Shown here: positions 1-64,000 of the stretch, in pieces | Layout of the letters: each line of letters begins with the position of its first letter | How positions within the stretch are numbered: position 1 is the first letter of the stretch | IMG/VR virus record: IMGVR_UViG_3300031669_000010 | Coordinates: 23,422 to 87,421 of that record | DNA length: 64,000 nucleotides | Source: a virus | Taxonomy: Duplodnaviria > Caudoviricetes | Direction: 5' to 3' (one strand) | Notes under the pieces: model-generated | What the model saw: the letters and a program-made list of their open reading frames with translations, nothing else | Databases searched by the model: none | Told to the model about the DNA's origin: nothing | Translations under genes and position numbers: made by a program

Positions 1-1
1 T

Positions 2-328
2 GTAACAATGGTAATTGGTATATTGCTTCCTGAGATAATAAGAGCAGGAAGATATTACATTGCTCAAACTCCATTGTTTGCTATCAATGAAAAGAAAATA
101 TTTATTCCATTGTGGGATGAAAAGATGTTGAATGCTGCAAGGGATAAGGGAAGAAGCATTACTCGATTTAAGGGATTGGGTGAATTGTCTCCACCCCAAC
201 TGAAAATTTGTTTGTTGGATCCTGGTACAAGGAATCATAATGTAATCTCTTACACTGAGAATATAAATGAACTTGTGAAACTATTTTCAAGCGCCCAAGA
301 GAAAAGAAAGCTTGTAGTAGGAGAATAA
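2..328 (+). CDS. Type IIA topoisomerase B subunit, C-terminal part (5'-truncated by window)
   Basis: GRYYIAQTPLF and ITRFKGLGEL motifs of the GyrB/ParE C-terminus; frame is open to the window edge. Confidence 0.85.
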   Translation, partial: VTMVIGILLPEIIRAGRYYIAQTPLFAINEKKIFIPLWDEKMLNAARDKGRSITRFKGLGELSPPQLKICLLDPGTRNHNVISYTENINELVKLFSSAQEKRKLVVGE

Positions 329-332
329 AACT

Positions 333-713
333 ATGTCTCTATGGACAAAATTACAGAGAAACTATGTTAAAGATATTGAGGATAATTTGAAAGTTACGTT
401 TGATGGGAAACCAACAAGAATTGATGCTGATATATTTATAAAAAAGCACGCCGAAGCTAACAGAGAAGTTAGGCAGAGTCAAAATAAACAGACTCGTCCA
501 ACTGGAAAACAGTTAAGATGGATAAAAGACATTGAAGAAATTCTTGATGTGGAGTTTAAAGGTCGAACTGTTAAAACAGCATCAAAGTTCATTCAGAAAT
601 ACATTACAGAATATAATGCTAGGATGGGCACAGAGAAAAAAATCAAACGATATTACAATGGAGTTGCAGATAAAATAGAGGCTAATCAGCGGAGAAGGAG
701 AACTAGTTTATGA
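333..713 (+). CDS. Hypothetical phage protein
   Basis: 126-aa ORF in operon context; contains PTGKQLRWIKDIE..F.G.T...ASKFI short helical motif. Confidence 0.65.
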   Translation: MSLWTKLQRNYVKDIEDNLKVTFDGKPTRIDADIFIKKHAEANREVRQSQNKQTRPTGKQLRWIKDIEEILDVEFKGRTVKTASKFIQKYITEYNARMGTEKKIKRYYNGVADKIEANQRRRRTSL

Positions 714-862
714 GAAGAAAAGCAGTAACAACCGCATGTGCAGCATGTGATGATATGAAAGTTAATGATAAAAGTCAGATGGTCTGCAATTGGGGTAAAG
801 GTGGTAAGATACTTGAGCCACAAAAGGGTAAGAAACCCCTAACATGTAATTTAAAGAGGTAA
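710..862 (+). CDS. Small Cys-rich protein (50 aa; not in ORF track)
   Basis: ATGA overlap with upstream stop, AAGGAG RBS; MRRKAVTTACAACDD...C...C; fills the 713-867 gap. Confidence 0.55.
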   Translation: MRRKAVTTACAACDDMKVNDKSQMVCNWGKGGKILEPQKGKKPLTCNLKR

Positions 863-866
863 GAGA

Positions 867-1136
867 ATGCCGTATATTATGAAACAAATGAGGCCTGCGT
901 TTGATCCACATTTAAAAGCGATCGGGCCTCACACAACAGATCCAGGCGATTTAAATTATTGTATAACAGTTTTAGTTCATGAGTATGTTAGAGCTCATGG
1001 TCAATCATATGCTGTTATGAATGATTGCATAGGAGTACTTGATGCTGCGAAAGCCGAATTTTATAGACGCGTTGTTGCACCTTATGAGGATGTTAAAATC
1101 CAAGAAAACGGAGACATTGAGATCCTCAGAAAGTAA
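867..1136 (+). CDS. Conserved phage hypothetical protein
   Basis: GDLNY...AKAEFYRRVVAPYEDVKIQENGD signature recalled from a widespread phage family. Confidence 0.7.
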   Translation: MPYIMKQMRPAFDPHLKAIGPHTTDPGDLNYCITVLVHEYVRAHGQSYAVMNDCIGVLDAAKAEFYRRVVAPYEDVKIQENGDIEILRK

Positions 1137-1150
1137 GGAGAAAGAGAAAA

Positions 1151-1630
1151 ATGGGAACGAGAGCTGATTTTTATTTGGAGAGAGACGATAAGAGACTGAT
1201 GTGGATTGGAAGTTTGTATAAAGATGGTCATCCAGTGAACATTCCGATTGAAATATTAATTCAAGTAAATCCTGTGCTGTTTGAAGAACTCACAGTGACT
1301 TATTTAGAATTAAAGGATTCCGCCATAAGACAAAATGGCGATAAATGGCCTTGGCCTTGGGCGGATAGTAGAATGTCTGATTATTCATATATCTTTATGA
1401 TGAATAGAGTTATGGCATATTCACCTGATATAAAACGTCTATATGATCCGATTAAAATACTTCAAGGTGAAGATCTGAATTATGCAGCTCTCCCGTTTGA
1501 TATAAAATTCCCTATCATGTTGAAACAATCTCTAGACATGACAGAGGAACTATTGGATAAATATTCGTTGCAACCCATCTCAGAGGAGATATTAAAACAA
1601 TATGGACTACAACCTTCCAAAACTGTATAA
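1151..1630 (+). CDS. Hypothetical phage protein
   Basis: AAGGAG RBS; MGTRADFY..WIGS..DGHP N-terminus. Confidence 0.7.
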   Translation: MGTRADFYLERDDKRLMWIGSLYKDGHPVNIPIEILIQVNPVLFEELTVTYLELKDSAIRQNGDKWPWPWADSRMSDYSYIFMMNRVMAYSPDIKRLYDPIKILQGEDLNYAALPFDIKFPIMLKQSLDMTEELLDKYSLQPISEEILKQYGLQPSKTV

Positions 1631-2903
1631 GGACTATGGACAGTATTCTAATTATAGAAACTTTCCATTAGATATTGATGGGTTTAAACCTGTTGAAAGG
1701 CGTGTGCTTTTATCAGCATATAAAATTGCTAAAGTTAAGTTTGTAAAATCAAGACAGGTTGACGCTTACACAATTGGTCACTATCATCCACACGGTGAGT
1801 GTTATGGAACTGTAGTTCAAATGGTTCGTCAAGGATTTTTGATTGGTCAAGGAAATTTCGGTACAAATGTTGGAGTTGAGCCGGTTGGACCTGCCGCTCC
1901 TCGTTATACTGAATGTAAAATGGATCCAAGAACTTTAGATTTGGCATTTAAATACGTTGATCATGTTCCATGGATTGACAGTGAGATGGGTGATAAAGAA
2001 CCAGTCTATTTACCAATGATGTATCCCGGTTGTTTACTGGGTAGCGATTATACACAAGGAATTGGATTTGGTTTCAAAACATTTATTCCATGTTATAACA
2101 TAAAGGATCTTCAACAAAGACTATTATGGCTTCTCGGCATACGAAAGAGAAAGCCAATTATTGCACCCATAACCAATTGTAATATTGTAGCTTCTCCAGA
2201 AGAAGTTGACTCATTATTGACAACTGGTAAAGCAAAGATAGCTGTTGAAGGTATTATCATAGAAGAGCCAAGATTAAATACGGTCACATTAAAATCATGG
2301 CCACCAGGTAAGAAGTTTGAGTCTCTCCTTAATAAGTTTTCAAAAGAACTCAACGATGGAATGATTGGTTTTACAGATGTTTCAGTTACTGAGACAGAAA
2401 TCAAATTTCAGGTTTTAAGAGAGAGGAACAGAGATAAAATTTATAAAGATTTTGTTAAGTCGTTAAAAGATGCTATCAGAGGGCAAATTTCATTTGAGAT
2501 AAACCTTACGAATTTAGACCAAAAGGTAATTGTTAAATCGGTAGACAATATGCTGATGGACACATATAAAATGTTTTCTTCTATGAATGAAAACATGCTG
2601 AAGCATGGGATTCAACAATTGACGGAGAAAATTTCGGAGTATAAAGCACTTGAAATTATCCGTGAGCCTCTTGGGGTCTATATAAGTAAGAATCATAATA
2701 TTGAAGATGCCCTTATTCAAATTGAGAAGTCAACAGTTGTATCTGCTGAAACCGCAAAGACGTTGATAAAGAAATACATGATTCATAAAATGTTCACATT
2801 GAATACGGACACAACTGAAATAGATAAGGAAATAAAAATATTAACAGAGCATCTGAATAATTTAGATGCATTTGTACTGGAGCAATATAATGGACTATCG
2901 TGA
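1602..2903 (+). CDS. Type IIA topoisomerase A subunit (no C-terminal pinwheel)
   Basis: DGFKPVERRVL, YHPHGE, GQGNFG, AAPRYTE catalytic Tyr motif. Confidence 0.93.
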   Translation: MDYNLPKLYKDYGQYSNYRNFPLDIDGFKPVERRVLLSAYKIAKVKFVKSRQVDAYTIGHYHPHGECYGTVVQMVRQGFLIGQGNFGTNVGVEPVGPAAPRYTECKMDPRTLDLAFKYVDHVPWIDSEMGDKEPVYLPMMYPGCLLGSDYTQGIGFGFKTFIPCYNIKDLQQRLLWLLGIRKRKPIIAPITNCNIVASPEEVDSLLTTGKAKIAVEGIIIEEPRLNTVTLKSWPPGKKFESLLNKFSKELNDGMIGFTDVSVTETEIKFQVLRERNRDKIYKDFVKSLKDAIRGQISFEINLTNLDQKVIVKSVDNMLMDTYKMFSSMNENMLKHGIQQLTEKISEYKALEIIREPLGVYISKNHNIEDALIQIEKSTVVSAETAKTLIKKYMIHKMFTLNTDTTEIDKEIKILTEHLNNLDAFVLEQYNGLS

Positions 2904-3249
2904 TGAAGATAGGCATACATGTAGAGTGTGTCATGGAAGAAAAGTCATACCAGGCAGTTTTACGATTCGTGATGTATGTCCAAATTGTAATGGTATAGGA
3001 GAAATTGATTGGGTCTGCAACGCTATGGGTGGGGAAGGGAGAAATCCCCATCCAGACCATCAATTTTTATATAATATCGCACAACGAAACATTCAAGAAA
3101 TGATTCAGGAAATAAAGCGTCAAGGAGGTATGTTGGGCATGGTGGTAAACATAGAGGTTCATTTTGAAAGAGAACCTTCATTTGAACAAATGTATCTAAC
3201 AAATCCACGCCCAATGTTGTTTCCTAAAAATACAAAATTTCCAGAATAG
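2890..3249 (+). CDS. Protein with DnaJ-type CxxCxGxG zinc finger
   Basis: CRVCHGRK...CPNCNGIG; start reassigned to the ATG at 2890. Confidence 0.6.
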   Translation: MDYRDEDRHTCRVCHGRKVIPGSFTIRDVCPNCNGIGEIDWVCNAMGGEGRNPHPDHQFLYNIAQRNIQEMIQEIKRQGGMLGMVVNIEVHFEREPSFEQMYLTNPRPMLFPKNTKFPE

Positions 3250-3260
3250 GAGACTATAAT

Positions 3261-3698
3261 ATGTACAGATTATCAAAAGAGTTTAGTTTCGCCATGGGTC
3301 ACAGACTCAGTTATCACGAAGGATTATGTAAAAACTTTCACGGTCACAATTACACAGTTATCGTTGGTGTAAAAAGTGAATTTCTCAATGCAAATGGAAT
3401 GGTTATTGATTTCTCAGATCTTAAAGCTGTTGTTGTTGGATATTTGGATGAGATGGATCATGCTCTAATGGTCAATACTATGGATTGGAAGTTCGTCAAA
3501 ACGATGAAAGACCATTTTCCAGATATGAAAATAATTGAGACTCCTTATGAGCCAACAGCAGAAAATATGGCCAGGGATATATTTCTCAATACAAGAAAGG
3601 TGCTAACCGCAAATCTTGGAGTTAAACTAGGAATTGAAGTCGACTTTGTAACTGTTTATGAAACAGATACATCGCAGGCAACTTATTCAGATGATTAA
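3261..3698 (+). CDS. queD: 6-carboxytetrahydropterin synthase QueD
   Basis: FAMGHRL..HEGLCKNFHGHNY, VIDFSDLK, DHALMVN, PTAENMA, VYET. Confidence 0.94.
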   Translation: MYRLSKEFSFAMGHRLSYHEGLCKNFHGHNYTVIVGVKSEFLNANGMVIDFSDLKAVVVGYLDEMDHALMVNTMDWKFVKTMKDHFPDMKIIETPYEPTAENMARDIFLNTRKVLTANLGVKLGIEVDFVTVYETDTSQATYSDD

Positions 3699-5091
3699 TA
3701 TTATTAAAAGATCTGGGTTGCTAATTTCAAAGGAACATCAGTACGAAGATTGGTATATCAAAGTCAAAGAATTTTTGGAACGGCGAATGAAGTCTTATAA
3801 TTCATCCGCATCTGTAGTCCATGTATTTTATATTGAATCGGAGAAGTTTCTCTTGATACCGAGGAACTTCCCGATTCAACAATACATTTTTGATTATGAT
3901 ATAAAAGATGTAAGGCATGAAGGCCAACCAATTGAAATTGAACATAACATTAAACCCAGAAGTGAAGCACAAGAAAAGGCCATTAATTATATAATGACCA
4001 ATGAAAATGCAACACTACAATTAGCACCTGGAGTTGGTAAAACAGTCATATCAATCTATATGATTGCTGAGAGAAAAAAGAAAGCTCTTATATTTGTTCA
4101 TAGAGACCCACTGGCTAAACAATGGCGAAACAGATTAAAAGAATTTACAAATCTTGAGGATGATGATATTGCTTATCTCAGATCGGCAACATTTGAAACA
4201 GATTTGGATAAGCCAGTAATCATTTCAACAGTTCAAACATTCTTGTCCCTATTAAAAAGAAATCGTAAAGATTTCTTAGTTAAATTAAATGAGGCGGGTG
4301 TGGGTGTATGCGTGGCTGATGAGGTACATACTTCAGTTGGAGCACCAACATTTTCAGAATGTTCGATACACGTTCCTTCAAAATATACATATGGATTAAG
4401 TGCAACTCCATATCGTTATGACGGGAATGGAGATATCATTGAATTTCATCTTGGTGATATATATTCCGATACCGATTTAGAAGGAACGATGGACGCAAAG
4501 GTTGTGGTTTTGATGTTAGATTATCAAATAGATACACCCAACAGATACAAGTATATACGTTGGGGTGGCGATTTCCAAAGAGCACGGTATCTTAATCTAA
4601 TGAAGAAATCAAAACCGTTCACAGAAGCAATGAGGGGTGTGTTGACCCGATTTAAAAATAGGGATCTGATATGTATAGCTGAAAGAATCAAGTTGATCGA
4701 ACAGTTATATGATTGGATGCCGAGTAAAAGTAAAGCTAAATTTTGTGGTTCTGGTGGACTCGAAACTCTTAATTCTAAAATCACATTCGCAACACCTGGT
4801 AAATGTAGAGATGGAATTGATGCAACATGGAAAGATTCAATAATCATGACATCTCCAATCTCAAACATTGAACAATTAACCGGAAGAGTTCTTAGGGATA
4901 GTGAAGGCAAACAAACTCCTATAATAGTTGATATGGTTGATTACGGGTGTAACGATATTGCCAGGACATTTCATAAGCGTCAACAGTTTTATGATGATAA
5001 GAAATGGCCTGTTCAATATTTGATATTTTCAAATGATGGTTTAAAATCAATTGATCGAGAAATTACACACAGAATCCTAAGAGGTGAATAA
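3691..5091 (+). CDS. Superfamily 2 helicase (UvsW/Rad25-like)
   Basis: LAPGVGKT Walker A, ADEVH motif II, GLSATP motif III, EQLTGRVLR motif VI. Confidence 0.88.
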   Translation: MINIIKRSGLLISKEHQYEDWYIKVKEFLERRMKSYNSSASVVHVFYIESEKFLLIPRNFPIQQYIFDYDIKDVRHEGQPIEIEHNIKPRSEAQEKAINYIMTNENATLQLAPGVGKTVISIYMIAERKKKALIFVHRDPLAKQWRNRLKEFTNLEDDDIAYLRSATFETDLDKPVIISTVQTFLSLLKRNRKDFLVKLNEAGVGVCVADEVHTSVGAPTFSECSIHVPSKYTYGLSATPYRYDGNGDIIEFHLGDIYSDTDLEGTMDAKVVVLMLDYQIDTPNRYKYIRWGGDFQRARYLNLMKKSKPFTEAMRGVLTRFKNRDLICIAERIKLIEQLYDWMPSKSKAKFCGSGGLETLNSKITFATPGKCRDGIDATWKDSIIMTSPISNIEQLTGRVLRDSEGKQTPIIVDMVDYGCNDIARTFHKRQQFYDDKKWPVQYLIFSNDGLKSIDREITHRILRGE

Positions 5092-5459
5092 TGAAAATAA
5101 AGACAGACTTTGTAACAAACAGTAGCTCATCCTCATTTGTCGTTATAGGATCCCATATTGATGCAGTGAATATTCCGATTGAAGTATTTCAAAAAATCAA
5201 GGCCAAAGTTCAGGTGACGATTGAAAATATACTTGAAGATCCGTATGAGTATATTGATCCCCTTTTAAGAGGAACGGATTTACAATGGTCTGCCGGATGT
5301 GAATATGACGATGGACTTATGATTGGAATTCCATATACCAGTATGGGTGAGGATGAGACTCTTAAACAATTTAGACAAAGAGTACAAGAAGGAATTAAAC
5401 AATATCTTGGGATAGATACCACACCTGGGCATATCGAAGAATGCTGGATGGACAACTAA
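5091..5459 (+). CDS. MKxKxDFVTNSS-motif protein 1
   Basis: N-terminus MKIKTDFVTNSSSSSF. Confidence 0.75.
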   Translation: MKIKTDFVTNSSSSSFVVIGSHIDAVNIPIEVFQKIKAKVQVTIENILEDPYEYIDPLLRGTDLQWSAGCEYDDGLMIGIPYTSMGEDETLKQFRQRVQEGIKQYLGIDTTPGHIEECWMDN

Positions 5460-5806
5460 TGAAAGTAAAAGCAGACTTCGTAACCAACAGCAGTTCGACT
5501 GCATATATAATTACAAATACCAGTGATAAACATTTAGATCTAGTTGCTTTTGTGAAAGAGAATCCCCAAATAATTGATCAATTTTTAGATGAGTACGATT
5601 GGTATAAAGGGGAAAAAAGGTTTTCACAAAAACATATGATTGAGTCCGCAAAGCAAAACAATAAAACATTTAAACCAGAATATTCTCATTATATTGTCTT
5701 CGGAGATGAAAGTGGGACACTGATCGGTCAGGTGTTTGATTACATGTTAAGAGGCGGAGGGTCATCAAAAAATTTCACATGGAGATTTTGTGAGTATCTG
5801 AGGTAA
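5459..5806 (+). CDS. MKxKxDFVTNSS-motif protein 2
   Basis: TAATG overlap; MKVKADFVTNSSSTAY. Confidence 0.75.
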   Translation: MKVKADFVTNSSSTAYIITNTSDKHLDLVAFVKENPQIIDQFLDEYDWYKGEKRFSQKHMIESAKQNNKTFKPEYSHYIVFGDESGTLIGQVFDYMLRGGGSSKNFTWRFCEYLR

Positions 5807-5811
5807 TTGCT

Positions 5812-6105
5812 ATGAAAATGAAAACAGATTTTGTTACTAATAGTTCATGTGCAAGCTTTGTTATTGAAAAGAAGCATCTAACCAACCTTCAAATAGATTT
5901 AATTTATGAACATCATGAATTTGCTAAACAGTATCACTCACATGCTATTGAATACACACCAGAAAAGAGTGGGTGGGACATCTGCGGAGTTGGAGATACT
6001 ATTAAAGGTACTACGTCTATGGACAACTTTGATATGTTGTGGTTACTTCTTGAGATTGGTATTGATGAAGATCACATAGAATATGAAGGATGTTACGGAG
6101 AATGA
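5812..6105 (+). CDS. MKxKxDFVTNSS-motif protein 3
   Basis: MKMKTDFVTNSSCASF. Confidence 0.75.
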   Translation: MKMKTDFVTNSSCASFVIEKKHLTNLQIDLIYEHHEFAKQYHSHAIEYTPEKSGWDICGVGDTIKGTTSMDNFDMLWLLLEIGIDEDHIEYEGCYGE

Positions 6106-6533
6106 AAATAAAAGCTGATTTTGTCACTAATAGTTCATCTACTGCATATGTTGTTTTTGTACCAAACAATTTCTATGCTGATGAAGAAGAAATTAAAAAA
6201 CTATATAATGATGAATACAAAGAATATGAGACCTTAACAGATGAACAATTATTTAAAAATTTGCCTGACTGTATAGAACTTTTAAAAGAGGGTGACAATG
6301 TTTGGAGTTATGGCTCAGAAGGAATCACTACAAATATATGGAATATGACAGTAGACATCTGCAGACACCACGATTTAGTACTATCGAGCCTTGAAATGAA
6401 TGGTGAAGGCAATAATATCATTCAAGGAGTAAAAGAAGAACAGATTGAAAAAATATTTATGACCAACATTGATATAATGTCAACGTTCAACATGATACAA
6501 AGGAGTCAAAATGTTACTACAAAAACTGAATAA
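6102..6533 (+). CDS. MKxKxDFVTNSS-motif protein 4
   Basis: ATGA overlap, GGAG RBS; MKIKADFVTNSSSTAY. Confidence 0.75.
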   Translation: MKIKADFVTNSSSTAYVVFVPNNFYADEEEIKKLYNDEYKEYETLTDEQLFKNLPDCIELLKEGDNVWSYGSEGITTNIWNMTVDICRHHDLVLSSLEMNGEGNNIIQGVKEEQIEKIFMTNIDIMSTFNMIQRSQNVTTKTE

Positions 6534-6759
6534 TCGAAAAGGATTTACATTGATTGAAGTAATAGTCGTGATAGTTATCCTTGCTATCTTGGCTATGGTT
6601 GTGGTTCCAATGCTTGCTGTAATATATTCCGATTCAGATAGTGAACCGGTTCAAATCATGACACAGAATGAGGAAAAGGCATTAGAGGATAAAGACGAAA
6701 CTCCAAAGCTTCAAGAGCCTGAAGTAGAAAAATCAAAAGGAGATATGAATAAATTATGA
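6511..6759 (+). CDS. Short type IV prepilin/pseudopilin-like protein
   Basis: NRKG|FTLIEVIVVIVILAILAMVVVP class III signal peptide followed by an acidic tail. Confidence 0.82.
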   Translation: MLLQKLNNRKGFTLIEVIVVIVILAILAMVVVPMLAVIYSDSDSEPVQIMTQNEEKALEDKDETPKLQEPEVEKSKGDMNKL

Positions 6760-7781
6760 AGTTTGCATTTATGGCCGACATTCATCTTTCAAAATATGCG
6801 CAAGATAAACTCGAAGATGAATCAAATCTTCCTGAGCGATTACACAGTATTAAAATGGCTTTACACGAAGTAGCAGAGTATTGTATTGGCCATGATATTC
6901 CAACCATCATCATTGGTGGTGATATCCTTCATGGTAAGTCAATCATACATGCAATCGCTCAGGATATAATGCTGGAGTATTTTCAAACATTTGGAAAGAA
7001 AATCAGCTTTGTGGTTATCGATGGAAATCATGATCTGTCTGGCAAGGGAGAAGATGTTGTTTCAGCATTGAGATCTCTTTCGACAGTGCCCGGTGTATCT
7101 TGGGTTCCCCATAATCGAGTAGAGAGGACCAAAGAAGATATATTGTTGGTTCCGTATTCACATAGTGTATCAAAGATTGTAAAAGAAAACAAAGCAAGGA
7201 TTCTGATTTCACACTTCGGCCTTACCGAAGCAATGTTAAGTTCAGGTATGAGTATCGTATCTGATATTAGCGTTTCAGATTTGGTCGGAAAATATGAATT
7301 AGTGTTACTCGGTCATTATCACAAACCTCAAGAAATTATCAAAGAGAACTTCAGGTTGTATTACTCAGGATCATTGATTCAATTAGACTGGGGTGAGAAG
7401 GGCGAGATTAAAAGGTTTCTGGTTGTCGATACAGATTCAATGCAAGTCGATGAAATTCCAATAACTCATTATCGAAAACACATTGAAATTGAATTAACTG
7501 ACTTAAATAAAGATGAAGCATTTAAGGCTGCTAAGGAAGCTACAGATGCAGGACACCATGTTAAAGTTCTTATGAAAGAGAAGGTCGATTTATCAAGAGT
7601 CAAGGGAAACTTTAACATCGTAGACAAAACAGAAACCGATATAACAGACAGGGGTATCACAAGTTCAATGTCTCAGAAGGATCGAATTGATCGCTATATT
7701 GAAATAAAAGAAATTCCTGAACATCTAAGGGATGAATATTCAAAAGAGGCATTAGATATTATTGAAAATTGCGAGGTATGA
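6756..7781 (+). CDS. sbcD: SbcD/Mre11 (T4 gp47-like) nuclease
   Basis: ADIH, GGDILH, GNHD, SHFG, LGHYH metallophosphoesterase motifs; adjacent to SbcC. Confidence 0.9.
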   Translation: MKFAFMADIHLSKYAQDKLEDESNLPERLHSIKMALHEVAEYCIGHDIPTIIIGGDILHGKSIIHAIAQDIMLEYFQTFGKKISFVVIDGNHDLSGKGEDVVSALRSLSTVPGVSWVPHNRVERTKEDILLVPYSHSVSKIVKENKARILISHFGLTEAMLSSGMSIVSDISVSDLVGKYELVLLGHYHKPQEIIKENFRLYYSGSLIQLDWGEKGEIKRFLVVDTDSMQVDEIPITHYRKHIEIELTDLNKDEAFKAAKEATDAGHHVKVLMKEKVDLSRVKGNFNIVDKTETDITDRGITSSMSQKDRIDRYIEIKEIPEHLRDEYSKEALDIIENCEV

Positions 7782-7782
7782 T

Positions 7783-9972
7783 ATGAGGCGAATTGATATT
7801 CAAGAAGTGGGGATGGAGAATTTTGGTCCGTATATCGACCCCATGATTTTAGAATTTAAACCTGACTCCATGGTTTTAATGACTGGTCCAAATGGTATCG
7901 GTAAGACAATGTCCCTTGACGCAATTCCATTTACATTCTATGGTGTTACGAGCAAAGGTGCAAAGGGCGATGATGTGGTAAATAACGTTATCGGCAAAAA
8001 TTGTAAAACATGGGTCAAGTTTGATATTGATAATGACAGATATCTTATTACCCGGTATCAGAAATATACAAAAGCAGGAACCACAGTCATTCTCAACAAA
8101 AACGATGTTGATATTAAAAAGGGTCATAAAGAAGTATTGCCTGAAATTGAAAAATTGATATGTTCAAAGAAATCATTTATGAACACATTGATGTTTGGTC
8201 AGAAGGTAAAAGACTTCTTTACAGATCTACTTGATTCTGATAAAAAGACAATCTTTCGAGAAATATTGGCACTCGAACTTTATCAGGTATATTACAAGAA
8301 GGCTGATGAACGATTGAAAGCTGTCAAGGCTGAACTTGAGGAAATTGAAAAACAGCAAGGAATCAATCATGGGTTGAATGAAGATGCCAATGCTCAAATT
8401 GAGTTGCTACGAGGTCTCCAGAAAAAATGGGAGCAGGAAAAGAAAGAAGCCCTAATCGAACTCAAGAAGTCAATTGATACAAACAAACGTCTATTAGAAA
8501 CTTGGAAAGAGGCATTGAAAGCTCTTAAAAAGGAAGATGTTGATATTGGCGACACATTGAAGGCCTTAGATTATGTTAGATCTGAGTTGAGTACAATCCA
8601 AGAAAGATTTGATGCTGAATTGCAATCAATTGAACAGAGAAAAACTACCAAACTTCTCGAGATACAAAACAAAGCAAATGAAGTATCTAATGAAATTAAG
8701 GCAAGATACAGGATAGAGTATGATCGAATTGATAAAGAGGTAGCGGAGTTAAAAGAATCATCAAACGATCTTGTTAATACAGCTCAGACGAGAAGGCATA
8801 AGGTCGAACTCAAAATTGAAAACATTGAATCTAACATAAGAAATTGGCAGGAACGGGCAAAGGAGATACAAGATAATGTCTTCGAGGCCGGTATTACAGA
8901 GTGCCCCTTATGTCAGCAGGAAGTGTCAGATAAAACTATTGAGTTGTTGGGTGAAAAAGTTGCAGGTTATGATAATGATGTGAGTGAAGCTCTTAAGTTA
9001 GTAATCAAGCAGCAAGAACAGATCAAAGAGATCAACGCCAAAATGATTGCAGGATCAAAGAAACTGACAGGATTCATTGAAGCTCTTCAAGGTACTAAGC
9101 AATTATTAATAAGTAAAGAAATGATAGAAGTGAAAGAACTTGATCTTCGATTAATCCAAGCAACTGAAAAAGTTAATGATTTGGCGGGGAATGAAGCTGG
9201 ACTAAAAGAGATTGCAGTTCAAAAAGCTAAAGATGAACTTGAATCTACAGAGCTGACATTACAGGCGACATATGAGCTTCAGGAAAAAGCTATTGAAAGT
9301 AGAAATGAAGTGCAGGAAAGAGTCGAGAGTTTGAAGCAGGAAATAAGTCGAATGGAAAGTCAGATCAAGGACAAAGAAGAATCCAAGCATGACAAAACCC
9401 AATTGAACTCTTATACGAAACGCTTAATTGATCTTGATAAAGTCCTTCAAGACCTTGAAACAAAGTGGGATGTACTTGATGGTAAGGCACAAAGACTTGA
9501 ATTTTGGAAGTCGGCGTTTTCACCATCAGGAATTCCATCTATGTTGATTGATGAAGCAATTCCATTTATGAATGAGAAGGTTTCATACTATCTCGAAAAA
9601 TTCACAAATGGTCGATATATCGTATCATTTGATACACTAGCAGCAACAAAGGCCGGAGAGTTCAGAGATAAAATTTCGGTCAATGTTGTTGATACATATA
9701 CACGAGCAAATTCAAGGGTTCAATTGTCCGGTGGGCAAACACGAATCATTGATATTGCTACAATCCTAACGCTTGGGGATTTACAATCAAGCATTCAAGA
9801 AGTATCAATAAACATCTTGTTATTTGATGAAATATTTGATAGTCTTGACGAAGAAAACATCGGCTACGTATCTAAAGTATTGTCCCAATTGAAGTTTGGA
9901 AAATCTATTTATTTAATTTCACACAGACATGAGGATCAATTAGAAGTCGATGAAACTCTGACATTGCATTAA
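7783..9972 (+). CDS. sbcC: SbcC/Rad50 (T4 gp46-like) ATPase
   Basis: GPNGIGKT Walker A, coiled coil with CPLC zinc hook, LSGGQ signature, LLFDE Walker B, ISH. Confidence 0.93.
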   Translation: MRRIDIQEVGMENFGPYIDPMILEFKPDSMVLMTGPNGIGKTMSLDAIPFTFYGVTSKGAKGDDVVNNVIGKNCKTWVKFDIDNDRYLITRYQKYTKAGTTVILNKNDVDIKKGHKEVLPEIEKLICSKKSFMNTLMFGQKVKDFFTDLLDSDKKTIFREILALELYQVYYKKADERLKAVKAELEEIEKQQGINHGLNEDANAQIELLRGLQKKWEQEKKEALIELKKSIDTNKRLLETWKEALKALKKEDVDIGDTLKALDYVRSELSTIQERFDAELQSIEQRKTTKLLEIQNKANEVSNEIKARYRIEYDRIDKEVAELKESSNDLVNTAQTRRHKVELKIENIESNIRNWQERAKEIQDNVFEAGITECPLCQQEVSDKTIELLGEKVAGYDNDVSEALKLVIKQQEQIKEINAKMIAGSKKLTGFIEALQGTKQLLISKEMIEVKELDLRLIQATEKVNDLAGNEAGLKEIAVQKAKDELESTELTLQATYELQEKAIESRNEVQERVESLKQEISRMESQIKDKEESKHDKTQLNSYTKRLIDLDKVLQDLETKWDVLDGKAQRLEFWKSAFSPSGIPSMLIDEAIPFMNEKVSYYLEKFTNGRYIVSFDTLAATKAGEFRDKISVNVVDTYTRANSRVQLSGGQTRIIDIATILTLGDLQSSIQEVSINILLFDEIFDSLDEENIGYVSKVLSQLKFGKSIYLISHRHEDQLEVDETLTLH

Positions 9973-9981
9973 GGTGTCGCT

Positions 9982-10362
9982 ATGAAAATAAAAAATGATT
10001 TCGTTACAAATAGTTCTTCCTCATCATTTGTATTTGAAGCATCGGAAAAGATTTTGCGAAAAGATATCGAGAAACATATGAGATTCTATTACGCTGAATG
10101 CTTCCGGTGCTTCACTAACAAAAAGAGTTTAACAGAGTTTACAGAAGCAGGCTACGGAGACTGGGTTTCAAAGGCAAGGGGTGAACCTGCTACATTTTGG
10201 AATATGGATCCATCCTGTTACAGAGAAGCATGTAAGATTTTAAATTGTGGTATGTTTGTCATCTATGCTTCTGTTGACAGGAACGATATGGACAGAGTTG
10301 AGAAGTTCCAGGATCTTGTGGAAGATCGTGGTGGAAGAATAAGAACCAGGAGTGGAGATTAA
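9982..10362 (+). CDS. MKxKxDFVTNSS-motif protein 5
   Basis: MKIKNDFVTNSSSSSF; directly upstream of a radical SAM gene. Confidence 0.75.
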   Translation: MKIKNDFVTNSSSSSFVFEASEKILRKDIEKHMRFYYAECFRCFTNKKSLTEFTEAGYGDWVSKARGEPATFWNMDPSCYREACKILNCGMFVIYASVDRNDMDRVEKFQDLVEDRGGRIRTRSGD

Positions 10363-10363
10363 T

Positions 10364-11410
10364 ATGAGTCAAGTTCGAATCGTAAATTGGCTGCTCACAA
10401 GAAGGTGTAATCTAAAATGTGAGTATTGTGCCATTGTTAAAAACTATAAGGGTAAACCGTCTAGTTATCCGGATATGAGACATTATATCAAACATGAAAT
10501 GCCAACCAATGTAGTCATTAATGCATTAAAGGGATTCAAGATTCATAATCCGAATGTATTTCATATATTCTATGGTGGCGAGCCATTGCTAAGACCTGAT
10601 CTTGCAGACATCATAAATTATTGTAATGAAAATGAAATCTACTATACAGTAATCAGCAACAATACTTCAGGCATTCAAGATCGTATAAGAATGCTATTTG
10701 ACAAAGTTGAATACATTGAGGGGTTCACAAGTTCTGTTGATCCAATCTTCAATGAAATTGGTGCTAAAGAAGACAGAGTCAAAAAGAGTATTGAAGGTCT
10801 GAGGCGATTAAAAGAAATTCAAGCTGCTGGAAAAGTGAAAGATGTTGTTGCTGAAATAACAGTTATGAAACACAATCAAGATCTTTTATACAGACTCATC
10901 CGAGAGTTGAGTGATGAGGAAATATATAGTGATATTACATTCGTTGATATTGCAAAAACTAAGTATTATGATTTTTCAAATGTCTTGGATGAAACATTTT
11001 TAGTTAGACCAACATTTGAACTAGCAGAAGAGTTGATCGACATTATAACTGATAATCGTTTATTGGTTCATATGAAGGACATTCTAATACCTAAGATGTT
11101 CGATACACTTCCATCGAATTTTGACTGTGAGATTGAAAAGGGTTTGCATAACTTGACAATTGATGCTGATGGTTCAATCAGATTGTGTTTAAGAATTAGG
11201 GGTATTGCATCTCCTTCATACAATGTGACTGAACTATTTGATCCAACATATCCTGAACTTATTTCTGCGGATGTGTATAGTGCAATAAAAGGTGATAAGA
11301 AGCACTACTGTTCGTTGTGTAACCATTCCTGTTTAATGATGAGTCAGTATTTTGATACAACTAATGAGGAAGTGGATACACTAATACATTCCGATAAACG
11401 GAGGGAGTAA
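10364..11410 (+). CDS. Radical SAM protein with C-terminal Cys (SPASM/twitch-like) extension
   Basis: CNLKCEYC, YGGEPLLR, C-terminal C...IDADGSIRLC...CSLCNHSC. Confidence 0.88.
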   Translation: MSQVRIVNWLLTRRCNLKCEYCAIVKNYKGKPSSYPDMRHYIKHEMPTNVVINALKGFKIHNPNVFHIFYGGEPLLRPDLADIINYCNENEIYYTVISNNTSGIQDRIRMLFDKVEYIEGFTSSVDPIFNEIGAKEDRVKKSIEGLRRLKEIQAAGKVKDVVAEITVMKHNQDLLYRLIRELSDEEIYSDITFVDIAKTKYYDFSNVLDETFLVRPTFELAEELIDIITDNRLLVHMKDILIPKMFDTLPSNFDCEIEKGLHNLTIDADGSIRLCLRIRGIASPSYNVTELFDPTYPELISADVYSAIKGDKKHYCSLCNHSCLMMSQYFDTTNEEVDTLIHSDKRRE

Positions 11411-11413
11411 ACT

Positions 11414-11755
11414 ATGGCAGACGAACCTACAAAAGATTCTGTAGATAGTGACATAATTGTTAGCGCAATAATGTTCTGGAAAAAGGTATACGAAGAGAAA
11501 GAAGTCATTATCAAATTTATAAAAAAAGATAAGACTAATCGAATCATGAGATGTACCTTAGATTTCAAAAAGATTCCTGTGAAAGATCAACCCAAAAGTG
11601 TCAACATTGAAGTCATTCTAAGATTAATTCAGAAAAACAAAATCATGCATGTTTATGATCTTGATAAAAAAGCATGGCGTTCGGTTCCGTTCGATAGGGT
11701 TGAATATATGGATACAAAGAATCGACGATATTTCACAAAGAAACAACCAGTATAA
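11414..11755 (+). CDS. Small SH3/WYL-like phage protein
   Basis: FIKKDKTNRIMRCTLD...VYDLDKKAWRSVPFDRV pattern. Confidence 0.65.
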   Translation: MADEPTKDSVDSDIIVSAIMFWKKVYEEKEVIIKFIKKDKTNRIMRCTLDFKKIPVKDQPKSVNIEVILRLIQKNKIMHVYDLDKKAWRSVPFDRVEYMDTKNRRYFTKKQPV

Positions 11756-11767
11756 AGGAGAATACAA

Positions 11768-12148
11768 GTGGGAATCTTAAGAGAAATTCTCAAGGAAATC
11801 AAGTCCGACGATAACCTTGAGAAAGTAAGAATACTATGTGATCAAATAATCAAAGAGGAAAAAGATAATGTTGTACATTATCAAATACTTCCGAAAGGTC
11901 CAAATCTATTTCTTGTATTAGAAGTTCCTGGAAGAATTAAAGATGAGATTGCCTTTCTTGCGCTTGAACGTGAGAGCGAAGATCTTTGGTTATGTGTATT
12001 ATTTATTACAACTATGAAGGAGTATGCATTAAGAGAAAAGAATCCTCCTTCAATAAAGAGGCAAAGGGTCTGGGAGATCAATGATCATAGACCAGAAAAG
12101 GTCTTAACTGAATATGCAAAACGTTACAAATTTCTACGAGGTGAATAA
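11768..12148 (+). CDS. Hypothetical protein
   Basis: GTG start with AAGGAG RBS; stop abuts the E2-like gene. Confidence 0.65.
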   Translation: MGILREILKEIKSDDNLEKVRILCDQIIKEEKDNVVHYQILPKGPNLFLVLEVPGRIKDEIAFLALERESEDLWLCVLFITTMKEYALREKNPPSIKRQRVWEINDHRPEKVLTEYAKRYKFLRGE

Positions 12149-14746
12149 ATGTTAAATGGGTATCTAACAGATGAAATCCGAATTAATTCTAAATATGCAC
12201 ATGTATATAGATCTGAATATCCCGATAACCTTGAATCAGATTCTATTCCAATTGTTCATAGACATTCTTTGTTGACAGAAGATTATCTGCGACGCATGAC
12301 AAGTGGAATTTCTGGAAATGGAATGAGTATTCTTCCTCCAAATTGCAGATACATTGAAAATGTAAAACAAGGTAATATTGTGATAATTGAAGAACCTCCT
12401 GCATTTAGAACAATTTCAATCTATATGAGCTTTACTAAGGAAGTTGAAAGATTGAAGGCGGAAGGAAAACTTGCTGAGTATGGTTTTGATGAAGATTTTG
12501 CAAGAGAGTCAATGGCCAAAAGATTCACTCTAGCATTTCCATATGTCATATTTATTTTATACTTCACAAGATACAATGAATTGTCCTGTGGCCAAGCATA
12601 TCTGAGAGTAGCTAGACTTTCAGGCCTATCTGATTACCTTCTAAAAATACCACTCACAAACATTGCAGAGAGTCAGTATATCTGTTTTGGTTCTAAGGCT
12701 GGTGGTTCGGCAGAAACATTAAATGCAGGTGTTGAAAAAGTAATCGACGTATTTTGGGGAGCTGAGTTTAACACCGACTATACATATAACTATACTGCAT
12801 ATAGAGATATTGCCGGCGTAAATTCTTATATGGAATGGCAAGCATTGTCAGCAAGTAATCCCATGTTCATTTATAATGTTGATTGGATGAAGATTCCAAT
12901 GAATATTGGGCAGGCCCTTGATGAAGTAAAACGCCATTATAAACTGTCAAGTTCGTCTGATATACAATATAAAAATCTTTCCAGTATGTTTTCAGTACCT
13001 CTGGATTCAGGAAAGGATGAGGCTCCAACTAAGAGATCTCGAAAGAAATATAGATTGTTTTATGATGTTGCCCAAGGTATATTTCTTGATGAGAATTACT
13101 ATGTCCATGTGGGTGATTCGTTCCAAAACAAAAGTGGGACGATGTTTTTCATCAACTCCTTTATTAGTTTTGCAGACAGTGGTGATGTTAAATATGTCCG
13201 CGTTGAAAGAGAAGACGGAAGACTTATCGTATTAAAATTTACCAAATCAGTCTCACACTATTTAAAAGAGCGAACTAAAGCTCTTCGTTATGAAGCAGAA
13301 GGAATTCTGAAAAATGGTGTTGTCGTTAAAGAGAATGATATTATCAAACTGACAAATGCAATTGGAGATGCGGTATATAAGAAAGTCACTTTCATTCGTA
13401 AATCCCAAGAGGGATTCCACGAAGGACGGTTTGGTGATGGATTTTACATTCTAGAAAACACCGAAGGTGAAGTATATGATGTTACAAATCCAGAATATCG
13501 AGGTATTAAACTGAAGAAAAATACAGATTATCTGTACATGAAAACTGAAAATGAGGTACCATTCAACCAAGGGTGTATTGTAAATTTCACAGGCATAGAA
13601 GCAGATAATCGTGGAAGATTAAATATCGACATGACTCACAAAGACAATGATTTTAGAGGGAGTCCGTACAAAATTCCATTGAATCAGTCAAACTCAAACA
13701 TACGACTGTATGAAATGGATCAAGTTAAACCTCTACCACCTGTTTTCAGACTTGGTCGAAAGTTATTAGTCAACAGAAAGAATGATAGAAATCTGTATGA
13801 AAATTCTGTCTTCGGAACTCCGTATGGTATTATATACGATTCTGGATATGGTAATATGGATAAAGCGAATCCCGATGAAATAAAGAAATACATGCTTGGG
13901 GAAGATAAATTCCAAGTTAAAAGTTTCGATTTAGACATTGAGTTTAATATAGGAGATAAGGTTGTCGTGGCTGATTTTGAAAATCCGATCAATATGCTTT
14001 CAGTGAAAACCATTCAGGGGTTTAAGTTCACAGAAGGAGTTGGAGATATTCATTTCATATTAGCAGATAAACAGGGCAACCTACAACAAGAAGAATATGT
14101 GAAAGGAAGATATGGAACAATTCATACCGGCAGAATTAGAAAGATTTCAAATGTTTTTGGTGAACTGACAGCTGGAACAAAGATCAAATCTAATATAGCT
14201 GGATTCCCACACTTCGCAAAAAAAGACACAAATATTATCATTGGTTTTCTGACTGATACAGGAGGACCAGATCCATTGGTTCTATGCTCCAATTGCTGTA
14301 CAATGTGGTATAGAGATGTGGTGGAATGCTTTAAACATATTCCAATAAAGTCAGCTGAATGGGCGAAAACAGCACATTCTCCAATTGATGTAGCTAAGAT
14401 TAAATATCAACCAGGTGACATTCTTATAGGAACTGGTAGTAGCGATTATAGATCCAATACCGGATGGTTGTTATTTAAGGTCACTGGCTCAAACAGTATT
14501 AAAGCGATGGATTTTAATTACTATAATGCATGGCCAGATTATTTCACTCTGGATAGATATATTACGACTAATTCAAAATTTGATTGTATCCCTAACCCAC
14601 GAATCGGTCCCAAGGCTCAAAGTGAGATGGAAATAATTCGATCATGGCCGAATATGCATGGTTATTATTTTTCATGTGATAAAGCCAAATTCCGATTCCT
14701 AAACGATGAGAGGAGTATGGTGAATGTTCAAAGTAGTTCTGAATGA
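12149..14746 (+). CDS. Prokaryotic E2-like protein (family D/PRTRC-B-like) with long C-terminal extension
   Basis: LAFPYVIF...IPLTNIAESQYICFG (Cys179)...FWGAEFNTD; directly upstream of JAB, E1 and Ubl. Confidence 0.75.
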   Translation: MLNGYLTDEIRINSKYAHVYRSEYPDNLESDSIPIVHRHSLLTEDYLRRMTSGISGNGMSILPPNCRYIENVKQGNIVIIEEPPAFRTISIYMSFTKEVERLKAEGKLAEYGFDEDFARESMAKRFTLAFPYVIFILYFTRYNELSCGQAYLRVARLSGLSDYLLKIPLTNIAESQYICFGSKAGGSAETLNAGVEKVIDVFWGAEFNTDYTYNYTAYRDIAGVNSYMEWQALSASNPMFIYNVDWMKIPMNIGQALDEVKRHYKLSSSSDIQYKNLSSMFSVPLDSGKDEAPTKRSRKKYRLFYDVAQGIFLDENYYVHVGDSFQNKSGTMFFINSFISFADSGDVKYVRVEREDGRLIVLKFTKSVSHYLKERTKALRYEAEGILKNGVVVKENDIIKLTNAIGDAVYKKVTFIRKSQEGFHEGRFGDGFYILENTEGEVYDVTNPEYRGIKLKKNTDYLYMKTENEVPFNQGCIVNFTGIEADNRGRLNIDMTHKDNDFRGSPYKIPLNQSNSNIRLYEMDQVKPLPPVFRLGRKLLVNRKNDRNLYENSVFGTPYGIIYDSGYGNMDKANPDEIKKYMLGEDKFQVKSFDLDIEFNIGDKVVVADFENPINMLSVKTIQGFKFTEGVGDIHFILADKQGNLQQEEYVKGRYGTIHTGRIRKISNVFGELTAGTKIKSNIAGFPHFAKKDTNIIIGFLTDTGGPDPLVLCSNCCTMWYRDVVECFKHIPIKSAEWAKTAHSPIDVAKIKYQPGDILIGTGSSDYRSNTGWLLFKVTGSNSIKAMDFNYYNAWPDYFTLDRYITTNSKFDCIPNPRIGPKAQSEMEIIRSWPNMHGYYFSCDKAKFRFLNDERSMVNVQSSSE

Positions 14747-16310
14747 TGGGCAGAATGAAATGCCCGAAGACGATATTTATTATATTATTGGAAAGGAGGG
14801 TGTGTACCTCAAGAAGAAACTTGGGGTGATGGATAGTCTTGCACCTGTAAAAAATATCTCCATTTTGCAAAGTGTAATTTCATCTGCACAAATGCATATA
14901 ACACCCATACCAGGCATGTGGATTGCCAAAGTTATGAACTTCTTCCGCGAAGTTTATAAAGAGTATAGATCCGAAGCCATTGTTCTGTTGTTTTACAATG
15001 AGGAAACAGGACATCATAAAATTGTTCCCCCTCATCAAAAAGTTGCAGGAGCATCATGTGACTATGATAAAGGGATCACTATAGAAGGTTATACAATGAT
15101 CGGAACCATTCATAGTCACGGAAATATGTCAGCATTTCATTCCGGTACTGATGATAAAGACGAAGAACATTTTGATGGTCTTCATATGACATTTGGTGAT
15201 TTGGACGAAGACTATCCAAGTATATCAGCATCAATTGTGTCAAATGGTTTCCGGCAAATGATTGAACCAGAACAATATATTAAAGATTTGGTTTGTATGG
15301 CCGAGACAAATTCTGTTGATAATAAAGCTGTTAGAACGGTTTATAAATGGGTTGACGGGGTGCTTACTGAAGATGAAGAAGCTGCTCCAAAATATACCTA
15401 TCAATGGAAAAAGTTTGACAGGCGATATGATGTTACGTGCTCAGACCGTGAGAGAATCTTTAACAAGAAGTGGATGCGCATGGTCGAAAAGGGTACCTAT
15501 ACTTACAAGAGTTACAATGCTGGTTCCGGTTACAGAAGTCTATATGGATGGACTGGTCATGGATGGGGTCAAAATTATGATCGTGGTGCATGGTCCCAAG
15601 CTGGTCGACTCCTACCACCCGGAGCACAAACACAAACGAAAGGTGTACCTCCTCAGAACGTTGGCGTTACAGTTAAACCTCTTGAATTTCCCCCGCATAC
15701 ACAAGATGGAGACTTTATGCCTTGCGTGACATGTACTCATAGAATGTGCAAACTTACCTCTGAAATTGAAGAGGATGATTTTGAAGAAATGTATTATTGT
15801 GAGAAGTGTGGAGAGATTGTTAAGGAGGACGCAGATTTGGTCATTATATGTTCAACATGTAAAACCGATGATCATCTTATTCTCTTAGATAAAGATGATC
15901 TATTGACCAATCAATATATACCAGGTGATGAATACGACCACATGTTTGACAGGGATTCTGCTGGAGTTATCAGACAAGAAGAAACCCTTTATGTTAAATG
16001 CAAAGAATGTGGTAATGGTTTCCATATGTTTGAGGACGATTCTATATGTCCTTTCTGTTATGCCCAAGTAAACGAGAGTTATTCCTCGGAAGATGCCTTA
16101 GAGGTTCAAACCGAAAACGATTCAGGGGCCTTTCTCAATCAAGAAACAGAAGACGCAAACAATGCAGCATTATTGGAAGCGGCGAATCGAGAAGATGAAA
16201 CGCTCGAAAGAATACCCGAACCAGGATCAAATGTAATACCGATACCTGAAAAGAAAGACACCGGTTTAGCAGCAATGTTCCGGAAAGTCTTCTCAAAGGA
16301 AAGAATATAA
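14724..16310 (+). CDS. JAB/JAMM metallopeptidase (PRTRC-A-like) with Cys-rich C-terminal region
   Basis: E84 plus H130-S-H132-x7-S140-xx-D143 JAMM motif; five CxxC pairs in the C-terminal half. Confidence 0.9.
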   Translation: MFKVVLNDGQNEMPEDDIYYIIGKEGVYLKKKLGVMDSLAPVKNISILQSVISSAQMHITPIPGMWIAKVMNFFREVYKEYRSEAIVLLFYNEETGHHKIVPPHQKVAGASCDYDKGITIEGYTMIGTIHSHGNMSAFHSGTDDKDEEHFDGLHMTFGDLDEDYPSISASIVSNGFRQMIEPEQYIKDLVCMAETNSVDNKAVRTVYKWVDGVLTEDEEAAPKYTYQWKKFDRRYDVTCSDRERIFNKKWMRMVEKGTYTYKSYNAGSGYRSLYGWTGHGWGQNYDRGAWSQAGRLLPPGAQTQTKGVPPQNVGVTVKPLEFPPHTQDGDFMPCVTCTHRMCKLTSEIEEDDFEEMYYCEKCGEIVKEDADLVIICSTCKTDDHLILLDKDDLLTNQYIPGDEYDHMFDRDSAGVIRQEETLYVKCKECGNGFHMFEDDSICPFCYAQVNESYSSEDALEVQTENDSGAFLNQETEDANNAALLEAANREDETLERIPEPGSNVIPIPEKKDTGLAAMFRKVFSKERI

Positions 16311-17002
16311 TGAGCGATACTACTGAGCTTTATATTTCTGTTATTGGTCTTGGTGGGGTTGGAACTATTTTAATCGAAAGATTATGTAGATTCCTAAACT
16401 ATTCAAAAGATCTTACCGCAGAATTCCTTCTGGTGGACGGAGATGAGTATGAGCAGAAGAATTATGAAAGGCAGGAGTTTTCAAGAATTGGAAACAAAGC
16501 CGATATAAAAGCCACCGAGTTGGAAATGAAGTTTAAAGATTTGCGGTTCGATACGCTCGAAGCCTTCATAGACGAATCAAATATTGAGAACGTTATTAAA
16601 GAAGGTGATATTGTTTTTCTATGTGTTGATAATCACAAATCCAGAATGATTGTTTCAAATTACTGTAAAAAATTACAAGATGTTATTTTAATTTCTGGCG
16701 GGAATGATTTCACAGATGGTAATGTACAGATTTACGTCCGGAAGGCGGGGGCCGATTTAACTCCGGATCTATGTGCATATCATCCTGAAATTGCAAATCC
16801 CGATGATAGGTTACCGCAAGAAATGAGCTGTCAAGAGCTCGCAAACTCAGATCCTCAGCTATACTTTGCTAATTTGGGGGTCGCTACTCTTATGTGTTGG
16901 GCTTTCTACAACGCTGTTGTTAGAGGGCAATATGAACGGTCTGAGGTTTACTTCGATCTTACAAGTATGACCACAGATGCAAAAATCCGAATGGTGAAAT
17001 AA
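16310..17002 (+). CDS. E1-like ThiF/MoeB adenylating enzyme
   Basis: GLGGVG, DGDEYEQKNYERQ, LCVDNHKSR, SGGN, SCQE (Cys174, putative catalytic) followed by QLYFAN. Confidence 0.9.
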   Translation: MSDTTELYISVIGLGGVGTILIERLCRFLNYSKDLTAEFLLVDGDEYEQKNYERQEFSRIGNKADIKATELEMKFKDLRFDTLEAFIDESNIENVIKEGDIVFLCVDNHKSRMIVSNYCKKLQDVILISGGNDFTDGNVQIYVRKAGADLTPDLCAYHPEIANPDDRLPQEMSCQELANSDPQLYFANLGVATLMCWAFYNAVVRGQYERSEVYFDLTSMTTDAKIRMVK

Positions 17003-17028
17003 AATAGAGAAGTAAGGAGATTAAAATC

Positions 17029-17493
17029 ATGGCTAGAAGTTTTTCGAGAGAAGCACTGGAAGAAAAGACGTCCAAGGAACTTAAAAGAATGTGTGTTGAT
17101 GAGCTCAATATCGTCGGCGTCACCAAGAAACCCAAGGACGATGTTATCAACGCCATTATGGCACAGTACGGCGCGGCATCTAAACCCGCTGCAATCGCCA
17201 AAGATACGAAGCTGACCGGTATCAAATTCACGGGTCAAAGTACCCTGACGAAACCGGATTCTCCGTTTGGCTCCCGTACAACCACAACCATTCATGTTTC
17301 CTGTGGTGCATCCTCAGGTAACTTCCCAGTAGCCGGCAAAACAGTGAAAGACGTTGGGGACTTCCTTCGTGAGGTTCTGAACGTGGATCGTCTGTCCACC
17401 GGACTGGTCAATGGTAAAGAAGTCGGCGCAGACTATATTCTGAGCTCCGGCGACAACCTGGAATTCCTGAAACCAGCAGGAAAAAAGGGTTAA
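17029..17493 (+). CDS. Ubiquitin-like (beta-grasp) protein with N-terminal Rho_N/HeH-like module
   Basis: C-terminal VSCGA...GKTVKDV...LVNGKEV..DYILSSGDNLEFLKPAGKKG*; N-terminal LEEKTSKELKRMC.DELNI.G.TK.PKDDVINAI. Confidence 0.85.
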   Translation: MARSFSREALEEKTSKELKRMCVDELNIVGVTKKPKDDVINAIMAQYGAASKPAAIAKDTKLTGIKFTGQSTLTKPDSPFGSRTTTTIHVSCGASSGNFPVAGKTVKDVGDFLREVLNVDRLSTGLVNGKEVGADYILSSGDNLEFLKPAGKKG

Positions 17494-17502
17494 AATAAAT
17501 GC

Positions 17503-17526
17503 GGAGGGAGCCTTCGGGTTCCCTCC
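17503..17526. other. Stable cUUCGg hairpin right after the Ubl gene
   Basis: GGAGGGAGCC-TTCG-GGTTCCCTCC; no U-tract on the + strand, so possibly a stabilising/processing hairpin or a minus-strand terminator. Confidence 0.7.
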
Positions 17527-17546
17527 CATACAAAGGACTGAAAAAT

Positions 17547-18146
17547 ATGAATCCAAATACACAAAGAATTCTTGCTGAGAATAGCATTGATAAAATTTCT
17601 TTTTATTTCATCAATAGCCCCATTGTAAATAATGCATTTACAGTGTGTATTCTCATAAACTCTTTTGAGAAGAGAATCGAAGCAAGAGGAGTTTCTATTT
17701 GTTCTCTCATGGATACTTTTTCCAAATCCGAAGGTAAGAATAAAGCGTTTGGACGTGCAGTTAAAGCTATCGCAAGGAGAGAAAATAACTGGAAGATTAA
17801 TGGGTCCGGTCGAGATGATGAATTTGTTCCACGGTCGTTCAAAGTGAAAACAGAAAAAGATGATGATGGTTTTAGGGGCGGAGTTGCACCCGAACTTCAA
17901 CGAATAAATCCACACCTGCCAATCAGAGTTCAAGATAGTGGTAGGTTTAAAAAATATTCATTTGAAATTCCTGCAAGTTATCCCATGAGACTGGCAAACT
18001 CTTTATTCAAATATAAGTCACACTACCGACCTGTTCCAGTTGGAGATGAAGAGAACGAGCTTCTTAAGAGGCTAACTATATTTACAGAACCAATCGAAAA
18101 TGAAAGTTCCAATTTACTTGTTTCAACATTTGGAATCGAAGATTAA
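17547..18146 (+). CDS. Hypothetical phage protein
   Basis: AAGGA RBS; ARGVSICSLMDTFSKSEGKNKAFGRA motif recalled from small phage proteins. Confidence 0.7.
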   Translation: MNPNTQRILAENSIDKISFYFINSPIVNNAFTVCILINSFEKRIEARGVSICSLMDTFSKSEGKNKAFGRAVKAIARRENNWKINGSGRDDEFVPRSFKVKTEKDDDGFRGGVAPELQRINPHLPIRVQDSGRFKKYSFEIPASYPMRLANSLFKYKSHYRPVPVGDEENELLKRLTIFTEPIENESSNLLVSTFGIED

Positions 18147-18160
18147 GGTTCTTAGTTCGA

Positions 18161-18195
18161 GGGGGGTTTCTAACAACCCCCCACATTTATTTTTT
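18161..18195 (+). terminator. Putative intrinsic terminator
   Basis: GGGGGGTT-TCTAAC-AACCCCCC followed by a T-rich tract. Confidence 0.7.
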
Positions 18196-18213
18196 AAAAG
18201 GAGACTATAAAAC

Positions 18214-19074
18214 GTGGTGTACAAAAATGTAGTAATAATTGGTCTCGGTACACTTGGTGGGTATATCGCAGAGGCTGTAACCAATTTAGACAGCACCGAA
18301 AAAATAGTAATAATAGACCACGATATAGTTGAACAGAAGAATTTGAAAAATTCCATATACAGGCAAATTGATATAGGAAGTCCTAAGGTAGAAGCTTTGA
18401 AAGATATTCTTCAACATGAACAACCAGATGTTGAAGTATGGGCGTTTCATGCAAAGTATGAAGAAGGCAAGACAAAAATTCCAAAAGAAGATTTGGTTAT
18501 TGATTGCAGGGACTTTACCTATAATAGACAAAGTGAAATTGATGCAAGATTCTATATATCATCAAGATATTTAATGGCTGATTTTAGAAAGAATATTAAA
18601 TACAAACAGCAGCAAGTAGGAAAATACATTTTACAATTATCAAGAAATGATTTGAGACATGCTGCGTCAATTGGTTCTATGTTAATTCATAGTAATACAA
18701 TTGAATCTCTAATAAAAAGCCAATCTGTTCAAAAATATGAACTCGATTATGTCAAACACACGGACAATTGTAGATATGACGTTGTGTATGAAAATGTAGT
18801 GGGGGAAGAAAAGTTTGTTAATCTCCCCGATAAGATCGTCCCAATTATGGAGATGAATCAAAAAGGGGATTTAACCATCTTTCTCGGAAGTAGAGTATAT
18901 CCAATTTCTGAATCAGTGATACCAATTAAAAGTTTGGTAAACAGTTCTGATGTGATCTCGAGTCTTGCATCTGTAGTTGCTTGCCAAACAGATTTCAATA
19001 ATTTTGTGATATCTATATTCAAGGAAAATAGTAATGTTTTTATTGAACTTATACCTGATACTGGAGCTGCGTGA
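18214..19074 (+). CDS. Second, divergent ThiF/E1-like protein
   Basis: IIGLGTLGG, DHDIVEQKNL, GSPKVEAL, VIDCRD; lacks the NLxRQ Arg. Confidence 0.78.
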   Translation: MVYKNVVIIGLGTLGGYIAEAVTNLDSTEKIVIIDHDIVEQKNLKNSIYRQIDIGSPKVEALKDILQHEQPDVEVWAFHAKYEEGKTKIPKEDLVIDCRDFTYNRQSEIDARFYISSRYLMADFRKNIKYKQQQVGKYILQLSRNDLRHAASIGSMLIHSNTIESLIKSQSVQKYELDYVKHTDNCRYDVVYENVVGEEKFVNLPDKIVPIMEMNQKGDLTIFLGSRVYPISESVIPIKSLVNSSDVISSLASVVACQTDFNNFVISIFKENSNVFIELIPDTGAA

Positions 19075-19448
19075 TGGAGATAATTAATCATGAGATAACA
19101 GACTATATCAGACCAAGGAAGTTGATTTTTAAAAATGAGATATTTACAATCACCAAATTAGCACAGAAGTTTGAAATTGCTAGTTATGTGATAAAAACTG
19201 TCAATGAAAAAATTGACATGGTTATATTAAACAATCCACATCCAAATGCAATACCAAGGAGTGGTGAGTTTTGTATACCAAATAACTTACGAAAATATGA
19301 GTTGACTCAAAACTCTAAAAATATGATTACTAGCATGTTATCATGCTTCAACTTAGACGATTGTTACTTCACACCTTGGGATGAAATAGAATATGAAAAA
19401 CAAGAGGTGATAGGAGCATATGGAAGAAAATCAGAAGATAACCAATGA
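19071..19448 (+). CDS. Small E2/UBC-like protein (putative)
   Basis: HPN(57-59)-x8-C68 (HPNAIPRSGEFC); overlaps the stop codon of the E1-like gene. Confidence 0.55.
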   Translation: MMEIINHEITDYIRPRKLIFKNEIFTITKLAQKFEIASYVIKTVNEKIDMVILNNPHPNAIPRSGEFCIPNNLRKYELTQNSKNMITSMLSCFNLDDCYFTPWDEIEYEKQEVIGAYGRKSEDNQ

Positions 19449-19641
19449 ACAAATAACAGGTCAGGTCGGATCTATTATTGATGAACTTGCTTCAGCTGGT
19501 AAAAAAGCGATTAGATCGTTCTTTAATTTGATGGTTGAAAGAACGGCTGATACAGCAGGTGATCTAGCTGACAAAGGTGTTGATAAACTGAAACAGACTA
19601 TTGACAAAAAGGTGTCAAATGACAAGATCAAGAAGCATTAG
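19420..19641 (+). CDS. Hypothetical small protein
   Basis: GGAG RBS, operon context. Confidence 0.65.
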   Translation: MEENQKITNEQITGQVGSIIDELASAGKKAIRSFFNLMVERTADTAGDLADKGVDKLKQTIDKKVSNDKIKKH

Positions 19642-19852
19642 TATTGAACAACCATCATTATTGGAGCAAGAAATAGTCCGAATAGTTGATAAAGCTATGA
19701 AAGACTCAAAGGTTCAATTAACAGCAGAAGATATAAGAATAATAGCGCAAGATATTATGCCCGATTTGGACAGAATAATTGCAGATAAGGTTAGTCTACA
19801 TTTTCTTGCTATCGGACAATTTCTAATTGAAAAATTCAGTATGGGAGATTAA
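19619..19852 (+). CDS. Hypothetical small helical protein upstream of RNAP beta'
   Basis: AAGGTG RBS, operon context. Confidence 0.6.
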   Translation: MTRSRSISIEQPSLLEQEIVRIVDKAMKDSKVQLTAEDIRIIAQDIMPDLDRIIADKVSLHFLAIGQFLIEKFSMGD

Positions 19853-19854
19853 GA

Positions 19855-22566
19855 ATGCCTAAAATACTAAATTATGCAGATTTCTGTGAAAACTTAGACG
19901 AAGTGACGTCTCTAAAAACATTTGGTAAGAAAAAGTTTCACCCAGCAGGATTATTCTCTGAGCAAATATTTGGCCCAGTGAGAAATTATACATGTCAGTG
20001 TGGAATTTATCATGGGGTATCAAAGTCCGGTGGTAAATGTGCTGAATGCGGAGTCGCGGTTATCAACAGCGATTCGAGAAGAAAAACATTTGCAAAAATT
20101 GTAATTCCAATCCAAGTTGTGAATCCTCTATTCTACGACTTGCTGGTAGATCTAGCCGGAAGGGGTTTTAAGAAAGCACTTGACGATCTCATGAGGAATG
20201 ACAAAAGTGTTCTATACATAGATAGTGACGAATTTGTTACCACGGATGAAGGTAGTGTTCCACAAGGGGTCCAAAAATGGGAACGAGCTGAAGCGATCAA
20301 AGTTCTTGTTGAAGGATATGCAAATGATATGGTCGAATACGGGGCGCCTGAATGGCAACTCGTATTAGATAACATTAGCAATCTTCTTATAGATACAATT
20401 ATTGTATTGCCCCCTGATCTAAGACCTACATCAAAGAGTTCAGGGGAAACAAAACAATTGATGGACAAAATCAATCGTTACTATGTCCAAATACTCACTA
20501 AGAAGGAGATAATGAGAGAAACAGTTGTAGATGTTCAAAGAGATAAAGCTCTCTATTATACCTACTTCAAACAATTACAAAAAGACGTAAGTGAGTTATA
20601 CACACGAATACTGGAAAAGATGGCAAAAAAAGAGGGGTTGATTAGAGGGAATATTCTCGGTAAGAGAATTGACTTTTCAGGTCGCGCAGTCATCATACCA
20701 GATCCAACGCTTTCATTAACTGAATGTAAGCTTCCATATTTAATGGTACTTGAAATATTCAAACTACCGATCGCCAAACGAATCATTCAACTTGGAAAAT
20801 TCAAGTTACTCAATAAGGCAATTGATTATGTTAATAAGTGTATTGAAGACAGATCTCCAGTTTTATTGAGAGTTTGTGAAGAGGTAACAAACGATCAGTA
20901 TTGTATACTGAACAGACAACCATCTCTTCATAAACTGGGTATGCTTGGTTTTAAGATACTGATTACATTAGATCAAGTAATCAAAATACATCCACTTGCA
21001 TGTCCTCCATTCAATGCAGATTTTGATGGGGATCAAATGGCGGTATATATACCAATTTCAAATGAGGCCAAAGAGGAGATCATCGCTAAGATATTGATAT
21101 CCAAAAATCTTAGTAGTCCTGCAAATGAAAGTCTGACAACAACACCAAGTCAAGATATAATTCTTGGAATTTACTATTTAACATCAATGGAATTCTCAGA
21201 CAGGACAGTTAAATACAAAGGGAAGACAATCCCAATTGGTCAGGCTGAGTTCAATCGACAACTTCCAGAGAATTATCCTTTGGTTGAAGGAACAATTTCA
21301 GAGAAAGAACTCCTATTTGTGCTGAATAATATTAAGAATAGATACACAGAAGATGAAACAGTTGAAGTTCTTGATAATATAAAAAAGACTGGATTCAAAT
21401 TTGCAACTTTGTACGGATCAACTCTGTCACTGAAAGATTTTCCAATTGAGGGAGCGGAAGCGATAAGGGATGATATTTACTCACGTACCGAGTTACGAGA
21501 TCAACTTATTGCATTTTCAGATCCAAGTCTTATTTCAGAGTTGAAAGAAAAATTCAAATACTCATATATGATTGAGTCTGGCGCAAGAGGTAGCTGGGAT
21601 CAGGTAAAACAACTTATTCTATCGAGAGGATTCATTTCAAATTTCGATGGAGAGATTTTACCTCATCCAATTAAAAACTCTTTGGTTGATGGTTTGACAC
21701 AAAAAGAGTTTTTCTATTCAACATATGGTTGCCGAAAGGGACTTCTTGATGTTGCATTGAATACAGGAACGTCTGGGTATCTATCAAGAAAGTTAATTTT
21801 CACATGCGCCAATTTACAAATTGACGAAGATGTTGATGACTGTGGTACAGAAGATTTATTAGAGGTTGATGTTAAAACAAAACGAAAGGCCAGAATGTTA
21901 CTTAACAGATGGACTCTCAATGAAGAAGACAACACCCTTTATAAAATTACACATGAAAACTATAAGGACATCATTGGTAAGATGATTTATATACGAAGCC
22001 CAATTTTATGTAAAGATCCAAAAATCTGTAAAAAGTGCTACGGTGATTTATATAAAAATTTAAATAGCCGCTTCATTGGTATTCTCGCAGCTCAAACATT
22101 GGGTGAGCGTGGAACCCAATTGGTTTTAAGAACTTTCCATACTTCAGGATCAGCAGTTATTAAGGGGCAGAATAGCGAAGATAATGCTAGTTCATCCATG
22201 AAACAGAGAGATATTATTGGAGATCTTGCATCCGTTGCTGAACTTTTGCACAAATTTAAAGGCAAGACATATACAATGATAGTCGATGAATTATTTGATG
22301 TGTATGATAAAGAAATCCATCATGTTCATTTTGAATGTGTTGTCGCTCAATTGATGTGGAAGGACCATATGAAATGGCGTCTATTAGAAGATCGTGAAAA
22401 GATAGAACCGAATTATTATAGTATTCAATCTGTACCGAATCAAGAGAGTTGGATACTGGCAATGGCATTCTCTAATCCAAAGAGATCAATATTACAAGGT
22501 ATTCTGTATGAAGGTAGATATTCGGGCGTCATGGATAAAATCCTTAAAGGAGAAAAAATCACATGA
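19855..22566 (+). CDS. rpoC: Phage multisubunit RNA polymerase beta'-like subunit
   Basis: GLFSEQIFGP, CQCG..CAECG zinc site, GKRIDFSGRAVI, LNRQPSLH, NADFDGDQMAV catalytic loop, TSGYLSRKL, GTQLVLRTFH. Confidence 0.96.
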   Translation: MPKILNYADFCENLDEVTSLKTFGKKKFHPAGLFSEQIFGPVRNYTCQCGIYHGVSKSGGKCAECGVAVINSDSRRKTFAKIVIPIQVVNPLFYDLLVDLAGRGFKKALDDLMRNDKSVLYIDSDEFVTTDEGSVPQGVQKWERAEAIKVLVEGYANDMVEYGAPEWQLVLDNISNLLIDTIIVLPPDLRPTSKSSGETKQLMDKINRYYVQILTKKEIMRETVVDVQRDKALYYTYFKQLQKDVSELYTRILEKMAKKEGLIRGNILGKRIDFSGRAVIIPDPTLSLTECKLPYLMVLEIFKLPIAKRIIQLGKFKLLNKAIDYVNKCIEDRSPVLLRVCEEVTNDQYCILNRQPSLHKLGMLGFKILITLDQVIKIHPLACPPFNADFDGDQMAVYIPISNEAKEEIIAKILISKNLSSPANESLTTTPSQDIILGIYYLTSMEFSDRTVKYKGKTIPIGQAEFNRQLPENYPLVEGTISEKELLFVLNNIKNRYTEDETVEVLDNIKKTGFKFATLYGSTLSLKDFPIEGAEAIRDDIYSRTELRDQLIAFSDPSLISELKEKFKYSYMIESGARGSWDQVKQLILSRGFISNFDGEILPHPIKNSLVDGLTQKEFFYSTYGCRKGLLDVALNTGTSGYLSRKLIFTCANLQIDEDVDDCGTEDLLEVDVKTKRKARMLLNRWTLNEEDNTLYKITHENYKDIIGKMIYIRSPILCKDPKICKKCYGDLYKNLNSRFIGILAAQTLGERGTQLVLRTFHTSGSAVIKGQNSEDNASSSMKQRDIIGDLASVAELLHKFKGKTYTMIVDELFDVYDKEIHHVHFECVVAQLMWKDHMKWRLLEDREKIEPNYYSIQSVPNQESWILAMAFSNPKRSILQGILYEGRYSGVMDKILKGEKIT

Positions 22567-22748
22567 GAGACCCAGCCCGAATTGAACGAATACTGGGTTT
22601 AATCAGGAAGGTCTGGTATGATGCTCCAGACCTTCGCCTGACCCAACTTATTATGAATGAACTGAGAATGCATAGCGATCCTTATTATATTGAGGATGAC
22701 GTTCTCGAAAAAGCATTGAAAGCATACTGCAAAGATAGGAGGATTTAA
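22563..22748 (+). CDS. Small conserved phage protein
   Basis: MRDPARIERILGLIRKVW...PDLRLTQL signature; inserted between the RNAP genes. Confidence 0.7.
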   Translation: MRDPARIERILGLIRKVWYDAPDLRLTQLIMNELRMHSDPYYIEDDVLEKALKAYCKDRRI

Positions 22749-22751
22749 AAC

Positions 22752-25700
22752 TTGAAAATAATTAATCCAATAGCTGCAATACAAGACGAAGATAATAACA
22801 TCTTCACAATCAGACAAAGAGACTATGACAATATTTTACCTATCGTGCAAGAAATAGTTAAACCTGTTGAGGAAATTGGTTTCACAATCAATGATATTAG
22901 TTTGAAAGATTCACGTTTTTCATCGGGAGAGCTTGCCAAGACTCTTAAACAAACATTGGCTATAAAATTACAAAAAGGAACTTCTGAAATTGATCTTAGT
23001 ATTTTCATTCCCAAGCTTGTTGATGGAAACTATATTTATATCAACGGACGAAGAAAAATTCCTTTACTACAGCTTTTTGACATTCCGATTGTAACAAGAG
23101 GAGAAAGCATAAAGCTTCGCACAAATGTAGCAACCATAATGGTATTTTCAGATAAAGAAGCCCCATTCATTCGGATTAGCTTCTTGGGTAAAAAGATACC
23201 ACTTTCTTTGATACTGCTTGCGTATCATGGAATAGAACTTTGTAAAATCAAATATGATTTAGATGGTGATATTGACGAAGAGAGCGAAAACCTTTTTGAA
23301 ATACTCAGATATGATTTGAGAAGTTATATTGAAGAATCAGTTGGATATGCTCCTGATGATTTTTTATTAGAACTCGGAAGGATGTATTCAAGATATAATG
23401 CAAAATCAAAGGGGGAAGATGTACTATATGCACTTGATTTAATTCCAAAAGTTGATATAATCACAGCACGATTTATGACTTACCCAACAATCTTGGAAGA
23501 GATTTGTGAAATATTAAAGACAGGTGAAGTCGATGATATGGAGTACACAAACAAACGGGTGAGATGTTTTGAGTATATGGTAATTGCAAGAATTTCAAAG
23601 ATCATATTCGATTTGTGTTTTTCAAATCGAACTGCAAGACAACCGAAGTTCAATATCAACTCAACACAAATCTTATCAGATTGTAATGTTTCAGATATTG
23701 TTCAATTTGATTTCTCAATCAACCCAATTGAGGAATTGACAAAACTATCAAGAATAAGTCTTCTTGGTCCCGGCGGATTTAAAAGGGAAAACATTCCCAA
23801 GCATTTGAGAGATATTTGCCCAAGTATGTTTGGCCGTCTATGTCCTGTTGATACTCCAGATAGAGATAACTGTGGGGTTCTTCAAAATGTTGTCCCGAAT
23901 GTACATCTTGATCAAAATTTGAAATTTGAAGCAGAGGTTCAGGATAAATTTCCTCTCTCAATTCCTGTTTCAATGACTCCATTCTTAAAGCATGACGACC
24001 AAACAAGATTACAAATGGCTGCATCCCAAATGAGGCAGGCGATCATGCTGAGAGAATTTGATGTTCCTCTTATCAGTTCAGGGTCAGAAGGACTATATAC
24101 ACCACACACTCAATTTGTCAAGATGGCTAAAAAACCTGGAGAGGTTGTTCATATTGACAAAGAGTATATTATAGTGGTATATGATGATAAAGATGCTGAC
24201 ATATTTGATATTCGTTATAGAAAAATTTATGTTGAACACATGGATTTCATGAATATCTATGTTAAACCAGGAGACCGGTTTAGTGCAGGAGACATTTTAG
24301 CAGAAAGTAATTTCTGTAAAAATGGAAAAATTAACATTGGCAAAAATCTTCTGACTGGTGTTATGGTTTATTATGGTAACAACTATGAGGATGGAATCGT
24401 TATTTCAGATAGACTTGTCAATGAGGACACCCTAACGTCAGTACACTATAAGGATTTATCATTCACAGTAACCCCAGATAAAGTTCTTCTATCATTAAAG
24501 GATGGTGAATATAAACCACTACCAGATGAACTTGAAACAATTGAAAAGGGTGATACATATGCCATTTTGCAAAAGCTTAACTCTGACGAACAATATTCGG
24601 TATTTGCCGAGAAGGTACTGTTAGAAACCCGGAAAAAGTATATCGTTTCCGAAGTTAATTTATATGGTAACTCTTGGAACGAAGAGGTGCCTGAATATAA
24701 AGAGTGGCTTGAATCCAAACTCTCGAAGCAACAAGACAAAGAGAAGTATCTTCAAAAAGTCCTGAAAGATGTTATGTCGAAAGACGAAGCAATGAAACTT
24801 ATCAGGGAAAAGAGTCTTGACAAATTCTCATTCACCGGTAAGTATAAAGAGAAGCGTGAGAGAATTAACGGATTATATGTTGAAATGTATGGAGTTCATT
24901 TCAGGAGAGTTCAGGTTGGTGATAAATTAGCTAATAGGCATGGCAATAAAGGAGTCATATCTAGAATTGTTCCTCATGATAAAATGCCACAGCTACCTGA
25001 TGGACGCCACATGGATATTTGCATCAATCCACTTGGTATCATATCGAGAATGAATATTGGTCAATTATATGAAATGCATTTGGCCATGGCGGTTGATGCA
25101 TTGAAGCAAAACATATTAAAGATGTTAGATAAAGATGTTGAGCAGAGCGAGATAAAAGAATACCTGCTGGGGTTCATAAAGATTGTTGATCGGACAGAGG
25201 ACAATTGGTATTATACACAATTCTCCGAACAGATGCCGGAACAACTATCATTGGACTTCATCAAAAATCTTACAATCATCCAAGCTCCATTTCAATCTTG
25301 CAAATTACAGCAGGTTGATGAAGCAATGCAATATGTTGGAAGCGATTTTAAATTTCCAATATATGATCCATTGTCAAAAGTTAAATTGGCAAATCCTGTT
25401 GCAGCTGGTTTCATTTACTTCTTCAGGATGGTTCATATTGCAGAGGAAAAACTTGCTGCAAGAGGGATTGGTGCATATGCAAGACGAACCCTCCAACCAT
25501 TAGGTGGTCGAAAGAATAAGGGTGGTCAGAGATGTGGTGAAATGGAAACTGCGTGTTTGATTGGGCATGATGCTCCAATTAATCTACATGAGTTTCTTAC
25601 AACCAAGTCCGATTGTATTGATTTGAAAAATAATTACATTCGCAATTTCATCGATCCAAATTTAACAGATGAAAGCAAAGAATTAGATACAACACCCGAG

Positions 25701-25754
25701 TCAGTTAAACTGCTTAATTCATATCTAATAGTGATAGGAGTTGATCAAAGATGA
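22752..25754 (+). CDS. rpoB: Phage multisubunit RNA polymerase beta-like subunit
   Basis: GRLCPVDTPD..NCG, HDDQTRLQMAASQMRQA, NYEDG, GDKLANRHGNKG, GGQRCGEME; TTG start. Confidence 0.95.
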   Translation: MKIINPIAAIQDEDNNIFTIRQRDYDNILPIVQEIVKPVEEIGFTINDISLKDSRFSSGELAKTLKQTLAIKLQKGTSEIDLSIFIPKLVDGNYIYINGRRKIPLLQLFDIPIVTRGESIKLRTNVATIMVFSDKEAPFIRISFLGKKIPLSLILLAYHGIELCKIKYDLDGDIDEESENLFEILRYDLRSYIEESVGYAPDDFLLELGRMYSRYNAKSKGEDVLYALDLIPKVDIITARFMTYPTILEEICEILKTGEVDDMEYTNKRVRCFEYMVIARISKIIFDLCFSNRTARQPKFNINSTQILSDCNVSDIVQFDFSINPIEELTKLSRISLLGPGGFKRENIPKHLRDICPSMFGRLCPVDTPDRDNCGVLQNVVPNVHLDQNLKFEAEVQDKFPLSIPVSMTPFLKHDDQTRLQMAASQMRQAIMLREFDVPLISSGSEGLYTPHTQFVKMAKKPGEVVHIDKEYIIVVYDDKDADIFDIRYRKIYVEHMDFMNIYVKPGDRFSAGDILAESNFCKNGKINIGKNLLTGVMVYYGNNYEDGIVISDRLVNEDTLTSVHYKDLSFTVTPDKVLLSLKDGEYKPLPDELETIEKGDTYAILQKLNSDEQYSVFAEKVLLETRKKYIVSEVNLYGNSWNEEVPEYKEWLESKLSKQQDKEKYLQKVLKDVMSKDEAMKLIREKSLDKFSFTGKYKEKRERINGLYVEMYGVHFRRVQVGDKLANRHGNKGVISRIVPHDKMPQLPDGRHMDICINPLGIISRMNIGQLYEMHLAMAVDALKQNILKMLDKDVEQSEIKEYLLGFIKIVDRTEDNWYYTQFSEQMPEQLSLDFIKNLTIIQAPFQSCKLQQVDEAMQYVGSDFKFPIYDPLSKVKLANPVAAGFIYFFRMVHIAEEKLAARGIGAYARRTLQPLGGRKNKGGQRCGEMETACLIGHDAPINLHEFLTTKSDCIDLKNNYIRNFIDPNLTDESKELDTTPESVKLLNSYLIVIGVDQR

Positions 25755-25945
25755 ATGAAGAGGATTATATGATGGGTTCATGGACTTATACTAATTACAC
25801 CTCTTCCACTGACAGTACTTCTGGTTATTGGATGAAACCCCAAAAAGTTTCTCTTAGAGATGTTATCGAAGAGGTCAGTAAGGAGCAGGAAGAAGATATA
25901 GAAAAACACTTACCCATATTCGACCCAAAGGATTTAGACATATGA
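25751..25945 (+). CDS. Acidic 64-aa protein ending FDPKDLDI
   Basis: GGAG RBS, ATGA overlap. Confidence 0.6.
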   Translation: MNEEDYMMGSWTYTNYTSSTDSTSGYWMKPQKVSLRDVIEEVSKEQEEDIEKHLPIFDPKDLDI

Positions 25946-26136
25946 GTAGAGCAGACAGTGGACCGGAGGTCATAGTTACACATCCCGATCCCGATGATCT
26001 ATGGGATATTGATGTTGATTTTGGTGAAGAAGGGCACACCCATGAAGATGAGTATTATAATAGTGAAGTAAAAGCTGCCTATAAAGAAAAGTCAGTAAAA
26101 CAACAACTCTTCGACATCAAGGATCTGGACTTATGA
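25942..26136 (+). CDS. Acidic 64-aa protein ending FDIKDLDL
   Basis: ATGA overlap; shares the C-terminal motif with the upstream ORF. Confidence 0.6.
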   Translation: MSRADSGPEVIVTHPDPDDLWDIDVDFGEEGHTHEDEYYNSEVKAAYKEKSVKQQLFDIKDLDL

Positions 26137-26408
26137 AAAAAATGTATTGTTCAGAATGTGGTGGCGAAATTATCGTCACCCGAGAAGTTCCGTCCCACTC
26201 CTTTGAAATTAACATTGATTCATTGAAGTGTATTGACAATTTTGGTTTCTTGGGAGGGGATCCGGAACTTATATTTCATTGTAGTAATGATAGAGAGCAC
26301 AACATTGAACCAAAACCAGATTATGGTAACGTCTCACCCATTGACTTTGAAAAATGGAAGGATGAAGTTGAGGAATTTATCAGTGTTAATGTGCTACCAA
26401 ATTTATAG
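26133..26408 (+). CDS. Small zinc-ribbon protein
   Basis: YCSECGG...CSNDREH. Confidence 0.6.
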   Translation: MKKMYCSECGGEIIVTREVPSHSFEINIDSLKCIDNFGFLGGDPELIFHCSNDREHNIEPKPDYGNVSPIDFEKWKDEVEEFISVNVLPNL

Positions 26409-26419
26409 GAGGAAAGTTT

Positions 26420-27325
26420 ATGACAAAAGATTGCTTACCAGACGTTCAATGTACACCACCAAACATTAATATCCCAATTATGCAAGTAGGGGTTGAGAAT
26501 GTTGAAGTACCATTTAAACTTGAGACAAGGGGACATACAGGATTTCATCAAATGATTGCAAATGTTGCTATCAGAACAAGCCTTGACTCTGACACAAAAG
26601 GTATTTCGATGTCTCGACTCTTACTTACATTGAAACCATATTTGGATCTACCTTTAAAGAGTACGTTAATTAAAGAGATCCTTGAAAAGATTATTAAAAA
26701 TGTTGGCCCGAGTGAGACTTTCGGAAATAGTGCTGCATATATAACATTCGATTTCAGAATGCCAATTACCAGGCAATCAGTTGTATCCGATAATCAATTT
26801 CCAATTTATTACAAATGCAGATTTGAAGGGCAGATCTATGATATTCAAATGACTAAACCCGATGGCAAGAAAGAAAGGCAGTGGCATTTCAGATTCTTTC
26901 AAGGTGCAAAAATTCAATATGCATCTTATTGCCCATGCTCTGCTGAATTGTGTAGTGTTCTCGACAGTCGGGGATTCCCACATAATCAAAGATCGTTTGC
27001 TGATGTAATGGTTGAGGTTGACGCATATAGCAGTAAGTATGTTTGGTTGGAAGACATTATCGAGTCTGTTGAAAATGTTATTCCTACCCTACCATATCCG
27101 ATCATCAAAAGGGTTGATGAACAGGAGATTGCCAGAATTGCTGGAGAGAATCCAATGTTTGTTGAAGATGCAATTAGATCAATATCTAATTCTTTGATGA
27201 ATCTAGATGGAATTGTTGATTGGATAGTTAAGTGTAGACATGAAGAATCAATACATACATCTGAAGCAATTGCAGTCAATTGGAAGGGAGTTCACGGAGG
27301 GTTTGACGAAAGGCGATATTTATGA
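26420..27325 (+). CDS. folE2: GTP cyclohydrolase I type B (FolE2)
   Basis: LPDVQ, QVGVENV, KGISMSRL, SYCPCS, PHNQRS, NPMFVEDAIR, HEESIH. Confidence 0.93.
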   Translation: MTKDCLPDVQCTPPNINIPIMQVGVENVEVPFKLETRGHTGFHQMIANVAIRTSLDSDTKGISMSRLLLTLKPYLDLPLKSTLIKEILEKIIKNVGPSETFGNSAAYITFDFRMPITRQSVVSDNQFPIYYKCRFEGQIYDIQMTKPDGKKERQWHFRFFQGAKIQYASYCPCSAELCSVLDSRGFPHNQRSFADVMVEVDAYSSKYVWLEDIIESVENVIPTLPYPIIKRVDEQEIARIAGENPMFVEDAIRSISNSLMNLDGIVDWIVKCRHEESIHTSEAIAVNWKGVHGGFDERRYL

Positions 27326-28044
27326 TTGAAGTTGCAATTTCATATGGATTCGGTGCAGACAATAGATATAATCTTGAAGAGATTCCACCGAAAATACAAC
27401 TAGCAAGTTATAAGTTTGATCCATTGATAGAGAATCAAGATAAAATTATTGACACATTAGAAAAAGCAGGAACTAACTTGTTGGTTGTTCACCTACCTCT
27501 TGATGTACTTCACCAAGACAAAGATGAAATACTTGATGTAATATTTACATTCAATCAGACATTTGCCTGCAATCATTTTGTAATACACCCTAACAAGGGA
27601 ATTGAGGATTTTCTTGATTACTATTTGGAAAATAAATTGATGAAGCTTCCAGTCAAATATGACTATAGCTTATGTATCGAGACTTTTCAATGGAGAAAGA
27701 AAAAGAAAATACGAAGTCCTCTGGATATTATGGAGTATTGTATTAAGAATCCAGAATTTAGCATGTGTATTGATACTAGTCATATTGAATCTATATGGTT
27801 CGATCATAAAATCATGCGCACTCTTTTGAAATACACAAGCGTTATTCATCTTTCAAATCGTGCAAAGGGGCACGGTTCTCATATGCCATTCAATTCACCA
27901 CATGGAGATTTAAATCTTGTTGGATTTATTAAAGATTTGAAACATATATATAAGTGGAATGGTATTATTGTTCTTGAATACATGCCAGAACATCAAGATA
28001 AATTACTTAAAAATTACTATTACGCAAAGAGGTTATTGGAATAA
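27322..28044 (+). CDS. Xylose-isomerase/AP-endonuclease-2-like TIM barrel protein
   Basis: VHLP, VIHP, IET, CIDTSH, IHLS, HMP, VLEY metal-ligand pattern. Confidence 0.75.
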   Translation: MIEVAISYGFGADNRYNLEEIPPKIQLASYKFDPLIENQDKIIDTLEKAGTNLLVVHLPLDVLHQDKDEILDVIFTFNQTFACNHFVIHPNKGIEDFLDYYLENKLMKLPVKYDYSLCIETFQWRKKKKIRSPLDIMEYCIKNPEFSMCIDTSHIESIWFDHKIMRTLLKYTSVIHLSNRAKGHGSHMPFNSPHGDLNLVGFIKDLKHIYKWNGIIVLEYMPEHQDKLLKNYYYAKRLLE

Positions 28045-28664
28045 TGGAACCTTGGGAACATGAAGCATTTAATGATCACTATAATGGACAATGTTATCGC
28101 AATGGGAAATTTTACCAATCAAATCACCCAACTCGATATGAAACAGTTCCTGACTCACAAAGATTGGCATCAAGAAAAGGCGATATTATTAAATTCGGTT
28201 CTGGTTATTATAAAACTAAATTAGGAGATTGGAGAGATTGGTTTCCTGAGAAGAAAGACATGTATAAATTTTGGAGAAGAAACAGAACAATTCCAAATTA
28301 TGCTATGGACGAATATGCTTTTATTGCCAATCGTTATAGATGGATCAAATATAAGTGGAAAGATTATAAAGATTATGGTGCTATCGCAATGATGGCAACG
28401 GGTCCCAAACCTTGCCGAATAAGAAAGTATTATACCACTCGACCATTTCATATAGTATCTGCATTTCCACACAAGAAATTTAGAAGTGGGAATATATATG
28501 TGAAAATGAAAAAACCATTTTCCATTCGTAGTTGTGTATGGTTTTTATTTGATTTCAATCTATCAGAGTTTATTGAAGGACTGTTAAACAAATACGGAGA
28601 TGGAGAAAACTCCAGAGATATGTTTCTCAAGAAAATAAAACAAGTTTGGGAGACCAATTTATGA
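28044..28664 (+). CDS. Hypothetical basic, aromatic-rich protein
   Basis: TAATG overlap, operon context. Confidence 0.6.
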   Translation: MEPWEHEAFNDHYNGQCYRNGKFYQSNHPTRYETVPDSQRLASRKGDIIKFGSGYYKTKLGDWRDWFPEKKDMYKFWRRNRTIPNYAMDEYAFIANRYRWIKYKWKDYKDYGAIAMMATGPKPCRIRKYYTTRPFHIVSAFPHKKFRSGNIYVKMKKPFSIRSCVWFLFDFNLSEFIEGLLNKYGDGENSRDMFLKKIKQVWETNL

Positions 28665-29056
28665 GCAATTCAAAAGAAGTTGACATTATGAAACTCTACT
28701 TCAAAGAACGTGACTATGAAGTCAATGTATTTGGAGAGTATTCAGATGACAAATCGCTAAGCTTTCCCAGTTTTCTACTATTTTTAAAAACGTATGTTGA
28801 TAAAGCTATTGCAGCATACACAGGAAAATGGGAAAGAGAATTACCTCCATGGTTAATATCGTGCAAAGAGCATGAGAATCATGGAGTAGCACCAATAAAG
28901 GCATACGAAGAAGTTATTAAAATTCTGGCCCTTTCAGGAGCCGCGCTTGAAACATATACAAAAATTAATGCCGATAAGTGGAGAGAGAATTCCGAAGAGG
29001 ATTCTAAAAAATGGAAAGATCCAGAAGACTATGTACAAAACTGGATAGATCGCTAA
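28661..29056 (+). CDS. Possible MazG-like all-helical NTP pyrophosphatase
   Basis: AYEEVIKILALSGAALE resembles the MazG-like helical signature; weak match. Confidence 0.4.
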   Translation: MSNSKEVDIMKLYFKERDYEVNVFGEYSDDKSLSFPSFLLFLKTYVDKAIAAYTGKWERELPPWLISCKEHENHGVAPIKAYEEVIKILALSGAALETYTKINADKWRENSEEDSKKWKDPEDYVQNWIDR

Positions 29057-29077
29057 TTTAAAGGAGAAGTAACTAAC

Positions 29078-29830
29078 ATGAATGAAAATTTATCCCAAAT
29101 GGTAAGAGAAGGGCAAGGAGAAGAGGCAGTCGTATTTTCAGAGGATCAACTTGACCTTCCGGTACAGGAAGAGACCCCGGCAGCAGAAACCGGTGTGGTA
29201 GAAGCACAAACAAATGTGATTGCTATTACATCTTTATCGAATTGGTTTGAAGCGAACTGCTCATCCTTCGATAACATCAATCAGGTGAAAGTGGCGATTC
29301 GTGGTGTCAATGGAGAACAGACACTTATCATGGCAGTGAAGGATGCTGACGGCGAGCAAGATACCGAAGGTAATGCCAAGAGAAGTCTTCGCGTATTTGA
29401 AAACGCCGATGTGCATCCAGTACTGAACATTCCCGGAGCTTCAATGGAAGTTTATAACAACGGTTTTCAGATTGTTTATGGAATCGAGAATAATATTTTC
29501 ATCAAATGTTACGGAGTGCGAACAGGCCTCATAGCTGTTTTCTGTAACAACATTGATGGAAAACTGATCCCATATGCAACAACCCGCATCAAGAAAAAAG
29601 ACACCGAGCTGGAGATTGAAACAAGTGATCCAGCAGCGGTATCGGCAAAACTATTGGCCGGTGCAGATCTAGAAGCCTTACAGCTTCTTTATAAGCAAAG
29701 TGCCAAAGCAATTGAGGAACTAACATCCAATCAGGATGTTGTGAATTGGTTGCTTGACAGACAAGCTGAGGTCACGGACATTAACCATCATCTTCAAATT
29801 GATGGTGTTCTTATTGACATCTTAGCGTAA
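29078..29830 (+). CDS. Hypothetical protein with acidic N-terminus
   Basis: AAAGGAG RBS, 250 aa. Confidence 0.75.
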   Translation: MNENLSQMVREGQGEEAVVFSEDQLDLPVQEETPAAETGVVEAQTNVIAITSLSNWFEANCSSFDNINQVKVAIRGVNGEQTLIMAVKDADGEQDTEGNAKRSLRVFENADVHPVLNIPGASMEVYNNGFQIVYGIENNIFIKCYGVRTGLIAVFCNNIDGKLIPYATTRIKKKDTELEIETSDPAAVSAKLLAGADLEALQLLYKQSAKAIEELTSNQDVVNWLLDRQAEVTDINHHLQIDGVLIDILA

Positions 29831-29832
29831 GG

Positions 29833-29900
29833 AGTGTGGGGGACAGGATGTATGCTTCGGACCTAGATGGGACAAGCGAGTGCCTAGTCCCCCATTCACT
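29833..29900 (+). other. GC-rich structured intergenic element
   Basis: Outer stem TGGGGGAC(AGG)/(CCT)AGTCCCCCA enclosing about 35 nt. Confidence 0.5.
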
Positions 29901-29905
29901 TAATT

Positions 29906-30637
29906 ATGAATATTAATGAAAATGTAAAACTCGTTTTAAGAGATGTTTATTTATATGATATTGAAGCGTGTCATTATACAATCATGACAAAACTCGGAAT
30001 GGATTTAGCAGGTGTTGATAGAGATAACAAATCAGAAAGAAATATTCACATTGGTAAAATGATGAGAAAGAATCCGAAGCTAACATCTATTCTACGAAAC
30101 ACAACCCGATCAATAATTGATGAATATATATCACGCAATAACATCAAAGAGAGTGACATTATCCTTAGACAGTACGATGGTATTATTACAACCAAAACTT
30201 TAAGAGAAACCAACATACAGCATATACCATTAAACATAAGGCAACATTTTCAAATATTCATTTGTTCTTTTGATCGAAAAAAGTACATCGCATTTGATAG
30301 TCAAAATGAAACAACCATAAAAGGTATTGCATTTAGATATGATGCCATGGACAAAATATACGAACAGATTTGTAGAATCAATTACGCCAATAAAGATTCT
30401 ATATTCAGAAATCTACAAAGAATAAAAGATAAATTCATGACAACACAAAATGCTAGAATGTTTGCTATTCCATTGAAGAATGGAAAGGTAAATATCTTTC
30501 TGAGAGATTATGGTGAGATGGAGATTTCACCGCAGACATTAAAAATCATAGACACAGACGATATTGATAAGGAAAGGTATTTCAAGTTTTATATTGAACC
30601 ATTCACTAAAAGTATTGTCACAGAATTTGTGAGGTAA
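29906..30637 (+). CDS. Compact DNA-polymerase palm-like protein
   Basis: YDIEACHYTI (motif A-like), ERNIHIGKMMRKN, RQYDGII (motif C-like); only 243 aa. Confidence 0.55.
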   Translation: MNINENVKLVLRDVYLYDIEACHYTIMTKLGMDLAGVDRDNKSERNIHIGKMMRKNPKLTSILRNTTRSIIDEYISRNNIKESDIILRQYDGIITTKTLRETNIQHIPLNIRQHFQIFICSFDRKKYIAFDSQNETTIKGIAFRYDAMDKIYEQICRINYANKDSIFRNLQRIKDKFMTTQNARMFAIPLKNGKVNIFLRDYGEMEISPQTLKIIDTDDIDKERYFKFYIEPFTKSIVTEFVR

Positions 30638-30641
30638 AAAC

Positions 30642-31244
30642 ATGCTTATATTAAACTTAGCAGCAGGAAAAATCAAGCCTTTAATTGAAGGCAAAACTCC
30701 GGGTCCACATGTTCTGTTAAATCTGGATACTTCATATTATTCATATATGGATCCGGATGTTATTGAAGAAACCATTAACCTGGTTCAAGAAAGAGGACAC
30801 ACAAAAGACTTTGAATACTTTACCAATGAGGATGCTTTTACATTCATGGAAAGAACAACTCTGATATTTGATAGAGTTTGTATCTATAGATTCCTTGAAC
30901 ATATTCCATTTGAAAAAGTTCCCTATTTCATATATCTTCTATCAACTATTACAACGCCAGGTGATGATATAGTTGACGTAATTGTGCCGAACTATGAAAT
31001 CTTGGCAAAAATGATTTTGGGTGAGAGTCCTTTGAGTGACTTAGTAAACTTTGAGGCACATAACATTCTATTGACAACAGAACTTTTGAATGAGCCAGGA
31101 TGCCCACATGCTTCAATCTGGACCGAAGCAAGAGCAGAATACTTTTTCAATTTAGAAGGTAGATTTGAAATAATTGAAACTGATCCGAATTACTCATTTG
31201 ACGGTCGTAATATCTATCTAAGATTTAAGGCACGACGAATATGA
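30642..31244 (+). CDS. Class I SAM-dependent methyltransferase-like protein
   Basis: ILNLAAG motif-I variant, DAFTFM, FDRV..YRFLEHIP. Confidence 0.65.
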   Translation: MLILNLAAGKIKPLIEGKTPGPHVLLNLDTSYYSYMDPDVIEETINLVQERGHTKDFEYFTNEDAFTFMERTTLIFDRVCIYRFLEHIPFEKVPYFIYLLSTITTPGDDIVDVIVPNYEILAKMILGESPLSDLVNFEAHNILLTTELLNEPGCPHASIWTEARAEYFFNLEGRFEIIETDPNYSFDGRNIYLRFKARRI

Positions 31245-31543
31245 TACTTCAGTCAAAATCATCAGGAGATGGAGGTGGTGGTTGTGGATATAGTATCAAA
31301 CAACCAACCCATCGTGAAACCCTTTATCGTTCAACTTTAGCATTATATGTTGATTATCAAAACGGAGTCCAGATTCACAAAAATAAATACAGTAATATTA
31401 CTGGAAAACCTACCACAGAACAGTTGGTTGATATTATGTGTCGTGTATTTGTGGAACACGCCTTCGACGGTAGAATGAAACTATTTCAGGCAGGAATGGA
31501 AGAAAAATTGAAACGGGCGGTTAATGAAATAATAAAGGAGTAG
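31241..31543 (+). CDS. Hypothetical protein
   Basis: ATGA overlap, operon context. Confidence 0.55.
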   Translation: MILQSKSSGDGGGGCGYSIKQPTHRETLYRSTLALYVDYQNGVQIHKNKYSNITGKPTTEQLVDIMCRVFVEHAFDGRMKLFQAGMEEKLKRAVNEIIKE

Positions 31544-31545
31544 GT

Positions 31546-32472
31546 ATGACACCATTTAATGAACGAGCAGCAGTAATGGGTCTTGATTCATCTCTCGCAT
31601 ATAAAGGTATGTTTTCATATAGCGATAGATACGGCGAAGTCGTTTACCGCCAACTTTCAACACAGTTTGTAGACATTCAAGATCCAAATGGACATCCAAC
31701 AGACGGCCTTCCAATTTCAAAGTATGGAATATATACGAAGGGCCCTGATTGGCAAGACTATTTGTATGCAGGGAACGTTTCCGATATGTACAAGTTCATC
31801 GGAAATGATGTTTTGAATCAAAGGATAAGGGATGCTATTACTTCTATTGGTATGCCAATTATGACAGAGAATGCAGTACCAAGTTTGCTTCTGACTAAAC
31901 TCAGGAATGAAATTATCATTCAAAGTTCTCAGCAAGCTCCTGATGTTGGTGATATCTTACCGGTTATGATTGTCAATAACAGTTATGATGGAACAAGAGC
32001 AGCATCAGTTGCTTTTGGTATTGCCACAAGCTATCGTGGTGACAGAGTTATCTTTGGTTTTAGTCTCGGTGAAATGCGACAAGTTCATATCGAGAGTTCA
32101 ACCACAAGCATGTCATCTGCAATCGCATCATATATGCAAGTGTTTTCGGACAACATTCTCGACATGATAACGGGAAGTTTTAATAGCACCTTAACCGAAG
32201 ATGAAATGATGGCAACTCTAGATGTTATTGAAGGAATGGGCAAAAAGAGAAGGGAAGGAGTTTCAAACCTTCTTCAAGAAATGATGCCTGCTCCTATTGA
32301 AGGACAACCACCACCATTACCAACAGCGTGGTTGGTCTTCTTGGCAATTGTACGATATAGCAGTTTTGAACCCAACCTGAATATGAAAAGGTTGATGGAG
32401 AATGCTGCAGAATCCGTACTTGTCATTCCCGCACGGATGTATGAAGTCCTTGAAAGACTTCCTGTATCATAA
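31546..32472 (+). CDS. DUF932-like protein
   Basis: IVNNSYDGTRAASVAFG resembles the NSxDG motif of DUF932. Confidence 0.55.
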   Translation: MTPFNERAAVMGLDSSLAYKGMFSYSDRYGEVVYRQLSTQFVDIQDPNGHPTDGLPISKYGIYTKGPDWQDYLYAGNVSDMYKFIGNDVLNQRIRDAITSIGMPIMTENAVPSLLLTKLRNEIIIQSSQQAPDVGDILPVMIVNNSYDGTRAASVAFGIATSYRGDRVIFGFSLGEMRQVHIESSTTSMSSAIASYMQVFSDNILDMITGSFNSTLTEDEMMATLDVIEGMGKKRREGVSNLLQEMMPAPIEGQPPPLPTAWLVFLAIVRYSSFEPNLNMKRLMENAAESVLVIPARMYEVLERLPVS

Positions 32473-32480
32473 GAATTAGA

Positions 32481-32511
32481 ATAGAGCGATACTGACCGGG
32501 TATCGCTCTAT
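32481..32511. terminator. Perfect 12-bp hairpin ending the replication/accessory block
   Basis: ATAGAGCGATAC-TGACCGG-GTATCGCTCTAT; T-rich sequence downstream. Confidence 0.75.
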
Positions 32512-32538
32512 CCTACAACTTTTATGTCTATTTTTTTT

Positions 32539-32554
32539 GGAACAAAAAAATAAA
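32539..32554 (+). promoter_or_regulatory. Putative late-type promoter (GAACAAAA..TAAA)
   Basis: Motif recurs upstream of six mostly structural transcription units. Confidence 0.5.
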
Positions 32555-32563
32555 GGAGCTAGA

Positions 32564-33841
32564 ATGCCAGAGGAAAAAAGAGTATATACCCCAAGTAGAT
32601 CGTATGATATCCAGGTTAAGATAAAGAATCTGGATTATACAAATGATATGATCCGTGTGGTGTTCGCCTCATCGCTATCAACTGCATATCAAGTTGTAAC
32701 ATTGCAGATGAATATCGATCCAAACGATGTTATATTAGAGGACATATTCGGAGGCCAACCCATTAAATTGAGTATTACTCTGCATAGAGAGCAAGTATAT
32801 CCTGGCCCAAGAATTGATGTTGAATTGATGTATGTTTCTTCGGATTTTCAATTAACTGAAAAAAGTGAGATGTCAACTGGGTCTCAAAAAGACAGAACTA
32901 CTTTGAATATAGTTACAGTTGTAAGAAATTCATATAAAATTATGAACTCTCTTGTTAATAGAGTATTCATAGGAACAAATCTTTCATCTATAATATCGGC
33001 CTTAGCTAGTGATGTTGGAGCAACATTACAGTATGATTCTAACGGAAGAAATAATGCATCAATTGATCAAGTTTGTATTCCTCCAACAACATTCTATAAT
33101 ATAATTAAGGAGCATACAAGAAATTCTGCTGATGTATTTGATGGATATTTAGATCAACGATTTGGTTTGTTCAATGGAGTACCTGGGGTGTTCTGTCAAC
33201 ATGATAGTAAAGTTTATATTATGAATTTAACTGCAAAACTAAGTAAAGATCAAACATTCACAGTATATGAACTTTCAGCTTTAAAAGACAAAAAAGAACT
33301 AGAAAGAATCGCAAGTGAAACACTGAACGGTAACGTCTTTTATACATACAACACAGTAGATACAGATTACTCTGGCAATGCAAAATTTGCAAAGTTAGCA
33401 ACTACATTGAATCATCTTGTACGACCAAATGATACACTAACTGCCACTATATCTCAGGAATTAAGAAGTGTTGCGAAAGATTATTCACTTGTTTATTTGA
33501 CTCAATCGACAACTCCAAATTTACATATAGATTCAGCAGTTGATAGAATAAGATACTACAATGAAGACACTGGCTTCAATACAGAAACAGCTATCTTTAA
33601 TTCCAGATTTTCAAGAACAATTGCTGATTTATCGACAATATCATTAGACATTGAAAGAAATCTTCCAGTGTTGAATTTAATTCAGGTGGGTGAGTGTGTG
33701 AAGTTTAAACCTAAGACTGTGGAATATGCTGATTTAGAAGGAAAGTATATTTTATGGAGTTCAGTAATAGAATTTTCAAGAAACGTTGATTGGGAAACTA
33801 CAGCAAGAATAAATTTAGTTAGAACAAATAAGAAGAATTAG
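32564..33841 (+). CDS. Baseplate hub-like protein (gp27/GpD-like)
   Basis: C-terminal IQVGECV..EGKYILWSSVIEF...TTARINL pattern; location; start reassigned to the ATG after AAGGAG. Confidence 0.55.
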   Translation: MPEEKRVYTPSRSYDIQVKIKNLDYTNDMIRVVFASSLSTAYQVVTLQMNIDPNDVILEDIFGGQPIKLSITLHREQVYPGPRIDVELMYVSSDFQLTEKSEMSTGSQKDRTTLNIVTVVRNSYKIMNSLVNRVFIGTNLSSIISALASDVGATLQYDSNGRNNASIDQVCIPPTTFYNIIKEHTRNSADVFDGYLDQRFGLFNGVPGVFCQHDSKVYIMNLTAKLSKDQTFTVYELSALKDKKELERIASETLNGNVFYTYNTVDTDYSGNAKFAKLATTLNHLVRPNDTLTATISQELRSVAKDYSLVYLTQSTTPNLHIDSAVDRIRYYNEDTGFNTETAIFNSRFSRTIADLSTISLDIERNLPVLNLIQVGECVKFKPKTVEYADLEGKYILWSSVIEFSRNVDWETTARINLVRTNKKN

Positions 33842-33853
33842 GGGCAAAGCCCC
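33841..33853. terminator. Hairpin between convergent genes
   Basis: GGGGC-AAA-GCCCC, extendable with AAGA/TCTT. Confidence 0.55.
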
Positions 33854-33872
33854 CACTCTTATTATTACCACG

Positions 33873-33938
33873 TCAGCAAAGAATTGAAATAAAAAATAAT
33901 TTAACACTACTTGAAACTCCTAATCCGCTCTTCTTCAT
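33873..33938 (-). CDS. 21-aa micro-ORF MKKSGLGVSSSVKLFFISILC
   Basis: AAGGAG 5 nt before the ATG; lies downstream of a CTATATATATTAAT motif and upstream of a hairpin. Confidence 0.5.
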   Translation of the reverse strand: MKKSGLGVSSSVKLFFISILC

Positions 33939-33983
33939 TTTTTCTCCTTTTCAAAGTTGATTGTTAAAAAATTCACAATTTCT

Positions 33984-34006
33984 CTTTCATTAATTAATAT
34001 ATATAG
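33984..34006 (-). promoter_or_regulatory. Putative early-type promoter CTATATATATTAATWARTGAA
   Basis: One of four copies with an identical 14-nt core. Confidence 0.7.
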
Positions 34007-34028
34007 ACCGAGATGCCTATCTAAAATT

Positions 34029-34043
34029 AGAACAAAAATAAAA
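34029..34043 (+). promoter_or_regulatory. Putative late-type promoter upstream of terminase
   Basis: AGAACAAAAATAAAA. Confidence 0.55.
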
Positions 34044-34053
34044 GGAGCATAGT

Positions 34054-35712
34054 ATGCCAAAACTTGAAGTCAGTGAAATGCATGATATGGCAGATGAGTA
34101 TATAACAGAATATCTCAAATGCAAAGCGGATTTTGACTACTTCTGCCGTAAGTATATATACATTGAAATTCCTGGCAAGGACGTTCTCCTACAACCATAC
34201 AAGAAACAGGTTGAACTTGTTAACCTTGTGGAAAAGAAACATTATGTGCTCGTACTCAAGAGTCGACAGATAGGAATCTCTACAATCATCCAGGCATATT
34301 CTGCTTGGTTAACGATTTTCTTTGATAATGCAGTTATTGGTATTATTTCAAAGGATGGAAAAGAAGCTACCGACTTTGCTCGTGCAATTAGAGGTATGGT
34401 CGAAAAACTTCCGGAATGGATGAAGCCACCGAGAGGCCCCTTGGGAAGAGGTTTCGCAAAGAGAACAGAGCAATCATTTATTCTTACAAATGGAAGTAAA
34501 GTATTTGCTTCACCTGTTAATCCCAATGCTCCTGATAAGACGCTTCGTGGTAAGGCCATTACTTTCTTGGTTATTGATGAGGCGGCATTCGTTCATCATA
34601 TTGATACAGCATGGACTTCACTTGTACCAGCTTTATCAACTAACCAGATGCAAGCTAAAAAAGCACAAGTACCATACGGAACTGTTGTTCTTTCAACTCC
34701 AAACAAAACAAATGGAGTTGGTGAATGGTATTTCAGACGATATAGTAAAGCAGTTTCAAGAGATGATATTTTCGAACCATTTGTAATTCATTGGAAAATG
34801 ATTCCTGAATTAGCAGACGATCCAGAATGGTATGACACCCAATGTAGACTATTTGACCATGATCAACGAAAAATCGCTCAGGAGTTGGAGTTAAAATTCT
34901 TACCAACAGAAGGTTCATTTTTTGAAACAGATACTGTTGAACAACTTCAAAATTCTGTTAAAGAACCAACTGAAAGATTAAGACTGTTCAATGGTGAAAT
35001 GTGGAGATTTAGTAGTCCAGTTCCTCAAAGATATTATATAATGGGAGTTGATACAGCACCAGAACATGGAGAGGATAAATCAGCTGTAACAGTTTGGGAT
35101 TATGAAACTCTTGAACAGGTCGCTGAATATCAAGGTAAGTGTAAAGTACTTGATTTTGTGAAAGTTGTCAAAGTACTTGCAATACAATACCCAGGAACAA
35201 TTGTCATAGAATCGAACTCATATGGTAACCAGGTTGTTGAACAATTAAACAACAGTGAATTTTCATATATGGTGTATCAAGAAAGGCGAGGTAAACAAAC
35301 AGTTCTTCCGGGATTATCGACTAATTCAAAAACAAGACCTTTAATGATTGATGCTTTATATTCATATGTAACACAATACCCAGAATGTATTAAATCTGAA
35401 AGATTAGCACTTGAACTAACTGGTCTTGTTACAAAATCAAATGGTAAAGTTGAAGCAGATCATGGATGTCATGACGATTTAGCCTTGGCTACTTCATGTG
35501 TTCATTATGTACGAAAATACGATCCACCATTGTTAATTGATACTAAAGAATATTCTTCATTCTCAAATGAAATGGCCGGAATAATAGCCGGAAACTCAGA
35601 GCTTTCAAATAATTTCACTAACGAAGGTGTTATGAAACATGTAAAAGAGCGTGTTGGTAGTGGTGAACTGAGTGGATTTGTTGATATACTAAGTTTGTAT
35701 GACCAACGATAA
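34054..35712 (+). CDS. terL: Terminase large subunit (T4 gp17-like)
   Basis: VLKSRQIGIST Walker A, LVIDEAAF Walker B, STP coupling motif, GVDTA, IESN, HDD nuclease residues. Confidence 0.95.
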   Translation: MPKLEVSEMHDMADEYITEYLKCKADFDYFCRKYIYIEIPGKDVLLQPYKKQVELVNLVEKKHYVLVLKSRQIGISTIIQAYSAWLTIFFDNAVIGIISKDGKEATDFARAIRGMVEKLPEWMKPPRGPLGRGFAKRTEQSFILTNGSKVFASPVNPNAPDKTLRGKAITFLVIDEAAFVHHIDTAWTSLVPALSTNQMQAKKAQVPYGTVVLSTPNKTNGVGEWYFRRYSKAVSRDDIFEPFVIHWKMIPELADDPEWYDTQCRLFDHDQRKIAQELELKFLPTEGSFFETDTVEQLQNSVKEPTERLRLFNGEMWRFSSPVPQRYYIMGVDTAPEHGEDKSAVTVWDYETLEQVAEYQGKCKVLDFVKVVKVLAIQYPGTIVIESNSYGNQVVEQLNNSEFSYMVYQERRGKQTVLPGLSTNSKTRPLMIDALYSYVTQYPECIKSERLALELTGLVTKSNGKVEADHGCHDDLALATSCVHYVRKYDPPLLIDTKEYSSFSNEMAGIIAGNSELSNNFTNEGVMKHVKERVGSGELSGFVDILSLYDQR

Positions 35713-36637
35713 GGAGATGTTAAATATGGATGACCAAACCACGCAGATTTCCGAATTATTTGCTGCACCAAGAGGAGATCTCAAAATAGCAGCGAATTTT
35801 GGTGGAGTCAAAATATATACATCCACAGTATTACAACAGAATTTTATAAAAGCAATGGTAAAGACTTCAAGAGTTTCTCCTATCGTACCAACATTAATAA
35901 AGCTAATGCAGAAAGGGGAATTTATTCCTTGTTACTTAACTGATAAAATTCTAAAAACAATTCTTAAAAGACAACCTCCTGAGTTTAAAGGATATGCAGG
36001 ATTAACTCTCGGAAAGTTTATATTAACATTTGTTGACAATGAAACTAACATATTTGGATTTACTTCAAACAACGAACTATCTGTAACAACTTTACACGAA
36101 CTTATACACAAAGCATCTAATAAAAATCCAAAGTTATTTTATCAAACATTTAAAACAGAATTTACTTTGTTTTATAATTTTTATTGGTCACGAGTTTTTT
36201 CGGTTGAAAGAAGTGGGTTGGGTGTTAAAGAAACACAAAATCTAGTAGAATTTATTTATTTTACAACTGAATCAGGAGACCGATCAAACAAAGCATTATC
36301 AACTTATTACAGAAAGTTGTTAGAAACTTTCCAGGATATAACAACATTAAATAAAGAAGAGTTAGATAAACTGGTTACCCAATATATCATTCTCATAAAA
36401 ATTATATGGAAAGCGATGTCTTCAAGTGCTCCAACATTAATTGAAAAAGCAGTTTTCGCAAATCGTTCTATTATTGTTCCTTTATACACAGCTTATAAAA
36501 CTGCGTTTGGAATAAATGTAAAGAGCATTAAAGAATTATGTTATCAAGAACTTTATGCACCATCTGAAGTTATTTCGCTTCCCGCATTAGTAAAACGTCC
36601 AAGTGCAAAAGTATATAAAATGGTTAACACACTGTAA
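35699..36637 (+). CDS. Putative zincin (HExxH) protein
   Basis: TLHELIHK; possible third ligand in YQELYAPSE. Confidence 0.5.
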   Translation: MTNDKEMLNMDDQTTQISELFAAPRGDLKIAANFGGVKIYTSTVLQQNFIKAMVKTSRVSPIVPTLIKLMQKGEFIPCYLTDKILKTILKRQPPEFKGYAGLTLGKFILTFVDNETNIFGFTSNNELSVTTLHELIHKASNKNPKLFYQTFKTEFTLFYNFYWSRVFSVERSGLGVKETQNLVEFIYFTTESGDRSNKALSTYYRKLLETFQDITTLNKEELDKLVTQYIILIKIIWKAMSSSAPTLIEKAVFANRSIIVPLYTAYKTAFGINVKSIKELCYQELYAPSEVISLPALVKRPSAKVYKMVNTL

Positions 36638-36650
36638 GGAGATACACTAG

Positions 36651-39600
36651 ATGGCAGACAATGAAAACATTAGACCAAGTGCAGATCTGCTAAATGATAC
36701 AAGTATAAACATGGCAAGCGATAGAGCCCGCCGTATCAGTAGTTTACACAGAACATCTGAAGATCTCGTTCGACAGTCAAATACTAAAAGACTGCAAGTA
36801 TCAAGTGAGATCAGTGCGATTACGAAGCAACAACAAAAAATGAAGGCAACACTTGAACTTGAACGTGGAGAAATGACAACCGATATAGCTAGTGGCTATA
36901 GTGAAGTATTAAAAGGTTTAGGACGTACAATTAATTCTCTTGCAACCGGTGTGAAGAATATAACTATAGACACAGGTAAAGCAACATCTGATGCAATCAG
37001 CCAATATGGTAAGGCTGTTGGTGAAGATATAAGTATTAACAAAACCAACACTATAGCAATGGCCCTGTCAAGATCAACCCCTTTGTTTGGATACTTTGCG
37101 GCAAAATTCATGGAGACAGATGTCTTCAAAAATGCAGCCACTGGAATAAAAGATAGAGTTACTGATGCAATGAAAGAGGGTGTGTCAAGAGCTGGAAGTG
37201 GTATTGCTAACGTATTCAGACGTGGTAAAGAAAAACTAGATGAAAGCAAGGAAGTACATCCAGCCACAGTGTCCGATTTGGCACAACTCAAAAGAGATAT
37301 GGCAGGTGAAATGCCAAAGCTTCAAGAGGGTGGTTATGTTAAACAAGGCGGTGTGGTTGAAGTTCATGCTGCTGAAGTTGTAACTCCAATTGATAAACTT
37401 CTTAAACAAATTGATGAAGCAAAATCTTCTGATATATCAAGAAAATTAGACAAGACATTGTCTATGATGTCTCAAAGTCTAACAAGATTAGAAACTGTAG
37501 TTGTACAACGAGAAGATAGTCAAAAGGGACTTGTACAAACATTCATTCAGGAGTTTATGAATGCTAAAAATACAAGAGAATCAGCATATCAAGAAAGATT
37601 GTTAAAAGCTATTCTTGAGTTGAAAGTTGGTCTTATTGGTATGACGTCTAGAATTAGAATTGCATGGCAGAGAACATTGCTTCAGCATCCACTGTTTAGA
37701 AATATTTTATTCTTTTCTGATTTAGTTCAAACCGCTATGTTAAGTCCTATTAAATTTCTTTTTGGAGTTAGAGGCGGATATGCTGGAGATGTTAGGGGTG
37801 CAACCAGAACAAATAATGTATTCTTAAAAATATCAAATCTGCTGGCAATGACATATACAACTTTAATGCCAAAGCTTGATGATATTGCTTTATATACAAA
37901 GGCTACCGCCGAGGGAATTGTTGGTGGGCCTGTTGAAGGAGCAACACAACAAGGATACACAATGTTCGGCAAAATAAAAGAGATGCTAACCACAAGATCA
38001 ATTCAATCGCCCGGTGAAAAAATATTTGATATGCTGATTGATAGGCTTGGTCTTGACCGTGGTGCAATGGAAGAAGCTGGAATTACAGGAATTGGTGGGT
38101 TTGCTCATCCTGGTCGTATTATGAGAAACATGGGAGCATCAGGAGAGAATCTTAGAGCAACTGCGTTTGGTGAAAGTAGGGATAGAAGACCTGAAGATAA
38201 TCCTATTTATAAAGTATACGCTTATTCAAGAGATAAAGCTGAAAACGTTTGGCATTATATGTCAAACAAACTTAGTGAATTGTCAAACATGAAAAGGGAT
38301 CAAGAAGACAGAGAGGGTCCTCATTCGCCAAGTATGGCAGAGAACATTGCAAAGACAGCAGGGCTTACTGAAGATAGATTAGAGGATGCTAAAAATTCTG
38401 ATGAGCAGGCAAACAAAATTCGTAAATCCCAACTTGGTTTAACCAAAAGAATGGGAAAACGATTAAGAAAAATGGGAAGTCAGATTTGGGATTGGCTCCT
38501 ATTTGGTTTTACTTTTCTTAAAGACATGTTCTTTAAAGGAATAGGAACATTAAAAACATTCTTACAACCATTGATTACAGCAGCTCTAACTGCTGGTGGA
38601 GCAGCCTTATCTAAAATAGGCGGAGTCGGAGGATTGGCAGGAGGTATGAGTCTCGCTGCTGGTGTTGCGATGGGTGTTTATGATGGTATGCGGGCTGTTG
38701 CATTATCAGATGAATGGAAAACCAGTAAAGCTTCAGCAGCAGTAGGAGGATTCCTCGGAGGTACTGATAAGGGAGTATCTGGTGCTGCTAAAGGTGCTTT
38801 AAAAGGTGGACTGATTGGAGCAGGTATTGGTTCATTCTTCCCAGTTGTCGGTACAGCAATTGGTGGCGCAATCGGTGCAATTGCTGGTGGTATTCTTGGA
38901 TTTATTGGTGGTGAGAATATTGCTTCAGGAATTGATGCTTTAGCAGGATATCTTAAAAAGTTTATCATGGCAGCTTGGGGTATTATCAAGTGGCCGTTTG
39001 AAATGATAGGAAAAGGATTCACTTGGTTGAAAGAGAATCTAACTTGGGAAAATATTAAAGCCTGGGCAATTACAGGATGGGATACGTATTGGTCATTCAT
39101 TACATGGCCATACAAAAAAGCAAAGGAAGGAATTGACTGGGTTTATAAGAAAGCCAAAGAATTCCTTACAACGGGATGGTTGGGTGAAAATTTAGATACA
39201 ATAACTTCATTCATTACATGGCCATATAGAAAAATTAAAGAATTGTGGACATCAGTAAAAGAGTTTTTTACATCTGATGAGCCTCTTTCGGTTAAAGCAC
39301 AAAAAGTAATTGATTTTGTTACATGGCCAGTAAGAAAGATATTGGAAGTTAAAGATTGGGTTATGGAAAAAATCTCATCGCTATTATCAGATACTTGGTT
39401 AGGTCAAAAGGTACAGAAAGTGATTGATTTTGTTACATGGCCATATAGAAAAATTAAAGAATTAAGTCAATCAGTAAAAGACTTTTTTACATCTGATGAA
39501 CCTCTTTCGGTTAAAGTACAGAAAATAACTGATTTTATTACATGGCCAATGCGAAAAATAATGGAACTAAAAGATTGGGCAAAAAATAAAATTAAATCAT

Positions 39601-40355
39601 TCTTTTCAGGTAAATGGTTAGATGGGGAATCATCAAAAATTTCTTCGTTTATTTCATGGCCAATGAGAAAGATAACAGAATTAAAAGATGCCGCAATGGA
39701 CTGGATTGATAAAAAATTTGGTGCTGGTACTAGTGAAAAAGCAATGAAAACAGTAACAGATATACTTACAGCTCCATATGATTCTTTAATGAATGTATTT
39801 AGCTGGTTCGGAAATCTCTTTGATAAGATTAAAGAATGGGCAGCAAATAAAATCAAAAAATCATGGCTTGGGAGATTCTTCAGTGATGATGAAATTGATG
39901 AAAAACCGAAACCAGTATCATCAGCGTCAAATGCAATTCCATTTGAAGTATACGGTACCCATAGTGGAAAGAAAGAGTCGATGGCAAAAGCTATATCAAC
40001 ACTATCTGAAACTGATATAATTCCATCCGAAGTATATGGTACACATGCTCCAAAAGAAGCTGCTACTAAAAAGTCAGACGCTGCAATGAAAAAAATGACA
40101 GCAGAAGCACAAGCCAGAGCAATTGAAAATGAAAAAGAAATGGCAGCAGTAGAAGCATTTGAGAAAATAGGAAATAAACTTCAATCATCTCATAATCAAA
40201 CAACAGCTGCTGTAATACAAAATACAAATGTAATATCTTCATCAAACAAGAACAGTATAGTTAATGGTGGAGGCGGAAGCGGAAGCGGAGGAAGAAAATC
40301 ATTTTCTTCTGGTCCTAATTTTGCAGGTGATGTAGTAGCATGCAACATCAAGTAA
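36651..40355 (+). CDS. Tape measure protein
   Basis: 1234 aa, helical; Gly/Ala-rich hydrophobic segment; Trp-periodic (T/S)WP repeats. Confidence 0.8.
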   Translation: MADNENIRPSADLLNDTSINMASDRARRISSLHRTSEDLVRQSNTKRLQVSSEISAITKQQQKMKATLELERGEMTTDIASGYSEVLKGLGRTINSLATGVKNITIDTGKATSDAISQYGKAVGEDISINKTNTIAMALSRSTPLFGYFAAKFMETDVFKNAATGIKDRVTDAMKEGVSRAGSGIANVFRRGKEKLDESKEVHPATVSDLAQLKRDMAGEMPKLQEGGYVKQGGVVEVHAAEVVTPIDKLLKQIDEAKSSDISRKLDKTLSMMSQSLTRLETVVVQREDSQKGLVQTFIQEFMNAKNTRESAYQERLLKAILELKVGLIGMTSRIRIAWQRTLLQHPLFRNILFFSDLVQTAMLSPIKFLFGVRGGYAGDVRGATRTNNVFLKISNLLAMTYTTLMPKLDDIALYTKATAEGIVGGPVEGATQQGYTMFGKIKEMLTTRSIQSPGEKIFDMLIDRLGLDRGAMEEAGITGIGGFAHPGRIMRNMGASGENLRATAFGESRDRRPEDNPIYKVYAYSRDKAENVWHYMSNKLSELSNMKRDQEDREGPHSPSMAENIAKTAGLTEDRLEDAKNSDEQANKIRKSQLGLTKRMGKRLRKMGSQIWDWLLFGFTFLKDMFFKGIGTLKTFLQPLITAALTAGGAALSKIGGVGGLAGGMSLAAGVAMGVYDGMRAVALSDEWKTSKASAAVGGFLGGTDKGVSGAAKGALKGGLIGAGIGSFFPVVGTAIGGAIGAIAGGILGFIGGENIASGIDALAGYLKKFIMAAWGIIKWPFEMIGKGFTWLKENLTWENIKAWAITGWDTYWSFITWPYKKAKEGIDWVYKKAKEFLTTGWLGENLDTITSFITWPYRKIKELWTSVKEFFTSDEPLSVKAQKVIDFVTWPVRKILEVKDWVMEKISSLLSDTWLGQKVQKVIDFVTWPYRKIKELSQSVKDFFTSDEPLSVKVQKITDFITWPMRKIMELKDWAKNKIKSFFSGKWLDGESSKISSFISWPMRKITELKDAAMDWIDKKFGAGTSEKAMKTVTDILTAPYDSLMNVFSWFGNLFDKIKEWAANKIKKSWLGRFFSDDEIDEKPKPVSSASNAIPFEVYGTHSGKKESMAKAISTLSETDIIPSEVYGTHAPKEAATKKSDAAMKKMTAEAQARAIENEKEMAAVEAFEKIGNKLQSSHNQTTAAVIQNTNVISSSNKNSIVNGGGGSGSGGRKSFSSGPNFAGDVVACNIK
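39214..39651 (+). repeat. Imperfect 219-nt (73-aa) tandem duplication inside the tape measure gene
   Basis: TTACATGGCCATATAGAAAAATTAAAGAATT at 39214 and 39433; ATCAGTAAAAGA at 39251 and 39470. Confidence 0.85.
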
Positions 40356-40366
40356 GGAGATAAAAA

Positions 40367-41662
40367 ATGGCACAAAAAATAAACCTAGATCCCTTTATGG
40401 GGGTGTATGGGTTACCTCCGTCTACATGGCTAAGCGATGATATGATTGTTAATAGTATGCCAGTGTTTGACATTATACCTGCTAAACCCGAGTTTTCAGA
40501 AGGCTTGAACTTATTTAGAGTAGAAGATGATTCAGAAAGGTATTTAAAAATTCTTGCTACTCATGGTTATACAACAGCAATCCCAATTCGTGTAGCATTC
40601 TTAGCAGACAACTTTCCTACTGATTCATTTACAAATGACTACGGAGAGACATTCCTTCAAAAATTTACAGATGTTGCATCACAAGGTATGTCACAGCTTG
40701 CTCAAATGACAGGATCACAAACAGGAACAGAAGCACTACGAAATATAGGTGGTTCTCTTTCTGATCTTGGTGAAGATATGGGGGGAATGATGGGCGGCGC
40801 ACTAAGCGGTGTTGGTGGTGCAGCATCAGGAGCTGGTAGTGGAATAGAAAAATTACTTCGTAGAATGGAAAGTAATGATGCTGGCGGAGTAACTAATGTT
40901 ATGGGTGGAGGAGTTCAACTTATCAACAAAATGGTTGCTGGACATAGAGTAGACTTTCCACAAGTCTGGAGAAACAGCGGATTTTCTCCATCATACACAG
41001 CAACTGTAAGATTATACAACCCAAATCCATCAAGTGATAAAGCAACGGAACAATATATAATTGGTCCTCTTGCTGTACTATTGGCTTTAGCCCTTCCAAC
41101 ATCAGATGATGGAAAAACATATAATTGGCCATTCTTTCATAAAATAAAGTCGCCAGGAATTTATGGTTTGGATCCAGCAGTTATTACAAATATGACTGTG
41201 GTTAAGGGTGGGGATCAACAACAAATTGCATATAATCAAAGACTTGGTATGGTGGATGTAAGAATTGACTTTACAAGTTTGTATAATACTTTGCTTGCTG
41301 AGGAAGGAACAGGAAACATTACAAACAGACCCACATTGAAAAGTTATCTTAAAGCAATGAAGGATATAGATCCTTCTCTATCAAGAAATAGACAAGTAAT
41401 GAGAGCCGGAATAGCCCCTCGTGCCGGAGTACAACCAGGTGGGACGAGATTTAGTTCTAGAACTGGAAGCGAGGATTCATCAAGTGTAGCAAGAAGAAAT
41501 TTAATTGCAAAAAATGAAGCAGCAAGACAAAGACAGGCTCCAAAGATAACAGAAGTTCTTGCGCGTACTAGAGTTCCTGTTGCAATTACTAATCAACAAA
41601 GAACCTTAGTAATAGATTCTGATCGAACCTTCATTGAGATTAATCCTGATGTTATTGTTTAA
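40367..41662 (+). CDS. Tail/baseplate junction protein (tube-fold-like, putative)
   Basis: Follows the tape measure gene; FPQVW...SYTATVRLYNP...VITNMTVVKG...VDVRIDF. Confidence 0.45.
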   Translation: MAQKINLDPFMGVYGLPPSTWLSDDMIVNSMPVFDIIPAKPEFSEGLNLFRVEDDSERYLKILATHGYTTAIPIRVAFLADNFPTDSFTNDYGETFLQKFTDVASQGMSQLAQMTGSQTGTEALRNIGGSLSDLGEDMGGMMGGALSGVGGAASGAGSGIEKLLRRMESNDAGGVTNVMGGGVQLINKMVAGHRVDFPQVWRNSGFSPSYTATVRLYNPNPSSDKATEQYIIGPLAVLLALALPTSDDGKTYNWPFFHKIKSPGIYGLDPAVITNMTVVKGGDQQQIAYNQRLGMVDVRIDFTSLYNTLLAEEGTGNITNRPTLKSYLKAMKDIDPSLSRNRQVMRAGIAPRAGVQPGGTRFSSRTGSEDSSSVARRNLIAKNEAARQRQAPKITEVLARTRVPVAITNQQRTLVIDSDRTFIEINPDVIV

Positions 41663-42771
41663 CAAACAGTATTTTTCAATACCATAGTCAAATAGTAGGC
41701 GAGATATAAATTAATAAGGAATTGAGTTTGGCTTGTTTGACTTGTATATTTCTTTTTATAATCTATTTCATCGAGAATGTTCATTAGGAGAACATTGATT
41801 TGTTGTTTAAAATAAATTTTCATTCTTGTTCTTTTAATGGACATCAATTGTCTAACGTAGGACTCGTATTTGCTTCCACAGAGAGACTTAGCATCTGTTA
41901 AATCCCTCATATACATTCTATAAATAACTCTTAAATTATCTGAGTATTTGGTGTTATTTAACTTCGATACGATTTGAGTCGCAAGTGACGCATTGATTTT
42001 TGCAAGACGTCTGGCATCTTCTTGTGATTTACGATCGACGAATCTATAAACTGTTATTTTCTTTGTTATAGTATCTGCAAGAGTAATTCCTTTATCAGCT
42101 GCTTTTATCTGATAAACATTTTCATCATCCTCAGATGGTTCAACATCACTTCTTATACCAGTTCCTTCTTCAGTTGCTTTATAATATGTTTGCGCAAAAC
42201 TTTTCATACTCTGAGAAACTCTGGTTCTGCTATCCTGCATAAACTTTGAAATATCATCAAGATCCCCACCACGAATACCTTTAGTCCATCGTCTAACCAT
42301 CTCAGATGCAAGATAAAAAATAGCATTTGAAATTGTTTTCTCTCTGGCAAATAAATGGGTTTTAGTTAAAACTTCTAATGCATATTTAAAAGCTTCTTCG
42401 TTACAAAACTTAAATGATTTATGCATTAGATTTGCATAATGTCTAATCATAAAGAAAACCATCATATATCTGTATGCAGTTTTATCTCCCTTTTTTAGAA
42501 AATACTGCATAAGAAGAACATAAAAATTTGCAATAGCATTGCTTTGTGTTGCAAATTTAGCTTCTTTCCTTCCCTTCCAACGTCTTTTAGCAAATTCTCT
42601 TATATCCTTTTCTTCAAGACCTGTCAATTTTAGAAATGAATATAAATCCTTTTTGACTTCCGGATAGTAACATGGTTCAGATAGAGAACTTAAATTTTTA
42701 GCAACGGTTCTTGTCAAATGGCTCTTTAATTGTGAGTCATTGATTTTTGCTTTAGCAAGTAACTGATCCAT
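41659..42771 (-). CDS. Helical basic protein; candidate sigma-like RNAP specificity subunit
   Basis: 370 aa; DDISKFMQDSRTRVSQSMKSFAQTYYKATEEG recalls jumbo-phage promoter-specificity subunits (from memory, unverified). Confidence 0.35.
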   Translation of the reverse strand: MDQLLAKAKINDSQLKSHLTRTVAKNLSSLSEPCYYPEVKKDLYSFLKLTGLEEKDIREFAKRRWKGRKEAKFATQSNAIANFYVLLMQYFLKKGDKTAYRYMMVFFMIRHYANLMHKSFKFCNEEAFKYALEVLTKTHLFAREKTISNAIFYLASEMVRRWTKGIRGGDLDDISKFMQDSRTRVSQSMKSFAQTYYKATEEGTGIRSDVEPSEDDENVYQIKAADKGITLADTITKKITVYRFVDRKSQEDARRLAKINASLATQIVSKLNNTKYSDNLRVIYRMYMRDLTDAKSLCGSKYESYVRQLMSIKRTRMKIYFKQQINVLLMNILDEIDYKKKYTSQTSQTQFLINLYLAYYLTMVLKNTVC

Positions 42772-42774
42772 ATA

Positions 42775-45264
42775 TTATACCACCCTAACTGTAATAGTAT
42801 CTTCTGTAAAATAAACATACTCCGGTCCATATCTTAATAGTTGATCTTCGGTTAATTCTAATAATTTAAAATTAAAGAATATACTTGTTTCAGGTTTTCT
42901 TAATCTACAATGGTTTACTCCTTCAACATCCTGAACAACATCAATGATTTCAGATCTATAAATTTCTGCTGCAGTTCCAAACCTATCTTGGAATGCCTCA
43001 AGAAGTGCAAGTCTAACAGTATTTTGTAATGAGGATAAAGTTCCACTAAATGATGAATCCCTAAACACCTCAACTTCAATTTGAAGAGGAATGTTATAAA
43101 GAGGCATTGGAATCCACCCACCTTCCGAATAAATATAATTTTCTCCCTCGCTTACAATATAACAAATAGAATCAGCAACTGCTTCTTCATAAACAAATGT
43201 CAATGCTGTTGCATCTGTACATCTAATAATACTATCCTGGTGCGGATCATTTCTATCGCAAGGAGCAAAAATATATCTATCACCAACAGAACATGAACCC
43301 GGCAAAGTTTCAACCAGATCAAGAACTTCTGAAATCGTAGGTTGATTAAGAAGCATTGAACTCAATATACCAAACGTGTTTGTGAACTTGATATTTGAAA
43401 AGTCAGTTAACATTCGAGCATCTGCAAGATCAGCAGAACTGATTAAGGTCTGAAGAACTTGAAGTTCAAATGATTTCTGGTTGATAGCATCGTAGTAGTC
43501 TTTTTCAATAACCGGAACATCAAACACAATTGCTGATGTACCATCTATTTCGATATTTGATCTCATGAATGTACTTAAATCAGCCCTGAATGTGGCCTTA
43601 TTTGAATATAAAGAAACTTCAGCATTGCTAGGATCTCTAATTGTAAATTCATATGTTTGTTCACCTGATGGAATATCAGTATATGGATCAAATGTGTAAA
43701 TATAATACCCACCCGTTGAATCTGTAGTCATTGTCTTTGTTGATCCACTTGATCTAATAACCATTTCACACGTTGTTAATTCAGAATCAGATTCAGTTGA
43801 TTTATAATGAAGCTTAAATATTCCTTGTGTACCGATTCTTTCAATTTCTAATAGATCTGCGTAGACATCATATGTTGATGTATAGCTAGTTTCCAAAGCA
43901 GGCAGAACCTCAATCTCAAAAATGATATATTCGTATTCACCAACTGTATTATGAAGGTCAAGATCTATTTCAAAGATATTATAATATTGATGATCCCCAA
44001 TTGTTATAAGTTCATTTCTATATAGTCTTGTGGTTGTTATAGGAACTGTCCATTCTGCATTTCTAGTAGGTACTAAATTCTCAATATCAGTTGTTCCTGA
44101 TCCAAACAATAAAGCACTGAACAGCTCGATTTCATTAACTTGTAAATCAGATCGTTTAAGTACAGGTAGTGCATTTTGAGCAAATGGTAGTGAAGGGACT
44201 ACAACATTGATATCTTCATAATCCCCACCTGTGACCAGACGTTCTAATGTTCTAATACTAGCAATTGAATTTCGTCTGACTTCCTCAAGAGATTCTTCAT
44301 CCACACCACCAAATGCAGAAGAAGCATTTATGACTTCATAGTCAACAACTTGATTAAGTCCAGTGATGGTGCTTGTCAAATAAATTCTTTCACCATCTCT
44401 TATTGAACCAGTAATTACATTTCCATCTGCTCCAAGCGTCGTAAGAGTCGTTACAAAAACAGTTGATCCGGGAGTTGGTTGAACTCCAACAAGATCATTA
44501 CCAAATGTTAGCCTTCTACCTGTATCAGTTCTCCTCGATACATATCCCTTATCAGTAGGATTCATTAGAAAAAGACTTGGAAACTCTGTCCATAAAACTG
44601 TTCCTGAACTGCCAGGATCTTGTATGCGAACTTCTAACCCAGCAACCTCTCCAGAAATAGGAATATCCAATGTAATAAATTGATATTGTTGTGTATCAGA
44701 ATCAATCTGAAATTCCTGCTCTATAATTTTAGTTTGTGTTAATGGTAATACAAAACTGAATGATTCTGTTGTTATATCCACAGGTAGATTATATCTTTTA
44801 TTACCCTCAAGAACTTGTACCGTAACATTTGCATTATTGTTTACGTTTATAGTTGTTGTATAATAGGTTACAAATTCTGCATTCCCATCAGCACTGAATT
44901 TAAACTCCTCAGGAATTGAGAATTGTACAATCGGGTCATCGAAACCAAATGGAATTGTCATAAGAACATTAACTGTAGAAGGAGTTGCTTCAACTGTATT
45001 ATAACCAAGAAATGCGGAAAGGTTTAAAATTGACTCAGGTAATTGCGCTTTTGTTAAGAAGAACTCACGGTATGTTGAAATTTGATAAAATAAAAGGTTA
45101 CCGGTTATAGTAGAGACTGTATCAATTAAAAAACTAAGGAATGACGACTTCGTTAAATCCACATTCTCAAGTTCTAAATATCTCTTTACTTCATCAGCTA
45201 TAAGTTCACGGTACGAATCTCTAGACAGATATATCTGTTCTGATAATAATGTATCGGTTGCCAT
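42775..45264 (-). CDS. Baseplate wedge protein (T4 gp6/baseplate J-like)
   Basis: ESILNLSAFLGY, TLGADGN, GGVDEESLEEVRRN, RLVTGGDY. Confidence 0.88.
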   Translation of the reverse strand: MATDTLLSEQIYLSRDSYRELIADEVKRYLELENVDLTKSSFLSFLIDTVSTITGNLLFYQISTYREFFLTKAQLPESILNLSAFLGYNTVEATPSTVNVLMTIPFGFDDPIVQFSIPEEFKFSADGNAEFVTYYTTTINVNNNANVTVQVLEGNKRYNLPVDITTESFSFVLPLTQTKIIEQEFQIDSDTQQYQFITLDIPISGEVAGLEVRIQDPGSSGTVLWTEFPSLFLMNPTDKGYVSRRTDTGRRLTFGNDLVGVQPTPGSTVFVTTLTTLGADGNVITGSIRDGERIYLTSTITGLNQVVDYEVINASSAFGGVDEESLEEVRRNSIASIRTLERLVTGGDYEDINVVVPSLPFAQNALPVLKRSDLQVNEIELFSALLFGSGTTDIENLVPTRNAEWTVPITTTRLYRNELITIGDHQYYNIFEIDLDLHNTVGEYEYIIFEIEVLPALETSYTSTYDVYADLLEIERIGTQGIFKLHYKSTESDSELTTCEMVIRSSGSTKTMTTDSTGGYYIYTFDPYTDIPSGEQTYEFTIRDPSNAEVSLYSNKATFRADLSTFMRSNIEIDGTSAIVFDVPVIEKDYYDAINQKSFELQVLQTLISSADLADARMLTDFSNIKFTNTFGILSSMLLNQPTISEVLDLVETLPGSCSVGDRYIFAPCDRNDPHQDSIIRCTDATALTFVYEEAVADSICYIVSEGENYIYSEGGWIPMPLYNIPLQIEVEVFRDSSFSGTLSSLQNTVRLALLEAFQDRFGTAAEIYRSEIIDVVQDVEGVNHCRLRKPETSIFFNFKLLELTEDQLLRYGPEYVYFTEDTITVRVV

Positions 45265-45275
45265 CCTTTATCTCC

Positions 45276-45953
45276 TTAGCAAGGAATTGGAATTCTTGGT
45301 GTAAAATAAAATCCAACTCTATTGTCAAACAATGTATCCTTTAAAATTGGTTTCAAAAGCGAATCTTTATACAGTAGTCTTGATATAAATTGAGCATCAG
45401 CAAGAGTGTGTATTTGTTTATCATATTCAACAAATGAATATGTATTCTCAACTTGAGCATCCACAGCTTCAAGAGTTTCACTTTGAAATACTTGACATTT
45501 TAATCTCCAATATCTTCTATCTGTATTGGGATGTATCTCTACTCCAGTTACTTGATAAAGAGGATATACATTATTCTTTGGCTGTAAATACTCTTGTTCA
45601 AGCTTTATAATATCATGGGGATAGGGTTTGAAATTATATGTGCTTGGGATAACGATTGTAGTTTCTGTATTTTTATTGTATCCGATTTCTTCACCATCAA
45701 ATGATGTAGTGATTTCTTCCGGATAATATACGGGTAATAATAAAATCTTGTTTCTTTTTATTCCTGTTAAATCGCCCGTTTGTTCATATGCACCACCAAA
45801 TACATCCTCATCTTCCCAAATAGTTTGTCCGATATCTAAATTGTAATAAGTTACCAAATATCTAACGACGGATTTGCTATAATAATCATAAAGTAGCTTT
45901 TGATACTCATGAACGTATTCATATAACCGTTCATAATTTTGCATATATTCCAT
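45276..45953 (-). CDS. Virion structural protein (possible neck/head-closure protein)
   Basis: Structural module location; beta-rich; KPYPHDII...LYQVTGVE. Confidence 0.4.
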   Translation of the reverse strand: MEYMQNYERLYEYVHEYQKLLYDYYSKSVVRYLVTYYNLDIGQTIWEDEDVFGGAYEQTGDLTGIKRNKILLLPVYYPEEITTSFDGEEIGYNKNTETTIVIPSTYNFKPYPHDIIKLEQEYLQPKNNVYPLYQVTGVEIHPNTDRRYWRLKCQVFQSETLEAVDAQVENTYSFVEYDKQIHTLADAQFISRLLYKDSLLKPILKDTLFDNRVGFYFTPRIPIPC

Positions 45954-47128
45954 TATGAATTACCTTTTGCTTCTTTTGCTTTCCTCATCTCTGATTTTAA
46001 TACTGAATTGAATTTTATTTTTCTCTCAACCTCTCTTTGCTTCCAATCTTCAAGCATTGTGTAAAGTTTCTTTTTACATTTGACAGGATTGTTAGATTTA
46101 CCACATTTTTTCAATTGTGTATTTAACATTACAACAGCATATTTTGCTGATAAATAACCACATTGATTAATGCACAAGGTCTTGCTATATTTACTTTGTT
46201 TCATGCATTTGCCTACACATGCAATGCTTTGTTTCTTTATAATATAGTTTACAACATCATTTAAAAATGGAACTGGAACAACCCATAGACCCATGTATAA
46301 TGCTTGTCTTGCATATTTTTCTTTTTGAGGATCAATCTTTACAGGTGCAATATCTGGTTCTGAGTTACTGTTATCTTTTTTTTTAAATGAAAATTCACTT
46401 AGAGCATGATAAACTTTTAAGTGTGTTCTGAATGTGAGATTTTCTCTAACTCTTTTATCCTCAGAAACTAGATTAAATACTTTAGATACAGGAATTTGAT
46501 AACTTGCAGCAATGGTTTTAGCTTTTTTGGCTAACTCTTTTGCTCTTTTCTTTCTTATCTTTTCTTCTACTCCCAACTTTGCCTGATTCAATTTGACCAT
46601 CTGAGATTGTAATCTTCTTGACCATTTGATAAATTCTTTTCTTAGACTCTTTTCACATTTAGTAGGATTAGAAAATGCACGGCATTTTGATATTTCTGAT
46701 CTAAGATCAGATACAATTTTTTGAACCGCATTTACTTGACACTCATAACGACAGATTTTTCTTTGATTTGATAGTGGTATTCTACCAAGACACGATCTCG
46801 AACAAGTATCAGTTAACTTTCTGAAGATATAAAGAATGAACATAGCAACTGGAGGTCCTGGTCCTAAAAAGGTACCCACTATTCCACCCGCAATTGCTGC
46901 AAAACTATACTTCAAAAATTTCTTAAACTTACTTTCAAATTCTTTTATATCTTCTGTGATAGTTAATCCTATAACATCTTCATAACTAAGAGATGAAATA
47001 AAGTTACATAAGTTAACATGTTCCTTAAACGTAAGTTTGCTTTTTAATGCTTGACTATCAAGAGTCGCTTCTAGTATATATTTTCTTCCAACGTCTCTTA
47101 AAATATTTCTGTCCTCTTGAGAAATCAT
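45953..47128 (-). CDS. Cys-rich basic virion-associated protein with two repeated modules
   Basis: Two hydrophobic segments, each followed by C-xxx-C...C-xxx-C...KC-x7-KC. Confidence 0.6.
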   Translation of the reverse strand: MISQEDRNILRDVGRKYILEATLDSQALKSKLTFKEHVNLCNFISSLSYEDVIGLTITEDIKEFESKFKKFLKYSFAAIAGGIVGTFLGPGPPVAMFILYIFRKLTDTCSRSCLGRIPLSNQRKICRYECQVNAVQKIVSDLRSEISKCRAFSNPTKCEKSLRKEFIKWSRRLQSQMVKLNQAKLGVEEKIRKKRAKELAKKAKTIAASYQIPVSKVFNLVSEDKRVRENLTFRTHLKVYHALSEFSFKKKDNSNSEPDIAPVKIDPQKEKYARQALYMGLWVVPVPFLNDVVNYIIKKQSIACVGKCMKQSKYSKTLCINQCGYLSAKYAVVMLNTQLKKCGKSNNPVKCKKKLYTMLEDWKQREVERKIKFNSVLKSEMRKAKEAKGNS

Positions 47129-47131
47129 TTA

Positions 47132-47572
47132 TTACACCTCTGTTGATTCAAAGAATTTAAAGTAAAGGGCTTCGTCAATAACAACTGCTAATTGACCAAC
47201 ATTACCATCATAATTAACATCGACGGCAACAGTAAAACCTTTTTGATTTGGAAAAAACGTAACATCCACATTTTCAATACTTGCTCGATCATCATATTTC
47301 AATAGATTATTTGTAACCTCGTCAATAACTTTATTGACAGTAACTTCATCAGCAGGTTCAAAAATCATTTTGTATAAATTGCTTCCATACTCAGGATCAA
47401 ACATATAAGTTCTTCTTGGAGTAATCAAAATATTATTCCATGAACTAATGAGAACTTCGATATCTTTGATTCTTTTGAAGTCACCTTTTGGAGCAACAAC
47501 TGAAGTATAATCAGCTAATTTAGAATTTGAACCAGCAACTGTTTCATTAAATCTATCTAACAAATTAGCCAT
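47132..47572 (-). CDS. Baseplate wedge gp25-like protein
   Basis: ISSWNNILITPRRTYMFDPEYGSNLYKMIFEP...YDDRASIENVDV. Confidence 0.9.
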   Translation of the reverse strand: MANLLDRFNETVAGSNSKLADYTSVVAPKGDFKRIKDIEVLISSWNNILITPRRTYMFDPEYGSNLYKMIFEPADEVTVNKVIDEVTNNLLKYDDRASIENVDVTFFPNQKGFTVAVDVNYDGNVGQLAVVIDEALYFKFFESTEV

Positions 47573-47584
47573 ATTGATTTCCTA

Positions 47585-47719
47585 TTACCGTTTTTTACTT
47601 TCTTCTGCGAATCTTTTTTGTTTTTCTTCCTCTAACTGTGTTTTCCACTTGAGGTAGTCCTGAAATCTTTTGAGTGGCATGAGCAGAACATCAGTGTAAG
47701 ATTGTCCACTCATTTCCAT
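47585..47719 (-). CDS. Short ORF, or frameshift extension of the upstream tail chaperone (gp51/GT-like)
   Basis: MEMSGQSYTDVLLMPLKRFQDYLKWK...; the frame stays open upstream to the TTTTTTC at 47789-47795. Confidence 0.6.
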   Translation of the reverse strand: MEMSGQSYTDVLLMPLKRFQDYLKWKTQLEEEKQKRFAEESKKR

Positions 47720-47768
47720 ACATGCAAAAATGTTCTCAGCGATAGTTTCCTTAAATTCTGAAATAGAA

Positions 47769-48560
47769 TTATGCTGAGAACAATGCGCGAAAAAAGCTTT
47801 CCACTAAATCAATGTCGTAAGTATCTGGCTTACCACAGCTCGTACAATGACTTTGCATTTTAAGTTCAATACCGTAATCTCCAAAGCTTTTTGCATATGC
47901 TTTGTAGATTGCTCTTTTATCTCGAGCAGGCAGTGATAAGTAAGCATCAATAATATCAGCTCCGTCAGTATATTTAACAGGTTCTTTCTTCTCTTCAATA
48001 TCTTGTTCAAAGCTATCAATGATTAGTGTTTCGGTAATTAATTCAATTGAACTTCCAGGTCTGTTTATTAATGATGAGACTCCGTGAATTTCATCAAGTA
48101 GAGTCGGTTGTTTAACAGTTACAAAAACTCCCTTTGATACTGGTAATTCAACTTTGTTTCTATCACTTATAACATCATCACCTGGATAAGGATTAAAGTT
48201 AAATGTACTTGATGCCTGAACGGTTACAGGATATTCCGTTCCACAAGATTTACATTTTAACTGATAATTTCTAATTTCCTCGTATGTAATATGATATAGA
48301 CCATACAGTAAAGCGTCTCTATCTTTCAATGTTGTAGTTCGAAGAAATGAATCAAGATCTACAACCTCTTTTGGTTTGGTGGCAAGTGAGTTAAAAATAC
48401 ATGTATTTAGATGTTCCGCAATTTTAGTTGGAGTAATTAAACTCCCTTTTAATTTTTCTTCTTCCTGAACGTTGAGTGATCTCAAAGTAAAGGATTTTTT
48501 AGTCTGTGGTGTTATTACTTCATACTCTGGATAATCTACTGCAAAACCTTTGAATGTCAT
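47769..48560 (-). CDS. Baseplate hub assembly/tail chaperone (T4 gp26-like)
   Basis: LRSLNVQEEEKL, DRDALLYGL, CKSC and CTSC pairs. Confidence 0.7.
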   Translation of the reverse strand: MTFKGFAVDYPEYEVITPQTKKSFTLRSLNVQEEEKLKGSLITPTKIAEHLNTCIFNSLATKPKEVVDLDSFLRTTTLKDRDALLYGLYHITYEEIRNYQLKCKSCGTEYPVTVQASSTFNFNPYPGDDVISDRNKVELPVSKGVFVTVKQPTLLDEIHGVSSLINRPGSSIELITETLIIDSFEQDIEEKKEPVKYTDGADIIDAYLSLPARDKRAIYKAYAKSFGDYGIELKMQSHCTSCGKPDTYDIDLVESFFRALFSA

Positions 48561-48597
48561 TTTCTTAATCTCCTTTCATTCACATTCTAATTAATAA

Positions 48598-49083
48598 TTA
48601 TTTGGGCAGACTTGCTTTCATAGCTTTCTTTTTGTCTGCTTGTTGTTTCTGATGTGCTTGGTAAGCTTTAGATTGTTTACCATGTTTGGATATATCTTTA
48701 ACACATGCTTTATAGTGATCACTTGTTTTATCTGGAAACATACTCCTACACTTCTTCATTGCTGAAATTTTGTAAGCAGCCCATGTTCCTGCGACTGCTG
48801 CAGCTGCGACACCAAGCAGCGGAAGTTCAGTTAAAGCATGTAGCGATGCTTTCTTTAAAGTTTCATTAACATTTGATGTTAAAAATCTATCATCAATGAT
48901 CTGTTTTGAATTTTCATCAAGCGACTCTTTGGTGATAATTTCACCATCCATTGCAAGAACTTTAATTTGATGCTCATTGGCTTTTTCAATGAACTTTATA
49001 AGTTGAAGTTTTGCCTCTTTTGATAGTTTTTCATTTTCTGAAAAAATACTAACAAGACCCAACTTCATTCTATTTGTATCCAT
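48598..49083 (-). CDS. Small virion-associated protein, paralog family of 45953-47128
   Basis: LKFIEKANEHQIKVL..DGEI; hydrophobic segment then KC...AC. Confidence 0.6.
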   Translation of the reverse strand: MDTNRMKLGLVSIFSENEKLSKEAKLQLIKFIEKANEHQIKVLAMDGEIITKESLDENSKQIIDDRFLTSNVNETLKKASLHALTELPLLGVAAAAVAGTWAAYKISAMKKCRSMFPDKTSDHYKACVKDISKHGKQSKAYQAHQKQQADKKKAMKASLPK

Positions 49084-49098
49084 TTGTAACTATCCTCC

Positions 49099-49578
49099 TT
49101 AATATGATCTATCTCTCTGAATTTGTTTTTCAATTTTTCTCATGTGATCTGCAAACATTTTACGACATTTATTTGCGTCATTTGTTTGATTGCATTTAGT
49201 TGCTTCTTTTCTTAAAGCTGCTAATTTGGCATAATTGGCTTTTAATTTATAGTTTTTGATGCACATTTTCTTATCATCACCCTTTCTTCCAGCACAAGCC
49301 TTTACAGCCGGTCCAAAGAATTTATTATATGCAAGCTTCCCTGCTGTAATGGCAGCGCGAACTACCATAACAGGAGGAAGGTATTTTAAAACAGCTTCAT
49401 CCACAACTTCATCTGCGCCAACTTTTCTTATTTTTCCTTCTAACAGAAATACTCGCATTTGATCTTCAGACGCTTCATTCTCAATAAATCGAAGCGTCTG
49501 AATTTTAGCGTATTTTGATAGTGCAGATTCATAAACCACACACGCAGCTATAAATTTAAGATAAGATCTTTGTAACAT
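49099..49578 (-). CDS. Small virion-associated protein, paralog family of 45953-47128
   Basis: LRFIENEASEDQMRVF.LEGKI; AC...MC...KC-x7-KC. Confidence 0.6.
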   Translation of the reverse strand: MLQRSYLKFIAACVVYESALSKYAKIQTLRFIENEASEDQMRVFLLEGKIRKVGADEVVDEAVLKYLPPVMVVRAAITAGKLAYNKFFGPAVKACAGRKGDDKKMCIKNYKLKANYAKLAALRKEATKCNQTNDANKCRKMFADHMRKIEKQIQRDRSY

Positions 49579-49590
49579 TTTTTACCTCAA

Positions 49591-50322
49591 TTAACCTGAC
49601 TCTGTCACGCCATAACTCTTAACACGATCTTTATTTGTCTTGCTGAAATTGTTAGAGAATGACTGACATTTTGAAAGAACCCAAGGTTCGTGCCATGCAT
49701 AATCCACATTAAACTCAATTTCAAGATCTAACCTTCCAACAGTTTCAACATCGCTTGTAAACAAGTCTTGTGGATCTTTTGCTGGAAATACTCCATCATA
49801 ACAGGCGTAATATTCTACTGTTTTTGCATCGGGTGCTGTAGTCCAGTAGTACATTAATCCGGCATATGTTTTCTTTGTGTAACCTTCGCCTTCATTTCCA
49901 TCATCCAGATCTGTTGCACCAGTTCTATAGTCACGAATCAACTTAACCCAATAATGAAAAATGTCTAAAAGCGGTGTTTTGTTGAATTCTAGGAATTTGA
50001 CTGATACGGTATTTCCGTAGTCAATATTTCCTGGAACTGCCCATTTCACTCCGCCAAGGCCAGTATATTCAATCTTATTCAGAGTTCCACCTGGTGGTGT
50101 AACTGATAAACATGACGCAGCCAACACAGATTGAATTTCACCAATTGCTGTGATTCCAGAATTACCATCTGAAACATAAGCTGGTAGTCCGGGTGGTAGC
50201 TTATCAAACCAAATAAAATGATAGCCAGTTACGTAAGGATCGGCCACTCCTGCAGTTGTTCCACCAAACTTTCTTGTTAAAATGTTTTGACCTAGTTCGG
50301 CAAACGAGTATTTCATACCCAT
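49591..50322 (-). CDS. Tail tube protein (gp19-like)
   Basis: SVTPPGGTL...WAVPGNIDYGNTVSVKFLE...YYACYDGVFP...LEIEFNVD. Confidence 0.8.
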   Translation of the reverse strand: MGMKYSFAELGQNILTRKFGGTTAGVADPYVTGYHFIWFDKLPPGLPAYVSDGNSGITAIGEIQSVLAASCLSVTPPGGTLNKIEYTGLGGVKWAVPGNIDYGNTVSVKFLEFNKTPLLDIFHYWVKLIRDYRTGATDLDDGNEGEGYTKKTYAGLMYYWTTAPDAKTVEYYACYDGVFPAKDPQDLFTSDVETVGRLDLEIEFNVDYAWHEPWVLSKCQSFSNNFSKTNKDRVKSYGVTESG

Positions 50323-50341
50323 GTTAGTATCCTCCTAGTTG

Positions 50342-50866
50342 CTAAGCAACTTTATACTTAATACGTTTCTTTATTACACTAAGAACCGCTTTCCAATCGC
50401 CATTAGAAATATTAATAGCTTTGTCGTCAATATAAAAATCCGCTGCAAGTTTCTCAGCGGTAATTCGATCAAAATAAACGCCATGATCTGTTAACCACTT
50501 AGAAACCATCTTGATCTGTTCTTTGTGGTCACCACCAAATTCATTGGCATTTTCTTCTGATGCTCTCGTGGTAAATATAACTATTTCGTATCCCTTGTCC
50601 CTCAACCAGTTTATAACTTCTTTTGCACCATCAAAGACACCATCATAAACTGTTCCATCTTTATATCCCTTTGAATACTTATGAAGTGTCAAATCAAGAT
50701 CAATCATTGCTCGTTTTGGCAAAGCTTCATTCTTATTCTCTGGATAAACGGTTCTTATTATTTGTCGTTTCTTCTTCTTCCGGCTGCTGGGAAATGAGTC
50801 AATTGCAAAACCCCCGACTGACTCAGTATCTTTAATTTTTTCCAGTATCTTGTCTATATAATTCAT
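50342..50866 (-). CDS. HAD-family phosphatase
   Basis: MIDLDLTL motif I, IFTTR motif II, K..ADFYIDDKA motifs III/IV; start reassigned. Confidence 0.8.
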   Translation of the reverse strand: MNYIDKILEKIKDTESVGGFAIDSFPSSRKKKKRQIIRTVYPENKNEALPKRAMIDLDLTLHKYSKGYKDGTVYDGVFDGAKEVINWLRDKGYEIVIFTTRASEENANEFGGDHKEQIKMVSKWLTDHGVYFDRITAEKLAADFYIDDKAINISNGDWKAVLSVIKKRIKYKVA

Positions 50867-50884
50867 TCTATTACCGGCGATCAA

Positions 50885-50900
50885 TTTTATATTTTGTTCT
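50885..50900 (-). promoter_or_regulatory. Putative late-type promoter
   Basis: AGAACAAAATATAAAA on the minus strand. Confidence 0.6.
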
Positions 50901-50931
50901 AAACTATGTGGCACATTGTTCATAGTTTTAT

Positions 50932-50953
50932 CTATATATATTAATAAATGAAG
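50932..50953 (+). promoter_or_regulatory. Putative early-type promoter
   Basis: CTATATATATTAATAAATGAAG. Confidence 0.7.
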
Positions 50954-50996
50954 ATAGAGTATTTGCTAACTAATTTTTTTATGAGGGAGAGTAAAC

Positions 50997-51410
50997 ATGT
51001 CGAAAAAGAGTAGCGGTTTTATTTTTAGTTGGCCAATGATATTGGCCCTCATCGTTGGATACAATTTTCTTTTTGACGACGATGACGAAAAGGATAACAA
51101 GACTATATCAGTCACAGTGGAGGAGGGTGAGATTATCAAAGAAAAACAACCATCTATAGATGAAAGGATAAGTAAGATAGTAGAGAAGGGAACAACTATA
51201 ATTGAAGATGGCGTGTCTGTCCTTGAAGAAAAAATAGAGGATCTGGACAAGGCATTGACAGAAACAGAAAAGGAGGAACCAAAAGTTGACAAGACACAAG
51301 ATATCAAACCGGAAGAAGAAGAAACTATTGAAACCAAAAACGAAGTGGAAACTATCAAACCTTTGGAAAAGAAAGAAAAAGCCAAAGGATTCGGAATGAA
51401 AAAGCTATGA
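50997..51410 (+). CDS. Membrane-anchored acidic protein
   Basis: N-terminal hydrophobic helix, charged tail. Confidence 0.7.
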   Translation: MSKKSSGFIFSWPMILALIVGYNFLFDDDDEKDNKTISVTVEEGEIIKEKQPSIDERISKIVEKGTTIIEDGVSVLEEKIEDLDKALTETEKEEPKVDKTQDIKPEEEETIETKNEVETIKPLEKKEKAKGFGMKKL

Positions 51411-52390
51411 TGTTTAATAAAGCGTTTAGAAACCAAGACTATGAAATTTACTTCAATACAGTATCAGGCGTTGAAGTCATGCAGGGAAGAGATGGAAAAG
51501 AAGATCCATTTGCGTTGGATCTCCCCTCACTTCTTGATGTTGGTATTATGGGTCACTGTAAGCATAAGTGTCGATTCTGTTATCAAGGCCATGAAAATGA
51601 ACCGAATATGAAGCTTGAAGATTTCAAATCTATTATAGATCAAGTAAAGCATCATACGAATCAAGTTGCTTTAGGTGGTCGTGGTGATCCCAATCATCAT
51701 GAAGATTTTGAGGAAATCGTTAAATATGCTCGATCAAATGGTGTTGTGCCAAACTACACAACCAGTGGAATTGACCTCACACCTGAGCATATTGAAATAT
51801 CAAAACTGTGTGGTGCGGTTGCAGTTAGTGACTATTATCAAAGTTACACATATGATGCATTGAATAAATTTATGAACGCAGGGATAAAAACCAACATTCA
51901 TCTTATTTTTCACTATGGTTCATATGGTTCAGTCATGAAAATATTATACGGGTATGATCCTTGGGTGGGTCTTGTTGATCTTGATCGACTGAATGCTGTA
52001 ATCTTTCTATTATTTAAACCAGCAGGAGCAGGGGAAAAGCTTCCATGGAAACCTCTTGAAGATGAACTGGATAACTTCTCCAACCTCGTATTCAACAACA
52101 AAGCAAAGTTCAAAATTGGCATGGATAGTTGTTTGATCAATCATGTTTTGAAAAGGATTGAACCAAATGAGATTCAGCGTATGTCAATTGACTCATGTGA
52201 GGCGGCAAGGATGTCAGGATACATTACACCTGATATGAGGTTCATGCCTTGTAGTTTCGCCGACAAAGAGAAATGGGCTATTCCTATAACCAAGAAAAAG
52301 GACATTGAATACATATGGAATCGCTCAAGACCATTCAAACAATTCAGACAAATGCTTAAAAAAAATCAATGTTGCCCACTGGGCCTATGA
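51407..52390 (+). CDS. Radical SAM protein with twitch-like C-terminus
   Basis: CKHKCRFC, VALGGRGDP, NYTTSG, CEAARMSGYITPDMRFMPC. Confidence 0.9.
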   Translation: MMFNKAFRNQDYEIYFNTVSGVEVMQGRDGKEDPFALDLPSLLDVGIMGHCKHKCRFCYQGHENEPNMKLEDFKSIIDQVKHHTNQVALGGRGDPNHHEDFEEIVKYARSNGVVPNYTTSGIDLTPEHIEISKLCGAVAVSDYYQSYTYDALNKFMNAGIKTNIHLIFHYGSYGSVMKILYGYDPWVGLVDLDRLNAVIFLLFKPAGAGEKLPWKPLEDELDNFSNLVFNNKAKFKIGMDSCLINHVLKRIEPNEIQRMSIDSCEAARMSGYITPDMRFMPCSFADKEKWAIPITKKKDIEYIWNRSRPFKQFRQMLKKNQCCPLGL

Positions 52391-52402
52391 AAAGGAGATA
52401 CT

Positions 52403-52756
52403 ATGGAATCTATGAAATTAACAAAACAGAATTATGTTGGATTGGCAATGATGGTTGGTATTCTGGTAGTCGGAATCATCGGAGGATATGGTAAACAACA
52501 ATGGGCTGAAAACATCTATACGTTTCTATCCGTTGTTCTGATGATCATCTTCATGGGAGCGGCGTTGTTTAAAAGTAAATTCAAACCCATCAAACAATTC
52601 ATGGCCGTTTATTTTATACATGTGCTATTCTGTGTATCACTTGGATGGTGGTGGGTTATGCTATGGTGGATTCTTACTTGTGTTTCAGTTGGAGTTTCAA
52701 TGAGCAATTACCTAGACGCCATGAAAGGAGCTGTGGAAAGTGAAGCTAAAGGCTGA
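52403..52756 (+). CDS. Multi-pass small membrane protein
   Basis: 3-4 hydrophobic segments; AAGGAG RBS. Confidence 0.7.
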   Translation: MESMKLTKQNYVGLAMMVGILVVGIIGGYGKQQWAENIYTFLSVVLMIIFMGAALFKSKFKPIKQFMAVYFIHVLFCVSLGWWWVMLWWILTCVSVGVSMSNYLDAMKGAVESEAKG

Positions 52757-53243
52757 TTTTGTAACTAACTCAAGCTCTTCGTCATTTATTGTAATTTGGC
52801 CATGTAGAATTAAAAGTCAAGACGATGTTTCTAAATATATACATCGTCTTGACTTTCAGCCTATTATTTTTAGAGATGCAGTTAAACAGAAGGCAAAAAA
52901 AGTCGGTCCTTCCTGTATCAAAAAAATGGCAACTGAACTAAAATGTGGTTGTGTTCGTGGATTAATTGACCACTGGGAATATGAAAAACAATTCTGCAAA
53001 AGAGAGGGTATAGAACAACTAAATCTCTATAAAAATCGAGCATGGCGAGATCAGTTCCATGAAGAATATGAAATTCATAGTTCTGCTCAGGCAAAGGAAA
53101 TGGCGGAGAAGTTTATAAACGAAAGCGGGGATGGTTATGTCTACTATTTTAGCTACGGTGATGAAGACGGTGGAATCTTTTCTGCACTGGAACACGAAAA
53201 CAACTGGGGAGGACTTCCAAAGATCCACATTAGCCAACACTAG
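52740..53243 (+). CDS. MKxKxDFVTNSS-motif protein 6
   Basis: GTG start; MKLKADFVTNSSSSSF. Confidence 0.75.
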   Translation: MKLKADFVTNSSSSSFIVIWPCRIKSQDDVSKYIHRLDFQPIIFRDAVKQKAKKVGPSCIKKMATELKCGCVRGLIDHWEYEKQFCKREGIEQLNLYKNRAWRDQFHEEYEIHSSAQAKEMAEKFINESGDGYVYYFSYGDEDGGIFSALEHENNWGGLPKIHISQH

Positions 53244-53250
53244 GAGGAAT

Positions 53251-53775
53251 ATGAAGGTAGCAGATTTTGATAGTGTTAGAGAAAAAAATACGCATGTTAA
53301 AAACTATGTTATGGCAGAGTTTGTCGCAGTTCCCCCAGACTTTGACTGCATAAGTCATCTATCTATGAGAGAGCATATTGGTATGTTTGCTATCAAAGAT
53401 ATAGATAAGGATCAAGTTAAAATAATATCAGATGCAGTTGCGGGGTCCGCTGTATTCACTACTATGAACAATGCATTGCTTAATCCTACATCATGCTTCT
53501 TCTTTCTTCAATTGATGACTGAATTAAATTTGATCCTAAAGAAGATTGATAATCCTCTTAGAAGAAGTCAAGACGAATATAAAAGATTCGCACAACGATA
53601 CGAAGAGAGCAGAATGTCTTATATTGCTGGGCAAGAGGTTGAACGTATAAGTTTTCTCATTGTCAACATAGTACCATTATTGAATCAAAGCATAATTGAT
53701 GAAGCATGGGATTCAATCCTTGAGCTGAGTCAATTTCAAAAGGAGTTAAACGAAACCAACTATAAATTCGATTAA
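53251..53775 (+). CDS. Hypothetical protein
   Basis: AGGAGG RBS before the ATG at 53251. Confidence 0.65.
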   Translation: MKVADFDSVREKNTHVKNYVMAEFVAVPPDFDCISHLSMREHIGMFAIKDIDKDQVKIISDAVAGSAVFTTMNNALLNPTSCFFFLQLMTELNLILKKIDNPLRRSQDEYKRFAQRYEESRMSYIAGQEVERISFLIVNIVPLLNQSIIDEAWDSILELSQFQKELNETNYKFD

Positions 53776-53784
53776 GGAGGATGT

Positions 53785-54282
53785 ATGAAGAAATTTTTGA
53801 AATGGACAGGCATCGTAATCTTCGTTCTTAGCACTTTCATACTTGTGGCGATTGCTCAGGCAGGTGTTGATGCAGTTCAGATTGGTGAAGTCACTTGTAT
53901 CAAAAGAATGATTGATGGGAATGATGTTATTAAAATAATTCGAGTTCAGGATCCCGAGAATCCATTCGTTTCCATCTTCTTCACAACTGTAAAAAGTGGC
54001 AAAGTATTCGCTCTGGCAGATCCCAGCAACACTTCAATTGCTGCCAGACTGACCGGAGACATTCCTGTTGATAAAGATGGTAAACAGATCATCAATAAAG
54101 AAGCGAATAAAGACATTGCTCACATAAGCAAATCAATTGGATCTAAGGTCATGAAGATTGCAAGGTTTTATGATGTGAAGATGAACACTCTAACTTACCT
54201 GGTCTATACAACCAAACTGTTAGATGGTTCATTAAAACATTCGTTATCAGTTGTGCCGTTAGGAAAACCCCTGGCTCCCTGA
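53785..54282 (+). CDS. creA: CreA-family exported protein
   Basis: Signal peptide; IGEV...ND.IKI..VQDPE...DPSNTSIAAR..G...KSIGSKVMKIARFYD..MNTLTYLVYTTKLLDGSLKHSLSVVP. Confidence 0.88.
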   Translation: MKKFLKWTGIVIFVLSTFILVAIAQAGVDAVQIGEVTCIKRMIDGNDVIKIIRVQDPENPFVSIFFTTVKSGKVFALADPSNTSIAARLTGDIPVDKDGKQIINKEANKDIAHISKSIGSKVMKIARFYDVKMNTLTYLVYTTKLLDGSLKHSLSVVPLGKPLAP

Positions 54283-54291
54283 TCAACGACG

Positions 54292-54336
54292 GCAAAAAGG
54301 AGTCACCCTGATACTATGGGCGACTCCTTTTTTTGC
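54292..54336. terminator. Bidirectional terminator between creA and the sheath gene
   Basis: AAAAAGGAGTCACCC-9 nt-GGGCGACTCCTTTTTTT. Confidence 0.88.
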
Positions 54337-54351
54337 TTGTCGGGCTCAACT

Positions 54352-56304
54352 TTATACGATAAAGAAGTTCAGTTCAATCTGCTCAACAGTTCTGGTAGGC
54401 TCTAAGGTTACGTTGACGTGGAATCTCTTCGTACGTCTTTCGTAATCTGTTGCGCTTACTTCCACTGAGTAGTTTGTTAGACCACGTTTCATTCTGATAA
54501 CTTCAAGGAAGTCAATCAGTCTACCTGAAACAAGACTCCAGGTAATTTCATCATTTTGCTCAAAGATGAAGAAACGGCAGAAGTCCTCAAATGCTCTCTT
54601 GATGTACAGAACAAGTCGAACGATGTTCAGATCTTGTAGAGCACTTGCCTTAGCTTGAGATGTTAACTGACCCCATACAACATAACCCGGATTGAATTTC
54701 ACAATTGGGTTCAGCTGTTTTAGATACAGTTGGTCTCTCTGACCAAGACGAGGATTATAACGAAGTTCTTTAATTGTGTCGATTGCAGCTCTATTGAAAC
54801 CAGCTGCTGCGAACCAAAGCTCAGCAACAGTATCGTTTCTTGGTAGGATATAAGACATATGATAAATCGGTGAGAACCATACATCTTGTCCTGTAAATGC
54901 GTCATATACTTTATTGTAACATTCATATAGAGCAACGAAGTAATTATTGAATGTATTGACATTAGTTCTTGTTGAAAGTGCTAGATTCGAAGTAGAATTG
55001 TCGCCATTGTCAAGAATACCAACACAGTCACGTCTTGTCTGACAAAGTGTACTGATTGCAGTTTTTACATCTGATGGATAACCGCAATCAAATACCATTG
55101 AGAAGTAAGTATTTTCATTGTCGAGTACGTTATCGTCAATGATACCACTATAGGCTTGGTTCAGTAATTGTGTAGCTTCTGCAGAATCTAATGATCCGTC
55201 AGCTTGTAATAGATCACCATCACTACCTTTTCTCATTGGCACAGGATCAGCATTTGTGAATGCTGCGGCAACAGATCCGTATGATTTCTTAATACGATAC
55301 TCAATTTGAGAAGCATCATCGAAATCAGTTACGTTACCATTCCATGAATTAGTTGATAATGAAACTTCTGAATAAACAGAAACTTCTTCACTATCAATAC
55401 CGCCTGCAAGACCCATCCAACCCCAGATTTCAACTCCTCTTGCATCCTTAGCAACAACAACATATTCTCCTGTTCCTGTTCCTTCCCAGTCAGCAAAGTT
55501 TTGTTTGATATCTGTGATAGTTGCAGAACCAGCTGTAGTAACAGCAGTGACATTTGTATCAATGTCTTTATCATAGAATCTAATATTTTCATCATATCCA
55601 GCAGATAGACGATCCGTATCTTGATCAATCCACATCTCTGCCCTTAACACCGCTGAATATGTGTTTAGCACATCGACAATCCAGATTGATTCCCCCGCTG
55701 TGTCTCGAGCAAATTGCTCAAATGAAACTCCAAAGGATTCAATAATTGCATCTTGTCCATCTGTTTGTCTCTCGTAGATGTCGATGATATACTGATCCCA
55801 GAGGGTTGGGTTAGACACTTCTGTAAGTCTGATTCCTAATTTGTTATACCATTGACCTCTTCCGATTGGATACAAGAAACAAATTGGATATGCAGTACCA
55901 TCTTGCTGTAGATTGGTTTGAAGTTCATCTGTGTCATTCATTCCTTCTACAAATGTAATTTGGTATCCTGCAGTTGAGTCGCCTGGTGCAACTGTGGCAT
56001 CGATCCTAATGTTTGAATACGTAGCATTATCAGGAAGAGTTCTCATGAAATATAAAGATCCCGATTCTCCTAAATAGTTGTACGCACAATAAGGACCTTG
56101 TCCATAATTTTTACCATACGTCGAAATGTTTGGCTCTCCAAACTCTGAAATAAAATCAGATCTTGAACCAACGAACTTTAAAACGTTGTCTTCCCCCTTT
56201 TCGGTAAGGGCGGCAATAAAGCCGATAGTGGAAGGTACTGCTTGGACGAATTGCGAAAGGTCAATAATTTTGCTGAATACGCCCGGAGATACATTAGCAG
56301 CCAT
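54352..56304 (-). CDS. Contractile tail sheath protein
   Basis: MAANVSPGVFSKIID, LWFAAAGFNRA, LYLKQLNPI, VWGQLT, LNIVRLVLYIKR, LEPTRTVEQIELNF. Confidence 0.95.
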   Translation of the reverse strand: MAANVSPGVFSKIIDLSQFVQAVPSTIGFIAALTEKGEDNVLKFVGSRSDFISEFGEPNISTYGKNYGQGPYCAYNYLGESGSLYFMRTLPDNATYSNIRIDATVAPGDSTAGYQITFVEGMNDTDELQTNLQQDGTAYPICFLYPIGRGQWYNKLGIRLTEVSNPTLWDQYIIDIYERQTDGQDAIIESFGVSFEQFARDTAGESIWIVDVLNTYSAVLRAEMWIDQDTDRLSAGYDENIRFYDKDIDTNVTAVTTAGSATITDIKQNFADWEGTGTGEYVVVAKDARGVEIWGWMGLAGGIDSEEVSVYSEVSLSTNSWNGNVTDFDDASQIEYRIKKSYGSVAAAFTNADPVPMRKGSDGDLLQADGSLDSAEATQLLNQAYSGIIDDNVLDNENTYFSMVFDCGYPSDVKTAISTLCQTRRDCVGILDNGDNSTSNLALSTRTNVNTFNNYFVALYECYNKVYDAFTGQDVWFSPIYHMSYILPRNDTVAELWFAAAGFNRAAIDTIKELRYNPRLGQRDQLYLKQLNPIVKFNPGYVVWGQLTSQAKASALQDLNIVRLVLYIKRAFEDFCRFFIFEQNDEITWSLVSGRLIDFLEVIRMKRGLTNYSVEVSATDYERRTKRFHVNVTLEPTRTVEQIELNFFIV

Positions 56305-56427
56305 ATCAGTTTCCTCCTAGTTAATTTTTCTAGTGTATAGTGTAATAATCTCTATAATTCTTTATTTTCCTTTCTCTCCAGGTCTATAGTATAAAATCAT
56401 TTTCAAGAGTCTAAAATCCTTTTGTAA

Positions 56428-57123
56428 TTAGACGTATAAGAACCAAGAAAAGATCAGTCTTCGATCAGCTGTTTTAACAATGGACGGGAATGTAACTCTT
56501 GAAAAAATTGTATAATTTCTAGGGTCCTGTCCTCCCAAGGCGGATTGACATGTAAATAAACCTGCCTCGCTTAACTGTTTATCGTTAGCATATGTAACTC
56601 CCGCTGTAGTAACAATTTTGATAACTAACCATTTATCGTCATTAAGTGCATCTTGTTCAAATTCAATTGAATCAAATGGAATCTTGTAATAACCCGTTTC
56701 TGGATGTTCAGCATCTGGGATTAAATAATAATCAGAAGCAGACGAATCTGATGCGGTTATCATAACTTGAGAATTTAAATTTGTATCTGTTAATGTTGGA
56801 GGTGCTGGATTCAATGGGTCACCTGGAATGACACCACCATCTCCAAGACCAAACCAACTAATAAACTCATCTTTGTCTGAAGTAACATTTGAATTATCAA
56901 AATTAACTATTCTTTGCGCCAACCATTCTCTACCAATATAAAGAACTAGATTGTGTTTTCCAACTAGTTTCTTATTACCAGATTCATCCACCTCATAGAT
57001 TTCCACATAACCTTGTGGATTTCCGAGTTTGTTTCTTGACGGTTTACCAACTGAATCATTTAAACAGTTGTCGCCATAAAAATCCCTTGCGACAATCTCT
57101 ATTGTCTCGATTTTCTTATCCAT
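56428..57123 (-). CDS. Tail/baseplate structural protein
   Basis: HNLVLYIGRE..AQRI, FGLGDG, LSEAGLF, FSRVTFPSIVK pattern. Confidence 0.65.
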   Translation of the reverse strand: MDKKIETIEIVARDFYGDNCLNDSVGKPSRNKLGNPQGYVEIYEVDESGNKKLVGKHNLVLYIGREWLAQRIVNFDNSNVTSDKDEFISWFGLGDGGVIPGDPLNPAPPTLTDTNLNSQVMITASDSSASDYYLIPDAEHPETGYYKIPFDSIEFEQDALNDDKWLVIKIVTTAGVTYANDKQLSEAGLFTCQSALGGQDPRNYTIFSRVTFPSIVKTADRRLIFSWFLYV

Positions 57124-57152
57124 GTTTTGGTTTCCTTCTAAAGGTGGTATAC

Positions 57153-57167
57153 TTTATATTTTGTTCT
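57153..57167 (-). promoter_or_regulatory. Putative late-type promoter
   Basis: AGAACAAAATATAAA on the minus strand. Confidence 0.6.
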
Positions 57168-57188
57168 AATTATTGAGTAGGTTTGGTA

Positions 57189-57210
57189 CTATATATATTA
57201 ATAAGTGAAG
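57189..57210 (+). promoter_or_regulatory. Putative early-type promoter
   Basis: CTATATATATTAATAAGTGAAG. Confidence 0.7.
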
Positions 57211-57242
57211 AATGATACAAATCTTTAAATCGGGGGAAAACA

Positions 57243-57452
57243 ATGTTTAAATTATATAGAGAAGATTTAATTGAAGAGAATCCAAAAGTATTGGGAATTT
57301 ATTTCTCACAAGTTGCGGCTCACGAAGCAGCAGAAGGTATGGTAGACATTACTAAATTCAAATTGACCAACATGAATGGTAAAAAAGCAATGTTTGCTTA
57401 TCGTGTGACAAAAGGATGTCCGTATATTAAATGGAGAATGAAAAATATTTAA
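57243..57452 (+). CDS. Small hypothetical protein (single-gene island)
   Basis: GGGGG RBS; has its own promoter motif and a downstream hairpin. Confidence 0.65.
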   Translation: MFKLYREDLIEENPKVLGIYFSQVAAHEAAEGMVDITKFKLTNMNGKKAMFAYRVTKGCPYIKWRMKNI

Positions 57453-57462
57453 CGTAAAATAG

Positions 57463-57508
57463 GGTACCAGGGAGTGAAAACCTACATATTAGTTTTCACT
57501 CAAGTACC
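57463..57508. terminator. Hairpin between convergent genes
   Basis: GAGTGAAAAC-10 nt-GTTTTCACTC, flanked by GGTAC/GTACC. Confidence 0.65.
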
Positions 57509-57543
57509 TGGTGGCCTCTATTTACACTCGCACGATTTTTTGT

Positions 57544-58377
57544 TTATTCTAAGAATGTTCCACAAGAAGGACAAAATTTAAAATTAGATTTAGATTTTGT
57601 CCCACAAGATGAACACACAAGTTTAGTTGATACTGTTACTGGTTGTTGTATTTGAGAACCAGTTCCATTCAAACCCTTGAGTTGAATTGTAATAACTTGA
57701 GATTGTTCTAATTCTCCAATAGCTCCATATCTAAATGATTGGTTACATTCAGATCCTTTGACAGTAATTCCTTCATCGTCAAGAGGTTGACCAAGAGATT
57801 CAACTTGAACCATATTGATATTTGGAGCATCAAAACTGCGAGAATTCTCAGCCATTCCTTTAACTTGATCTCCTGAATTTGACATTGTAAAATTATCGCC
57901 TGCTGATCCGTATTTAACAGTTGAGTCTCCAGTGAACCAATTATTATGATTCCAATGAAATGGAGGAATTTGGTGATGGTAAACATCGTGATGCTCAGTG
58001 ATGATTACTTTCTTTCCAATGACAGGATCAGGTTTCTCAAATGCAAATTCAACTCGAATTAATCCATCGTCAACTCTATCGCCTCTATGAGCTTGAATCT
58101 CTTTTGTTTTGTGAATGAATCTAAAATGATTTCTAACAATCGAACCGCTAAGAAATCCTTGAAGTTCAGTACTAGAATTTGAATCAAGAATTAGAGAACT
58201 GTAGTCGAGAACATCCTGTCCGTCGATACTGACCTTTGCTGATGCTCTTCTTGAGTTGAGGTTTTTGAGAAGAAGTGTGTATTCACTTCCATAAGGTAGG
58301 CGAACTTCTCCATGAGTGACTCTGAGGATGTGCCCCTCACATTTTACTTCTACTACGAAATTGTCTTTATACGTCAT
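57544..58377 (-). CDS. Conserved hypothetical protein with C-terminal zinc ribbon
   Basis: LPYGSEYTLLLKN..SRRASAKVSIDGQDV; CSSCG...CPSCG. Confidence 0.75.
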   Translation of the reverse strand: MTYKDNFVVEVKCEGHILRVTHGEVRLPYGSEYTLLLKNLNSRRASAKVSIDGQDVLDYSSLILDSNSSTELQGFLSGSIVRNHFRFIHKTKEIQAHRGDRVDDGLIRVEFAFEKPDPVIGKKVIITEHHDVYHHQIPPFHWNHNNWFTGDSTVKYGSAGDNFTMSNSGDQVKGMAENSRSFDAPNINMVQVESLGQPLDDEGITVKGSECNQSFRYGAIGELEQSQVITIQLKGLNGTGSQIQQPVTVSTKLVCSSCGTKSKSNFKFCPSCGTFLE

Positions 58378-58460
58378 GATAGTATCTCCTTTTTCAGGTC
58401 ACAGACTAAGACCTCGTTTTTGTATTTAAAGTCTGTTGGTTTATATCGTGCGAGAGTTTC

Positions 58461-58474
58461 ATTTAATTTGTTCT
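58461..58474 (-). promoter_or_regulatory. Putative late-type promoter (variant)
   Basis: AGAACAAATTAAAT on the minus strand. Confidence 0.45.
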
Positions 58475-58476
58475 TA

Positions 58477-58499
58477 CTATATATATTAATAAGTGAAAG
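58477..58499 (+). promoter_or_regulatory. Putative early-type promoter
   Basis: CTATATATATTAATAAGTGAAAG. Confidence 0.7.
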
Positions 58500-58538
58500 A
58501 ATACAACTAACCATTTTTACTATAGGAGGGTACCACTC

Positions 58539-58886
58539 ATGGATGAAAAATTCGTTCTTGAAAATGAGGATTTGTCAACATTCGATTCAGGAGAAATAGT
58601 ATCGGTTAACGGTCGGGACAACATGGATGAGATCAAAGCAAGATACCCCAAATTGGAAATCATCATTGGGAAAGCAACTCCTGAAGACAAACCGGTCAGA
58701 CTGAACTTGCTTCAAATGGAATATGAAAGGGCACAGATATTCGACGCAGCCACCGATTCCATCTTGGGAAAACGAATTGATAGATTGGAAAAGGATCAGC
58801 CATTCCCATTCTCCGCAGTTACATTTATATTGGGCGCCATGCTTTCAGCATCGGTCTGGCTTTACTTCGGAAAAGTGTTTTATTAA
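58539..58886 (+). CDS. Small protein with C-terminal transmembrane helix
   Basis: AGGAGG RBS; hydrophobic C-terminus. Confidence 0.7.
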   Translation: MDEKFVLENEDLSTFDSGEIVSVNGRDNMDEIKARYPKLEIIIGKATPEDKPVRLNLLQMEYERAQIFDAATDSILGKRIDRLEKDQPFPFSAVTFILGAMLSASVWLYFGKVFY

Positions 58887-58960
58887 TAAGATTGAAGAAG
58901 CGGTATGATACCATTTGATATTGAATTATTCAATGTCCTGGTATCATACTTAATCTTCAT

Positions 58961-59055
58961 AAAGAAAGTGGGGAGCTAAGCCTGTGGGGATTCTTGGGTC
59001 GAGTCGCCTGAGGCCCGTTCCAGGAAAGCGATGACTCACCCCACTTTCTTTTTTT
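58961..59055. other. Multi-stem GC-rich structured element/terminator
   Basis: 13-bp outer stem AAAGAAAGTGGGG/CCCCACTTTCTTT plus internal GAGTC/GACTC and CCTG/CAGG stems. Confidence 0.6.
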
Positions 59056-59060
59056 GCCTG

Positions 59061-59987
59061 CTATATCGTTTTGCCGTAATATTTACCATTGAACATAAAT
59101 GATCCTTCGATTATGATAATGGTATATAGATTGAAGAAACCTGTGGCAGGCAAATGCTCTACAATTCCAAAACCGTTAACCCAATGGGTAGGAGCATTTT
59201 TCTTATAGTCCGGCTCAATATTACATAAACATGGAAGAGATGTTGCCATATGATATCCCCTTGAATCAACAGGTGAAATCTTTGTAAACATCTGCGGATT
59301 GTGAACATGGGCATATGCAATATTACCTTCAAATTCTTCTGCATGTTTTTTAGCATGATACATACCCCAATATCGTCCATGAATAATCATTAATTTTCCA
59401 ACCCTATGAACTCCATTGAAAGGAATAACCTTATACCCTCTATCATATAAGTTCAAATTAGTTTCGATGTCTAACATTCCTTCAAGTTCAGGACGTTCAT
59501 CGACATATGTTTTTATGCGATATTCATGATTTCCAATCATAAAAGTTCTTCGTATATCAGGTCTAGTCAAGTTTTCATGAACATTCAATATTTCCTTATT
59601 AAAATTATTATAATCTTTTATTAATCTTTGACCTTCTTTCAATAGAGGACGATTGCGATTCCAAAATGAAATACAATCAAGAGATAATTGATCTCCCATA
59701 TAGACCAACTCATCCGGATCATAATCAAAAATAAATTCATTCACAACTTCCATAGTTCTTTTATCACAGAAAGGATGATGAATATCTGGTAATAATACAG
59801 TCTTCTGAACTTGCCATGCAGTATCATCTAAATCTGTTTTTGCTTTGGTTCTTGTAATATATGTACCTGCATATTTAAGAACAGTCTTTTCTGAACATCC
59901 AACAATCTTAGCAATCTCTCTATTTGTTAGAGCAGTTGTCTCTGCTAGTTTCAATATCTCTGAACTATACTGACTCGATTGTGCCAT
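59061..59987 (-). CDS. HTH-fused calcineurin-like metallophosphoesterase
   Basis: TNREIAKIVGCSEKTV HTH; PDIHHP, MGD, GNHE, IHG, AHVH. Confidence 0.85.
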   Translation of the reverse strand: MAQSSQYSSEILKLAETTALTNREIAKIVGCSEKTVLKYAGTYITRTKAKTDLDDTAWQVQKTVLLPDIHHPFCDKRTMEVVNEFIFDYDPDELVYMGDQLSLDCISFWNRNRPLLKEGQRLIKDYNNFNKEILNVHENLTRPDIRRTFMIGNHEYRIKTYVDERPELEGMLDIETNLNLYDRGYKVIPFNGVHRVGKLMIIHGRYWGMYHAKKHAEEFEGNIAYAHVHNPQMFTKISPVDSRGYHMATSLPCLCNIEPDYKKNAPTHWVNGFGIVEHLPATGFFNLYTIIIIEGSFMFNGKYYGKTI

Positions 59988-60028
59988 AATACAATTTCTC
60001 CTAAAAAATAGTTAATTTAAGAAAGGCA

Positions 60029-60043
60029 TTTATATTATGTTCT
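60029..60043 (-). promoter_or_regulatory. Putative late-type promoter
   Basis: AGAACATAATATAAA on the minus strand. Confidence 0.5.
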
Positions 60044-60131
60044 CAAAAATAAAGTTATTGACCGAAAAAACGCTGAGATAATAAAAGGTTACAAGATTTG
60101 AACGAAGGAATGGTTAGAAACTGTGGGGGGG

Positions 60132-62837
60132 TTATAGTCGGATTCTGAAGCCGTCTTCTTGCAGGATGTAATCTAGATTAAACGGATCAGCACTTTCTTG
60201 TTGTAGAAATGCAAGATCATCAATTATTTCGATTTGAACAAGATCAAAACCGTGAGTACAATCAAAGATACCTTGTGTACCTTCAACATACACATAAGAT
60301 GTTCCATCTAACGCAGGCACACCATCAAAGTTTTCAAAACCACCTGATTGATAGTATTTATATTCTTCTGCTATGAGAGTTGCATCAAGAGGTTGAGACC
60401 ACATTAACGCATAATTAGGTGAATCTATTGGACTATCAAATTTTACCCTGAATCCATCAATGGCTTTATCAACTACAACAAAAGGAATGATTGATGAAGT
60501 TGAATCAACTGTATTTAATAGCGTAAGACTTACACCATAACTATCATTGACTTCAAATTGACTACCAGGAAATGCAACGAACACTTCAGTCCAACCAGGC
60601 ATAAGAGGTTCGACCCCTTGTTGAGCATGAGAAATTAAAATCCAATTTAGATAATAATTATTACTATCTATATCACCTGAGAATTTAACTGTAAAATGAG
60701 TTGATGTCCTTTCTACAATTGAATAAAAGTAAAATGATGGGTTTGCATCTACAGTATTTTCAAGACTCAAAGCAACTGTATATGCTGTACTGTCAATTGT
60801 TTCCGGTGGAGTAACAGCTATGGTTATACGATTGGTTCCGTCAGGAACATGTTCAATTCCTGAAAGAGTTGCATCGTCACTGTGATCATATGAAATTGAA
60901 TAAAATTCAGAATCCATAACATCTGAAAATTTTGCCGTAAATGATCCAGGAGATTTATCTGTAATAACATGCCCATATGTTGACACATTAGAATCCGGAT
61001 CATCGTCATTAAACATATTTATAGTTAAAGCATACCCGGGTAATGGTATAGTTCTGAATGTACCACTAACAATATCCGACCCATCATCAATGTTTGCAAT
61101 ATCAAATTCCATCGGAACATAATTAATTAATTCAGATGTAACAATTGGCGCAAAAGGAGCACCTAAATTACTTGCGTCATATACATCACCATAATATGCA
61201 GGACATCTTAAAGCAGTATGAATATCATCTTGAATTTCAATGAATAGTTCCTGTGGCATATCAGTAACAGCACCAATATCATGCCACGAACCACAATCAT
61301 ATGTTTCTCTTGAATAGAAAAGATTTGTAGATGTTGAATCAATACACACTGGAGTCGTTGAATCAATACCTTGATTTGTACAACATGGCATACTATCACC
61401 AGTAACAAAATCATGTATATCTTGCTCAACATCAAAAGAAAAACTATCTTCCACAATAATTGAATTGAATAGTCTATTTCTAAATTGAATAGTCTCAAGA
61501 GGAACTAATCTAGCTCTATATGGTTTCCAAAAATCAATCACATCTGATAGTGTAGCAAAGAATGAATCAAGACCGAATAGAATATAGCTCATATTAATAA
61601 AGCCATAACTAATATTGTTTCTTACCCATTCTCCAAGATCTCTAAGTAACGTACCCAATACAGTAATGTTATCCGCCGCAAGACCATCAAGTTGTGTTTT
61701 CACAGATGGATTAAGTATAGCTAAAACATCTCCGGCGTCTTCATGTGCTCGTAAGAAATTTTCATTAATAGCTCTTGAAAATGTTTCTACATAGAGGTCC
61801 CATCTAGCTCTCCATTCTGCTCTACTTGTAGCCTTCACCCCTGTTATTTCCGCAAACTCATCCATAATATCTGCTGCATCAACACTGGTTCCATCATAAC
61901 AAACAAAACGCTTAGAATCAGGTTTTTCTCCAACAGTAAACTCTTTGTTAAATGTATAAATGGTTGATAAATAAAGAGTTAACATTGATACGGTTTCGCC
62001 AAGAATGGTTATCACTGCATCTTGAGGAAGAACAGCAATAGTACCCTCATCTGGTTGTCCTGCATCATCCCATGTTTCATGTTGATCCTGAACTCGGCGT
62101 ACTAAGATACCGGTTGCAGCATCTGTAGCTTCCTCGTCAAACAATGGTTTAACTGAAAAGTATGGAGATTGAGATGGAAAGTTTATAATGTTTTGATTGT
62201 ATAGATTTCTTATTTGTGCTTCTGTTTGTAGCCAATGTGGATCACTATCAGTTAAGAATCTAAATGGTAGATATATTGGAGATTTATCCCCAGTTGTACC
62301 GGCTACAACTTTACCTTTGAAAACTAAATCAGACAGATTTTTAGATTCTCGTTCTTCAAATTGTAATTGCAATTCATAAACATCAACATCAGTAATTCCA
62401 TAATATTGAAGAACTTCAACTAATGCTTGAGGTGTACCTTTTCTTTTATAAAGGTTTACAAGATCAAGGAAAAACTCTGGCTTACCAGAAGGGGCTTCGT
62501 TGTTTGTCGGATCCCTTAAAATGGATGATAAATCATATCCAAAGCTTCTAAACAATTCATCTAATTGATCATTTGGAAGTTGATAAGGATCTGAAACATT
62601 GGCTTGAAAAGTTGTGAGAGTTCGATGAGTTGCATACCAATCTCGGAGAAAGTTCTTTGTTCTTTCCCAGTCTGGAGAATTATACGCAATTTGATCAATA
62701 ACGATATCCATTAGTCTCTGAGAAGTTGTTCTTTCGTTCTTAGCTATAGCTTTAACAGCTTCCGTAAGATCTGTGGTTTCGCCTTGAATCTCTCTGAGTA
62801 TTTCCCAGAATGCAGCCAAGTCAATACTATTTGCCAT
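60132..62837 (-). CDS. Baseplate/tail protein (P2 gpI-like core) with three C-terminal beta repeats
   Basis: LVNLYKRKGTPQALVEVL; three roughly 70-aa Y..(S/T)L...F..KF...DS..Y...(W/Y) repeats. Confidence 0.7.
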   Translation of the reverse strand: MANSIDLAAFWEILREIQGETTDLTEAVKAIAKNERTTSQRLMDIVIDQIAYNSPDWERTKNFLRDWYATHRTLTTFQANVSDPYQLPNDQLDELFRSFGYDLSSILRDPTNNEAPSGKPEFFLDLVNLYKRKGTPQALVEVLQYYGITDVDVYELQLQFEERESKNLSDLVFKGKVVAGTTGDKSPIYLPFRFLTDSDPHWLQTEAQIRNLYNQNIINFPSQSPYFSVKPLFDEEATDAATGILVRRVQDQHETWDDAGQPDEGTIAVLPQDAVITILGETVSMLTLYLSTIYTFNKEFTVGEKPDSKRFVCYDGTSVDAADIMDEFAEITGVKATSRAEWRARWDLYVETFSRAINENFLRAHEDAGDVLAILNPSVKTQLDGLAADNITVLGTLLRDLGEWVRNNISYGFINMSYILFGLDSFFATLSDVIDFWKPYRARLVPLETIQFRNRLFNSIIVEDSFSFDVEQDIHDFVTGDSMPCCTNQGIDSTTPVCIDSTSTNLFYSRETYDCGSWHDIGAVTDMPQELFIEIQDDIHTALRCPAYYGDVYDASNLGAPFAPIVTSELINYVPMEFDIANIDDGSDIVSGTFRTIPLPGYALTINMFNDDDPDSNVSTYGHVITDKSPGSFTAKFSDVMDSEFYSISYDHSDDATLSGIEHVPDGTNRITIAVTPPETIDSTAYTVALSLENTVDANPSFYFYSIVERTSTHFTVKFSGDIDSNNYYLNWILISHAQQGVEPLMPGWTEVFVAFPGSQFEVNDSYGVSLTLLNTVDSTSSIIPFVVVDKAIDGFRVKFDSPIDSPNYALMWSQPLDATLIAEEYKYYQSGGFENFDGVPALDGTSYVYVEGTQGIFDCTHGFDLVQIEIIDDLAFLQQESADPFNLDYILQEDGFRIRL

Positions 62838-62849
62838 CGTCTCTCCTTA

Positions 62850-63509
62850 TTAAGTAGTAGGGCAATTGTATAATAAATCAGGTCTTCGTTCTATCATAAA
62901 ACAAAAATATTGATCAATAAGATATGATTCATAACATGTTTCAAGAAGCCCACCTGTTGTTATGATCTGATCATTGTTGTACTCTTCAAATCTGCCATAT
63001 AATTTTAAGGTTAAATACAAGTATATCATCTTAGATAACTCTGTTGTGAGCGCGTCTAAGCTCGCATAAAGGATGTATATTCCGGCCGTTGCATCACCAA
63101 TGAAACTTACAGAAGTTGAATCAATAACTGTTAATGCAGTCCCGTCATTTCTGTATGCTAATAAAGCATCCAATGTTGCAAAGTCATCTGCTTGTAAATT
63201 AAAAATGTTTGAACCGTCAGGATCTAATTTCAAATACACAGCATATCCCGGATAAACTTGAAGTCGAGTAGCCGCAACTCTTGGTATACAAAATGCATTT
63301 GTTTCAGCAAGATAATTATACTCATAATCTGATTGCATGTATTCGTCATTAAATAACATACAAATAAATGAGTTTAATCCAAGGTATTCTACCGGAATAT
63401 TTACAGGAGGGGGAACTCGATATTTGTTAATCTTCGAGTTAACTACGAAGTTGTGGAACCAATGTTGCAACTCTGGCACCAATGAATAGGATGTTAAGGC
63501 TGTAGCCAT
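62850..63509 (-). CDS. Hypothetical structural-module protein
   Basis: GGAG RBS; co-oriented with baseplate genes. Confidence 0.65.
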   Translation of the reverse strand: MATALTSYSLVPELQHWFHNFVVNSKINKYRVPPPVNIPVEYLGLNSFICMLFNDEYMQSDYEYNYLAETNAFCIPRVAATRLQVYPGYAVYLKLDPDGSNIFNLQADDFATLDALLAYRNDGTALTVIDSTSVSFIGDATAGIYILYASLDALTTELSKMIYLYLTLKLYGRFEEYNNDQIITTGGLLETCYESYLIDQYFCFMIERRPDLLYNCPTT

Positions 63510-63512
63510 TCA

Positions 63513-64000
63513 TTACTCCCTCACGTCTGTTTGAATTAGATCAGCAGTACTCATCATATCAAGCATGTGAGTAAAAAGTGTCTCTGGATTATAATCGCTA
63601 AATGTAAAGGGTTTATCCTTTGGAACATCTGTGCTCCACTGTCCAGAGTGAAATCTGATCGCTTCTTCCATGACAAAGAATTGTTCCTCAGATAAAATCT
63701 TTTGGAATGTCTCTTTGTTTTGTGAAACCATATCCGCAGCATTCTTATCATGCGCTTTATCTGTATGTTTTCTGGTTCCTAATTCTCCATATTTCAAAGA
63801 GTCATGAAGCGCCACAGCAAATAAAAGTTTATCAGCATCTGTTGTTTTTGTAGTAATATTAAACATTCTAAACAGTTTAACTGTTGAAAACAACATATGA
63901 TAAACGTGCTCAGCTTGGACCGGAACATCGCCGTTATGTTTTTTATGATATTTACCGGTCGATGAAGTTGGTTTTGTCCAAGCGTCAGGCAATCTTGAGT
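63513..64000 (-). CDS. HD-domain hydrolase (5'-truncated by window)
   Basis: SSTGKYH, EHV, ALHDSLKYG, IRFHSGQW, DMMS. Confidence 0.85.
   Translation of the reverse strand, partial: SRLPDAWTKPTSSTGKYHKKHNGDVPVQAEHVYHMLFSTVKLFRMFNITTKTTDADKLLFAVALHDSLKYGELGTRKHTDKAHDKNAADMVSQNKETFQKILSEEQFFVMEEAIRFHSGQWSTDVPKDKPFTFSDYNPETLFTHMLDMMSTADLIQTDVRE

Follow-up and report, generated by a model that had tools for sequence, protein, structure and literature searches.

A short N-terminal tail, carried by six small phage proteins in the window (the whole 64,000-nucleotide stretch analysed here), is associated with one family of radical SAM enzymes, rSAM-B, in phages and in bacterial defence operons. The sequence comparisons suggest that enzyme and tagged proteins form a previously undescribed system, in which, on our reading, rSAM-B recognizes whole proteins by their exposed tail and probably modifies that tail. 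This favoured reading, to which we assign a probability of roughly 0.58, takes the tail as both the docking and the modification site of rSAM-B on many whole proteins engaged in phage–host conflict.

The tail and the proteins that carry it

The + strand ORFs at 5091, 5459, 5812, 6102, 9982 and 52740 all open with M-K-x-K-x-D-F-V-T-N-S-S, and the fuller tail comprises 16 residues, M-K-x-K-x-D-F-V-T-N-S-S-S-x-S-F. The first-pass annotation had reported a shared motif in these six ORFs, followed by sequences that looked unrelated; a six-frame scan and an alignment bear out the coordinates and the strand. The pattern D-[FY]-[VIL]-[TS]-[ND]-S-S was found at six sites in the window, exactly in those ORFs and each time exactly 5 residues past the start codon, and the six-frame scan returned no other site. 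In the protein alignment M1, K2, K4, D6, F7, V8, T9, N10, S11 and S12 are invariant; downstream of the tail no position is kept in at least 90% of the six. The DNA alignment shows synonymous variation among the six tail copies (GAC/GAT, TTT/TTC, GTA/GTT/GTC, and AGT/AGC/TCA/TCT for Ser), which points to selection on the peptide rather than on a DNA repeat.

Four of the genes form a tagged array (5091–6533), which adjoins no radical SAM gene; the same holds for most tagged genes. Tagged protein 1 (5091–5459, +; 122 aa, pI 4.4, acidic, body cluster 2) begins with MKIKTDFVTNSSSSSF, overlaps with its start the stop of a helicase gene (3658–5091) and has about 100 full-length metagenomic homologues. 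Tagged protein 2 (5459–5806, +; 115 aa from the ATG at 5459, body cluster 5; MKVKADFVTNSSSTAY) shares 1 nt with the preceding stop, and its body is weakly similar to clusters 7 and 0 (hhalign probabilities of 66% and 28%). Tagged protein 3 (5812–6105, +; 97 aa, pI 4.7, acidic, body cluster 6; MKMKTDFVTNSSCASF) has a Cys at position 13 of its tail and is followed, with a 4-nt overlap of stop and start, by tagged protein 4 (6102–6533, +; 143 aa, pI 4.5, acidic, body cluster 1; MKIKADFVTNSSSTAY). The remaining two are tagged protein 5 (9982–10362, +; 126 aa, body cluster 1; MKIKNDFVTNSSSSSF) and tagged protein 6 (52740–53243, +; 167 aa, GTG start, body cluster 0; MKLKADFVTNSSSSSF), the latter matching phrog_7397 with an E value of 1.2e-6.

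A tail profile built from 36-residue N-termini retrieved 9,539 clusters at E ≤ 1e-3, each hit being a representative cluster at 50% identity, and in nearly all of the best 150 of these 9,539 the match spans residues 1–35. Judged by these matches, the tail marks a very large, unannotated protein family. The strict tail DNA pattern matched at least 115 IMG/VR stretches; in loci among the IMG/VR matches listed, the relaxed motif lies at exactly residues 7–12 in 236/245 proteins. Natural two-domain fusions retain an internal copy without M-K-x-K, so the tail segment can also occupy a linker. BLAST groups the bodies into 25 clusters; most bodies are acidic (median pI 4.9; 79% below pI 6).

Could the tail simply be the opening strand and loop of a single, highly divergent superfamily, such as a phosphate- or metal-binding site with a recurrent acidic G-D-E-x-G-like loop, its adjacency to radical SAM genes being inherited synteny? 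The first-pass annotation had itself raised a shared first strand as the contrary case. Some body clusters are weakly related (66–78% by hhalign for two pairs, and 82% between phage cluster 4 and the body of the bacterial operon described below), several bodies have, towards the end of their sequence, a strand and then an acidic loop, and the AlphaFold models of both tagged proteins 1 and 6 have S-x-S-F-[IV]-[IV] as strand 1. However, few cluster pairs are related and most have no profile similarity; the two models differ in secondary-structure order, and both leave residues 1–10 outside the fold. Both bodies are modelled with confidence (pLDDT of 80.6 and 90.3), with residues 1–3 and 8–11 of tagged protein 1 and residues 1–10 of tagged protein 6 below 50 and residues 11–167 of the latter confident, although the low pLDDT of the invariant tail may partly stem from an absent covariation signal rather than from true disorder. 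Fold searches of the PDB found no match for tagged protein 1 (best Foldseek E value of 0.15, best VIA-align Z score of 4.7) or tagged protein 6 (0.54 and 4.9). A single shared fold is thus an unlikely account of the tail, and the distribution of the bacterial operon weighs further against it.

Linkage of the tail to radical SAM genes

Two radical SAM genes had been reported in the window, and both products pass the Pfam Radical_SAM cut-off of 29.5 bits: rSAM-B (51407–52390, +; 327 aa) with 43.0 bits and rSAM-A (10364–11410, +; 348 aa, or 352 aa from a GTG at 10352) with 51.6 bits. Both score below the SPASM cut-off of 21.5 bits (20.7 and 15.3 bits, respectively). In rSAM-B, the alignment places CX3CX2C at C51/C55/C58 and shows four further invariant cysteines (C242, C264, C282 and C323), a twitch/SPASM-like arrangement. 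It matches phrog_7293 (E value of 4e-28), and among solved chains it comes nearest to SkfB, a peptide thioether synthase (E value of 3e-4). The top NCBIfam likenesses of rSAM-B and its bacterial homologues are to maturases of peptides or proteins (WgkB, MftC, PqqE and the tungsten-cofactor maturase), with no membership score as high as any curated cut-off. In rSAM-A, whose gene follows a Rad50-like gene, CX3CX2C lies at residues 15–22 and a Cys cluster at the C-terminus; the NCBIfam comparison returned no equivalog, and the closest solved chains are MoaA and ChlB (E values of about 1e-5 to 1e-4). The cluster motif begins after only about 45 residues in rSAM-B and 14 in rSAM-A, which leaves no room for a classical RRE leader-binding domain.

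Tagged protein 6 is encoded two genes past the start at 51407, as first described, with a 117-aa small membrane protein (52403–52756, +) in between. Most related loci lack this membrane gene and have the tagged gene within 1–25 nt after the enzyme; the cluster 0 body of tagged protein 6 is the commonest one directly after rSAM-B. The counts in phage loci, which are inflated by synteny shared through descent, are as follows. Among the matches listed, rSAM-B is the window gene most frequent in tail-fetched loci, with a homologue in 49; a tagged gene lies within 500 nt downstream on the same strand in 44/49 of these listed loci and within 60 nt in 25/49, and in 18 of those 25 it is directly downstream and has a cluster 0 body. 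The tagged bodies adjacent to rSAM-B in tail-fetched loci are drawn from at least eight clusters. When the enzyme was used to fetch the loci, a tagged gene was found within 500 nt downstream of rSAM-B in 43 of the 76 evaluable loci and none within 4 kb in 32; five enzyme-fetched contigs (30–52 kb, only 9–17% complete) have no tagged gene anywhere on the contig. On this neighbourhood evidence, the adjacency of tail and rSAM-B holds whichever of the two fetched the phage locus. The profile and co-occurrence analysis that the first-pass annotation had proposed agrees with this: on long phage contigs rSAM-B is present in 10/11 with the tail versus 1/7 without it (Fisher p = 0.0025), and the sole tail-less contig with rSAM-B is cut inside the enzyme gene. 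Nine of these long contigs have one rSAM-B match each and the window holds six tagged genes, which fits one enzyme serving many clients.

The case for rSAM-A is different. The gene of tagged protein 5 does directly precede it, as had been noted, ending at 10362. A tagged gene lies directly upstream of rSAM-A in 10/12 motif-fetched loci among the matches listed and in 25/59 enzyme-fetched loci, and about half of the rSAM-A loci have no tagged gene. Since rSAM-A belongs to a different family that often occurs without a tagged gene, its adjacency to ORF 9982 may be positional; its link to the tail is weak, and rSAM-A is probably not the dedicated partner.

The tail was also sought in bacteria by scanning 185,579 species genomes for K-x-D-F-[VI]-T-N-S-S-S, which yielded 54 loci. 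Forty-one of these contain an ordered, overlapping operon that encodes an Avs2-like STAND NTPase, a small protein X, a tagged protein and a radical SAM enzyme. The hosts include Bacteroidales, Clostridia, Desulfobacterota, Planctomycetia, Omnitrophota, Nitrospirota, Chloroflexota, Spirochaetia, Campylobacterota and others. Over its full length the operon enzyme is homologous to rSAM-B (34% identity, E value of 1e-49), not to rSAM-A. The head protein of the operon matches the PADLOC Avs2 models (E value of 2e-32) and has an alpha/beta-hydrolase or SMEK domain at its N-terminus. The four genes also occur, with MKLKMDFVSNSSSTSF as the tail, on plasmid pAt of the cultured strain Agrobacterium tumefaciens Ach5. 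Four Bacillota MAG loci (labelled Firmicutes, Bacillota or Eubacteriales in their records) differ: their tail-bearing proteins are coiled coils of about 500 aa, and a radical SAM gene is absent from the surrounding 8 kb. The fixed enzyme–tag operon spans at least 12 bacterial phyla which, at 34% enzyme identity to the phage, is too distant for passive synteny. The earlier proposal of a tag linked to radical SAM enzymes is thus supported in part: phage adjacency, the bacterial operon and co-variation speak for it in the case of rSAM-B, whereas it is not supported for rSAM-A. For rSAM-B, these comparisons strongly support a tag tied to the enzyme rather than simply the first strand of one fold. 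The label 'protein maturation' that was first attached to the system overlooks that in bacteria it is part of defence operons with an Avs2-like STAND NTPase.

The same operons bear on a virion role, in which the tail would direct diverse cargo into the prohead, where the head protease would cut it off, and the radical SAM genes would have no part. The T4 internal proteins are encoded by clustered genes, and their products share only a short N-terminal capsid-targeting sequence; the tandem genes, common N-terminal tag of 10–16 residues and unrelated bodies found here resemble them. The window derives from a jumbo phage (about 300 kb; sediment or soil metagenomes) that encodes a phiKZ-like multisubunit RNA polymerase, and phages of this kind pack many proteins in the head. 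However, the head proteases of T4 and phiKZ cut after Glu, which the tail lacks; the tail also occurs in chromosomal and plasmid STAND operons without capsid genes, and its link to the rSAM-B gene would be left unexplained. We consider this role very unlikely.

A proposed action of rSAM-B on the tail

Gene linkage fits a substrate or a binding partner alike and cannot separate them. In the second case, the tail would dock its protein on rSAM-B, and in bacteria also on the STAND complex, while itself staying unmodified; the bodies would recruit varied targets or regulate or plug the enzyme, and the phage copies could be competitive decoys that occupy a host immune radical SAM enzyme. This possibility, which we regard as doubtful, fits the same linkage data. 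A constant tail on many fast-evolving bodies is what one would expect if varied binding modules had one docking peptide in common, and most bodies are acidic, as is typical of proteins that mimic DNA or other proteins. In KpAvs2, the small accessory protein physically binds the STAND protein (PMC11564622). Against it, phages encode their own rSAM-B, which would be needless for a pure decoy of the host enzyme, and the polar residues T9, N10, S11 and S12 are invariant over 9,539 clusters, which is more typical of a reaction site than of a strand used for docking.

Under the favoured reading of the tail as a docking and modification site, we infer the action of the enzyme, the altered residue and the biological role as follows. 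The clients would be at least six small, mostly acidic proteins with different folded bodies and one exposed tail, of which residues 1 to 10–12 would be free and S-x-S-F-[IV]-[IV] would form the first strand of each body. The extended tail would be bound inside the rSAM-B barrel, where the 5'-deoxyadenosyl radical would alter one invariant residue (K2/K4, D6, F7, T9, N10 or S11–S13); cross-linking, oxidation and epimerisation are candidate alterations, and processing of the tail might follow. A single enzyme could thereby mature many unrelated whole proteins. Since the enzyme–client pair closes an Avs2-like STAND operon in defence islands, it most likely acts in phage–host conflict, and the diversified acidic clients of the phage would be plausible anti-defence effectors or decoys.

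Comparison with known systems

A literature search found no paper that describes the tail. The KpAvs2 operon of Klebsiella pneumoniae encodes Avs2 with Avap1, a radical SAM protein, and Avap2 (DUF6375); the radical SAM protein is required against some phages, and its function is given as unknown (PMC11564622, Nat Commun 2024). An Avs2-type STAND NTPase, a radical SAM protein and a small accessory protein are thus common to KpAvs2 and the bacterial operon. However, KpAvs2 has three genes and an Mrr nuclease effector, whereas the operon described here has four genes and an alpha/beta-hydrolase or SMEK N-terminal domain, and HMMER found no DUF6375 in either of its small proteins. The KpAvs2 paper makes no mention of the tail, the comparison with Avap1 and Avap2 being by description only, and the phage window, unlike KpAvs2, has no STAND gene.

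In the HXS antiphage system, two radical SAM enzymes, HxsB and HxsC, mature the whole-protein effector HxsA (PMC13128918, Nat Commun 2026). A whole protein, a short Ser-containing motif, N-terminal processing and phage–host conflict are the points of likeness, although modification is only proposed in our system. The HXS motif consists of His-Xaa-Ser repeats and the enzymes differ (15.6 bits with the HxsC model against a cut-off of 267.9); moreover, HXS has a single periplasmic effector and is bacterial only, whereas many clients are found here.

The anaerobic sulfatase-maturating enzyme anSME/AtsB, a SPASM radical SAM enzyme, acts on a Ser or Cys within a short motif that many different whole proteins carry; the tail differs in lacking the C/S-x-P/A-x-R motif, and the bodies are not sulfatases. 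The RiPP SPASM/twitch maturases SkfB, SuiB, WgkB, MftC and PqqE combine a CX3CX2C core with a Cys-rich auxiliary domain, as does rSAM-B, and recognize their substrates via a short conserved peptide, as we propose for rSAM-B. RiPP precursors are short peptides, whereas the clients here are folded proteins of 97–167 aa, and up to about 230 aa elsewhere. Unlike in RiPP systems, there is no RRE domain, and the conserved segment is the extreme N-terminus, which may itself be the core.

The N-terminal tail and the proteins that bear it

Six ORFs on the + strand of the window, starting at 5091, 5459, 5812, 6102, 9982 and 52740, encode proteins that begin with one tail, M-K-x-K-x-D-F-V-T-N-S-S followed by [S/C]-x-[S/A]-[F/Y], as the first-pass annotation had described. 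A six-frame scan of the whole 64 kb found six occurrences of the tail core, each five residues past a start codon. Ten positions are invariant in an alignment of the six tagged proteins, and the region after the tail (the body) is devoid of conserved positions, in agreement with the earlier impression that the downstream sequences are unrelated. The synonymous codons of the six copies differ at nearly every tail position, which argues for selection on the tail peptide and against a recent duplication, and rules out a DNA repeat or recombination site as its origin. Four of the genes form the tandem array that had been noted at 5091–6533; they overlap or nearly abut, and the array is thus probably translationally coupled. 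The copy at 9982 directly precedes a radical SAM gene at 10364–11410 (rSAM-A), ending 2 nt before it, and the copy at 52740 is indeed located two genes downstream of a second radical SAM gene at 51407–52390 (rSAM-B). Immediately after the array, an ORF of 82 aa (6511–6759, + strand) has a type IV pilin-like methylation motif at its N-terminus (Pfam N_methyl, 39.2 bits; cut-off 21.2), an unusual type of phage gene.

The window also encodes a large terminase, baseplate and sheath proteins, a topoisomerase II, a helicase and Mre11/Rad50-like proteins. Two large ORFs at 19855–25754 (+ strand) match PHROG families of the split β and β′ subunits of a phiKZ-type multisubunit RNA polymerase, from which the window is probably part of a jumbo phage. 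Its genome would be of ∼300 kb, as related contigs of 30–270 kb are rated 9–79% complete. The DNA occurs in soil and marine-sediment metagenomes. In a megablast search for a close cultured relative, the region 5000–11500 matched none of 50,697 phage records.

The tail is widespread. A strict DNA pattern for it was found in at least 115 stretches of IMG/VR, many of them with two to five tandem copies, and a relaxed motif identified 245 proteins in ∼1 Mb of the tail-fetched loci listed, 236 of them with the motif at exactly residues 7–12. Tagged proteins in these loci have a median length of 131 aa, and the family is mostly acidic (median pI 4.9; 4.4–4.7 in three of the six from the window). A profile built from 104 N-terminal fragments of 36 residues was searched against 1.84 billion representatives and matched 9,539 clusters (50% identity) at E ≤ 0.001; in nearly all of the best 150 of these, the match covers residues 1–35. 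The tail logo contains no His, and no Glu at positions 1–18; neither Pro nor Arg follows its Ser run, and Cys is absent from the tail in most family members. We found no paper that mentions this tail.

The bodies are diverse. After trimming of their first 20 residues, 230 proteins fell into 25 BLAST clusters, the six from the window into five of them, and in profile–profile comparisons few of the clusters were related, and those weakly. The two proteins searched individually, from ORFs 5091 and 52740, each belong to their own full-length, unannotated metagenomic family. Searches of Pfam, NCBIfam, PADLOC and PHROG with the tagged proteins gave no match except a weak one of 52740 to phrog_7397 (unknown function); sequence searches for solved relatives gave none, and matches in the ESM Atlas were to unnamed viral clusters only. 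AlphaFold2 models of the 5091 and 52740 families (pLDDT 80.6 and 90.3) have confident bodies with different orders of secondary structure; neither model has a Foldseek match at E ≤ 0.001, and their best VIA-align 2 Z scores (4.7 and 4.9) are within background. In both models S-x-S-F-[IV]-[IV] forms strand 1 and residues 1–10 have pLDDT below 50, so the most conserved segment of the family is predicted to be a free tail beside a folded body, with the caveat that an invariant tail offers AlphaFold no covariation signal. A rival explanation draws on strand 1, namely that the motif is a catalytic strand common to all members; it fits the data poorly and we consider it improbable. The strand and Ser-rich loop also brought to mind a flavodoxin-like or NrdI-like protein, a reading that was abandoned since the predicted topology differs from β-α-β.

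Three natural two-domain proteins (P0153, P0155 and P0156) carry the tail twice; the internal copy of P0153 keeps D-F-V-T-N-S-S-S and is missing M-K-x-K. A variant, G-F-V-S-N-S-S-S, occurs in P0156 and P0157. A Rosetta stone search among longer proteins for fusions of the tail to a radical SAM enzyme gave two weak matches and no more.

A bacterial operon and the linkage to radical SAM genes

A scan for K-x-D-F-[VI]-T-N-S-S-S over one genome per species (185,579 species) identified 54 loci, and in 41 of them the tagged gene is part of a strictly ordered, overlapping four-gene operon. The first gene encodes a STAND NTPase of 800–1,000 aa with a PADLOC Avs2 match, the second a small protein of ∼134 aa (X), the third the tagged protein, also of ∼134 aa, and the fourth a radical SAM/SPASM enzyme of ∼350 aa. 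In the large protein, the NTPase region matches the Avs2 models at E = 2e-32 and the N-terminus is a lipase-like α/β-hydrolase. The hosts include Bacteroidales, Clostridia, Tissierella praeacuta DSM 18095, Desulfobacterota, Sulfurimonas, Planctomycetia, Omnitrophota, Nitrospirota, Anaerolineae and Spirochaetia, among others, and several operons adjoin type I restriction-modification-like genes, judged by recurring ORF sizes and N-terminal sequences. The operon enzyme aligns with the phage rSAM-B over its full length, including the segment before the cluster motif (34% identity, E = 1e-49), and has no homology to rSAM-A. The bacterial tagged body is distantly related to phage body cluster 4 (hhalign 82%), which is absent from the window; no homologue of the STAND protein or of X was found among the genes encoded in the window or in 115 phage loci.

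The same four-gene cassette is present on the conjugative plasmid pAt of Agrobacterium tumefaciens Ach5 (NZ_CP011248.1; L252:2562-7014), where it consists of a protein with a SMEK domain in place of the hydrolase N-terminus, WP_038496259, the tagged protein WP_051489734, which starts MKLKMDFVSNSSSTSF, and the radical SAM enzyme WP_038496256. The enzyme is also found on Rhizobium and Rhodobacter plasmids, and the Ach5 cassette offers a cultured, genetically tractable entry point. Other loci of the bacterial scan are phage-like arrays binned into MAGs and four Bacillota MAG loci (L221:7905-9440, L231:892-2409, L233:7983-9524 and L249:7992-9440) that encode proteins of ∼500 aa starting MKIKVDFVTNSSSEVF. 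In these the tail is followed by an SMC-like coiled coil and not by an enzyme; radical SAM genes are absent within 8 kb, which makes these loci an exception to the link. As judged from gene order and homology, the operon is decisive and independent evidence for a link between the tail and radical SAM enzymes.

In phages, rSAM-B is the commonest window gene among the tail-fetched loci listed, with homologues in 49 (44–70% identity); rSAM-A homologues occur in 12. In 44 of the 49, the start of a tagged gene lies no more than 500 nt downstream of rSAM-B on the same strand, and in 25 no more than 60 nt; the tagged genes that adjoin the enzyme have bodies from at least eight clusters. When loci were fetched by rSAM-B instead (the best 80 of 308 in IMG/VR, 76 evaluable), a tagged gene lay within 500 nt downstream in 43 of the 76, and 32 had none within 4 kb. 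In many of these tag-less loci, the genes after the enzyme encode first a small membrane protein and next a secreted, signal-peptide-bearing one, an arrangement that resembles the window genes at 52403 and 53785. The latter (53785–54282, + strand) encodes a CreA-family secreted protein (Pfam CreA, 88.1 bits) and is the last gene of the + strand island of rSAM-B; in related phages (loci L129–L145) a secreted protein of ∼160 aa occupies its position after rSAM-B, in loci with and without a tagged gene.

On a larger scale, nine of ten long tail-bearing contigs have one rSAM-B match each. Among eight comparison contigs, picked for having rSAM-A without a tagged neighbour, the tail was found in one, which also has rSAM-B, and one of the seven without a tail has rSAM-B, in a gene cut by the contig end. 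Presence of rSAM-B is therefore 10/11 with the tail versus 1/7 without (Fisher p = 0.0025), a value to be read with the non-random selection and shared ancestry of the contigs in mind. Because the linkage holds in two host domains and in phages, across enzymes of 34% identity and in both directions of ascertainment, we regard it as very probable that the tail and the rSAM-B family are functionally linked.

The case of rSAM-A is different. A tagged gene is directly upstream in 25 of 59 loci fetched by rSAM-A, or ∼28 if three variant or overlapping copies are counted, and in about half of the related phages (loci L253–L315) rSAM-A directly follows a Rad50-like gene with no tagged gene between them. 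Thus, rSAM-A is a conserved neighbour of the Mre11/Rad50-like module (6756–9972 in the window), often with a tagged gene inserted, and its function may be linked to recombination. Just after it, an ORF at 11414–11755 (+ strand) that is kept beside rSAM-A in 11 related loci has a weak WYL_2/Sm-like match (25.4 bits; cut-off 26.7). The first-pass annotation had tied the tail to both radical SAM genes. This stands for rSAM-B, by adjacency in phages, by the bacterial operon and by the contig counts; it is weak for rSAM-A, which is so often found without a tagged gene that we no longer consider it a dedicated partner of the tail.

More distant rSAM-B homologues occur in Klebsiella phage KP15 (L250, KP15_135) and 167 other cultured phage records. 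Those of KP15, its T4-like relatives of Enterobacteriaceae and Vibrio phage D479 align over their full length at 28–30% identity, and the T4-like homologues have an unusual spacing between the first two cluster Cys. Among the genes downstream of the enzyme in KP15, no tagged gene can be seen; a degenerate pattern search over whole records gave matches at the level of the control.

Enzyme class and the proposed action on the tail

Both enzymes pass the Pfam Radical_SAM model PF04055 (51.6 bits for rSAM-A and 43.0 for rSAM-B; cut-off 29.5), and the three Cys of their CX3CX2C motifs, CNLKCEYC and CKHKCRFC respectively, are invariant in the two enzyme alignments. rSAM-B has four further invariant Cys. 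For the SPASM model PF13186 the scores are 20.7 (rSAM-B) and 15.3 bits (rSAM-A) against a cut-off of 21.5; the bacterial homologues of rSAM-B pass both this model (23.8 bits) and TIGR04085 (34.6 and 32.4 versus 27). Similarity between rSAM-A and an rSAM-B homologue is undetectable beyond the superfamily core. Neither enzyme approaches any NCBIfam equivalog; they most resemble enzymes that mature peptides, proteins or cofactors (WgkB, MftC, PqqE, NirJ and a tungsten-cofactor maturase). The nearest solved chains, all weak, are SkfB for rSAM-B and MoaA or ChlB for rSAM-A.

We favour an enzyme–substrate relation in which rSAM-B acts on the tail, with a probability of roughly 0.6. The predicted exposure of the tail, its polar and chemically addressable invariant residues, the pairing of one enzyme with many client proteins and the peptide- and protein-modifying relatives of the enzyme all point this way. 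The main rival takes the same segment to be a docking or adaptor element that undergoes no modification; we consider this unlikely, though it weighs more than the catalytic strand. If rSAM-B does modify the tail, one speculation, by analogy with SuiB and WgkB, is a Lys–aromatic cross-link from K2 or K4 to F7; chemistry at N10 or S11–13 is an equally speculative alternative.

A wider and rather doubtful proposal would make the tail a covalent handle shared across the conflict between phage and host. In whole proteins, rSAM-B would place a new radical-derived modification or cross-link on the segment K/D/F/T-N-S-S-S, which is invariant; in bacteria the enzyme–client pair would serve to arm or license an Avs2-like STAND immune receptor; and jumbo phages, having acquired the pair, would have diversified its clients into a larger set of acidic decoys or anti-defence proteins dependent on the modification. 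Were all of this true, one post-translational code would be common to both sides. Action of rSAM-B on the tail would by itself mean that a single N-terminal tag of 16 residues directs the radical SAM maturation of many whole proteins unrelated to one another; it would also give a large block of uncharacterized jumbo-phage genes a biochemical theme, and possibly provide a portable tag–enzyme pair for protein engineering.

Comparison with known systems

The clients and enzymes differ from several known systems. RiPP precursors are short and largely unstructured, with a leader and a core, whereas the clients are of 97–167 aa with confidently folded bodies in the two models. Maturases that recognize a RiPP leader have an N-terminal RRE (PqqD-like) domain, for which no match at E ≤ 1 was found in rSAM-A or rSAM-B. 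About 45 residues precede the cluster motif in rSAM-B and 14 in rSAM-A, and neither sequence leaves room for such a domain. The anaerobic sulfatase-maturing enzymes act on a C/S-x-P/A-x-R motif, but the tail lacks it and the clients contain no sulfatase domains; without this motif and, in most members, without Cys, formylglycine or thioether chemistry of a known type is unlikely. The capsid-targeting sequence of T4 internal proteins ends in a head-protease site (L/I-x-E) and is confined to virion cargo. A virion-targeting role for the tail would follow that precedent; however, the tail has no Glu and is present in operons on bacterial chromosomes and plasmids, and with so poor a fit we judge this role very improbable, the least likely of the rivals.

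Closer to the immune setting, the HXS system uses radical SAM maturation of a whole-protein antiphage effector (PMC13128918). Nevertheless, the HxsC model scores 15.6 bits against a cut-off of 267.9, and the tail, having no His, contains no His-Xaa-Ser repeat. The closest system in the literature, compared here by its published description, is the KpAvs2 operon (PMC11564622), in which the radical SAM accessory Avap1 is required against some phages, with its function unexplained, and the small accessory Avap2, which HHpred assigns to DUF6375, binds the STAND protein. We found no follow-up work on Avap1. A search for DUF6375 (PF19902) in 26 X proteins, 26 tagged proteins and five operon-bearing genomes gave no match with HMMER, which is less sensitive than HHpred. 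The window differs in having no KpAvs2-type STAND gene, an Avs2-like protein being present only in the bacterial relatives (41 loci). If rSAM-B acts on the tail, a testable function would follow for the radical SAM accessories of Avs2-type immune operons, so far unexplained. As far as the sequences indicate, the system would be of a kind already known, in which a short motif directs maturation by a radical SAM enzyme; what sets it apart is the class of its clients and its setting in immune conflict.

Follow-up and report, generated by a model that had tools for sequence, protein, structure and literature searches.

To our knowledge, the only ubiquitin-like conjugation characterised so far in prokaryotes is that of the CBASS Cap2/Cap3 and Bil systems, with which hosts defend themselves against phages; the PRTRC and Bub gene sets are uncharacterised plasmid or ICE cargo. 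What, then, is the same kind of machinery doing in the genome of a phage? The question is raised by a 64,000-nucleotide stretch of viral DNA (the window), in which the original prediction recognised a four-gene E2-JAB-E1-Ubl conjugation operon of a jumbo phage. We consider it probable, on sequence evidence, that these genes and their conserved neighbours encode a self-contained ubiquitin-like protein-conjugation pathway belonging to the phage, a core module of a clade of jumbo phages with genomes of about 310 kb.

The gene block and its setting

The source is a giant tailed phage that has not been cultured. Genes for terminase, tail sheath, baseplate and beta/beta' RNA polymerase (RNAP) confirm that it is a phage, and a genome size of about 310 kb follows from CheckV-type completeness estimates for relatives, in keeping with the jumbo-phage identity first proposed. 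The genes for the E2-like protein, JAB, E1 and tag (E2L, JAB, ThiF1 and Ubl in Table 1) are all co-oriented on the plus strand, with the coordinates originally given. Of the overlaps claimed between them, those of E2L with JAB (23 nt) and of JAB with ThiF1 (1 nt) were borne out; ThiF1 and Ubl are 26 nt apart. The four genes and their families stand as a unit, but the unit proved larger than four genes, as a second E1-like gene (ThiF2) and a second E2-like gene (x125), the start of which overlaps the ThiF2 stop by 4 nt, are conserved with it.

Table 1. Features of the block, with positions in the window
Feature	Position	Strand	Remarks
x126b, 126-aa conserved protein	11768..12148	+	abuts E2-like gene; no family
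E2L, 865 aa	12149..14746	+	Prok-E2_D-type E2/UBC-like domain (putative) + beta-barrels
JAB/JAMM metallopeptidase, 528 aa	14724..16310	+	Prok-JAB, PRTRC_A matches
ThiF1, minimal ThiF/MoeB-type E1, 230 aa	16310..17002	+	ThiF E 4.8e-17
Ubl, HeH/Rho_N-like head + linker + ThiS/TGS-like beta-grasp, 154 aa	17029..17493	+	family profiles
x215, variable 215-aa gene	17499..18146	+	some relatives only; no family
GC-rich hairpin + T-run, terminator-like	18161..18182	+	between Ubl unit and ThiF2-RNAP unit
ThiF2, degenerate E1-like protein	18214..19074	+	ThiF match, residues 5-116
x125, minimal E2-like protein, 125 aa	19071..19448	+	HPN...Cys motif, predicted fold

In all related loci, the gene directly 5' of E2L is x126b, which has invariant residues (E31/G44/E67/R68) and no match in Pfam, NCBIfam, PHROG or PADLOC; it is possibly an accessory subunit. 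The x215 gene, with no family match in the same four collections, is present in about one-third of the related loci and missing from the rest, and is probably not a core part. The hairpin has an 8-bp stem with 6 GC pairs followed by a T-rich tail, and a strong hairpin of other sequence occurs at the same spot 5' of ThiF2 in most related loci with a foldable gap.

A survey of synteny, one of the checks first suggested, covered about 45 distinct related loci drawn from contigs of up to 310 kb, with protein identities of 28–82%. Gene order is the same in all of them, and in all of them the cassette lies between SbcCD and rpoC/rpoB; the recurrence of one order in so many distinct loci excludes chance. 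Because its position is fixed throughout, the cassette belongs to the core gene set of a large clade of uncultured jumbo phages; it is neither an accessory island nor an oddity of a single phage. A radical SAM gene about 1 kb upstream, the product of which is closest to viperin/SPASM types, is also conserved in all related loci. The catalytic signatures named in the original prediction, namely the E84/H130/H132/S140/D143 set of JAB (HxH-x7-S-xx-D), the nucleotide-binding motifs and Cys174 (SCQE) of ThiF1, Cys179 of E2L and the AGKKG end of Ubl, are present where they had been placed; the JAMM set, the nucleotide-binding motifs with Cys174, Cys179 and, in Ubl, the terminal Gly are invariant across relatives. 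Relatives of the E2L N-terminal region form 748 clusters at 50% identity, and nearly all of the top 150 E2L relative clusters are 800–960 aa long, indicating that the fusion of E2 domain and barrels (see below) is old and maintained.

Megablast with the cassette and tblastn with E2L or Ubl against 50,697 phage records gave no match, nor did a scan of IMG/VR with the single E2L sequence; matches there came with the family alignment. Near-identical sequence was also seen in other samples, in contigs from three public DNA runs. Our literature search found no paper describing this phage system.

The fixed setting bears on the idea that these genes counter host defence, with JAB stripping host tags (Bil, type II CBASS) from phage proteins or cGAS-like enzymes, the E1 and E2 proteins diverting or exhausting host Ubls, and the phage Ubl acting as a decoy. 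In favour of this, the tail proteins of phages are tagged by host Bil systems, and the priming of CBASS is undone by Cap3-type JAB enzymes (PMC11601596, PMC10097602). ThiF2 moreover matches the CBASS Cap2 E1-E2 models of PADLOC (E 4e-14), although only as generic E1 similarity, the PADLOC E1-E2 models matching only the E1 part of ThiF1 and of ThiF2; beyond this, PADLOC models matched none of the components. Anti-defence genes are typically patchy, whereas here content and position are invariant in a very deep clade, in which E2L identity falls to 28%, and the phage has a highly conserved tag of its own, 42–82% identical across relatives. A block fixed in the core of a very large clade is easier to reconcile with a part in the programme of the phage itself than with an accessory anti-defence function, which we regard as very unlikely.

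Family assignment of the encoded proteins

The E2-like domain of E2L covers about residues 58–260, with N171 and C179 invariant. The Prok-E2_D profile matches 42 of the 53 family members (E ≤ 0.01; best E 3.3e-8), E2L itself scoring 15.2 bits, below the cut-off of 25. In the AF2 model (pLDDT 88.9), residues 58–245 resemble about a dozen E2 enzymes by VIA-align (114–121 residues, rmsd 4.3–5.3) with Z of 5.0–5.8, a level which, like the values of up to 5.0 for x125, falls in the range where the tool warns of a common arrangement. The fold check proposed at the outset returned E2 enzymes as the best matches in the E2 region, at middling Z, and profile and fold evidence support the assignment of E2L to the E2 family. 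None of the 53 sequences shares an invariant His between C179 and residue 300; the E2L profile found no relative among PDB sequences, and a BFVD fold search returned only uncharacterised viral proteins. The remaining 600 aa or so are modelled as tandem SH3/Tudor/KOW/BAH-like beta-barrels, which match Tudor/BAH/KOW/CarD-type domains (VIA-align, Z 5–6.8); Foldseek matches of E2L include Spt5 KOW arrays and fungal Ube2O (9quf, E 3.7e-4). One barrel has CarD/Mfd/NusG-like matches (Z 5.1–5.7), but its reading as an RNAP-docking module is kept only as a lead because sequence-level support was not found.

The sequence data support JAB as a JAMM peptidase and ThiF1 as an intact ThiF-type E1. JAB carries the JAMM/MPN+ motif (E ... 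HxH-x7-S-xx-D), and E84, H130, H132, S140, D143 and C334/C337 are invariant in 35 relatives. It scores 27.7 bits against Prok-JAB (cut-off 25) and 41.6 bits against PRTRC_A (TIGR03735; E 9.6e-11), below the latter's cut-off of 101.8 bits. The peptidase (residues 1–255) is followed by a variable Gly-rich linker, CxxC zinc-ribbon pairs, the number of which differs between relatives, and an acidic tail; in the PDB the JAB profile matched zinc-ribbon proteins only. ThiF1, a single adenylation domain, has the complete ThiF/MoeB/E1 signature (GxGxxG, Asp, the N-x-x-R-Q Arg finger, the Mg-binding D-N plus Arg, and the crossover-loop Cys), with GxGGxG, D43, R54-Q55, D107-N108, R112 and C174 invariant in 35 sequences. 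It matches ThiF with 62.4 bits and, over its full length (6–222), PRTRC_ThiF (TIGR03736; 38.6 bits, E 7e-10, cut-off 144.75 bits), and the solved proteins closest to it by profile are a ThiF-type protein (9egc), UBA5 and MoeB.

ThiF2 is present in all related loci. It matches ThiF over residues 5–116 only (E 4e-17), and about 100 aa of it are homologous to ThiF1. The Rossmann part is kept, whereas N-S stands in place of R54-Q55, so that the Arg-Gln finger is lost. Its C-terminal domain, for which no family was assigned, has the tail ETGAA in 37 of 46 relatives; the idea that this part is a fused Ubl or UFD lacks support because hhalign showed no relation between it and Ubl. In x125, H57, N59 and C68 are invariant and P58 is at least 90% conserved, HPN-x8-C occurring in 38 of 42 relatives. 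Its AF2 model (pLDDT 91.7, pTM 0.81) finds E2 enzymes in all of the top 16 VIA-align rows, at a weak Z of 3.8–5.0 over 85–93 residues, and in all of the best 50 Foldseek rows, at a weak E of 0.06–1. Pfam UQ_con matches 4 of 38 members, all below cut-off (best E 0.006), and six-frame scans of five related records with UQ_con gave no match; hhalign found no relation between x125 and E2L, and the ESM Atlas gave no usable match for x125. By its HPN...Cys motif and predicted fold, x125 appears to be a minimal E2-like protein. A complex prediction for ThiF2 with x125 scored 0.04, against a mark of 0.32, which speaks neither for nor against their pairing.

The candidate tag ends in LEFLKPAGKKG-stop; neither its last G nor the G-K/R-K-G tail varies. 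Among 44 relatives, 28 end at Gly, 14 continue with a single Cys and 2 are extended in other ways by a few residues. Because about one-third of relatives encode the extra Cys, JAB is probably a maturation protease too, not only a deconjugase. Family members match the profiles of TGS (35/41), ThiS (26/41) and Ub-Mut7C (12/41), all beta-grasp families, and Rho_N matches 32 of the 41; PF14454 (Prok_Ub) is not among the families matching any of these homologues (E ≤ 0.1). The Ubl of the window itself lies below every Pfam cut-off (ThiS 13.7 bits against 22.5), with a weak MoaD match in NCBIfam. Many weak profile matches thus support a ThiS/TGS-like beta-grasp as the C-terminal domain, and the head is supported as a nucleic-acid-binding HeH domain. 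The Ubl profile found no relative among PDB sequences, its best match, an FHA domain (E 0.014), being taken as a shared 'NG..v....L..GD' strand motif, and an ESM Atlas search returned only Ubl's own viral clusters.

These features of tag and E1 could instead suggest a sulfur carrier: ThiF1 would adenylate a ThiS/MoaD-like tag to yield a thiocarboxylate, supplying sulfur for modification of phage nucleic acids or cofactors, JAB would only mature the carrier, and the conserved radical SAM enzyme would perhaps take part, in parallel with QbsD/QbsE and Mec+/CysO. In agreement with this, the best profile matches of the tag are ThiS/TGS/MoaD-like, ThiF1 is of the minimal ThiF/MoeB type, every locus has the radical SAM gene at its fixed place upstream, and the one-residue Cys after Gly in 14 of 44 relatives recalls the CysO-Cys and QbsE tails, of which the first, an adduct, is cleaved by a JAMM enzyme and the second is removed by QbsD. 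Fixed in the block, however, are two E2-like proteins with invariant cysteines, and the sulfur-carrier systems known to us lack E2-like proteins. The tail is K-G, where known sulfur carriers have G-G, the tag has an HeH nucleic-acid-binding head, and the radical SAM enzyme is nearest viperin/SPASM, not known sulfur-insertion enzymes. Five related records, the longest of 248 kb, yielded neither a rhodanese nor a second ThiS-like gene, the absence of rhodanese being weak evidence because these records are only 33–79% complete. Taken together, a sulfur carrier seems to us quite unlikely.

A different acceptor can also be envisaged, with the activated C-terminus joined to a nucleic acid end, a nucleotide, a lipid or a small amine and the HeH domain positioning the tag on DNA or RNA. 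The HeH/Rho_N head and the setting among DNA-metabolism and RNAP genes would suit such a role, and among the top PDB matches of ThiF2 are MccB and PaaA, E1-like enzymes that activate peptide C-termini for non-protein chemistry. The E2L barrels, on the other hand, resemble protein- and peptide-binding modules, and we know of no precedent in prokaryotes for an E2-dependent route to a non-protein acceptor, which makes this reading highly improbable in our view.

A putative protein-tagging pathway

What leads us to favour a protein-conjugation pathway is the invariance of the catalytic signatures across relatives, the family matches, the two E2-like AF2 folds, the synteny fixed in about 45 loci, the old fusion of E2 domain and barrels, the homologous gene trio of a Bacillus phage (see below) and the lack of a rhodanese or second ThiS-like gene in five related records; against it stand the weak profile matches behind the beta-grasp assignment, the middling Z of the E2 folds, the below-cut-off Prok-E2_D score of E2L, the Lys-Gly tail, the minimal 230-aa ThiF1, like those of sulfur-carrier systems, and the nearby radical SAM gene. 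The steps set out next, from conjugation and its reversal to the choice of targets and the part played by a second E1/E2 pair, are inferred from the families involved. JAB would trim any residue beyond the terminal Gly of the HeH-Ubl (...KKG-Cys in about one-third of relatives). ThiF1 would bind the beta-grasp, adenylate the C-terminal Gly with ATP and take up the Ubl as a thioester on Cys174, from which it would pass to an E2 cysteine, either Cys179 of E2L or Cys68 of x125, or both, and finally onto lysines of target proteins. The barrel array of E2L (about 600 aa) probably picks the targets, in which case E2L would combine E2 and E3 roles as UBE2O does, and JAB would also take the tag off. 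ThiF2, without the arginine finger, may be the inactive half of an E1 split in the eukaryotic manner, or may form a second arm with x125.

Given the HeH head of the tag, of a nucleic-acid-binding type, and the constant place of the genes beside those for RNAP, DNA- or transcription-associated proteins of host or phage are more likely targets than virion parts. An extended version, in which all six genes form one eukaryote-like cascade with active ThiF1 and degenerate ThiF2 as a split heterodimeric E1, followed by x125 as a minimal HPN-type E2 and by E2L as a giant E2/E3 hybrid, the barrels dock onto RNA polymerase or nucleoid proteins, and tagging of the transcription machinery of the host, or of the phage itself, with the DNA-binding Ubl switches transcription from host to phage, we think unlikely.

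The machinery here is virus-owned and a constant part of the core genome in a very large clade of uncultured jumbo phages. Its architecture is unusual: the E2 is joined to a long array of barrels, the tag has a predicted DNA/RNA-binding head, and there are two E1-like and two E2-like genes. If active, it would place protein tagging by a phage within its own infection programme, as in many eukaryotic viruses, and would offer a compact, orthogonal tagging system.

Comparison with known systems

By profile, the closest known kin appear to be the PRTRC (ParB-related, ThiF-related cassette; NCBIfam TIGR03734-03742) or "class 6d" cassettes, the membership cut-offs of which are not reached; that PRTRC corresponds to operon class 6d (Iyer, Burroughs & Aravind 2006; PMC1779556) is our inference. 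JAB is nearest PRTRC_A, ThiF1 matches PRTRC_ThiF over its full length, the E2 is of the Prok-E2_D family, the tag ends in Gly, and all genes lie on one strand. An adapted, ParB-less PRTRC relative had been foreseen, and both the profile matches to PRTRC families and the absence of ParB (PF02195) from five related phage records (101–248 kb, 33–79% complete) agree with it. The function of PRTRC is unstudied too (PMC13366799). The phage proteins differ in scoring far below the NCBIfam cut-offs and in matching none of PRTRC_B/C/D/E/F, E2L having no NCBIfam match at E ≤ 1, so that the PRTRC_B/C families are unmatched. In the phage, some 600 aa of beta-barrels are joined to the E2, the tag combines HeH and ThiS/TGS-like parts and is not Prok_Ub, a degenerate E1 and an HPN-type E2 are added, and the setting is a lytic-type jumbo-phage core genome, whereas PRTRC occurs on plasmids or ICEs. 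With class 6d, for which protein conjugation was predicted (Iyer et al. 2006; PMC1779556), the phage shares JAB and E1 genes adjoining the E2 gene, which in the phage overlap or abut, and a Prok-E2_D-family E2 with a conserved Cys (C179 here, invariant); E2L differs in lacking an invariant His C-terminal to the catalytic Cys, and the tag, not being Prok_Ub (PF14454), is alike only in its tail motif.

The Bil systems (BilABCD, types I/II) share the separate Ubl, E2, JAB and E1 and a reversible Ubl-to-lysine logic, presumed on the phage side. Bil- and CBASS-type E1-E2-JAB-Ubl sets do conjugate proteins (PMC11601596, PMC10557695), and Bil uses an inactive and an active adenylation module (PMC11601596). 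In BilD, however, a single polypeptide holds IAD-AAD-CYS, whereas the phage has ThiF1 and ThiF2 as two genes, one on either side of the hairpin, and no CYS domain. Bil is also encoded by the host and directed against phage, and neither PADLOC models nor PDB profile searches gave a match at sequence level between Bil and the cassette proteins. From type II CBASS Cap2/Cap3 the phage differs in that its E2-like genes are separate, not fused E2-E1. The eukaryotic E2/E3 hybrid UBE2O resembles E2L in combining an E2 domain with SH3-like substrate-binding barrels in one large chain, an architectural analogy only, as the domain order is reversed in E2L and there is no sequence similarity. ThiS/MoaD-ThiF/MoeB pairs, including CysO/Mec+ and QbsE/QbsD, have a similar minimal ThiF-type E1 and ThiS-like beta-grasp, and, as in the last two, the JAMM enzyme of the phage could trim a short C-terminal extension; the phage cassette is set apart from the sulfur carriers by its E2-like proteins, its K-G tail and its HeH head.

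The Bacillus jumbo phage vB_BauM_KLEB27-3 (OM634661.1, gp194-gp199), which is cultured and also of jumbo myovirus type, has the same order of Prok-E2_D, JAB and ThiF genes. Scored against a six-protein set, the clade's own profiles of ThiF1 (7e-29), JAB (2.4e-15) and E2L (3.9e-9) matched these genes. Its tag, in contrast to ours, is an upstream precursor of four head-to-tail poly-Prok_Ub repeats, its E2 (255 aa) is a separate protein that lacks the barrels, the annotation shows neither a second ThiF nor an HPN-E2 close by, and the genes are not beside those for RNAP. Its repeats end in AGVKG, close to AGKKG here. Because this cultured phage carries a simpler homologous cassette, together with a polyubiquitin-like precursor, the question of what phage-owned tagging machinery does is testable at the bench.

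Gene order and phage context

The original prediction of a four-gene E2-JAB-E1-Ubl operon was borne out as to its ORFs, and every residue that it cited proved correct when checked in the window sequence. Its interpretation stood in part: the E2, JAB, E1 and Ubl families were upheld by profile and fold, but the cassette is larger than four genes and is a clade-wide core module. The same gene order was found in all ~45 distinct related loci drawn from IMG/VR, ENA, NCBI and Logan (E2L identity 28–60%). The Ubl unit is separated from ThiF2 by a GC-rich, terminator-like hairpin, and hairpins of differing sequence occupy this position in most related loci whose gap could be folded. Directly upstream of the cassette, a radical SAM protein, a WYL_2 Sm-like barrel protein and two ~126-aa proteins are fixed across relatives; the radical SAM protein is nearest to the viperin and SPASM types, with scores below the cut-offs. 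The G+C content of the ThiF1-Ubl stretch, 0.41, is the maximum for the window, with values of 0.33–0.37 elsewhere.

Order of the locus, with coordinates of the features discussed (window positions unless another record is named; variably listed genes in parentheses)
Feature	Location	Description
SbcC		
(x126a)		
radical SAM		
WYL_2		
upstream block	9982-12148	radical SAM, WYL_2, two ~126-aa proteins
x126b	11768..12148 (+)	
E2L	12149..14746 (+)	865-aa E2-like protein
JAB	14724..16310 (+)	JAMM peptidase
JAB C-terminal half	15700-16310	CxxC zinc ribbons
ThiF1	16310..17002 (+)	E1-like protein
ThiF1-Ubl stretch	16001-18000	G+C maximum
Ubl	17029..17493 (+)	154-aa tag protein
Ubl tail site	17473-17493	extra Cys in some relatives
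(x215)	17499..18146 (+)	
ThiF2	18214..19074 (+)	degenerate E1-like protein
x125	19071..19448 (+)	HPN-Cys E2-like protein
small ORFs		
RpoC		
RpoB		
PTPS/QueD-like gene and helicase	L001:189-623; L003:1873-2295	two related loci
KLEB27-3 cassette	OM634661.1 167647-173637 = L055:2147-8137	cultured 216-kb jumbo phage

The window comes from a tailed jumbo phage and carries genes for the terminase large subunit, tail sheath, baseplate wedge, helicase and topoisomerase II, as well as SbcCD and unsplit beta' and beta subunits of a multisubunit RNA polymerase. Megablast gave no match to a close cultured phage, and the best tblastn identity for RpoC was ~29%. The longest related contig is 309,612 bp; with completeness ratings of 71% for a 223-kb and 79% for a 248-kb relative, the genome is estimated at ~310 kb. 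On four separate occasions, clade contigs entered the databases as parts of archaeal MAGs (Thorarchaeota, two Thermoplasmatales and Pacearchaeota), and once as part of an 'uncultured bacterium' bin (contigs so deposited are L003 (GCA_048882605.1), L057, L059 and P0032/P0137). The archaeal placements are probably mis-binning; the beta/beta' polymerase and, in relatives, a pilin-like N_methyl gene point to a bacterial host. Upstream of SbcCD, relatives also carry a PTPS/QueD-like gene and a ResIII/DEAD helicase, which may point to deazaguanine-type DNA modification in the clade.

Proteins of the cassette

ThiF1 (230 aa) clearly belongs to the ThiF/MoeB-type adenylating enzymes (Pfam E = 4.8e-17); none of its nucleotide, Mg and Arg-finger motifs, nor Cys174, varies among 35 relatives. 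Across the related loci, its conservation and that of Ubl are on a par with RpoC. ThiF2, with homology to ThiF1 limited to ~100 residues, keeps the Rossmann fold and the Mg-binding Asp, while its R-Q finger is replaced by N-S. It ends in an unassigned ~170-aa C-terminal domain followed by a nearly invariant ETGAA tail (37/46); this part of the protein may represent either a Ubl/UFD-like module fused to the E1-like part or a substrate-like tail.

E2L scores only 15.2 bits against Prok-E2_D, but 42 of the 53 members of its family reach E ≤ 0.01. The AF2 model of E2L, a confident one (pLDDT 88.9), runs from a helix through a four-strand meander and a loop with N171 and C179 into further helices. 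In an all-against-representatives structural search, residues 58–245 aligned to ~12 E2 enzymes with middling Z values (5.0–5.8; 114–121 residues, rmsd 4.3–5.3). The other ~600 residues are modeled as small beta-barrels in tandem, with matches to domains of the BAH, Tudor, KOW and SH3 types. A phmmer search of 1.84 billion representatives with the N-terminus gave 748 clusters at E ≤ 1e-3, and nearly all of the best 150 of these are 800–960 aa long. In x125, H57, N59 and C68 are invariant and P58 nearly so; the AF2 model is again confident (pLDDT 91.7), and its best structural matches are almost all E2 enzymes, but weak ones (Z ≤ 5.0, Foldseek E 0.06–1).

JAB scores above the Prok-JAB cut-off, with PRTRC_A as the nearest family, and its JAMM residues are invariant in the relatives compared. 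A variable linker bearing CxxC zinc ribbons makes up its C-terminal half; the number of ribbons differs widely between relatives, from zero to about eight pairs, and the profile weakly resembles archaeal RNAP subunit B and TFIIE ribbons (E ~0.04–0.05).

The head of Ubl is HeH/Rho_N-like in 32/41 homologues, and the C-terminal domain matches TGS (35/41), ThiS (26/41) and Ub-Mut7C (12/41), all beta-grasp families, from which we infer a beta-grasp fold for the tag. The G-[KR]-K-G tail does not vary among homologues. Ubl ends at the Gly in 28 of 44 relatives, one Cys later in 14 (including loci L005, L008-L010, L014 and L015) and with other short extensions in two; a co-occurring strain variant from an independent marine-sediment run likewise reads KKGC-stop. 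An early suggestion that the tag needs no maturation fails for the third of relatives with the extra Cys, while separate predictions of the ThiF2-x125 pair, the HeH head, the E2 extension and the JAB tail agree with our tests.

A possible tagging cycle

As E1/E2/JAB/Ubl systems have known chemistry, a cascade may be proposed by analogy. Ubl would be trimmed by JAB, adenylated by ThiF1 with a thioester on Cys174, and handed to C179 of E2L and/or C68 of x125; the barrel array of E2L would pick targets, and JAB would take the tag off again. The main rival to conjugation, sulfur transfer, is weakened by the two conserved E2-like proteins, by the K-G tail on Ubl and by the failure to find a rhodanese in related records. 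The HeH head and the RNA polymerase neighborhood hint at nucleic-acid-associated targets. The fixed position of the cassette in a deep clade argues that it serves the phage's own program rather than accessory counter-defense. Virus-owned, clade-wide, of unusual architecture, apparently undescribed and testable, the cassette is of high interest, all that goes beyond its gene content being predicted.

Comparison with known systems

The three proteins E2_D, JAB and ThiF are relatives of those in the PRTRC cassette, presumably class 6d of Iyer et al. (2006). However, the NCBIfam scores all fall far below cut-off, no cassette protein has an NCBIfam match to PRTRC_B/C, and ParB was not found in the related phage records scanned. 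The phage cassette is kin of PRTRC/class 6d, not a member. A 2021 comparative review of jumbo phages mentions no Ubl system, and in work on Asgard viruses only ThiF genes were noted. Only 5 of 50,697 phage records hold a ThiF1 relative, one being the cultured Bacillus phage vB_BauM_KLEB27-3, in which only JAB and ThiF carry informative GenBank annotation. Its genes run poly-Prok_Ub, two genes of no assigned family, Prok-E2_D, JAB and ThiF, the last three ordered as in the window phage. Its tag gene differs: the 235-aa product has four head-to-tail Prok_Ub repeats, each with an AGVKG end, resembling a polyubiquitin precursor, whereas the window tag is a single HeH-Ubl. With Bil, CBASS Cap2/3 and Bub, the phage cassette has its logic in common, but not its architecture.

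Follow-up and report, generated by a model that had tools for sequence, protein, structure and literature searches.

A putative ubiquitin-like modifier with an N-terminal Rho_N/HeH head in a conserved gene cassette of uncultured jumbo myoviruses

The 64-kb stretch of viral DNA analyzed here, which we call the window, carries a short gene whose product joins a helical module at its N-terminus to a ubiquitin-like (Ubl) domain at its C-terminus:

17029..17493, + strand: the HeH-Ubl gene, an ORF of 154 aa with an ATG start and a TAA stop
17041..17172, + strand: the Rho_N/HeH (SAP/LEM-clan) helical module, residues 5-48, placed by Pfam, the AF2 model and profile matches
17173..17283, + strand: a variable linker, residues 49-85, placed by pLDDT, the domain model and the lengths seen in the family
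17284..17490, + strand: the ubiquitin-like domain with its beta-grasp fold, residues 86-154, whose last two residues are the invariant K153-G154

This order of HeH/Rho_N module, linker and Ubl was proposed in an original prediction made from the sequence, and it is borne out here by both sequence profiles and structure models. Neither part has a second copy within the window. The Ubl has 397 homologs at E<=1e-3 (90% clusters), with 448 representatives at 50% identity, and a MARSFS or MGRSFT start is conserved among its relatives. It has no match in PHROGs or PADLOC, and neither megablast of positions 14700-19100 nor tblastn of the Ubl finds a cultured-phage relative among 50,697 phage records. 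The public DNA runs that contain window sequence are soil and marine-sediment metagenomes; no RNA runs with such sequence are listed among the public runs.

The gene is flanked, on the same strand, by a set of genes of the kinds that activate, transfer and trim ubiquitin-like proteins:

12149..14746, + strand: a Prok-E2_D-like protein of 865 aa, with an N-terminal E2_D-like region and a long C-terminal extension
14724..16310, + strand: a JAB/JAMM peptidase of 528 aa (Prok-JAB, 2.6e-6) with CxxC zinc-ribbon-like segments
16310..17002, + strand: E1a, 230 aa, an adenylating enzyme of the ThiF type (Pfam ThiF, 4.8e-17)
18214..19074, + strand: E1b, 286 aa, likewise ThiF-like (ThiF, 4e-17, over residues 5-116)
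19071..19448, + strand: the HPN-Cys protein, 125 aa, with an invariant HPN-x8-C-x-P motif

The order of this cassette is conserved among the related loci: E2_D-like – JAB – E1 – Ubl – second E1 – HPN-Cys protein – RNA polymerase. A ThiF gene lies directly upstream of the Ubl at every locus of the clade, the JAB gene is syntenic in all 14 loci that have a left flank, and E1b in 16 of 16. The stand-alone Ubl P0251 likewise has a ThiF gene immediately upstream, and the poly-Ubl P0142 has one about 2 kb downstream. In its genome the cassette is accompanied by tail sheath, terminase and RNA polymerase genes, the context of a phage and not of a bacterial defense setting; radical-SAM and GTP cyclohydrolase genes also lie near it. 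With respect to divergence, the Ubl shares 84, 73 and 66% identity with three relatives, for which the RpoC values are 80, 76 and 72%, and over the related loci Ubl identity ranges from 55 to 84%. Synonymous divergence has reached saturation in every gene; in the two comparisons at greater distance the Ubl pS is 0.57-0.63 versus 0.70-0.84 for most neighbors, a weak difference. Since the cassette is fixed beside the RNA polymerase and is equally conserved, conjugation probably belongs to the infection program of these phages and is not an accessory function.

Ubiquitin-like conjugation in prokaryotes is so far known chiefly from bacterial defenses against phages (Bil, Bub, CBASS Cap2), whereas the full putative Ubl conjugation set described here belongs to a phage. 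One could perhaps envisage a counter-defense role, in which the set competes with or reverses host Ubl immunity (Bil, CBASS Cap2/Cap3), or tags defense proteins, with an excess of Ubl serving as a decoy or competitor. Phage components are indeed among the targets of host Ubl conjugation systems (10.1101/2023.09.04.556158; PMC10557695), in PADLOC the CBASS E1-E2 models match E1b through their E1 domain (best E 3.7e-14), and a high dosage of the Ubl would suit a competitor. However, as a core module the cassette is fixed: it remains syntenic at 55-84% Ubl identity and is conserved at the level of the RNA polymerase, while anti-defense genes are mostly variable and accessory, and there is no match to Bil or Cap3 sequence models. 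We consider this explanation improbable.

The fold of the C-terminal domain is clear. The domain-only model has a pLDDT of 89.2, and the 50 best PDB matches without exception belong to ubiquitin, SUMO, NEDD8, Fubi, MoaD, TtuB or SAMP1 (Z 6.7-8.3 and an rmsd of about 2-3 A across 58-70 residues, Foldseek probability 1.0), modifiers and sulfur carriers among them. The Ubl of the original prediction is thus borne out by its modeled beta-grasp fold. When the full-length model was compared with the PDB, RCK_C and ribosomal proteins appeared as ambiguous matches to the C-terminal half; the domain-only model settled this ambiguity. Pfam ThiS (PF02597) scores the window protein at 13.7 bits (E 0.097), below the gathering cut-off of 22.5 bits, and matches 18 of 87 relatives at E<=0.01, with P0209 reaching 67.8 bits, above that cut-off.

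The window Ubl ends in ...PAGKKG followed immediately by the stop codon, with zero residues past the Gly, and an alignment of 87 sequences shows no variation at either K153 or G154. The tail is Lys-Gly and not Gly-Gly, a point that counts against a modifier and also against a sulfur carrier. Among 270 family proteins, nothing follows the Gly in 113, one extra Cys in 93, and a single Asn, Tyr or Phe in one protein each, while a short tail also occurs; about 40% of the relatives bear a one-residue cap, mostly Cys. In the poly-Ubl relatives the units are arranged head-to-tail, every 68-aa unit ending in EFVK..G.KG and abutting the next, and Pfam Multiubiquitin is absent from the matches of these proteins. 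Such capped and poly-Ubl relatives point to the terminal Gly as the site of both processing and activation, and they make the JAB protein, whose JAMM motif (H-x-H-x7-S-x2-D) can be read intact in the translation, a probable maturase in many relatives, in addition to its role as a deconjugase. The earlier view had been that the Gly is already exposed, that no maturation is needed and that JAB would be a deconjugase. This holds for the window gene but not for the family, with its 93 of 270 members ending in an extra Cys and its poly-Ubls, and the proposed deconjugase role is retained, although probably not as the sole one.

Eukaryotic ubiquitin precursors are made as polyubiquitin repeats and as capped forms. 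Similarly, the poly-Ubl relatives of the phage protein are repeats that each end in a reactive Gly, and the last or single unit is likewise short-capped, mostly by one residue (Cys, Asn, Tyr or Phe). Beyond the fold, however, no sequence relationship to the phage Ubl is detectable, and the window Ubl is instead single and uncapped; where processing does occur, it would be carried out by a JAB metalloprotease. Polyubiquitin-like repeats and one-residue caps are found here in a Ubl family from outside the eukaryotes.

The best candidate for the enzyme that activates this Gly is the adjacent E1a, which has the GLGGVG, ERQ and VDN (D107) motifs and an invariant Cys174 that we take to be roughly at the position of the ThiF and MoeB Cys. 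In models of the E1a-Ubl complex the ipSAE was 0.76 versus 0.00 for the best control, a mark that 58 of 80 complexes of solved structure attained, as did 2 of 110 mismatched pairs, although this pass may partly mirror a memory of the solved ThiF-ThiS and MoeB-MoaD complexes. The runs agreed in at least 94% of their contacts, with a partner pLDDT of at least 72, and the Ubl tail (residues 147-154) contacts E1a residues 13, 15-18 and 105-109, i.e. the GxGxxG and VDN motifs of the nucleotide/adenylation pocket. The pairing of the Ubl with its neighboring E1 is thus supported by modeling.

An E1 of this type would also be appropriate for a sulfur carrier, with Gly154 converted, in the manner of ThiS, MoaD, TtuB and Urm1, to a thiocarboxylate that gives up its sulfur to a nucleoside, a cofactor or a DNA modification, and conjugation either absent or secondary. 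By sequence the family does fall in the ThiS/MoaD-like group, the best named matches of E1a are ThiF and MoeB, its invariant Cys174 presumably corresponds to theirs, and the radical-SAM and GTP cyclohydrolase genes in the vicinity suggest that the phage modifies nucleotides. The phage system thus resembles ThiS, MoaD, TtuB and SAMP in its beta-grasp fold, in ThiF-type E1 activation and in the Pfam ThiS matches of its relatives. Nevertheless, the Pfam calls within +/-10 kb at four diverged loci include no rhodanese, cysteine desulfurase, PP-loop thiolase, ThiG, MoaE or TtuA, and the partners that are always there are instead the JAB and the E2_D-like protein, whose Cys is invariant. Poly-Ubl and capped forms suit the precursors of a modifier, the tail is Lys-Gly instead of Gly-Gly, and a catalytic carrier would need neither the extreme codon optimization described below nor an N-terminal head. 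On balance, a sulfur carrier has in our view a rather small chance of being the right description.

The assignment of the transfer enzymes is weak. Prok-E2_D is the sole Pfam family matched by the orthologs of the 865-aa protein, in 4 of 4 (best E 1.8e-5, all at or below the cut-off); its Cys179 is invariant, and its Atlas neighbors are viral clusters in which 14-22% of the members have Prok-E2_D. A profile search of its N-terminus against PDB sequences gave chance-level matches only. The 125-aa HPN-Cys protein could possibly be a mini-E2, judging from its invariant motif, but it finds no support in Pfam or the Atlas and its PDB profile matches are at chance level, so we treat it as a lead only. 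E1b, whose C-terminus (...ETGAA) is invariant in 4 of 4 orthologs, completes the set; neither an E3 nor a conjugation target was found in this sequence analysis.

Several known systems share parts of this arrangement. Type II Bil (BilABCD) has a similar list of parts, in which a Ubl of the beta-grasp type with a terminal Gly is joined by E1, E2 and JAB enzymes. In the phage cassette the Ubl, JAB and E1 are clear, and the E2 is a candidate proposed from sub-threshold Prok-E2_D matches and an invariant Cys. The phage cassette differs in its Lys-Gly tail, its two E1-like genes and an E2_D-like E2 candidate with an extension of about 570 aa, and while Bil and Bub lie in bacterial defense islands, it is a conserved phage core module; no Bil- or Bub-named model in NCBIfam or PADLOC matches it. 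The nearest named HMM matches are to the PRTRC or Prok-E2_D-JAB-ThiF cassettes of mobile elements (TIGR03735, TIGR03736; PMC1779556). In NCBIfam the JAB matches PRTRC_A at 9.6e-11 (41.6 bits against a cut-off of 101.8) and E1a matches PRTRC_ThiF over its full length at 7e-10 (38.6 bits against 144.75), and the 865-aa protein, as noted, matches Prok-E2_D. The Ubl, on the other hand, matches no PRTRC model, and neither ParB nor any other PRTRC protein is found near the cassette, which does not qualify as a PRTRC system. Finally, the lambda-type tail assembly protein I, itself a Ubl, and the JAB-containing K (PMC1779556) also combine a phage beta-grasp, a conserved C-terminal Gly and an adjoining JAB. 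They are encoded in a tail module with no E1 or E2, whereas here E1 and E2-like partners stand among replication and transcription genes.

The N-terminal head is the most distinctive part of the protein. Pfam Rho_N matches the window protein at E 0.001 (19.5 bits, under the cut-off of 24.9) and 52 of 87 relatives (best E 9e-12), SAP matches 7 of the 87, and the Ubl-family profile finds residues 7-52 of Thermotoga Rho among the PDB sequences at E 6e-4. Residues 5-48 of the AF2 model superpose on the N-terminus of E. coli Rho (1a62_A) with a Z of 7.2 and an rmsd of 1.2 A over 43 residues. In the fold ranking this best match comes ahead of SAP, LEM and FAN1-SAP domains. The head therefore has the helix-extended loop-helix fold, and the Rho-N/HeH/SAP-like character first read from the sequence has survived an AlphaFold-type check. 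Its likeness to the Rho N-terminal subdomain and to the SAP/LEM HeH modules is one of both profile and fold, and the pattern of the clan, L..KT..ELR......GI.G.SKKRKD.I.AI, fits, but neither the OB fold nor the ATPase of Rho follows the module in the window protein. Three basic positions are conserved (K19, K33 and K36). Family-wide, however, the mean net charge of the head is weakly basic at +1.3 +/- 2.9, and charge gives nucleic-acid binding no support. The HeH fold is found in DNA-binding SAP domains and also in protein-binding LEM domains and in the HeH modules of phage baseplate proteins. The linker that follows has a pLDDT below 50 at residues 50-59 of the AF2 model and varies across the family in length (21-60 residues) and charge (-12 to +9); its distal part forms, in the model, two short strands (71-73 and 84-86) that pack on the Ubl sheet.

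Could the head be the business end of the protein, and the beta-grasp simply a binding or oligomerization module? In that case the gene would encode an abundant, non-covalently acting protein associated with the nucleoid, with RNA or with the virion. HeH fusions do dominate the family, with 89 HeH-Ubl and 16 HeH-HeH-Ubl architectures among 150 representatives, as would be expected if the head matters; in bacterial Ubls self-association can be mediated by the N-terminal domain (PMC11601603); and bulk amounts are suggested by the codon bias. Against it stand the invariant Lys-Gly, the removable caps and the poly-Ubl units that abut at the Gly, the invariant adjacency to an E1 and a tail that lies in the adenylation pocket of the model, and the family also includes stand-alone Ubls without any head. 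We would give this interpretation a low probability.

The codon usage of the gene sets it apart from the rest of the window. Its GC content is 0.49 and its GC3 0.51, versus about 0.36 and 0.28 in the other 66 window ORFs; with its own amino acids and background codons the expected GC3 would be 0.25 +/- 0.03, which makes the Ubl the extreme outlier of 67 ORFs (z 7.7). CTG provides 9 of its 12 Leu codons (75% versus 8% in the background), and TCC (46 versus 7%), ACC (46 versus 13%), GGC (40 versus 9%) and CGT (50 versus 10%) are similarly favored. The preference for C-ending and CTG codons, originally noticed by eye in comparison with the neighbors, is thus confirmed by a comparison with the background. 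The skew is maintained in 16 related loci, the Ubl GC3 exceeding the mean of its neighbors in 13 of 13 IMG/VR loci and in L005 and L006. GC is elevated at the first, second and third codon positions alike (0.53, 0.44 and 0.51 versus 0.45, 0.33 and 0.28), as might be expected of a recent horizontal acquisition from a GC-richer donor, where composition would have nothing to do with expression level. Yet the skew occurs in 16 related loci with identical synteny and 55-84% Ubl identity, the divergence of the Ubl follows that of RpoC, and the first 15-20 codons are as AT-rich as the genome. We regard such a transfer as a very improbable cause of the anomaly.

If codon bias is read as a signal of expression, the Ubl would be a highly expressed protein. 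The lowest GC3 values of the window, however, belong to virion genes (tail sheath, a tube-like protein and a virion structural protein), so codon bias is not a general mark of abundant proteins in this phage, and in the Ubl it may reflect expression timing or a dependence on host tRNAs instead; no tRNA genes lie within the 64-kb window. Two other features flank the gene:

17013..17019, + strand: a Shine-Dalgarno sequence, TAAGGAG, with a 9-nt spacer to the ATG
17503..17526, + strand: a UUCG hairpin with a 10-bp G/C-rich stem and its loop at 17513-17516

The AAGGAG ribosome-binding site had been counted among the signs of high expression. It is indeed strong but hardly distinctive, the 7-mer match recurring in 8 of 67 genes and a match of at least 6 nt in 23 of 67. 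The predicted folding of the 5' mRNA (-30 to +37) ranks 34th of 65, average for the genome, and thus adds no support. Of the signs first cited, the codon skew and the hairpin stand, while the ribosome-binding site is a common one and the bias is absent from the virion genes. The cUUCGg hairpin has a dG of -24 kcal/mol (z -3.7), belongs to a group of about four strong hairpins between genes in the 64-kb window, and recurs at the same place, with other stem sequences, in all relatives examined. No U-tract follows it in the window, where the sequence reads CATACAAAGGAC, and it is not an intrinsic terminator of the usual form; U-tracts do occur in the distant relatives L008, L009 and L010. It is a candidate 3' stabilizer, attenuator or terminator.

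Taken with its neighbors, the gene product is in our judgement probably a ubiquitin-like protein modifier encoded by a jumbo myovirus that is uncultured, a reading we hold with moderate confidence. At the level of fold and sequence, the beta-grasp domain offers a flexible Lys-Gly tail. E1a would bind the Ubl and adenylate Gly154, as the invariant adjacency of the two genes, an intact adenylation site and the complex model suggest. The acyl group could then pass to Cys174 of E1a, from there to Cys179 of the 865-aa protein and/or the Cys of the HPN-Cys protein, and finally to amino groups of putative targets. JAB would undo the conjugation and, in the Gly-Cys-capped and poly-Ubl relatives, would also free the mature Gly, as the anatomy of the family implies. 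Attachment by the C-terminus would leave the head free on every conjugate, where this cargo might act as a nucleic-acid handle, a protein-docking module or a self-association module. As a stoichiometric substrate the Ubl would have to be present in amounts far above those of its enzymes, an expectation with which the host-optimal-looking codons and the conserved 3' hairpin agree. Given its own predicted enzymes for activation, conjugation and trimming, together with bulk production as suggested by the codons, this clade of phages probably has its own protein-tagging system.

A more ambitious version holds that eukaryote-style bulk tagging is a core function of this jumbo-phage clade, with each tag grafting a free HeH/SAP DNA/RNA-binding head onto phage or host proteins and so tethering them to nucleic acid. 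We think this unlikely as a whole; were it true, the tether could organize the replicating or packaged genome, or the adjoining phage transcription machinery. In any event a Rho_N/HeH module is absent from the N-terminal domains of bacterial Ubls listed in PMC11601603, so the head, which would be exposed on each conjugate, sets the phage tag apart from the described bacterial variants. The system is also small (154 aa for the Ubl and 230 aa for the E1) and hence directly testable in E. coli, and its targets, once found, would reveal what a virus of prokaryotes has to gain from protein tagging. A non-exhaustive literature search turned up no publication that describes either a Ubl conjugation cassette encoded by a phage or an HeH-Ubl fusion. 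Among other viruses, three ThiF-like genes are described in putative Asgard viruses (preprint 10.1101/2021.07.29.454249).

The cassette around the gene for the ubiquitin-like protein (Ubl) comprises, in order:

12149-14746, plus strand: 865-aa protein, Prok-E2_D-like
14724-16310, plus strand: JAB/JAMM peptidase (JAB)
16310-17002, plus strand: ThiF-type protein of 230 aa (E1a)
17029-17493, plus strand: Ubl gene, 154 aa, ATG start, end ...PAGKKG-TAA
17547-18146, plus strand: small ORF between Ubl and E1b, about 199 aa
18214-19074, plus strand: second ThiF-like protein (E1b), end ...EL(I/L)(P/E)(D/E)TGAA invariant in four orthologs
19071-19448, plus strand: 125-aa protein, 3' of E1b, HPN-x8-C-x-P invariant in four orthologs

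The Ubl gene product has the architecture that the original prediction gave it, with a Rho-N/HeH/SAP-like head in the first ~45 residues, a linker and then the Ubl. The Pfam Rho_N match of the window protein (residues 10-45, E 0.001) is under the cut-off; the 87 aligned relatives include 52 with a Rho_N match (best E 9e-12), seven with SAP and two with HeH, and the family profile matched the Thermotoga Rho N-terminus in a PDB sequence set (E 6e-4). The AF2 model shows three helices at residues 5-48. Their closest structure is the N-terminal part of E. coli Rho (1a62_A; 43 residues at rmsd 1.2 A, Z 7.2); SAP, LEM and FAN1-SAP domains come next, as do HeH modules of phage baseplate proteins. The linker, 21 to 60 aa long across the family, is modelled with pLDDT <50 at residues 50-59. 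Structural matches of the full-length model were ambiguous; the top 50 PDB matches of a domain-only model (residues 60-154, pLDDT 89.2) were exclusively ubiquitin, SUMO, NEDD8, Fubi, MoaD, TtuB and SAMP1 (Z 6.7-8.3), and poly-Ubl relatives well exceed the Pfam ThiS cut-off.

The further proposal, that the head is a handle tethering targets to nucleic acid, seems to us rather doubtful. Its fold also occurs in SAP domains that bind DNA, in LEM domains that bind protein and in structural modules of phages, and in Rho itself RNA is bound mainly by the OB fold that comes after the helical N-terminus. Across the family the head has a mean net charge of +1.3 +/- 2.9 and the linker a charge anywhere between -12 and +9, which does not fit a uniform polyanion binder, despite the conservation of K19, K33 and K36 in the head. 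The N-terminal domains of known bacterial Ubls are thought to drive self-association (PMC11601603), and self-association is just as good a reading of the head.

The Ubl belongs to a large family, with 397 proteins in the 90% clusters at E<=1e-3 and 448 representatives at 50% identity. Architecture varies within it: 89 of 150 representatives are HeH-Ubl, 16 HeH-HeH-Ubl, 30 headless and 10 arrays with two to four Ubl units in tandem. Within the motif LEF.KPAG.KG, none of the 87 aligned sequences departs from K153 or G154. In 270 proteins the terminal Gly is followed by a stop (113), by one Cys (93), by Asn, Tyr or Phe (one each) or, in a few, by short tails. The array units (~68 aa) end in EFVK..G.KG and directly abut the next unit, the last carrying a short cap. 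This is the layout of polyubiquitin precursors, and the Gly therefore appears to mark the point of cleavage and activation. The reading that no maturation is needed and that JAB would be a deconjugase thus fits the window copy, which is uncapped and, judged from its sequence, already mature; it does not extend to much of the family, where Cys caps and arrays would need trimming, most plausibly by the adjacent JAB. A four-unit poly-Ubl (P0142; positions 2690-3523 of locus L008) lies on a small phage-like contig that also carries a ThiF gene, 2 kb downstream, and farther along a reverse-transcriptase (RVT_1) gene.

The gene order of the cassette is well conserved: 865-aa protein – JAB – E1a – Ubl – optional small ORF – E1b – 125-aa protein – RpoC. 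It is kept in 14/14 loci on the left and 16/16 on the right, among loci with enough flank. The Ubl is 84, 73 and 66% identical to its counterparts in three diverged relatives, on a par with RpoC (80, 76 and 72%) and higher than most neighbour genes.

As predicted, the Ubl gene uses more C-ending and CTG codons than its neighbours. At 0.51, its GC3 compares with 0.28 +/- 0.05 in the window's 66 remaining ORFs and with 0.25 +/- 0.03 expected from its amino acids and background codon usage (z 7.7); 20,000 simulations never exceeded 0.39. CTG supplies 9 of the 12 Leu codons (8% in the background), TCC, ACC, GGC, CGT, ATC, AAC, GAC and TTC are enriched, and ATA, TTA and CTA do not occur. A codon index trained on the Ubl genes of two other genomes places it ~6 sd above the remaining genes. 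Recent horizontal transfer might account for so high a GC3, but the excess recurs in relatives: Ubl GC3 is 0.52 in related locus L005 (vs about 0.25) and 0.63 in L006, and is above the neighbours' mean, by varying margins, in all 13 IMG/VR loci. A strong hairpin likewise follows the Ubl stop codon in every locus examined, with differing stem sequences and the pairing kept. Because skew, hairpin and gene order recur across diverged loci, recent transfer does not account for the composition, which the gene has maintained.

The window's own cUUCGg hairpin (17503-17526), also foreseen, has a 10-bp stem and UUCG loop (dG -24 kcal/mol, z -3.7), lacks a U-tract and is among about four strong intergenic hairpins in the 64 kb; distant relatives carry ordinary U-tract terminators 3' of the Ubl gene. 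The strong AAGGAG ribosome-binding site is real (TAAGGAG, 9-nt spacer) but hardly distinctive, as 23 of the 67 genes have a Shine-Dalgarno match of 6-mer or longer. With respect to abundance, the tail sheath is about average on the codon index, and the window's lowest GC3, 0.19-0.24 for most genes, is that of the virion/packaging block (34054-50322; terminase, virion structural proteins, tube-like protein); codon bias therefore does not generally mark abundant proteins in this phage. GC3 in the left 33 kb is about 0.26-0.35, which points to two regimes of codon usage that may be early and late. Since the structural genes lack the bias, the Ubl gene may be adapted to another regime, such as being translated early with the host's tRNA pool. 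On balance we lean towards a highly abundant Ubl protein. The next two genes by GC3 (0.39 and 0.44) and codon index, 29078-29830 and 58539-58886 (both plus strand), match nothing in Pfam or PHROG and are candidates for further highly expressed products. Fourth on the index is a CreA-family protein (53785-54282, plus strand; Pfam E 6e-25), a family that is usually bacterial.

E1a (Pfam ThiF 4.8e-17) retains the GLGGVG loop, ERQ motif and VDN aspartate, and its Cys174 is invariant. In another genomic context, a ThiF gene lies directly 5' of a 69-aa stand-alone Ubl of the same family. A complex model of E1a with Ubl residues 60-154 gave an ipSAE of 0.76 (best of three controls, 0.00); 58 of 80 solved complexes reach that mark, as do 2 of 110 mismatched pairs. 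Runs agreed in >=94% of contacts, with partner pLDDT >=72. In this model tail residues 147-154 contact E1a 13, 15-18 and 105-109, and the conserved SCGA loop (91-96) contacts the E1a C-terminus. As ThiF-ThiS and MoeB-MoaD complexes are already solved, the modelled docking indicates likeness to their binding mode rather than proof. Activation of the Ubl by E1a is very probable.

JAB has an intact H-x-H-x7-S-x2-D motif. The best named models, PRTRC_A for JAB and PRTRC_ThiF for E1a, are both far under their cut-offs. Prok-E2_D is the sole Pfam family of the 865-aa protein (4/4 orthologs, best E 1.8e-5), whose Cys179 is invariant and whose Atlas neighbours are viral clusters, some with Prok-E2_D. 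The HPN-x8-C-x-P of the 125-aa protein is near the canonical E2 active-site pattern; Pfam, PDB profiles and the Atlas offered this protein no support. E1b orthologs are only 38-70% identical overall despite their invariant end, which resembles the Ubl tail pattern LEFLKPAG.KG. No family matches the C-terminal ~170 aa of E1b, which may have a ubiquitin fold, recruit an E2 or represent a fused Ubl; one idea is that E1a and E1b might form a pair akin to the split eukaryotic E1s. The small ORF matches no family. Of 16 related loci, 10 have it and the rest, including L005 and L006, lack it; in the window, two of the strong hairpins bracket it (17503-17526 and 18161-18182). It gives the impression of a lineage-specific insertion. 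A longer 215-aa reading from 17499 would begin inside the first hairpin.

In the scheme that we propose, E1a would activate the Ubl at Gly154, and the Ubl would be handed on via one or more Cys thioesters to amino groups of targets. JAB would undo conjugation and, in capped or tandem relatives, mature the precursor. Because the head sits at the free N-terminus, it would be displayed on each conjugate. The Ubl would be a consumed substrate and the enzymes catalysts, and the optimal-looking codons and the 3' hairpin, which could end or stabilise the transcript, fit a gene tuned to far higher output than its operon partners. The complete scheme is, in our judgement, somewhat favoured.

The cassette has the same parts list as the bacterial Bil/Bub operons (PMC10557695, PMC11601596) and the E2_D-JAB-E1 cassettes of Iyer et al. 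(PMC1779556). It differs in being phage-encoded and a core module, in the HeH head and Lys-Gly tail of its Ubl, in having two E1-like genes and a very long E2-like protein, and in that none of the models named for these systems is matched at its threshold. Our literature searches turned up neither a phage-encoded cassette for Ubl conjugation nor a HeH-Ubl fusion. A preprint on putative Asgard viruses reports three ThiF-like genes and suggests that host ubiquitin is hijacked (10.1101/2021.07.29.454249).

A comparison with 50,697 deposited phage records found nothing closely related to the window (35.8% GC, genes nearly all co-oriented, in blocks). Its genes for a tail sheath, a tube-like protein, a large terminase and unsplit RNA polymerase subunits (beta' and beta) mark it as a portion of a large myovirus genome. 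Near-identical or related copies sit on contigs that reach 87 to 310 kb, from soil and marine-sediment metagenomes; a search for RNA data turned up none. The conserved flanks comprise Mre11/SbcD-like, SbcC/Rad50-like, radical-SAM and WYL_2 genes upstream (6756-11755) and, past the RNA polymerase genes on the downstream side, genes for a GTP cyclohydrolase (GCHY-1) and an AP_endonuc_2 protein (26420-28044), a hint of chemistry that modifies nucleotides or DNA. A long near-perfect inverted repeat (32477-32515, arms up to 16 bp) lies in the gap ahead of the gene at 32537. Finally, a 255-kb contig that was deposited as a Candidatus Thorarchaeota MAG holds an E1a homolog (P0323, 73% identity); the contig could belong to a phage and be mis-binned, or it could offer a clue to the host.
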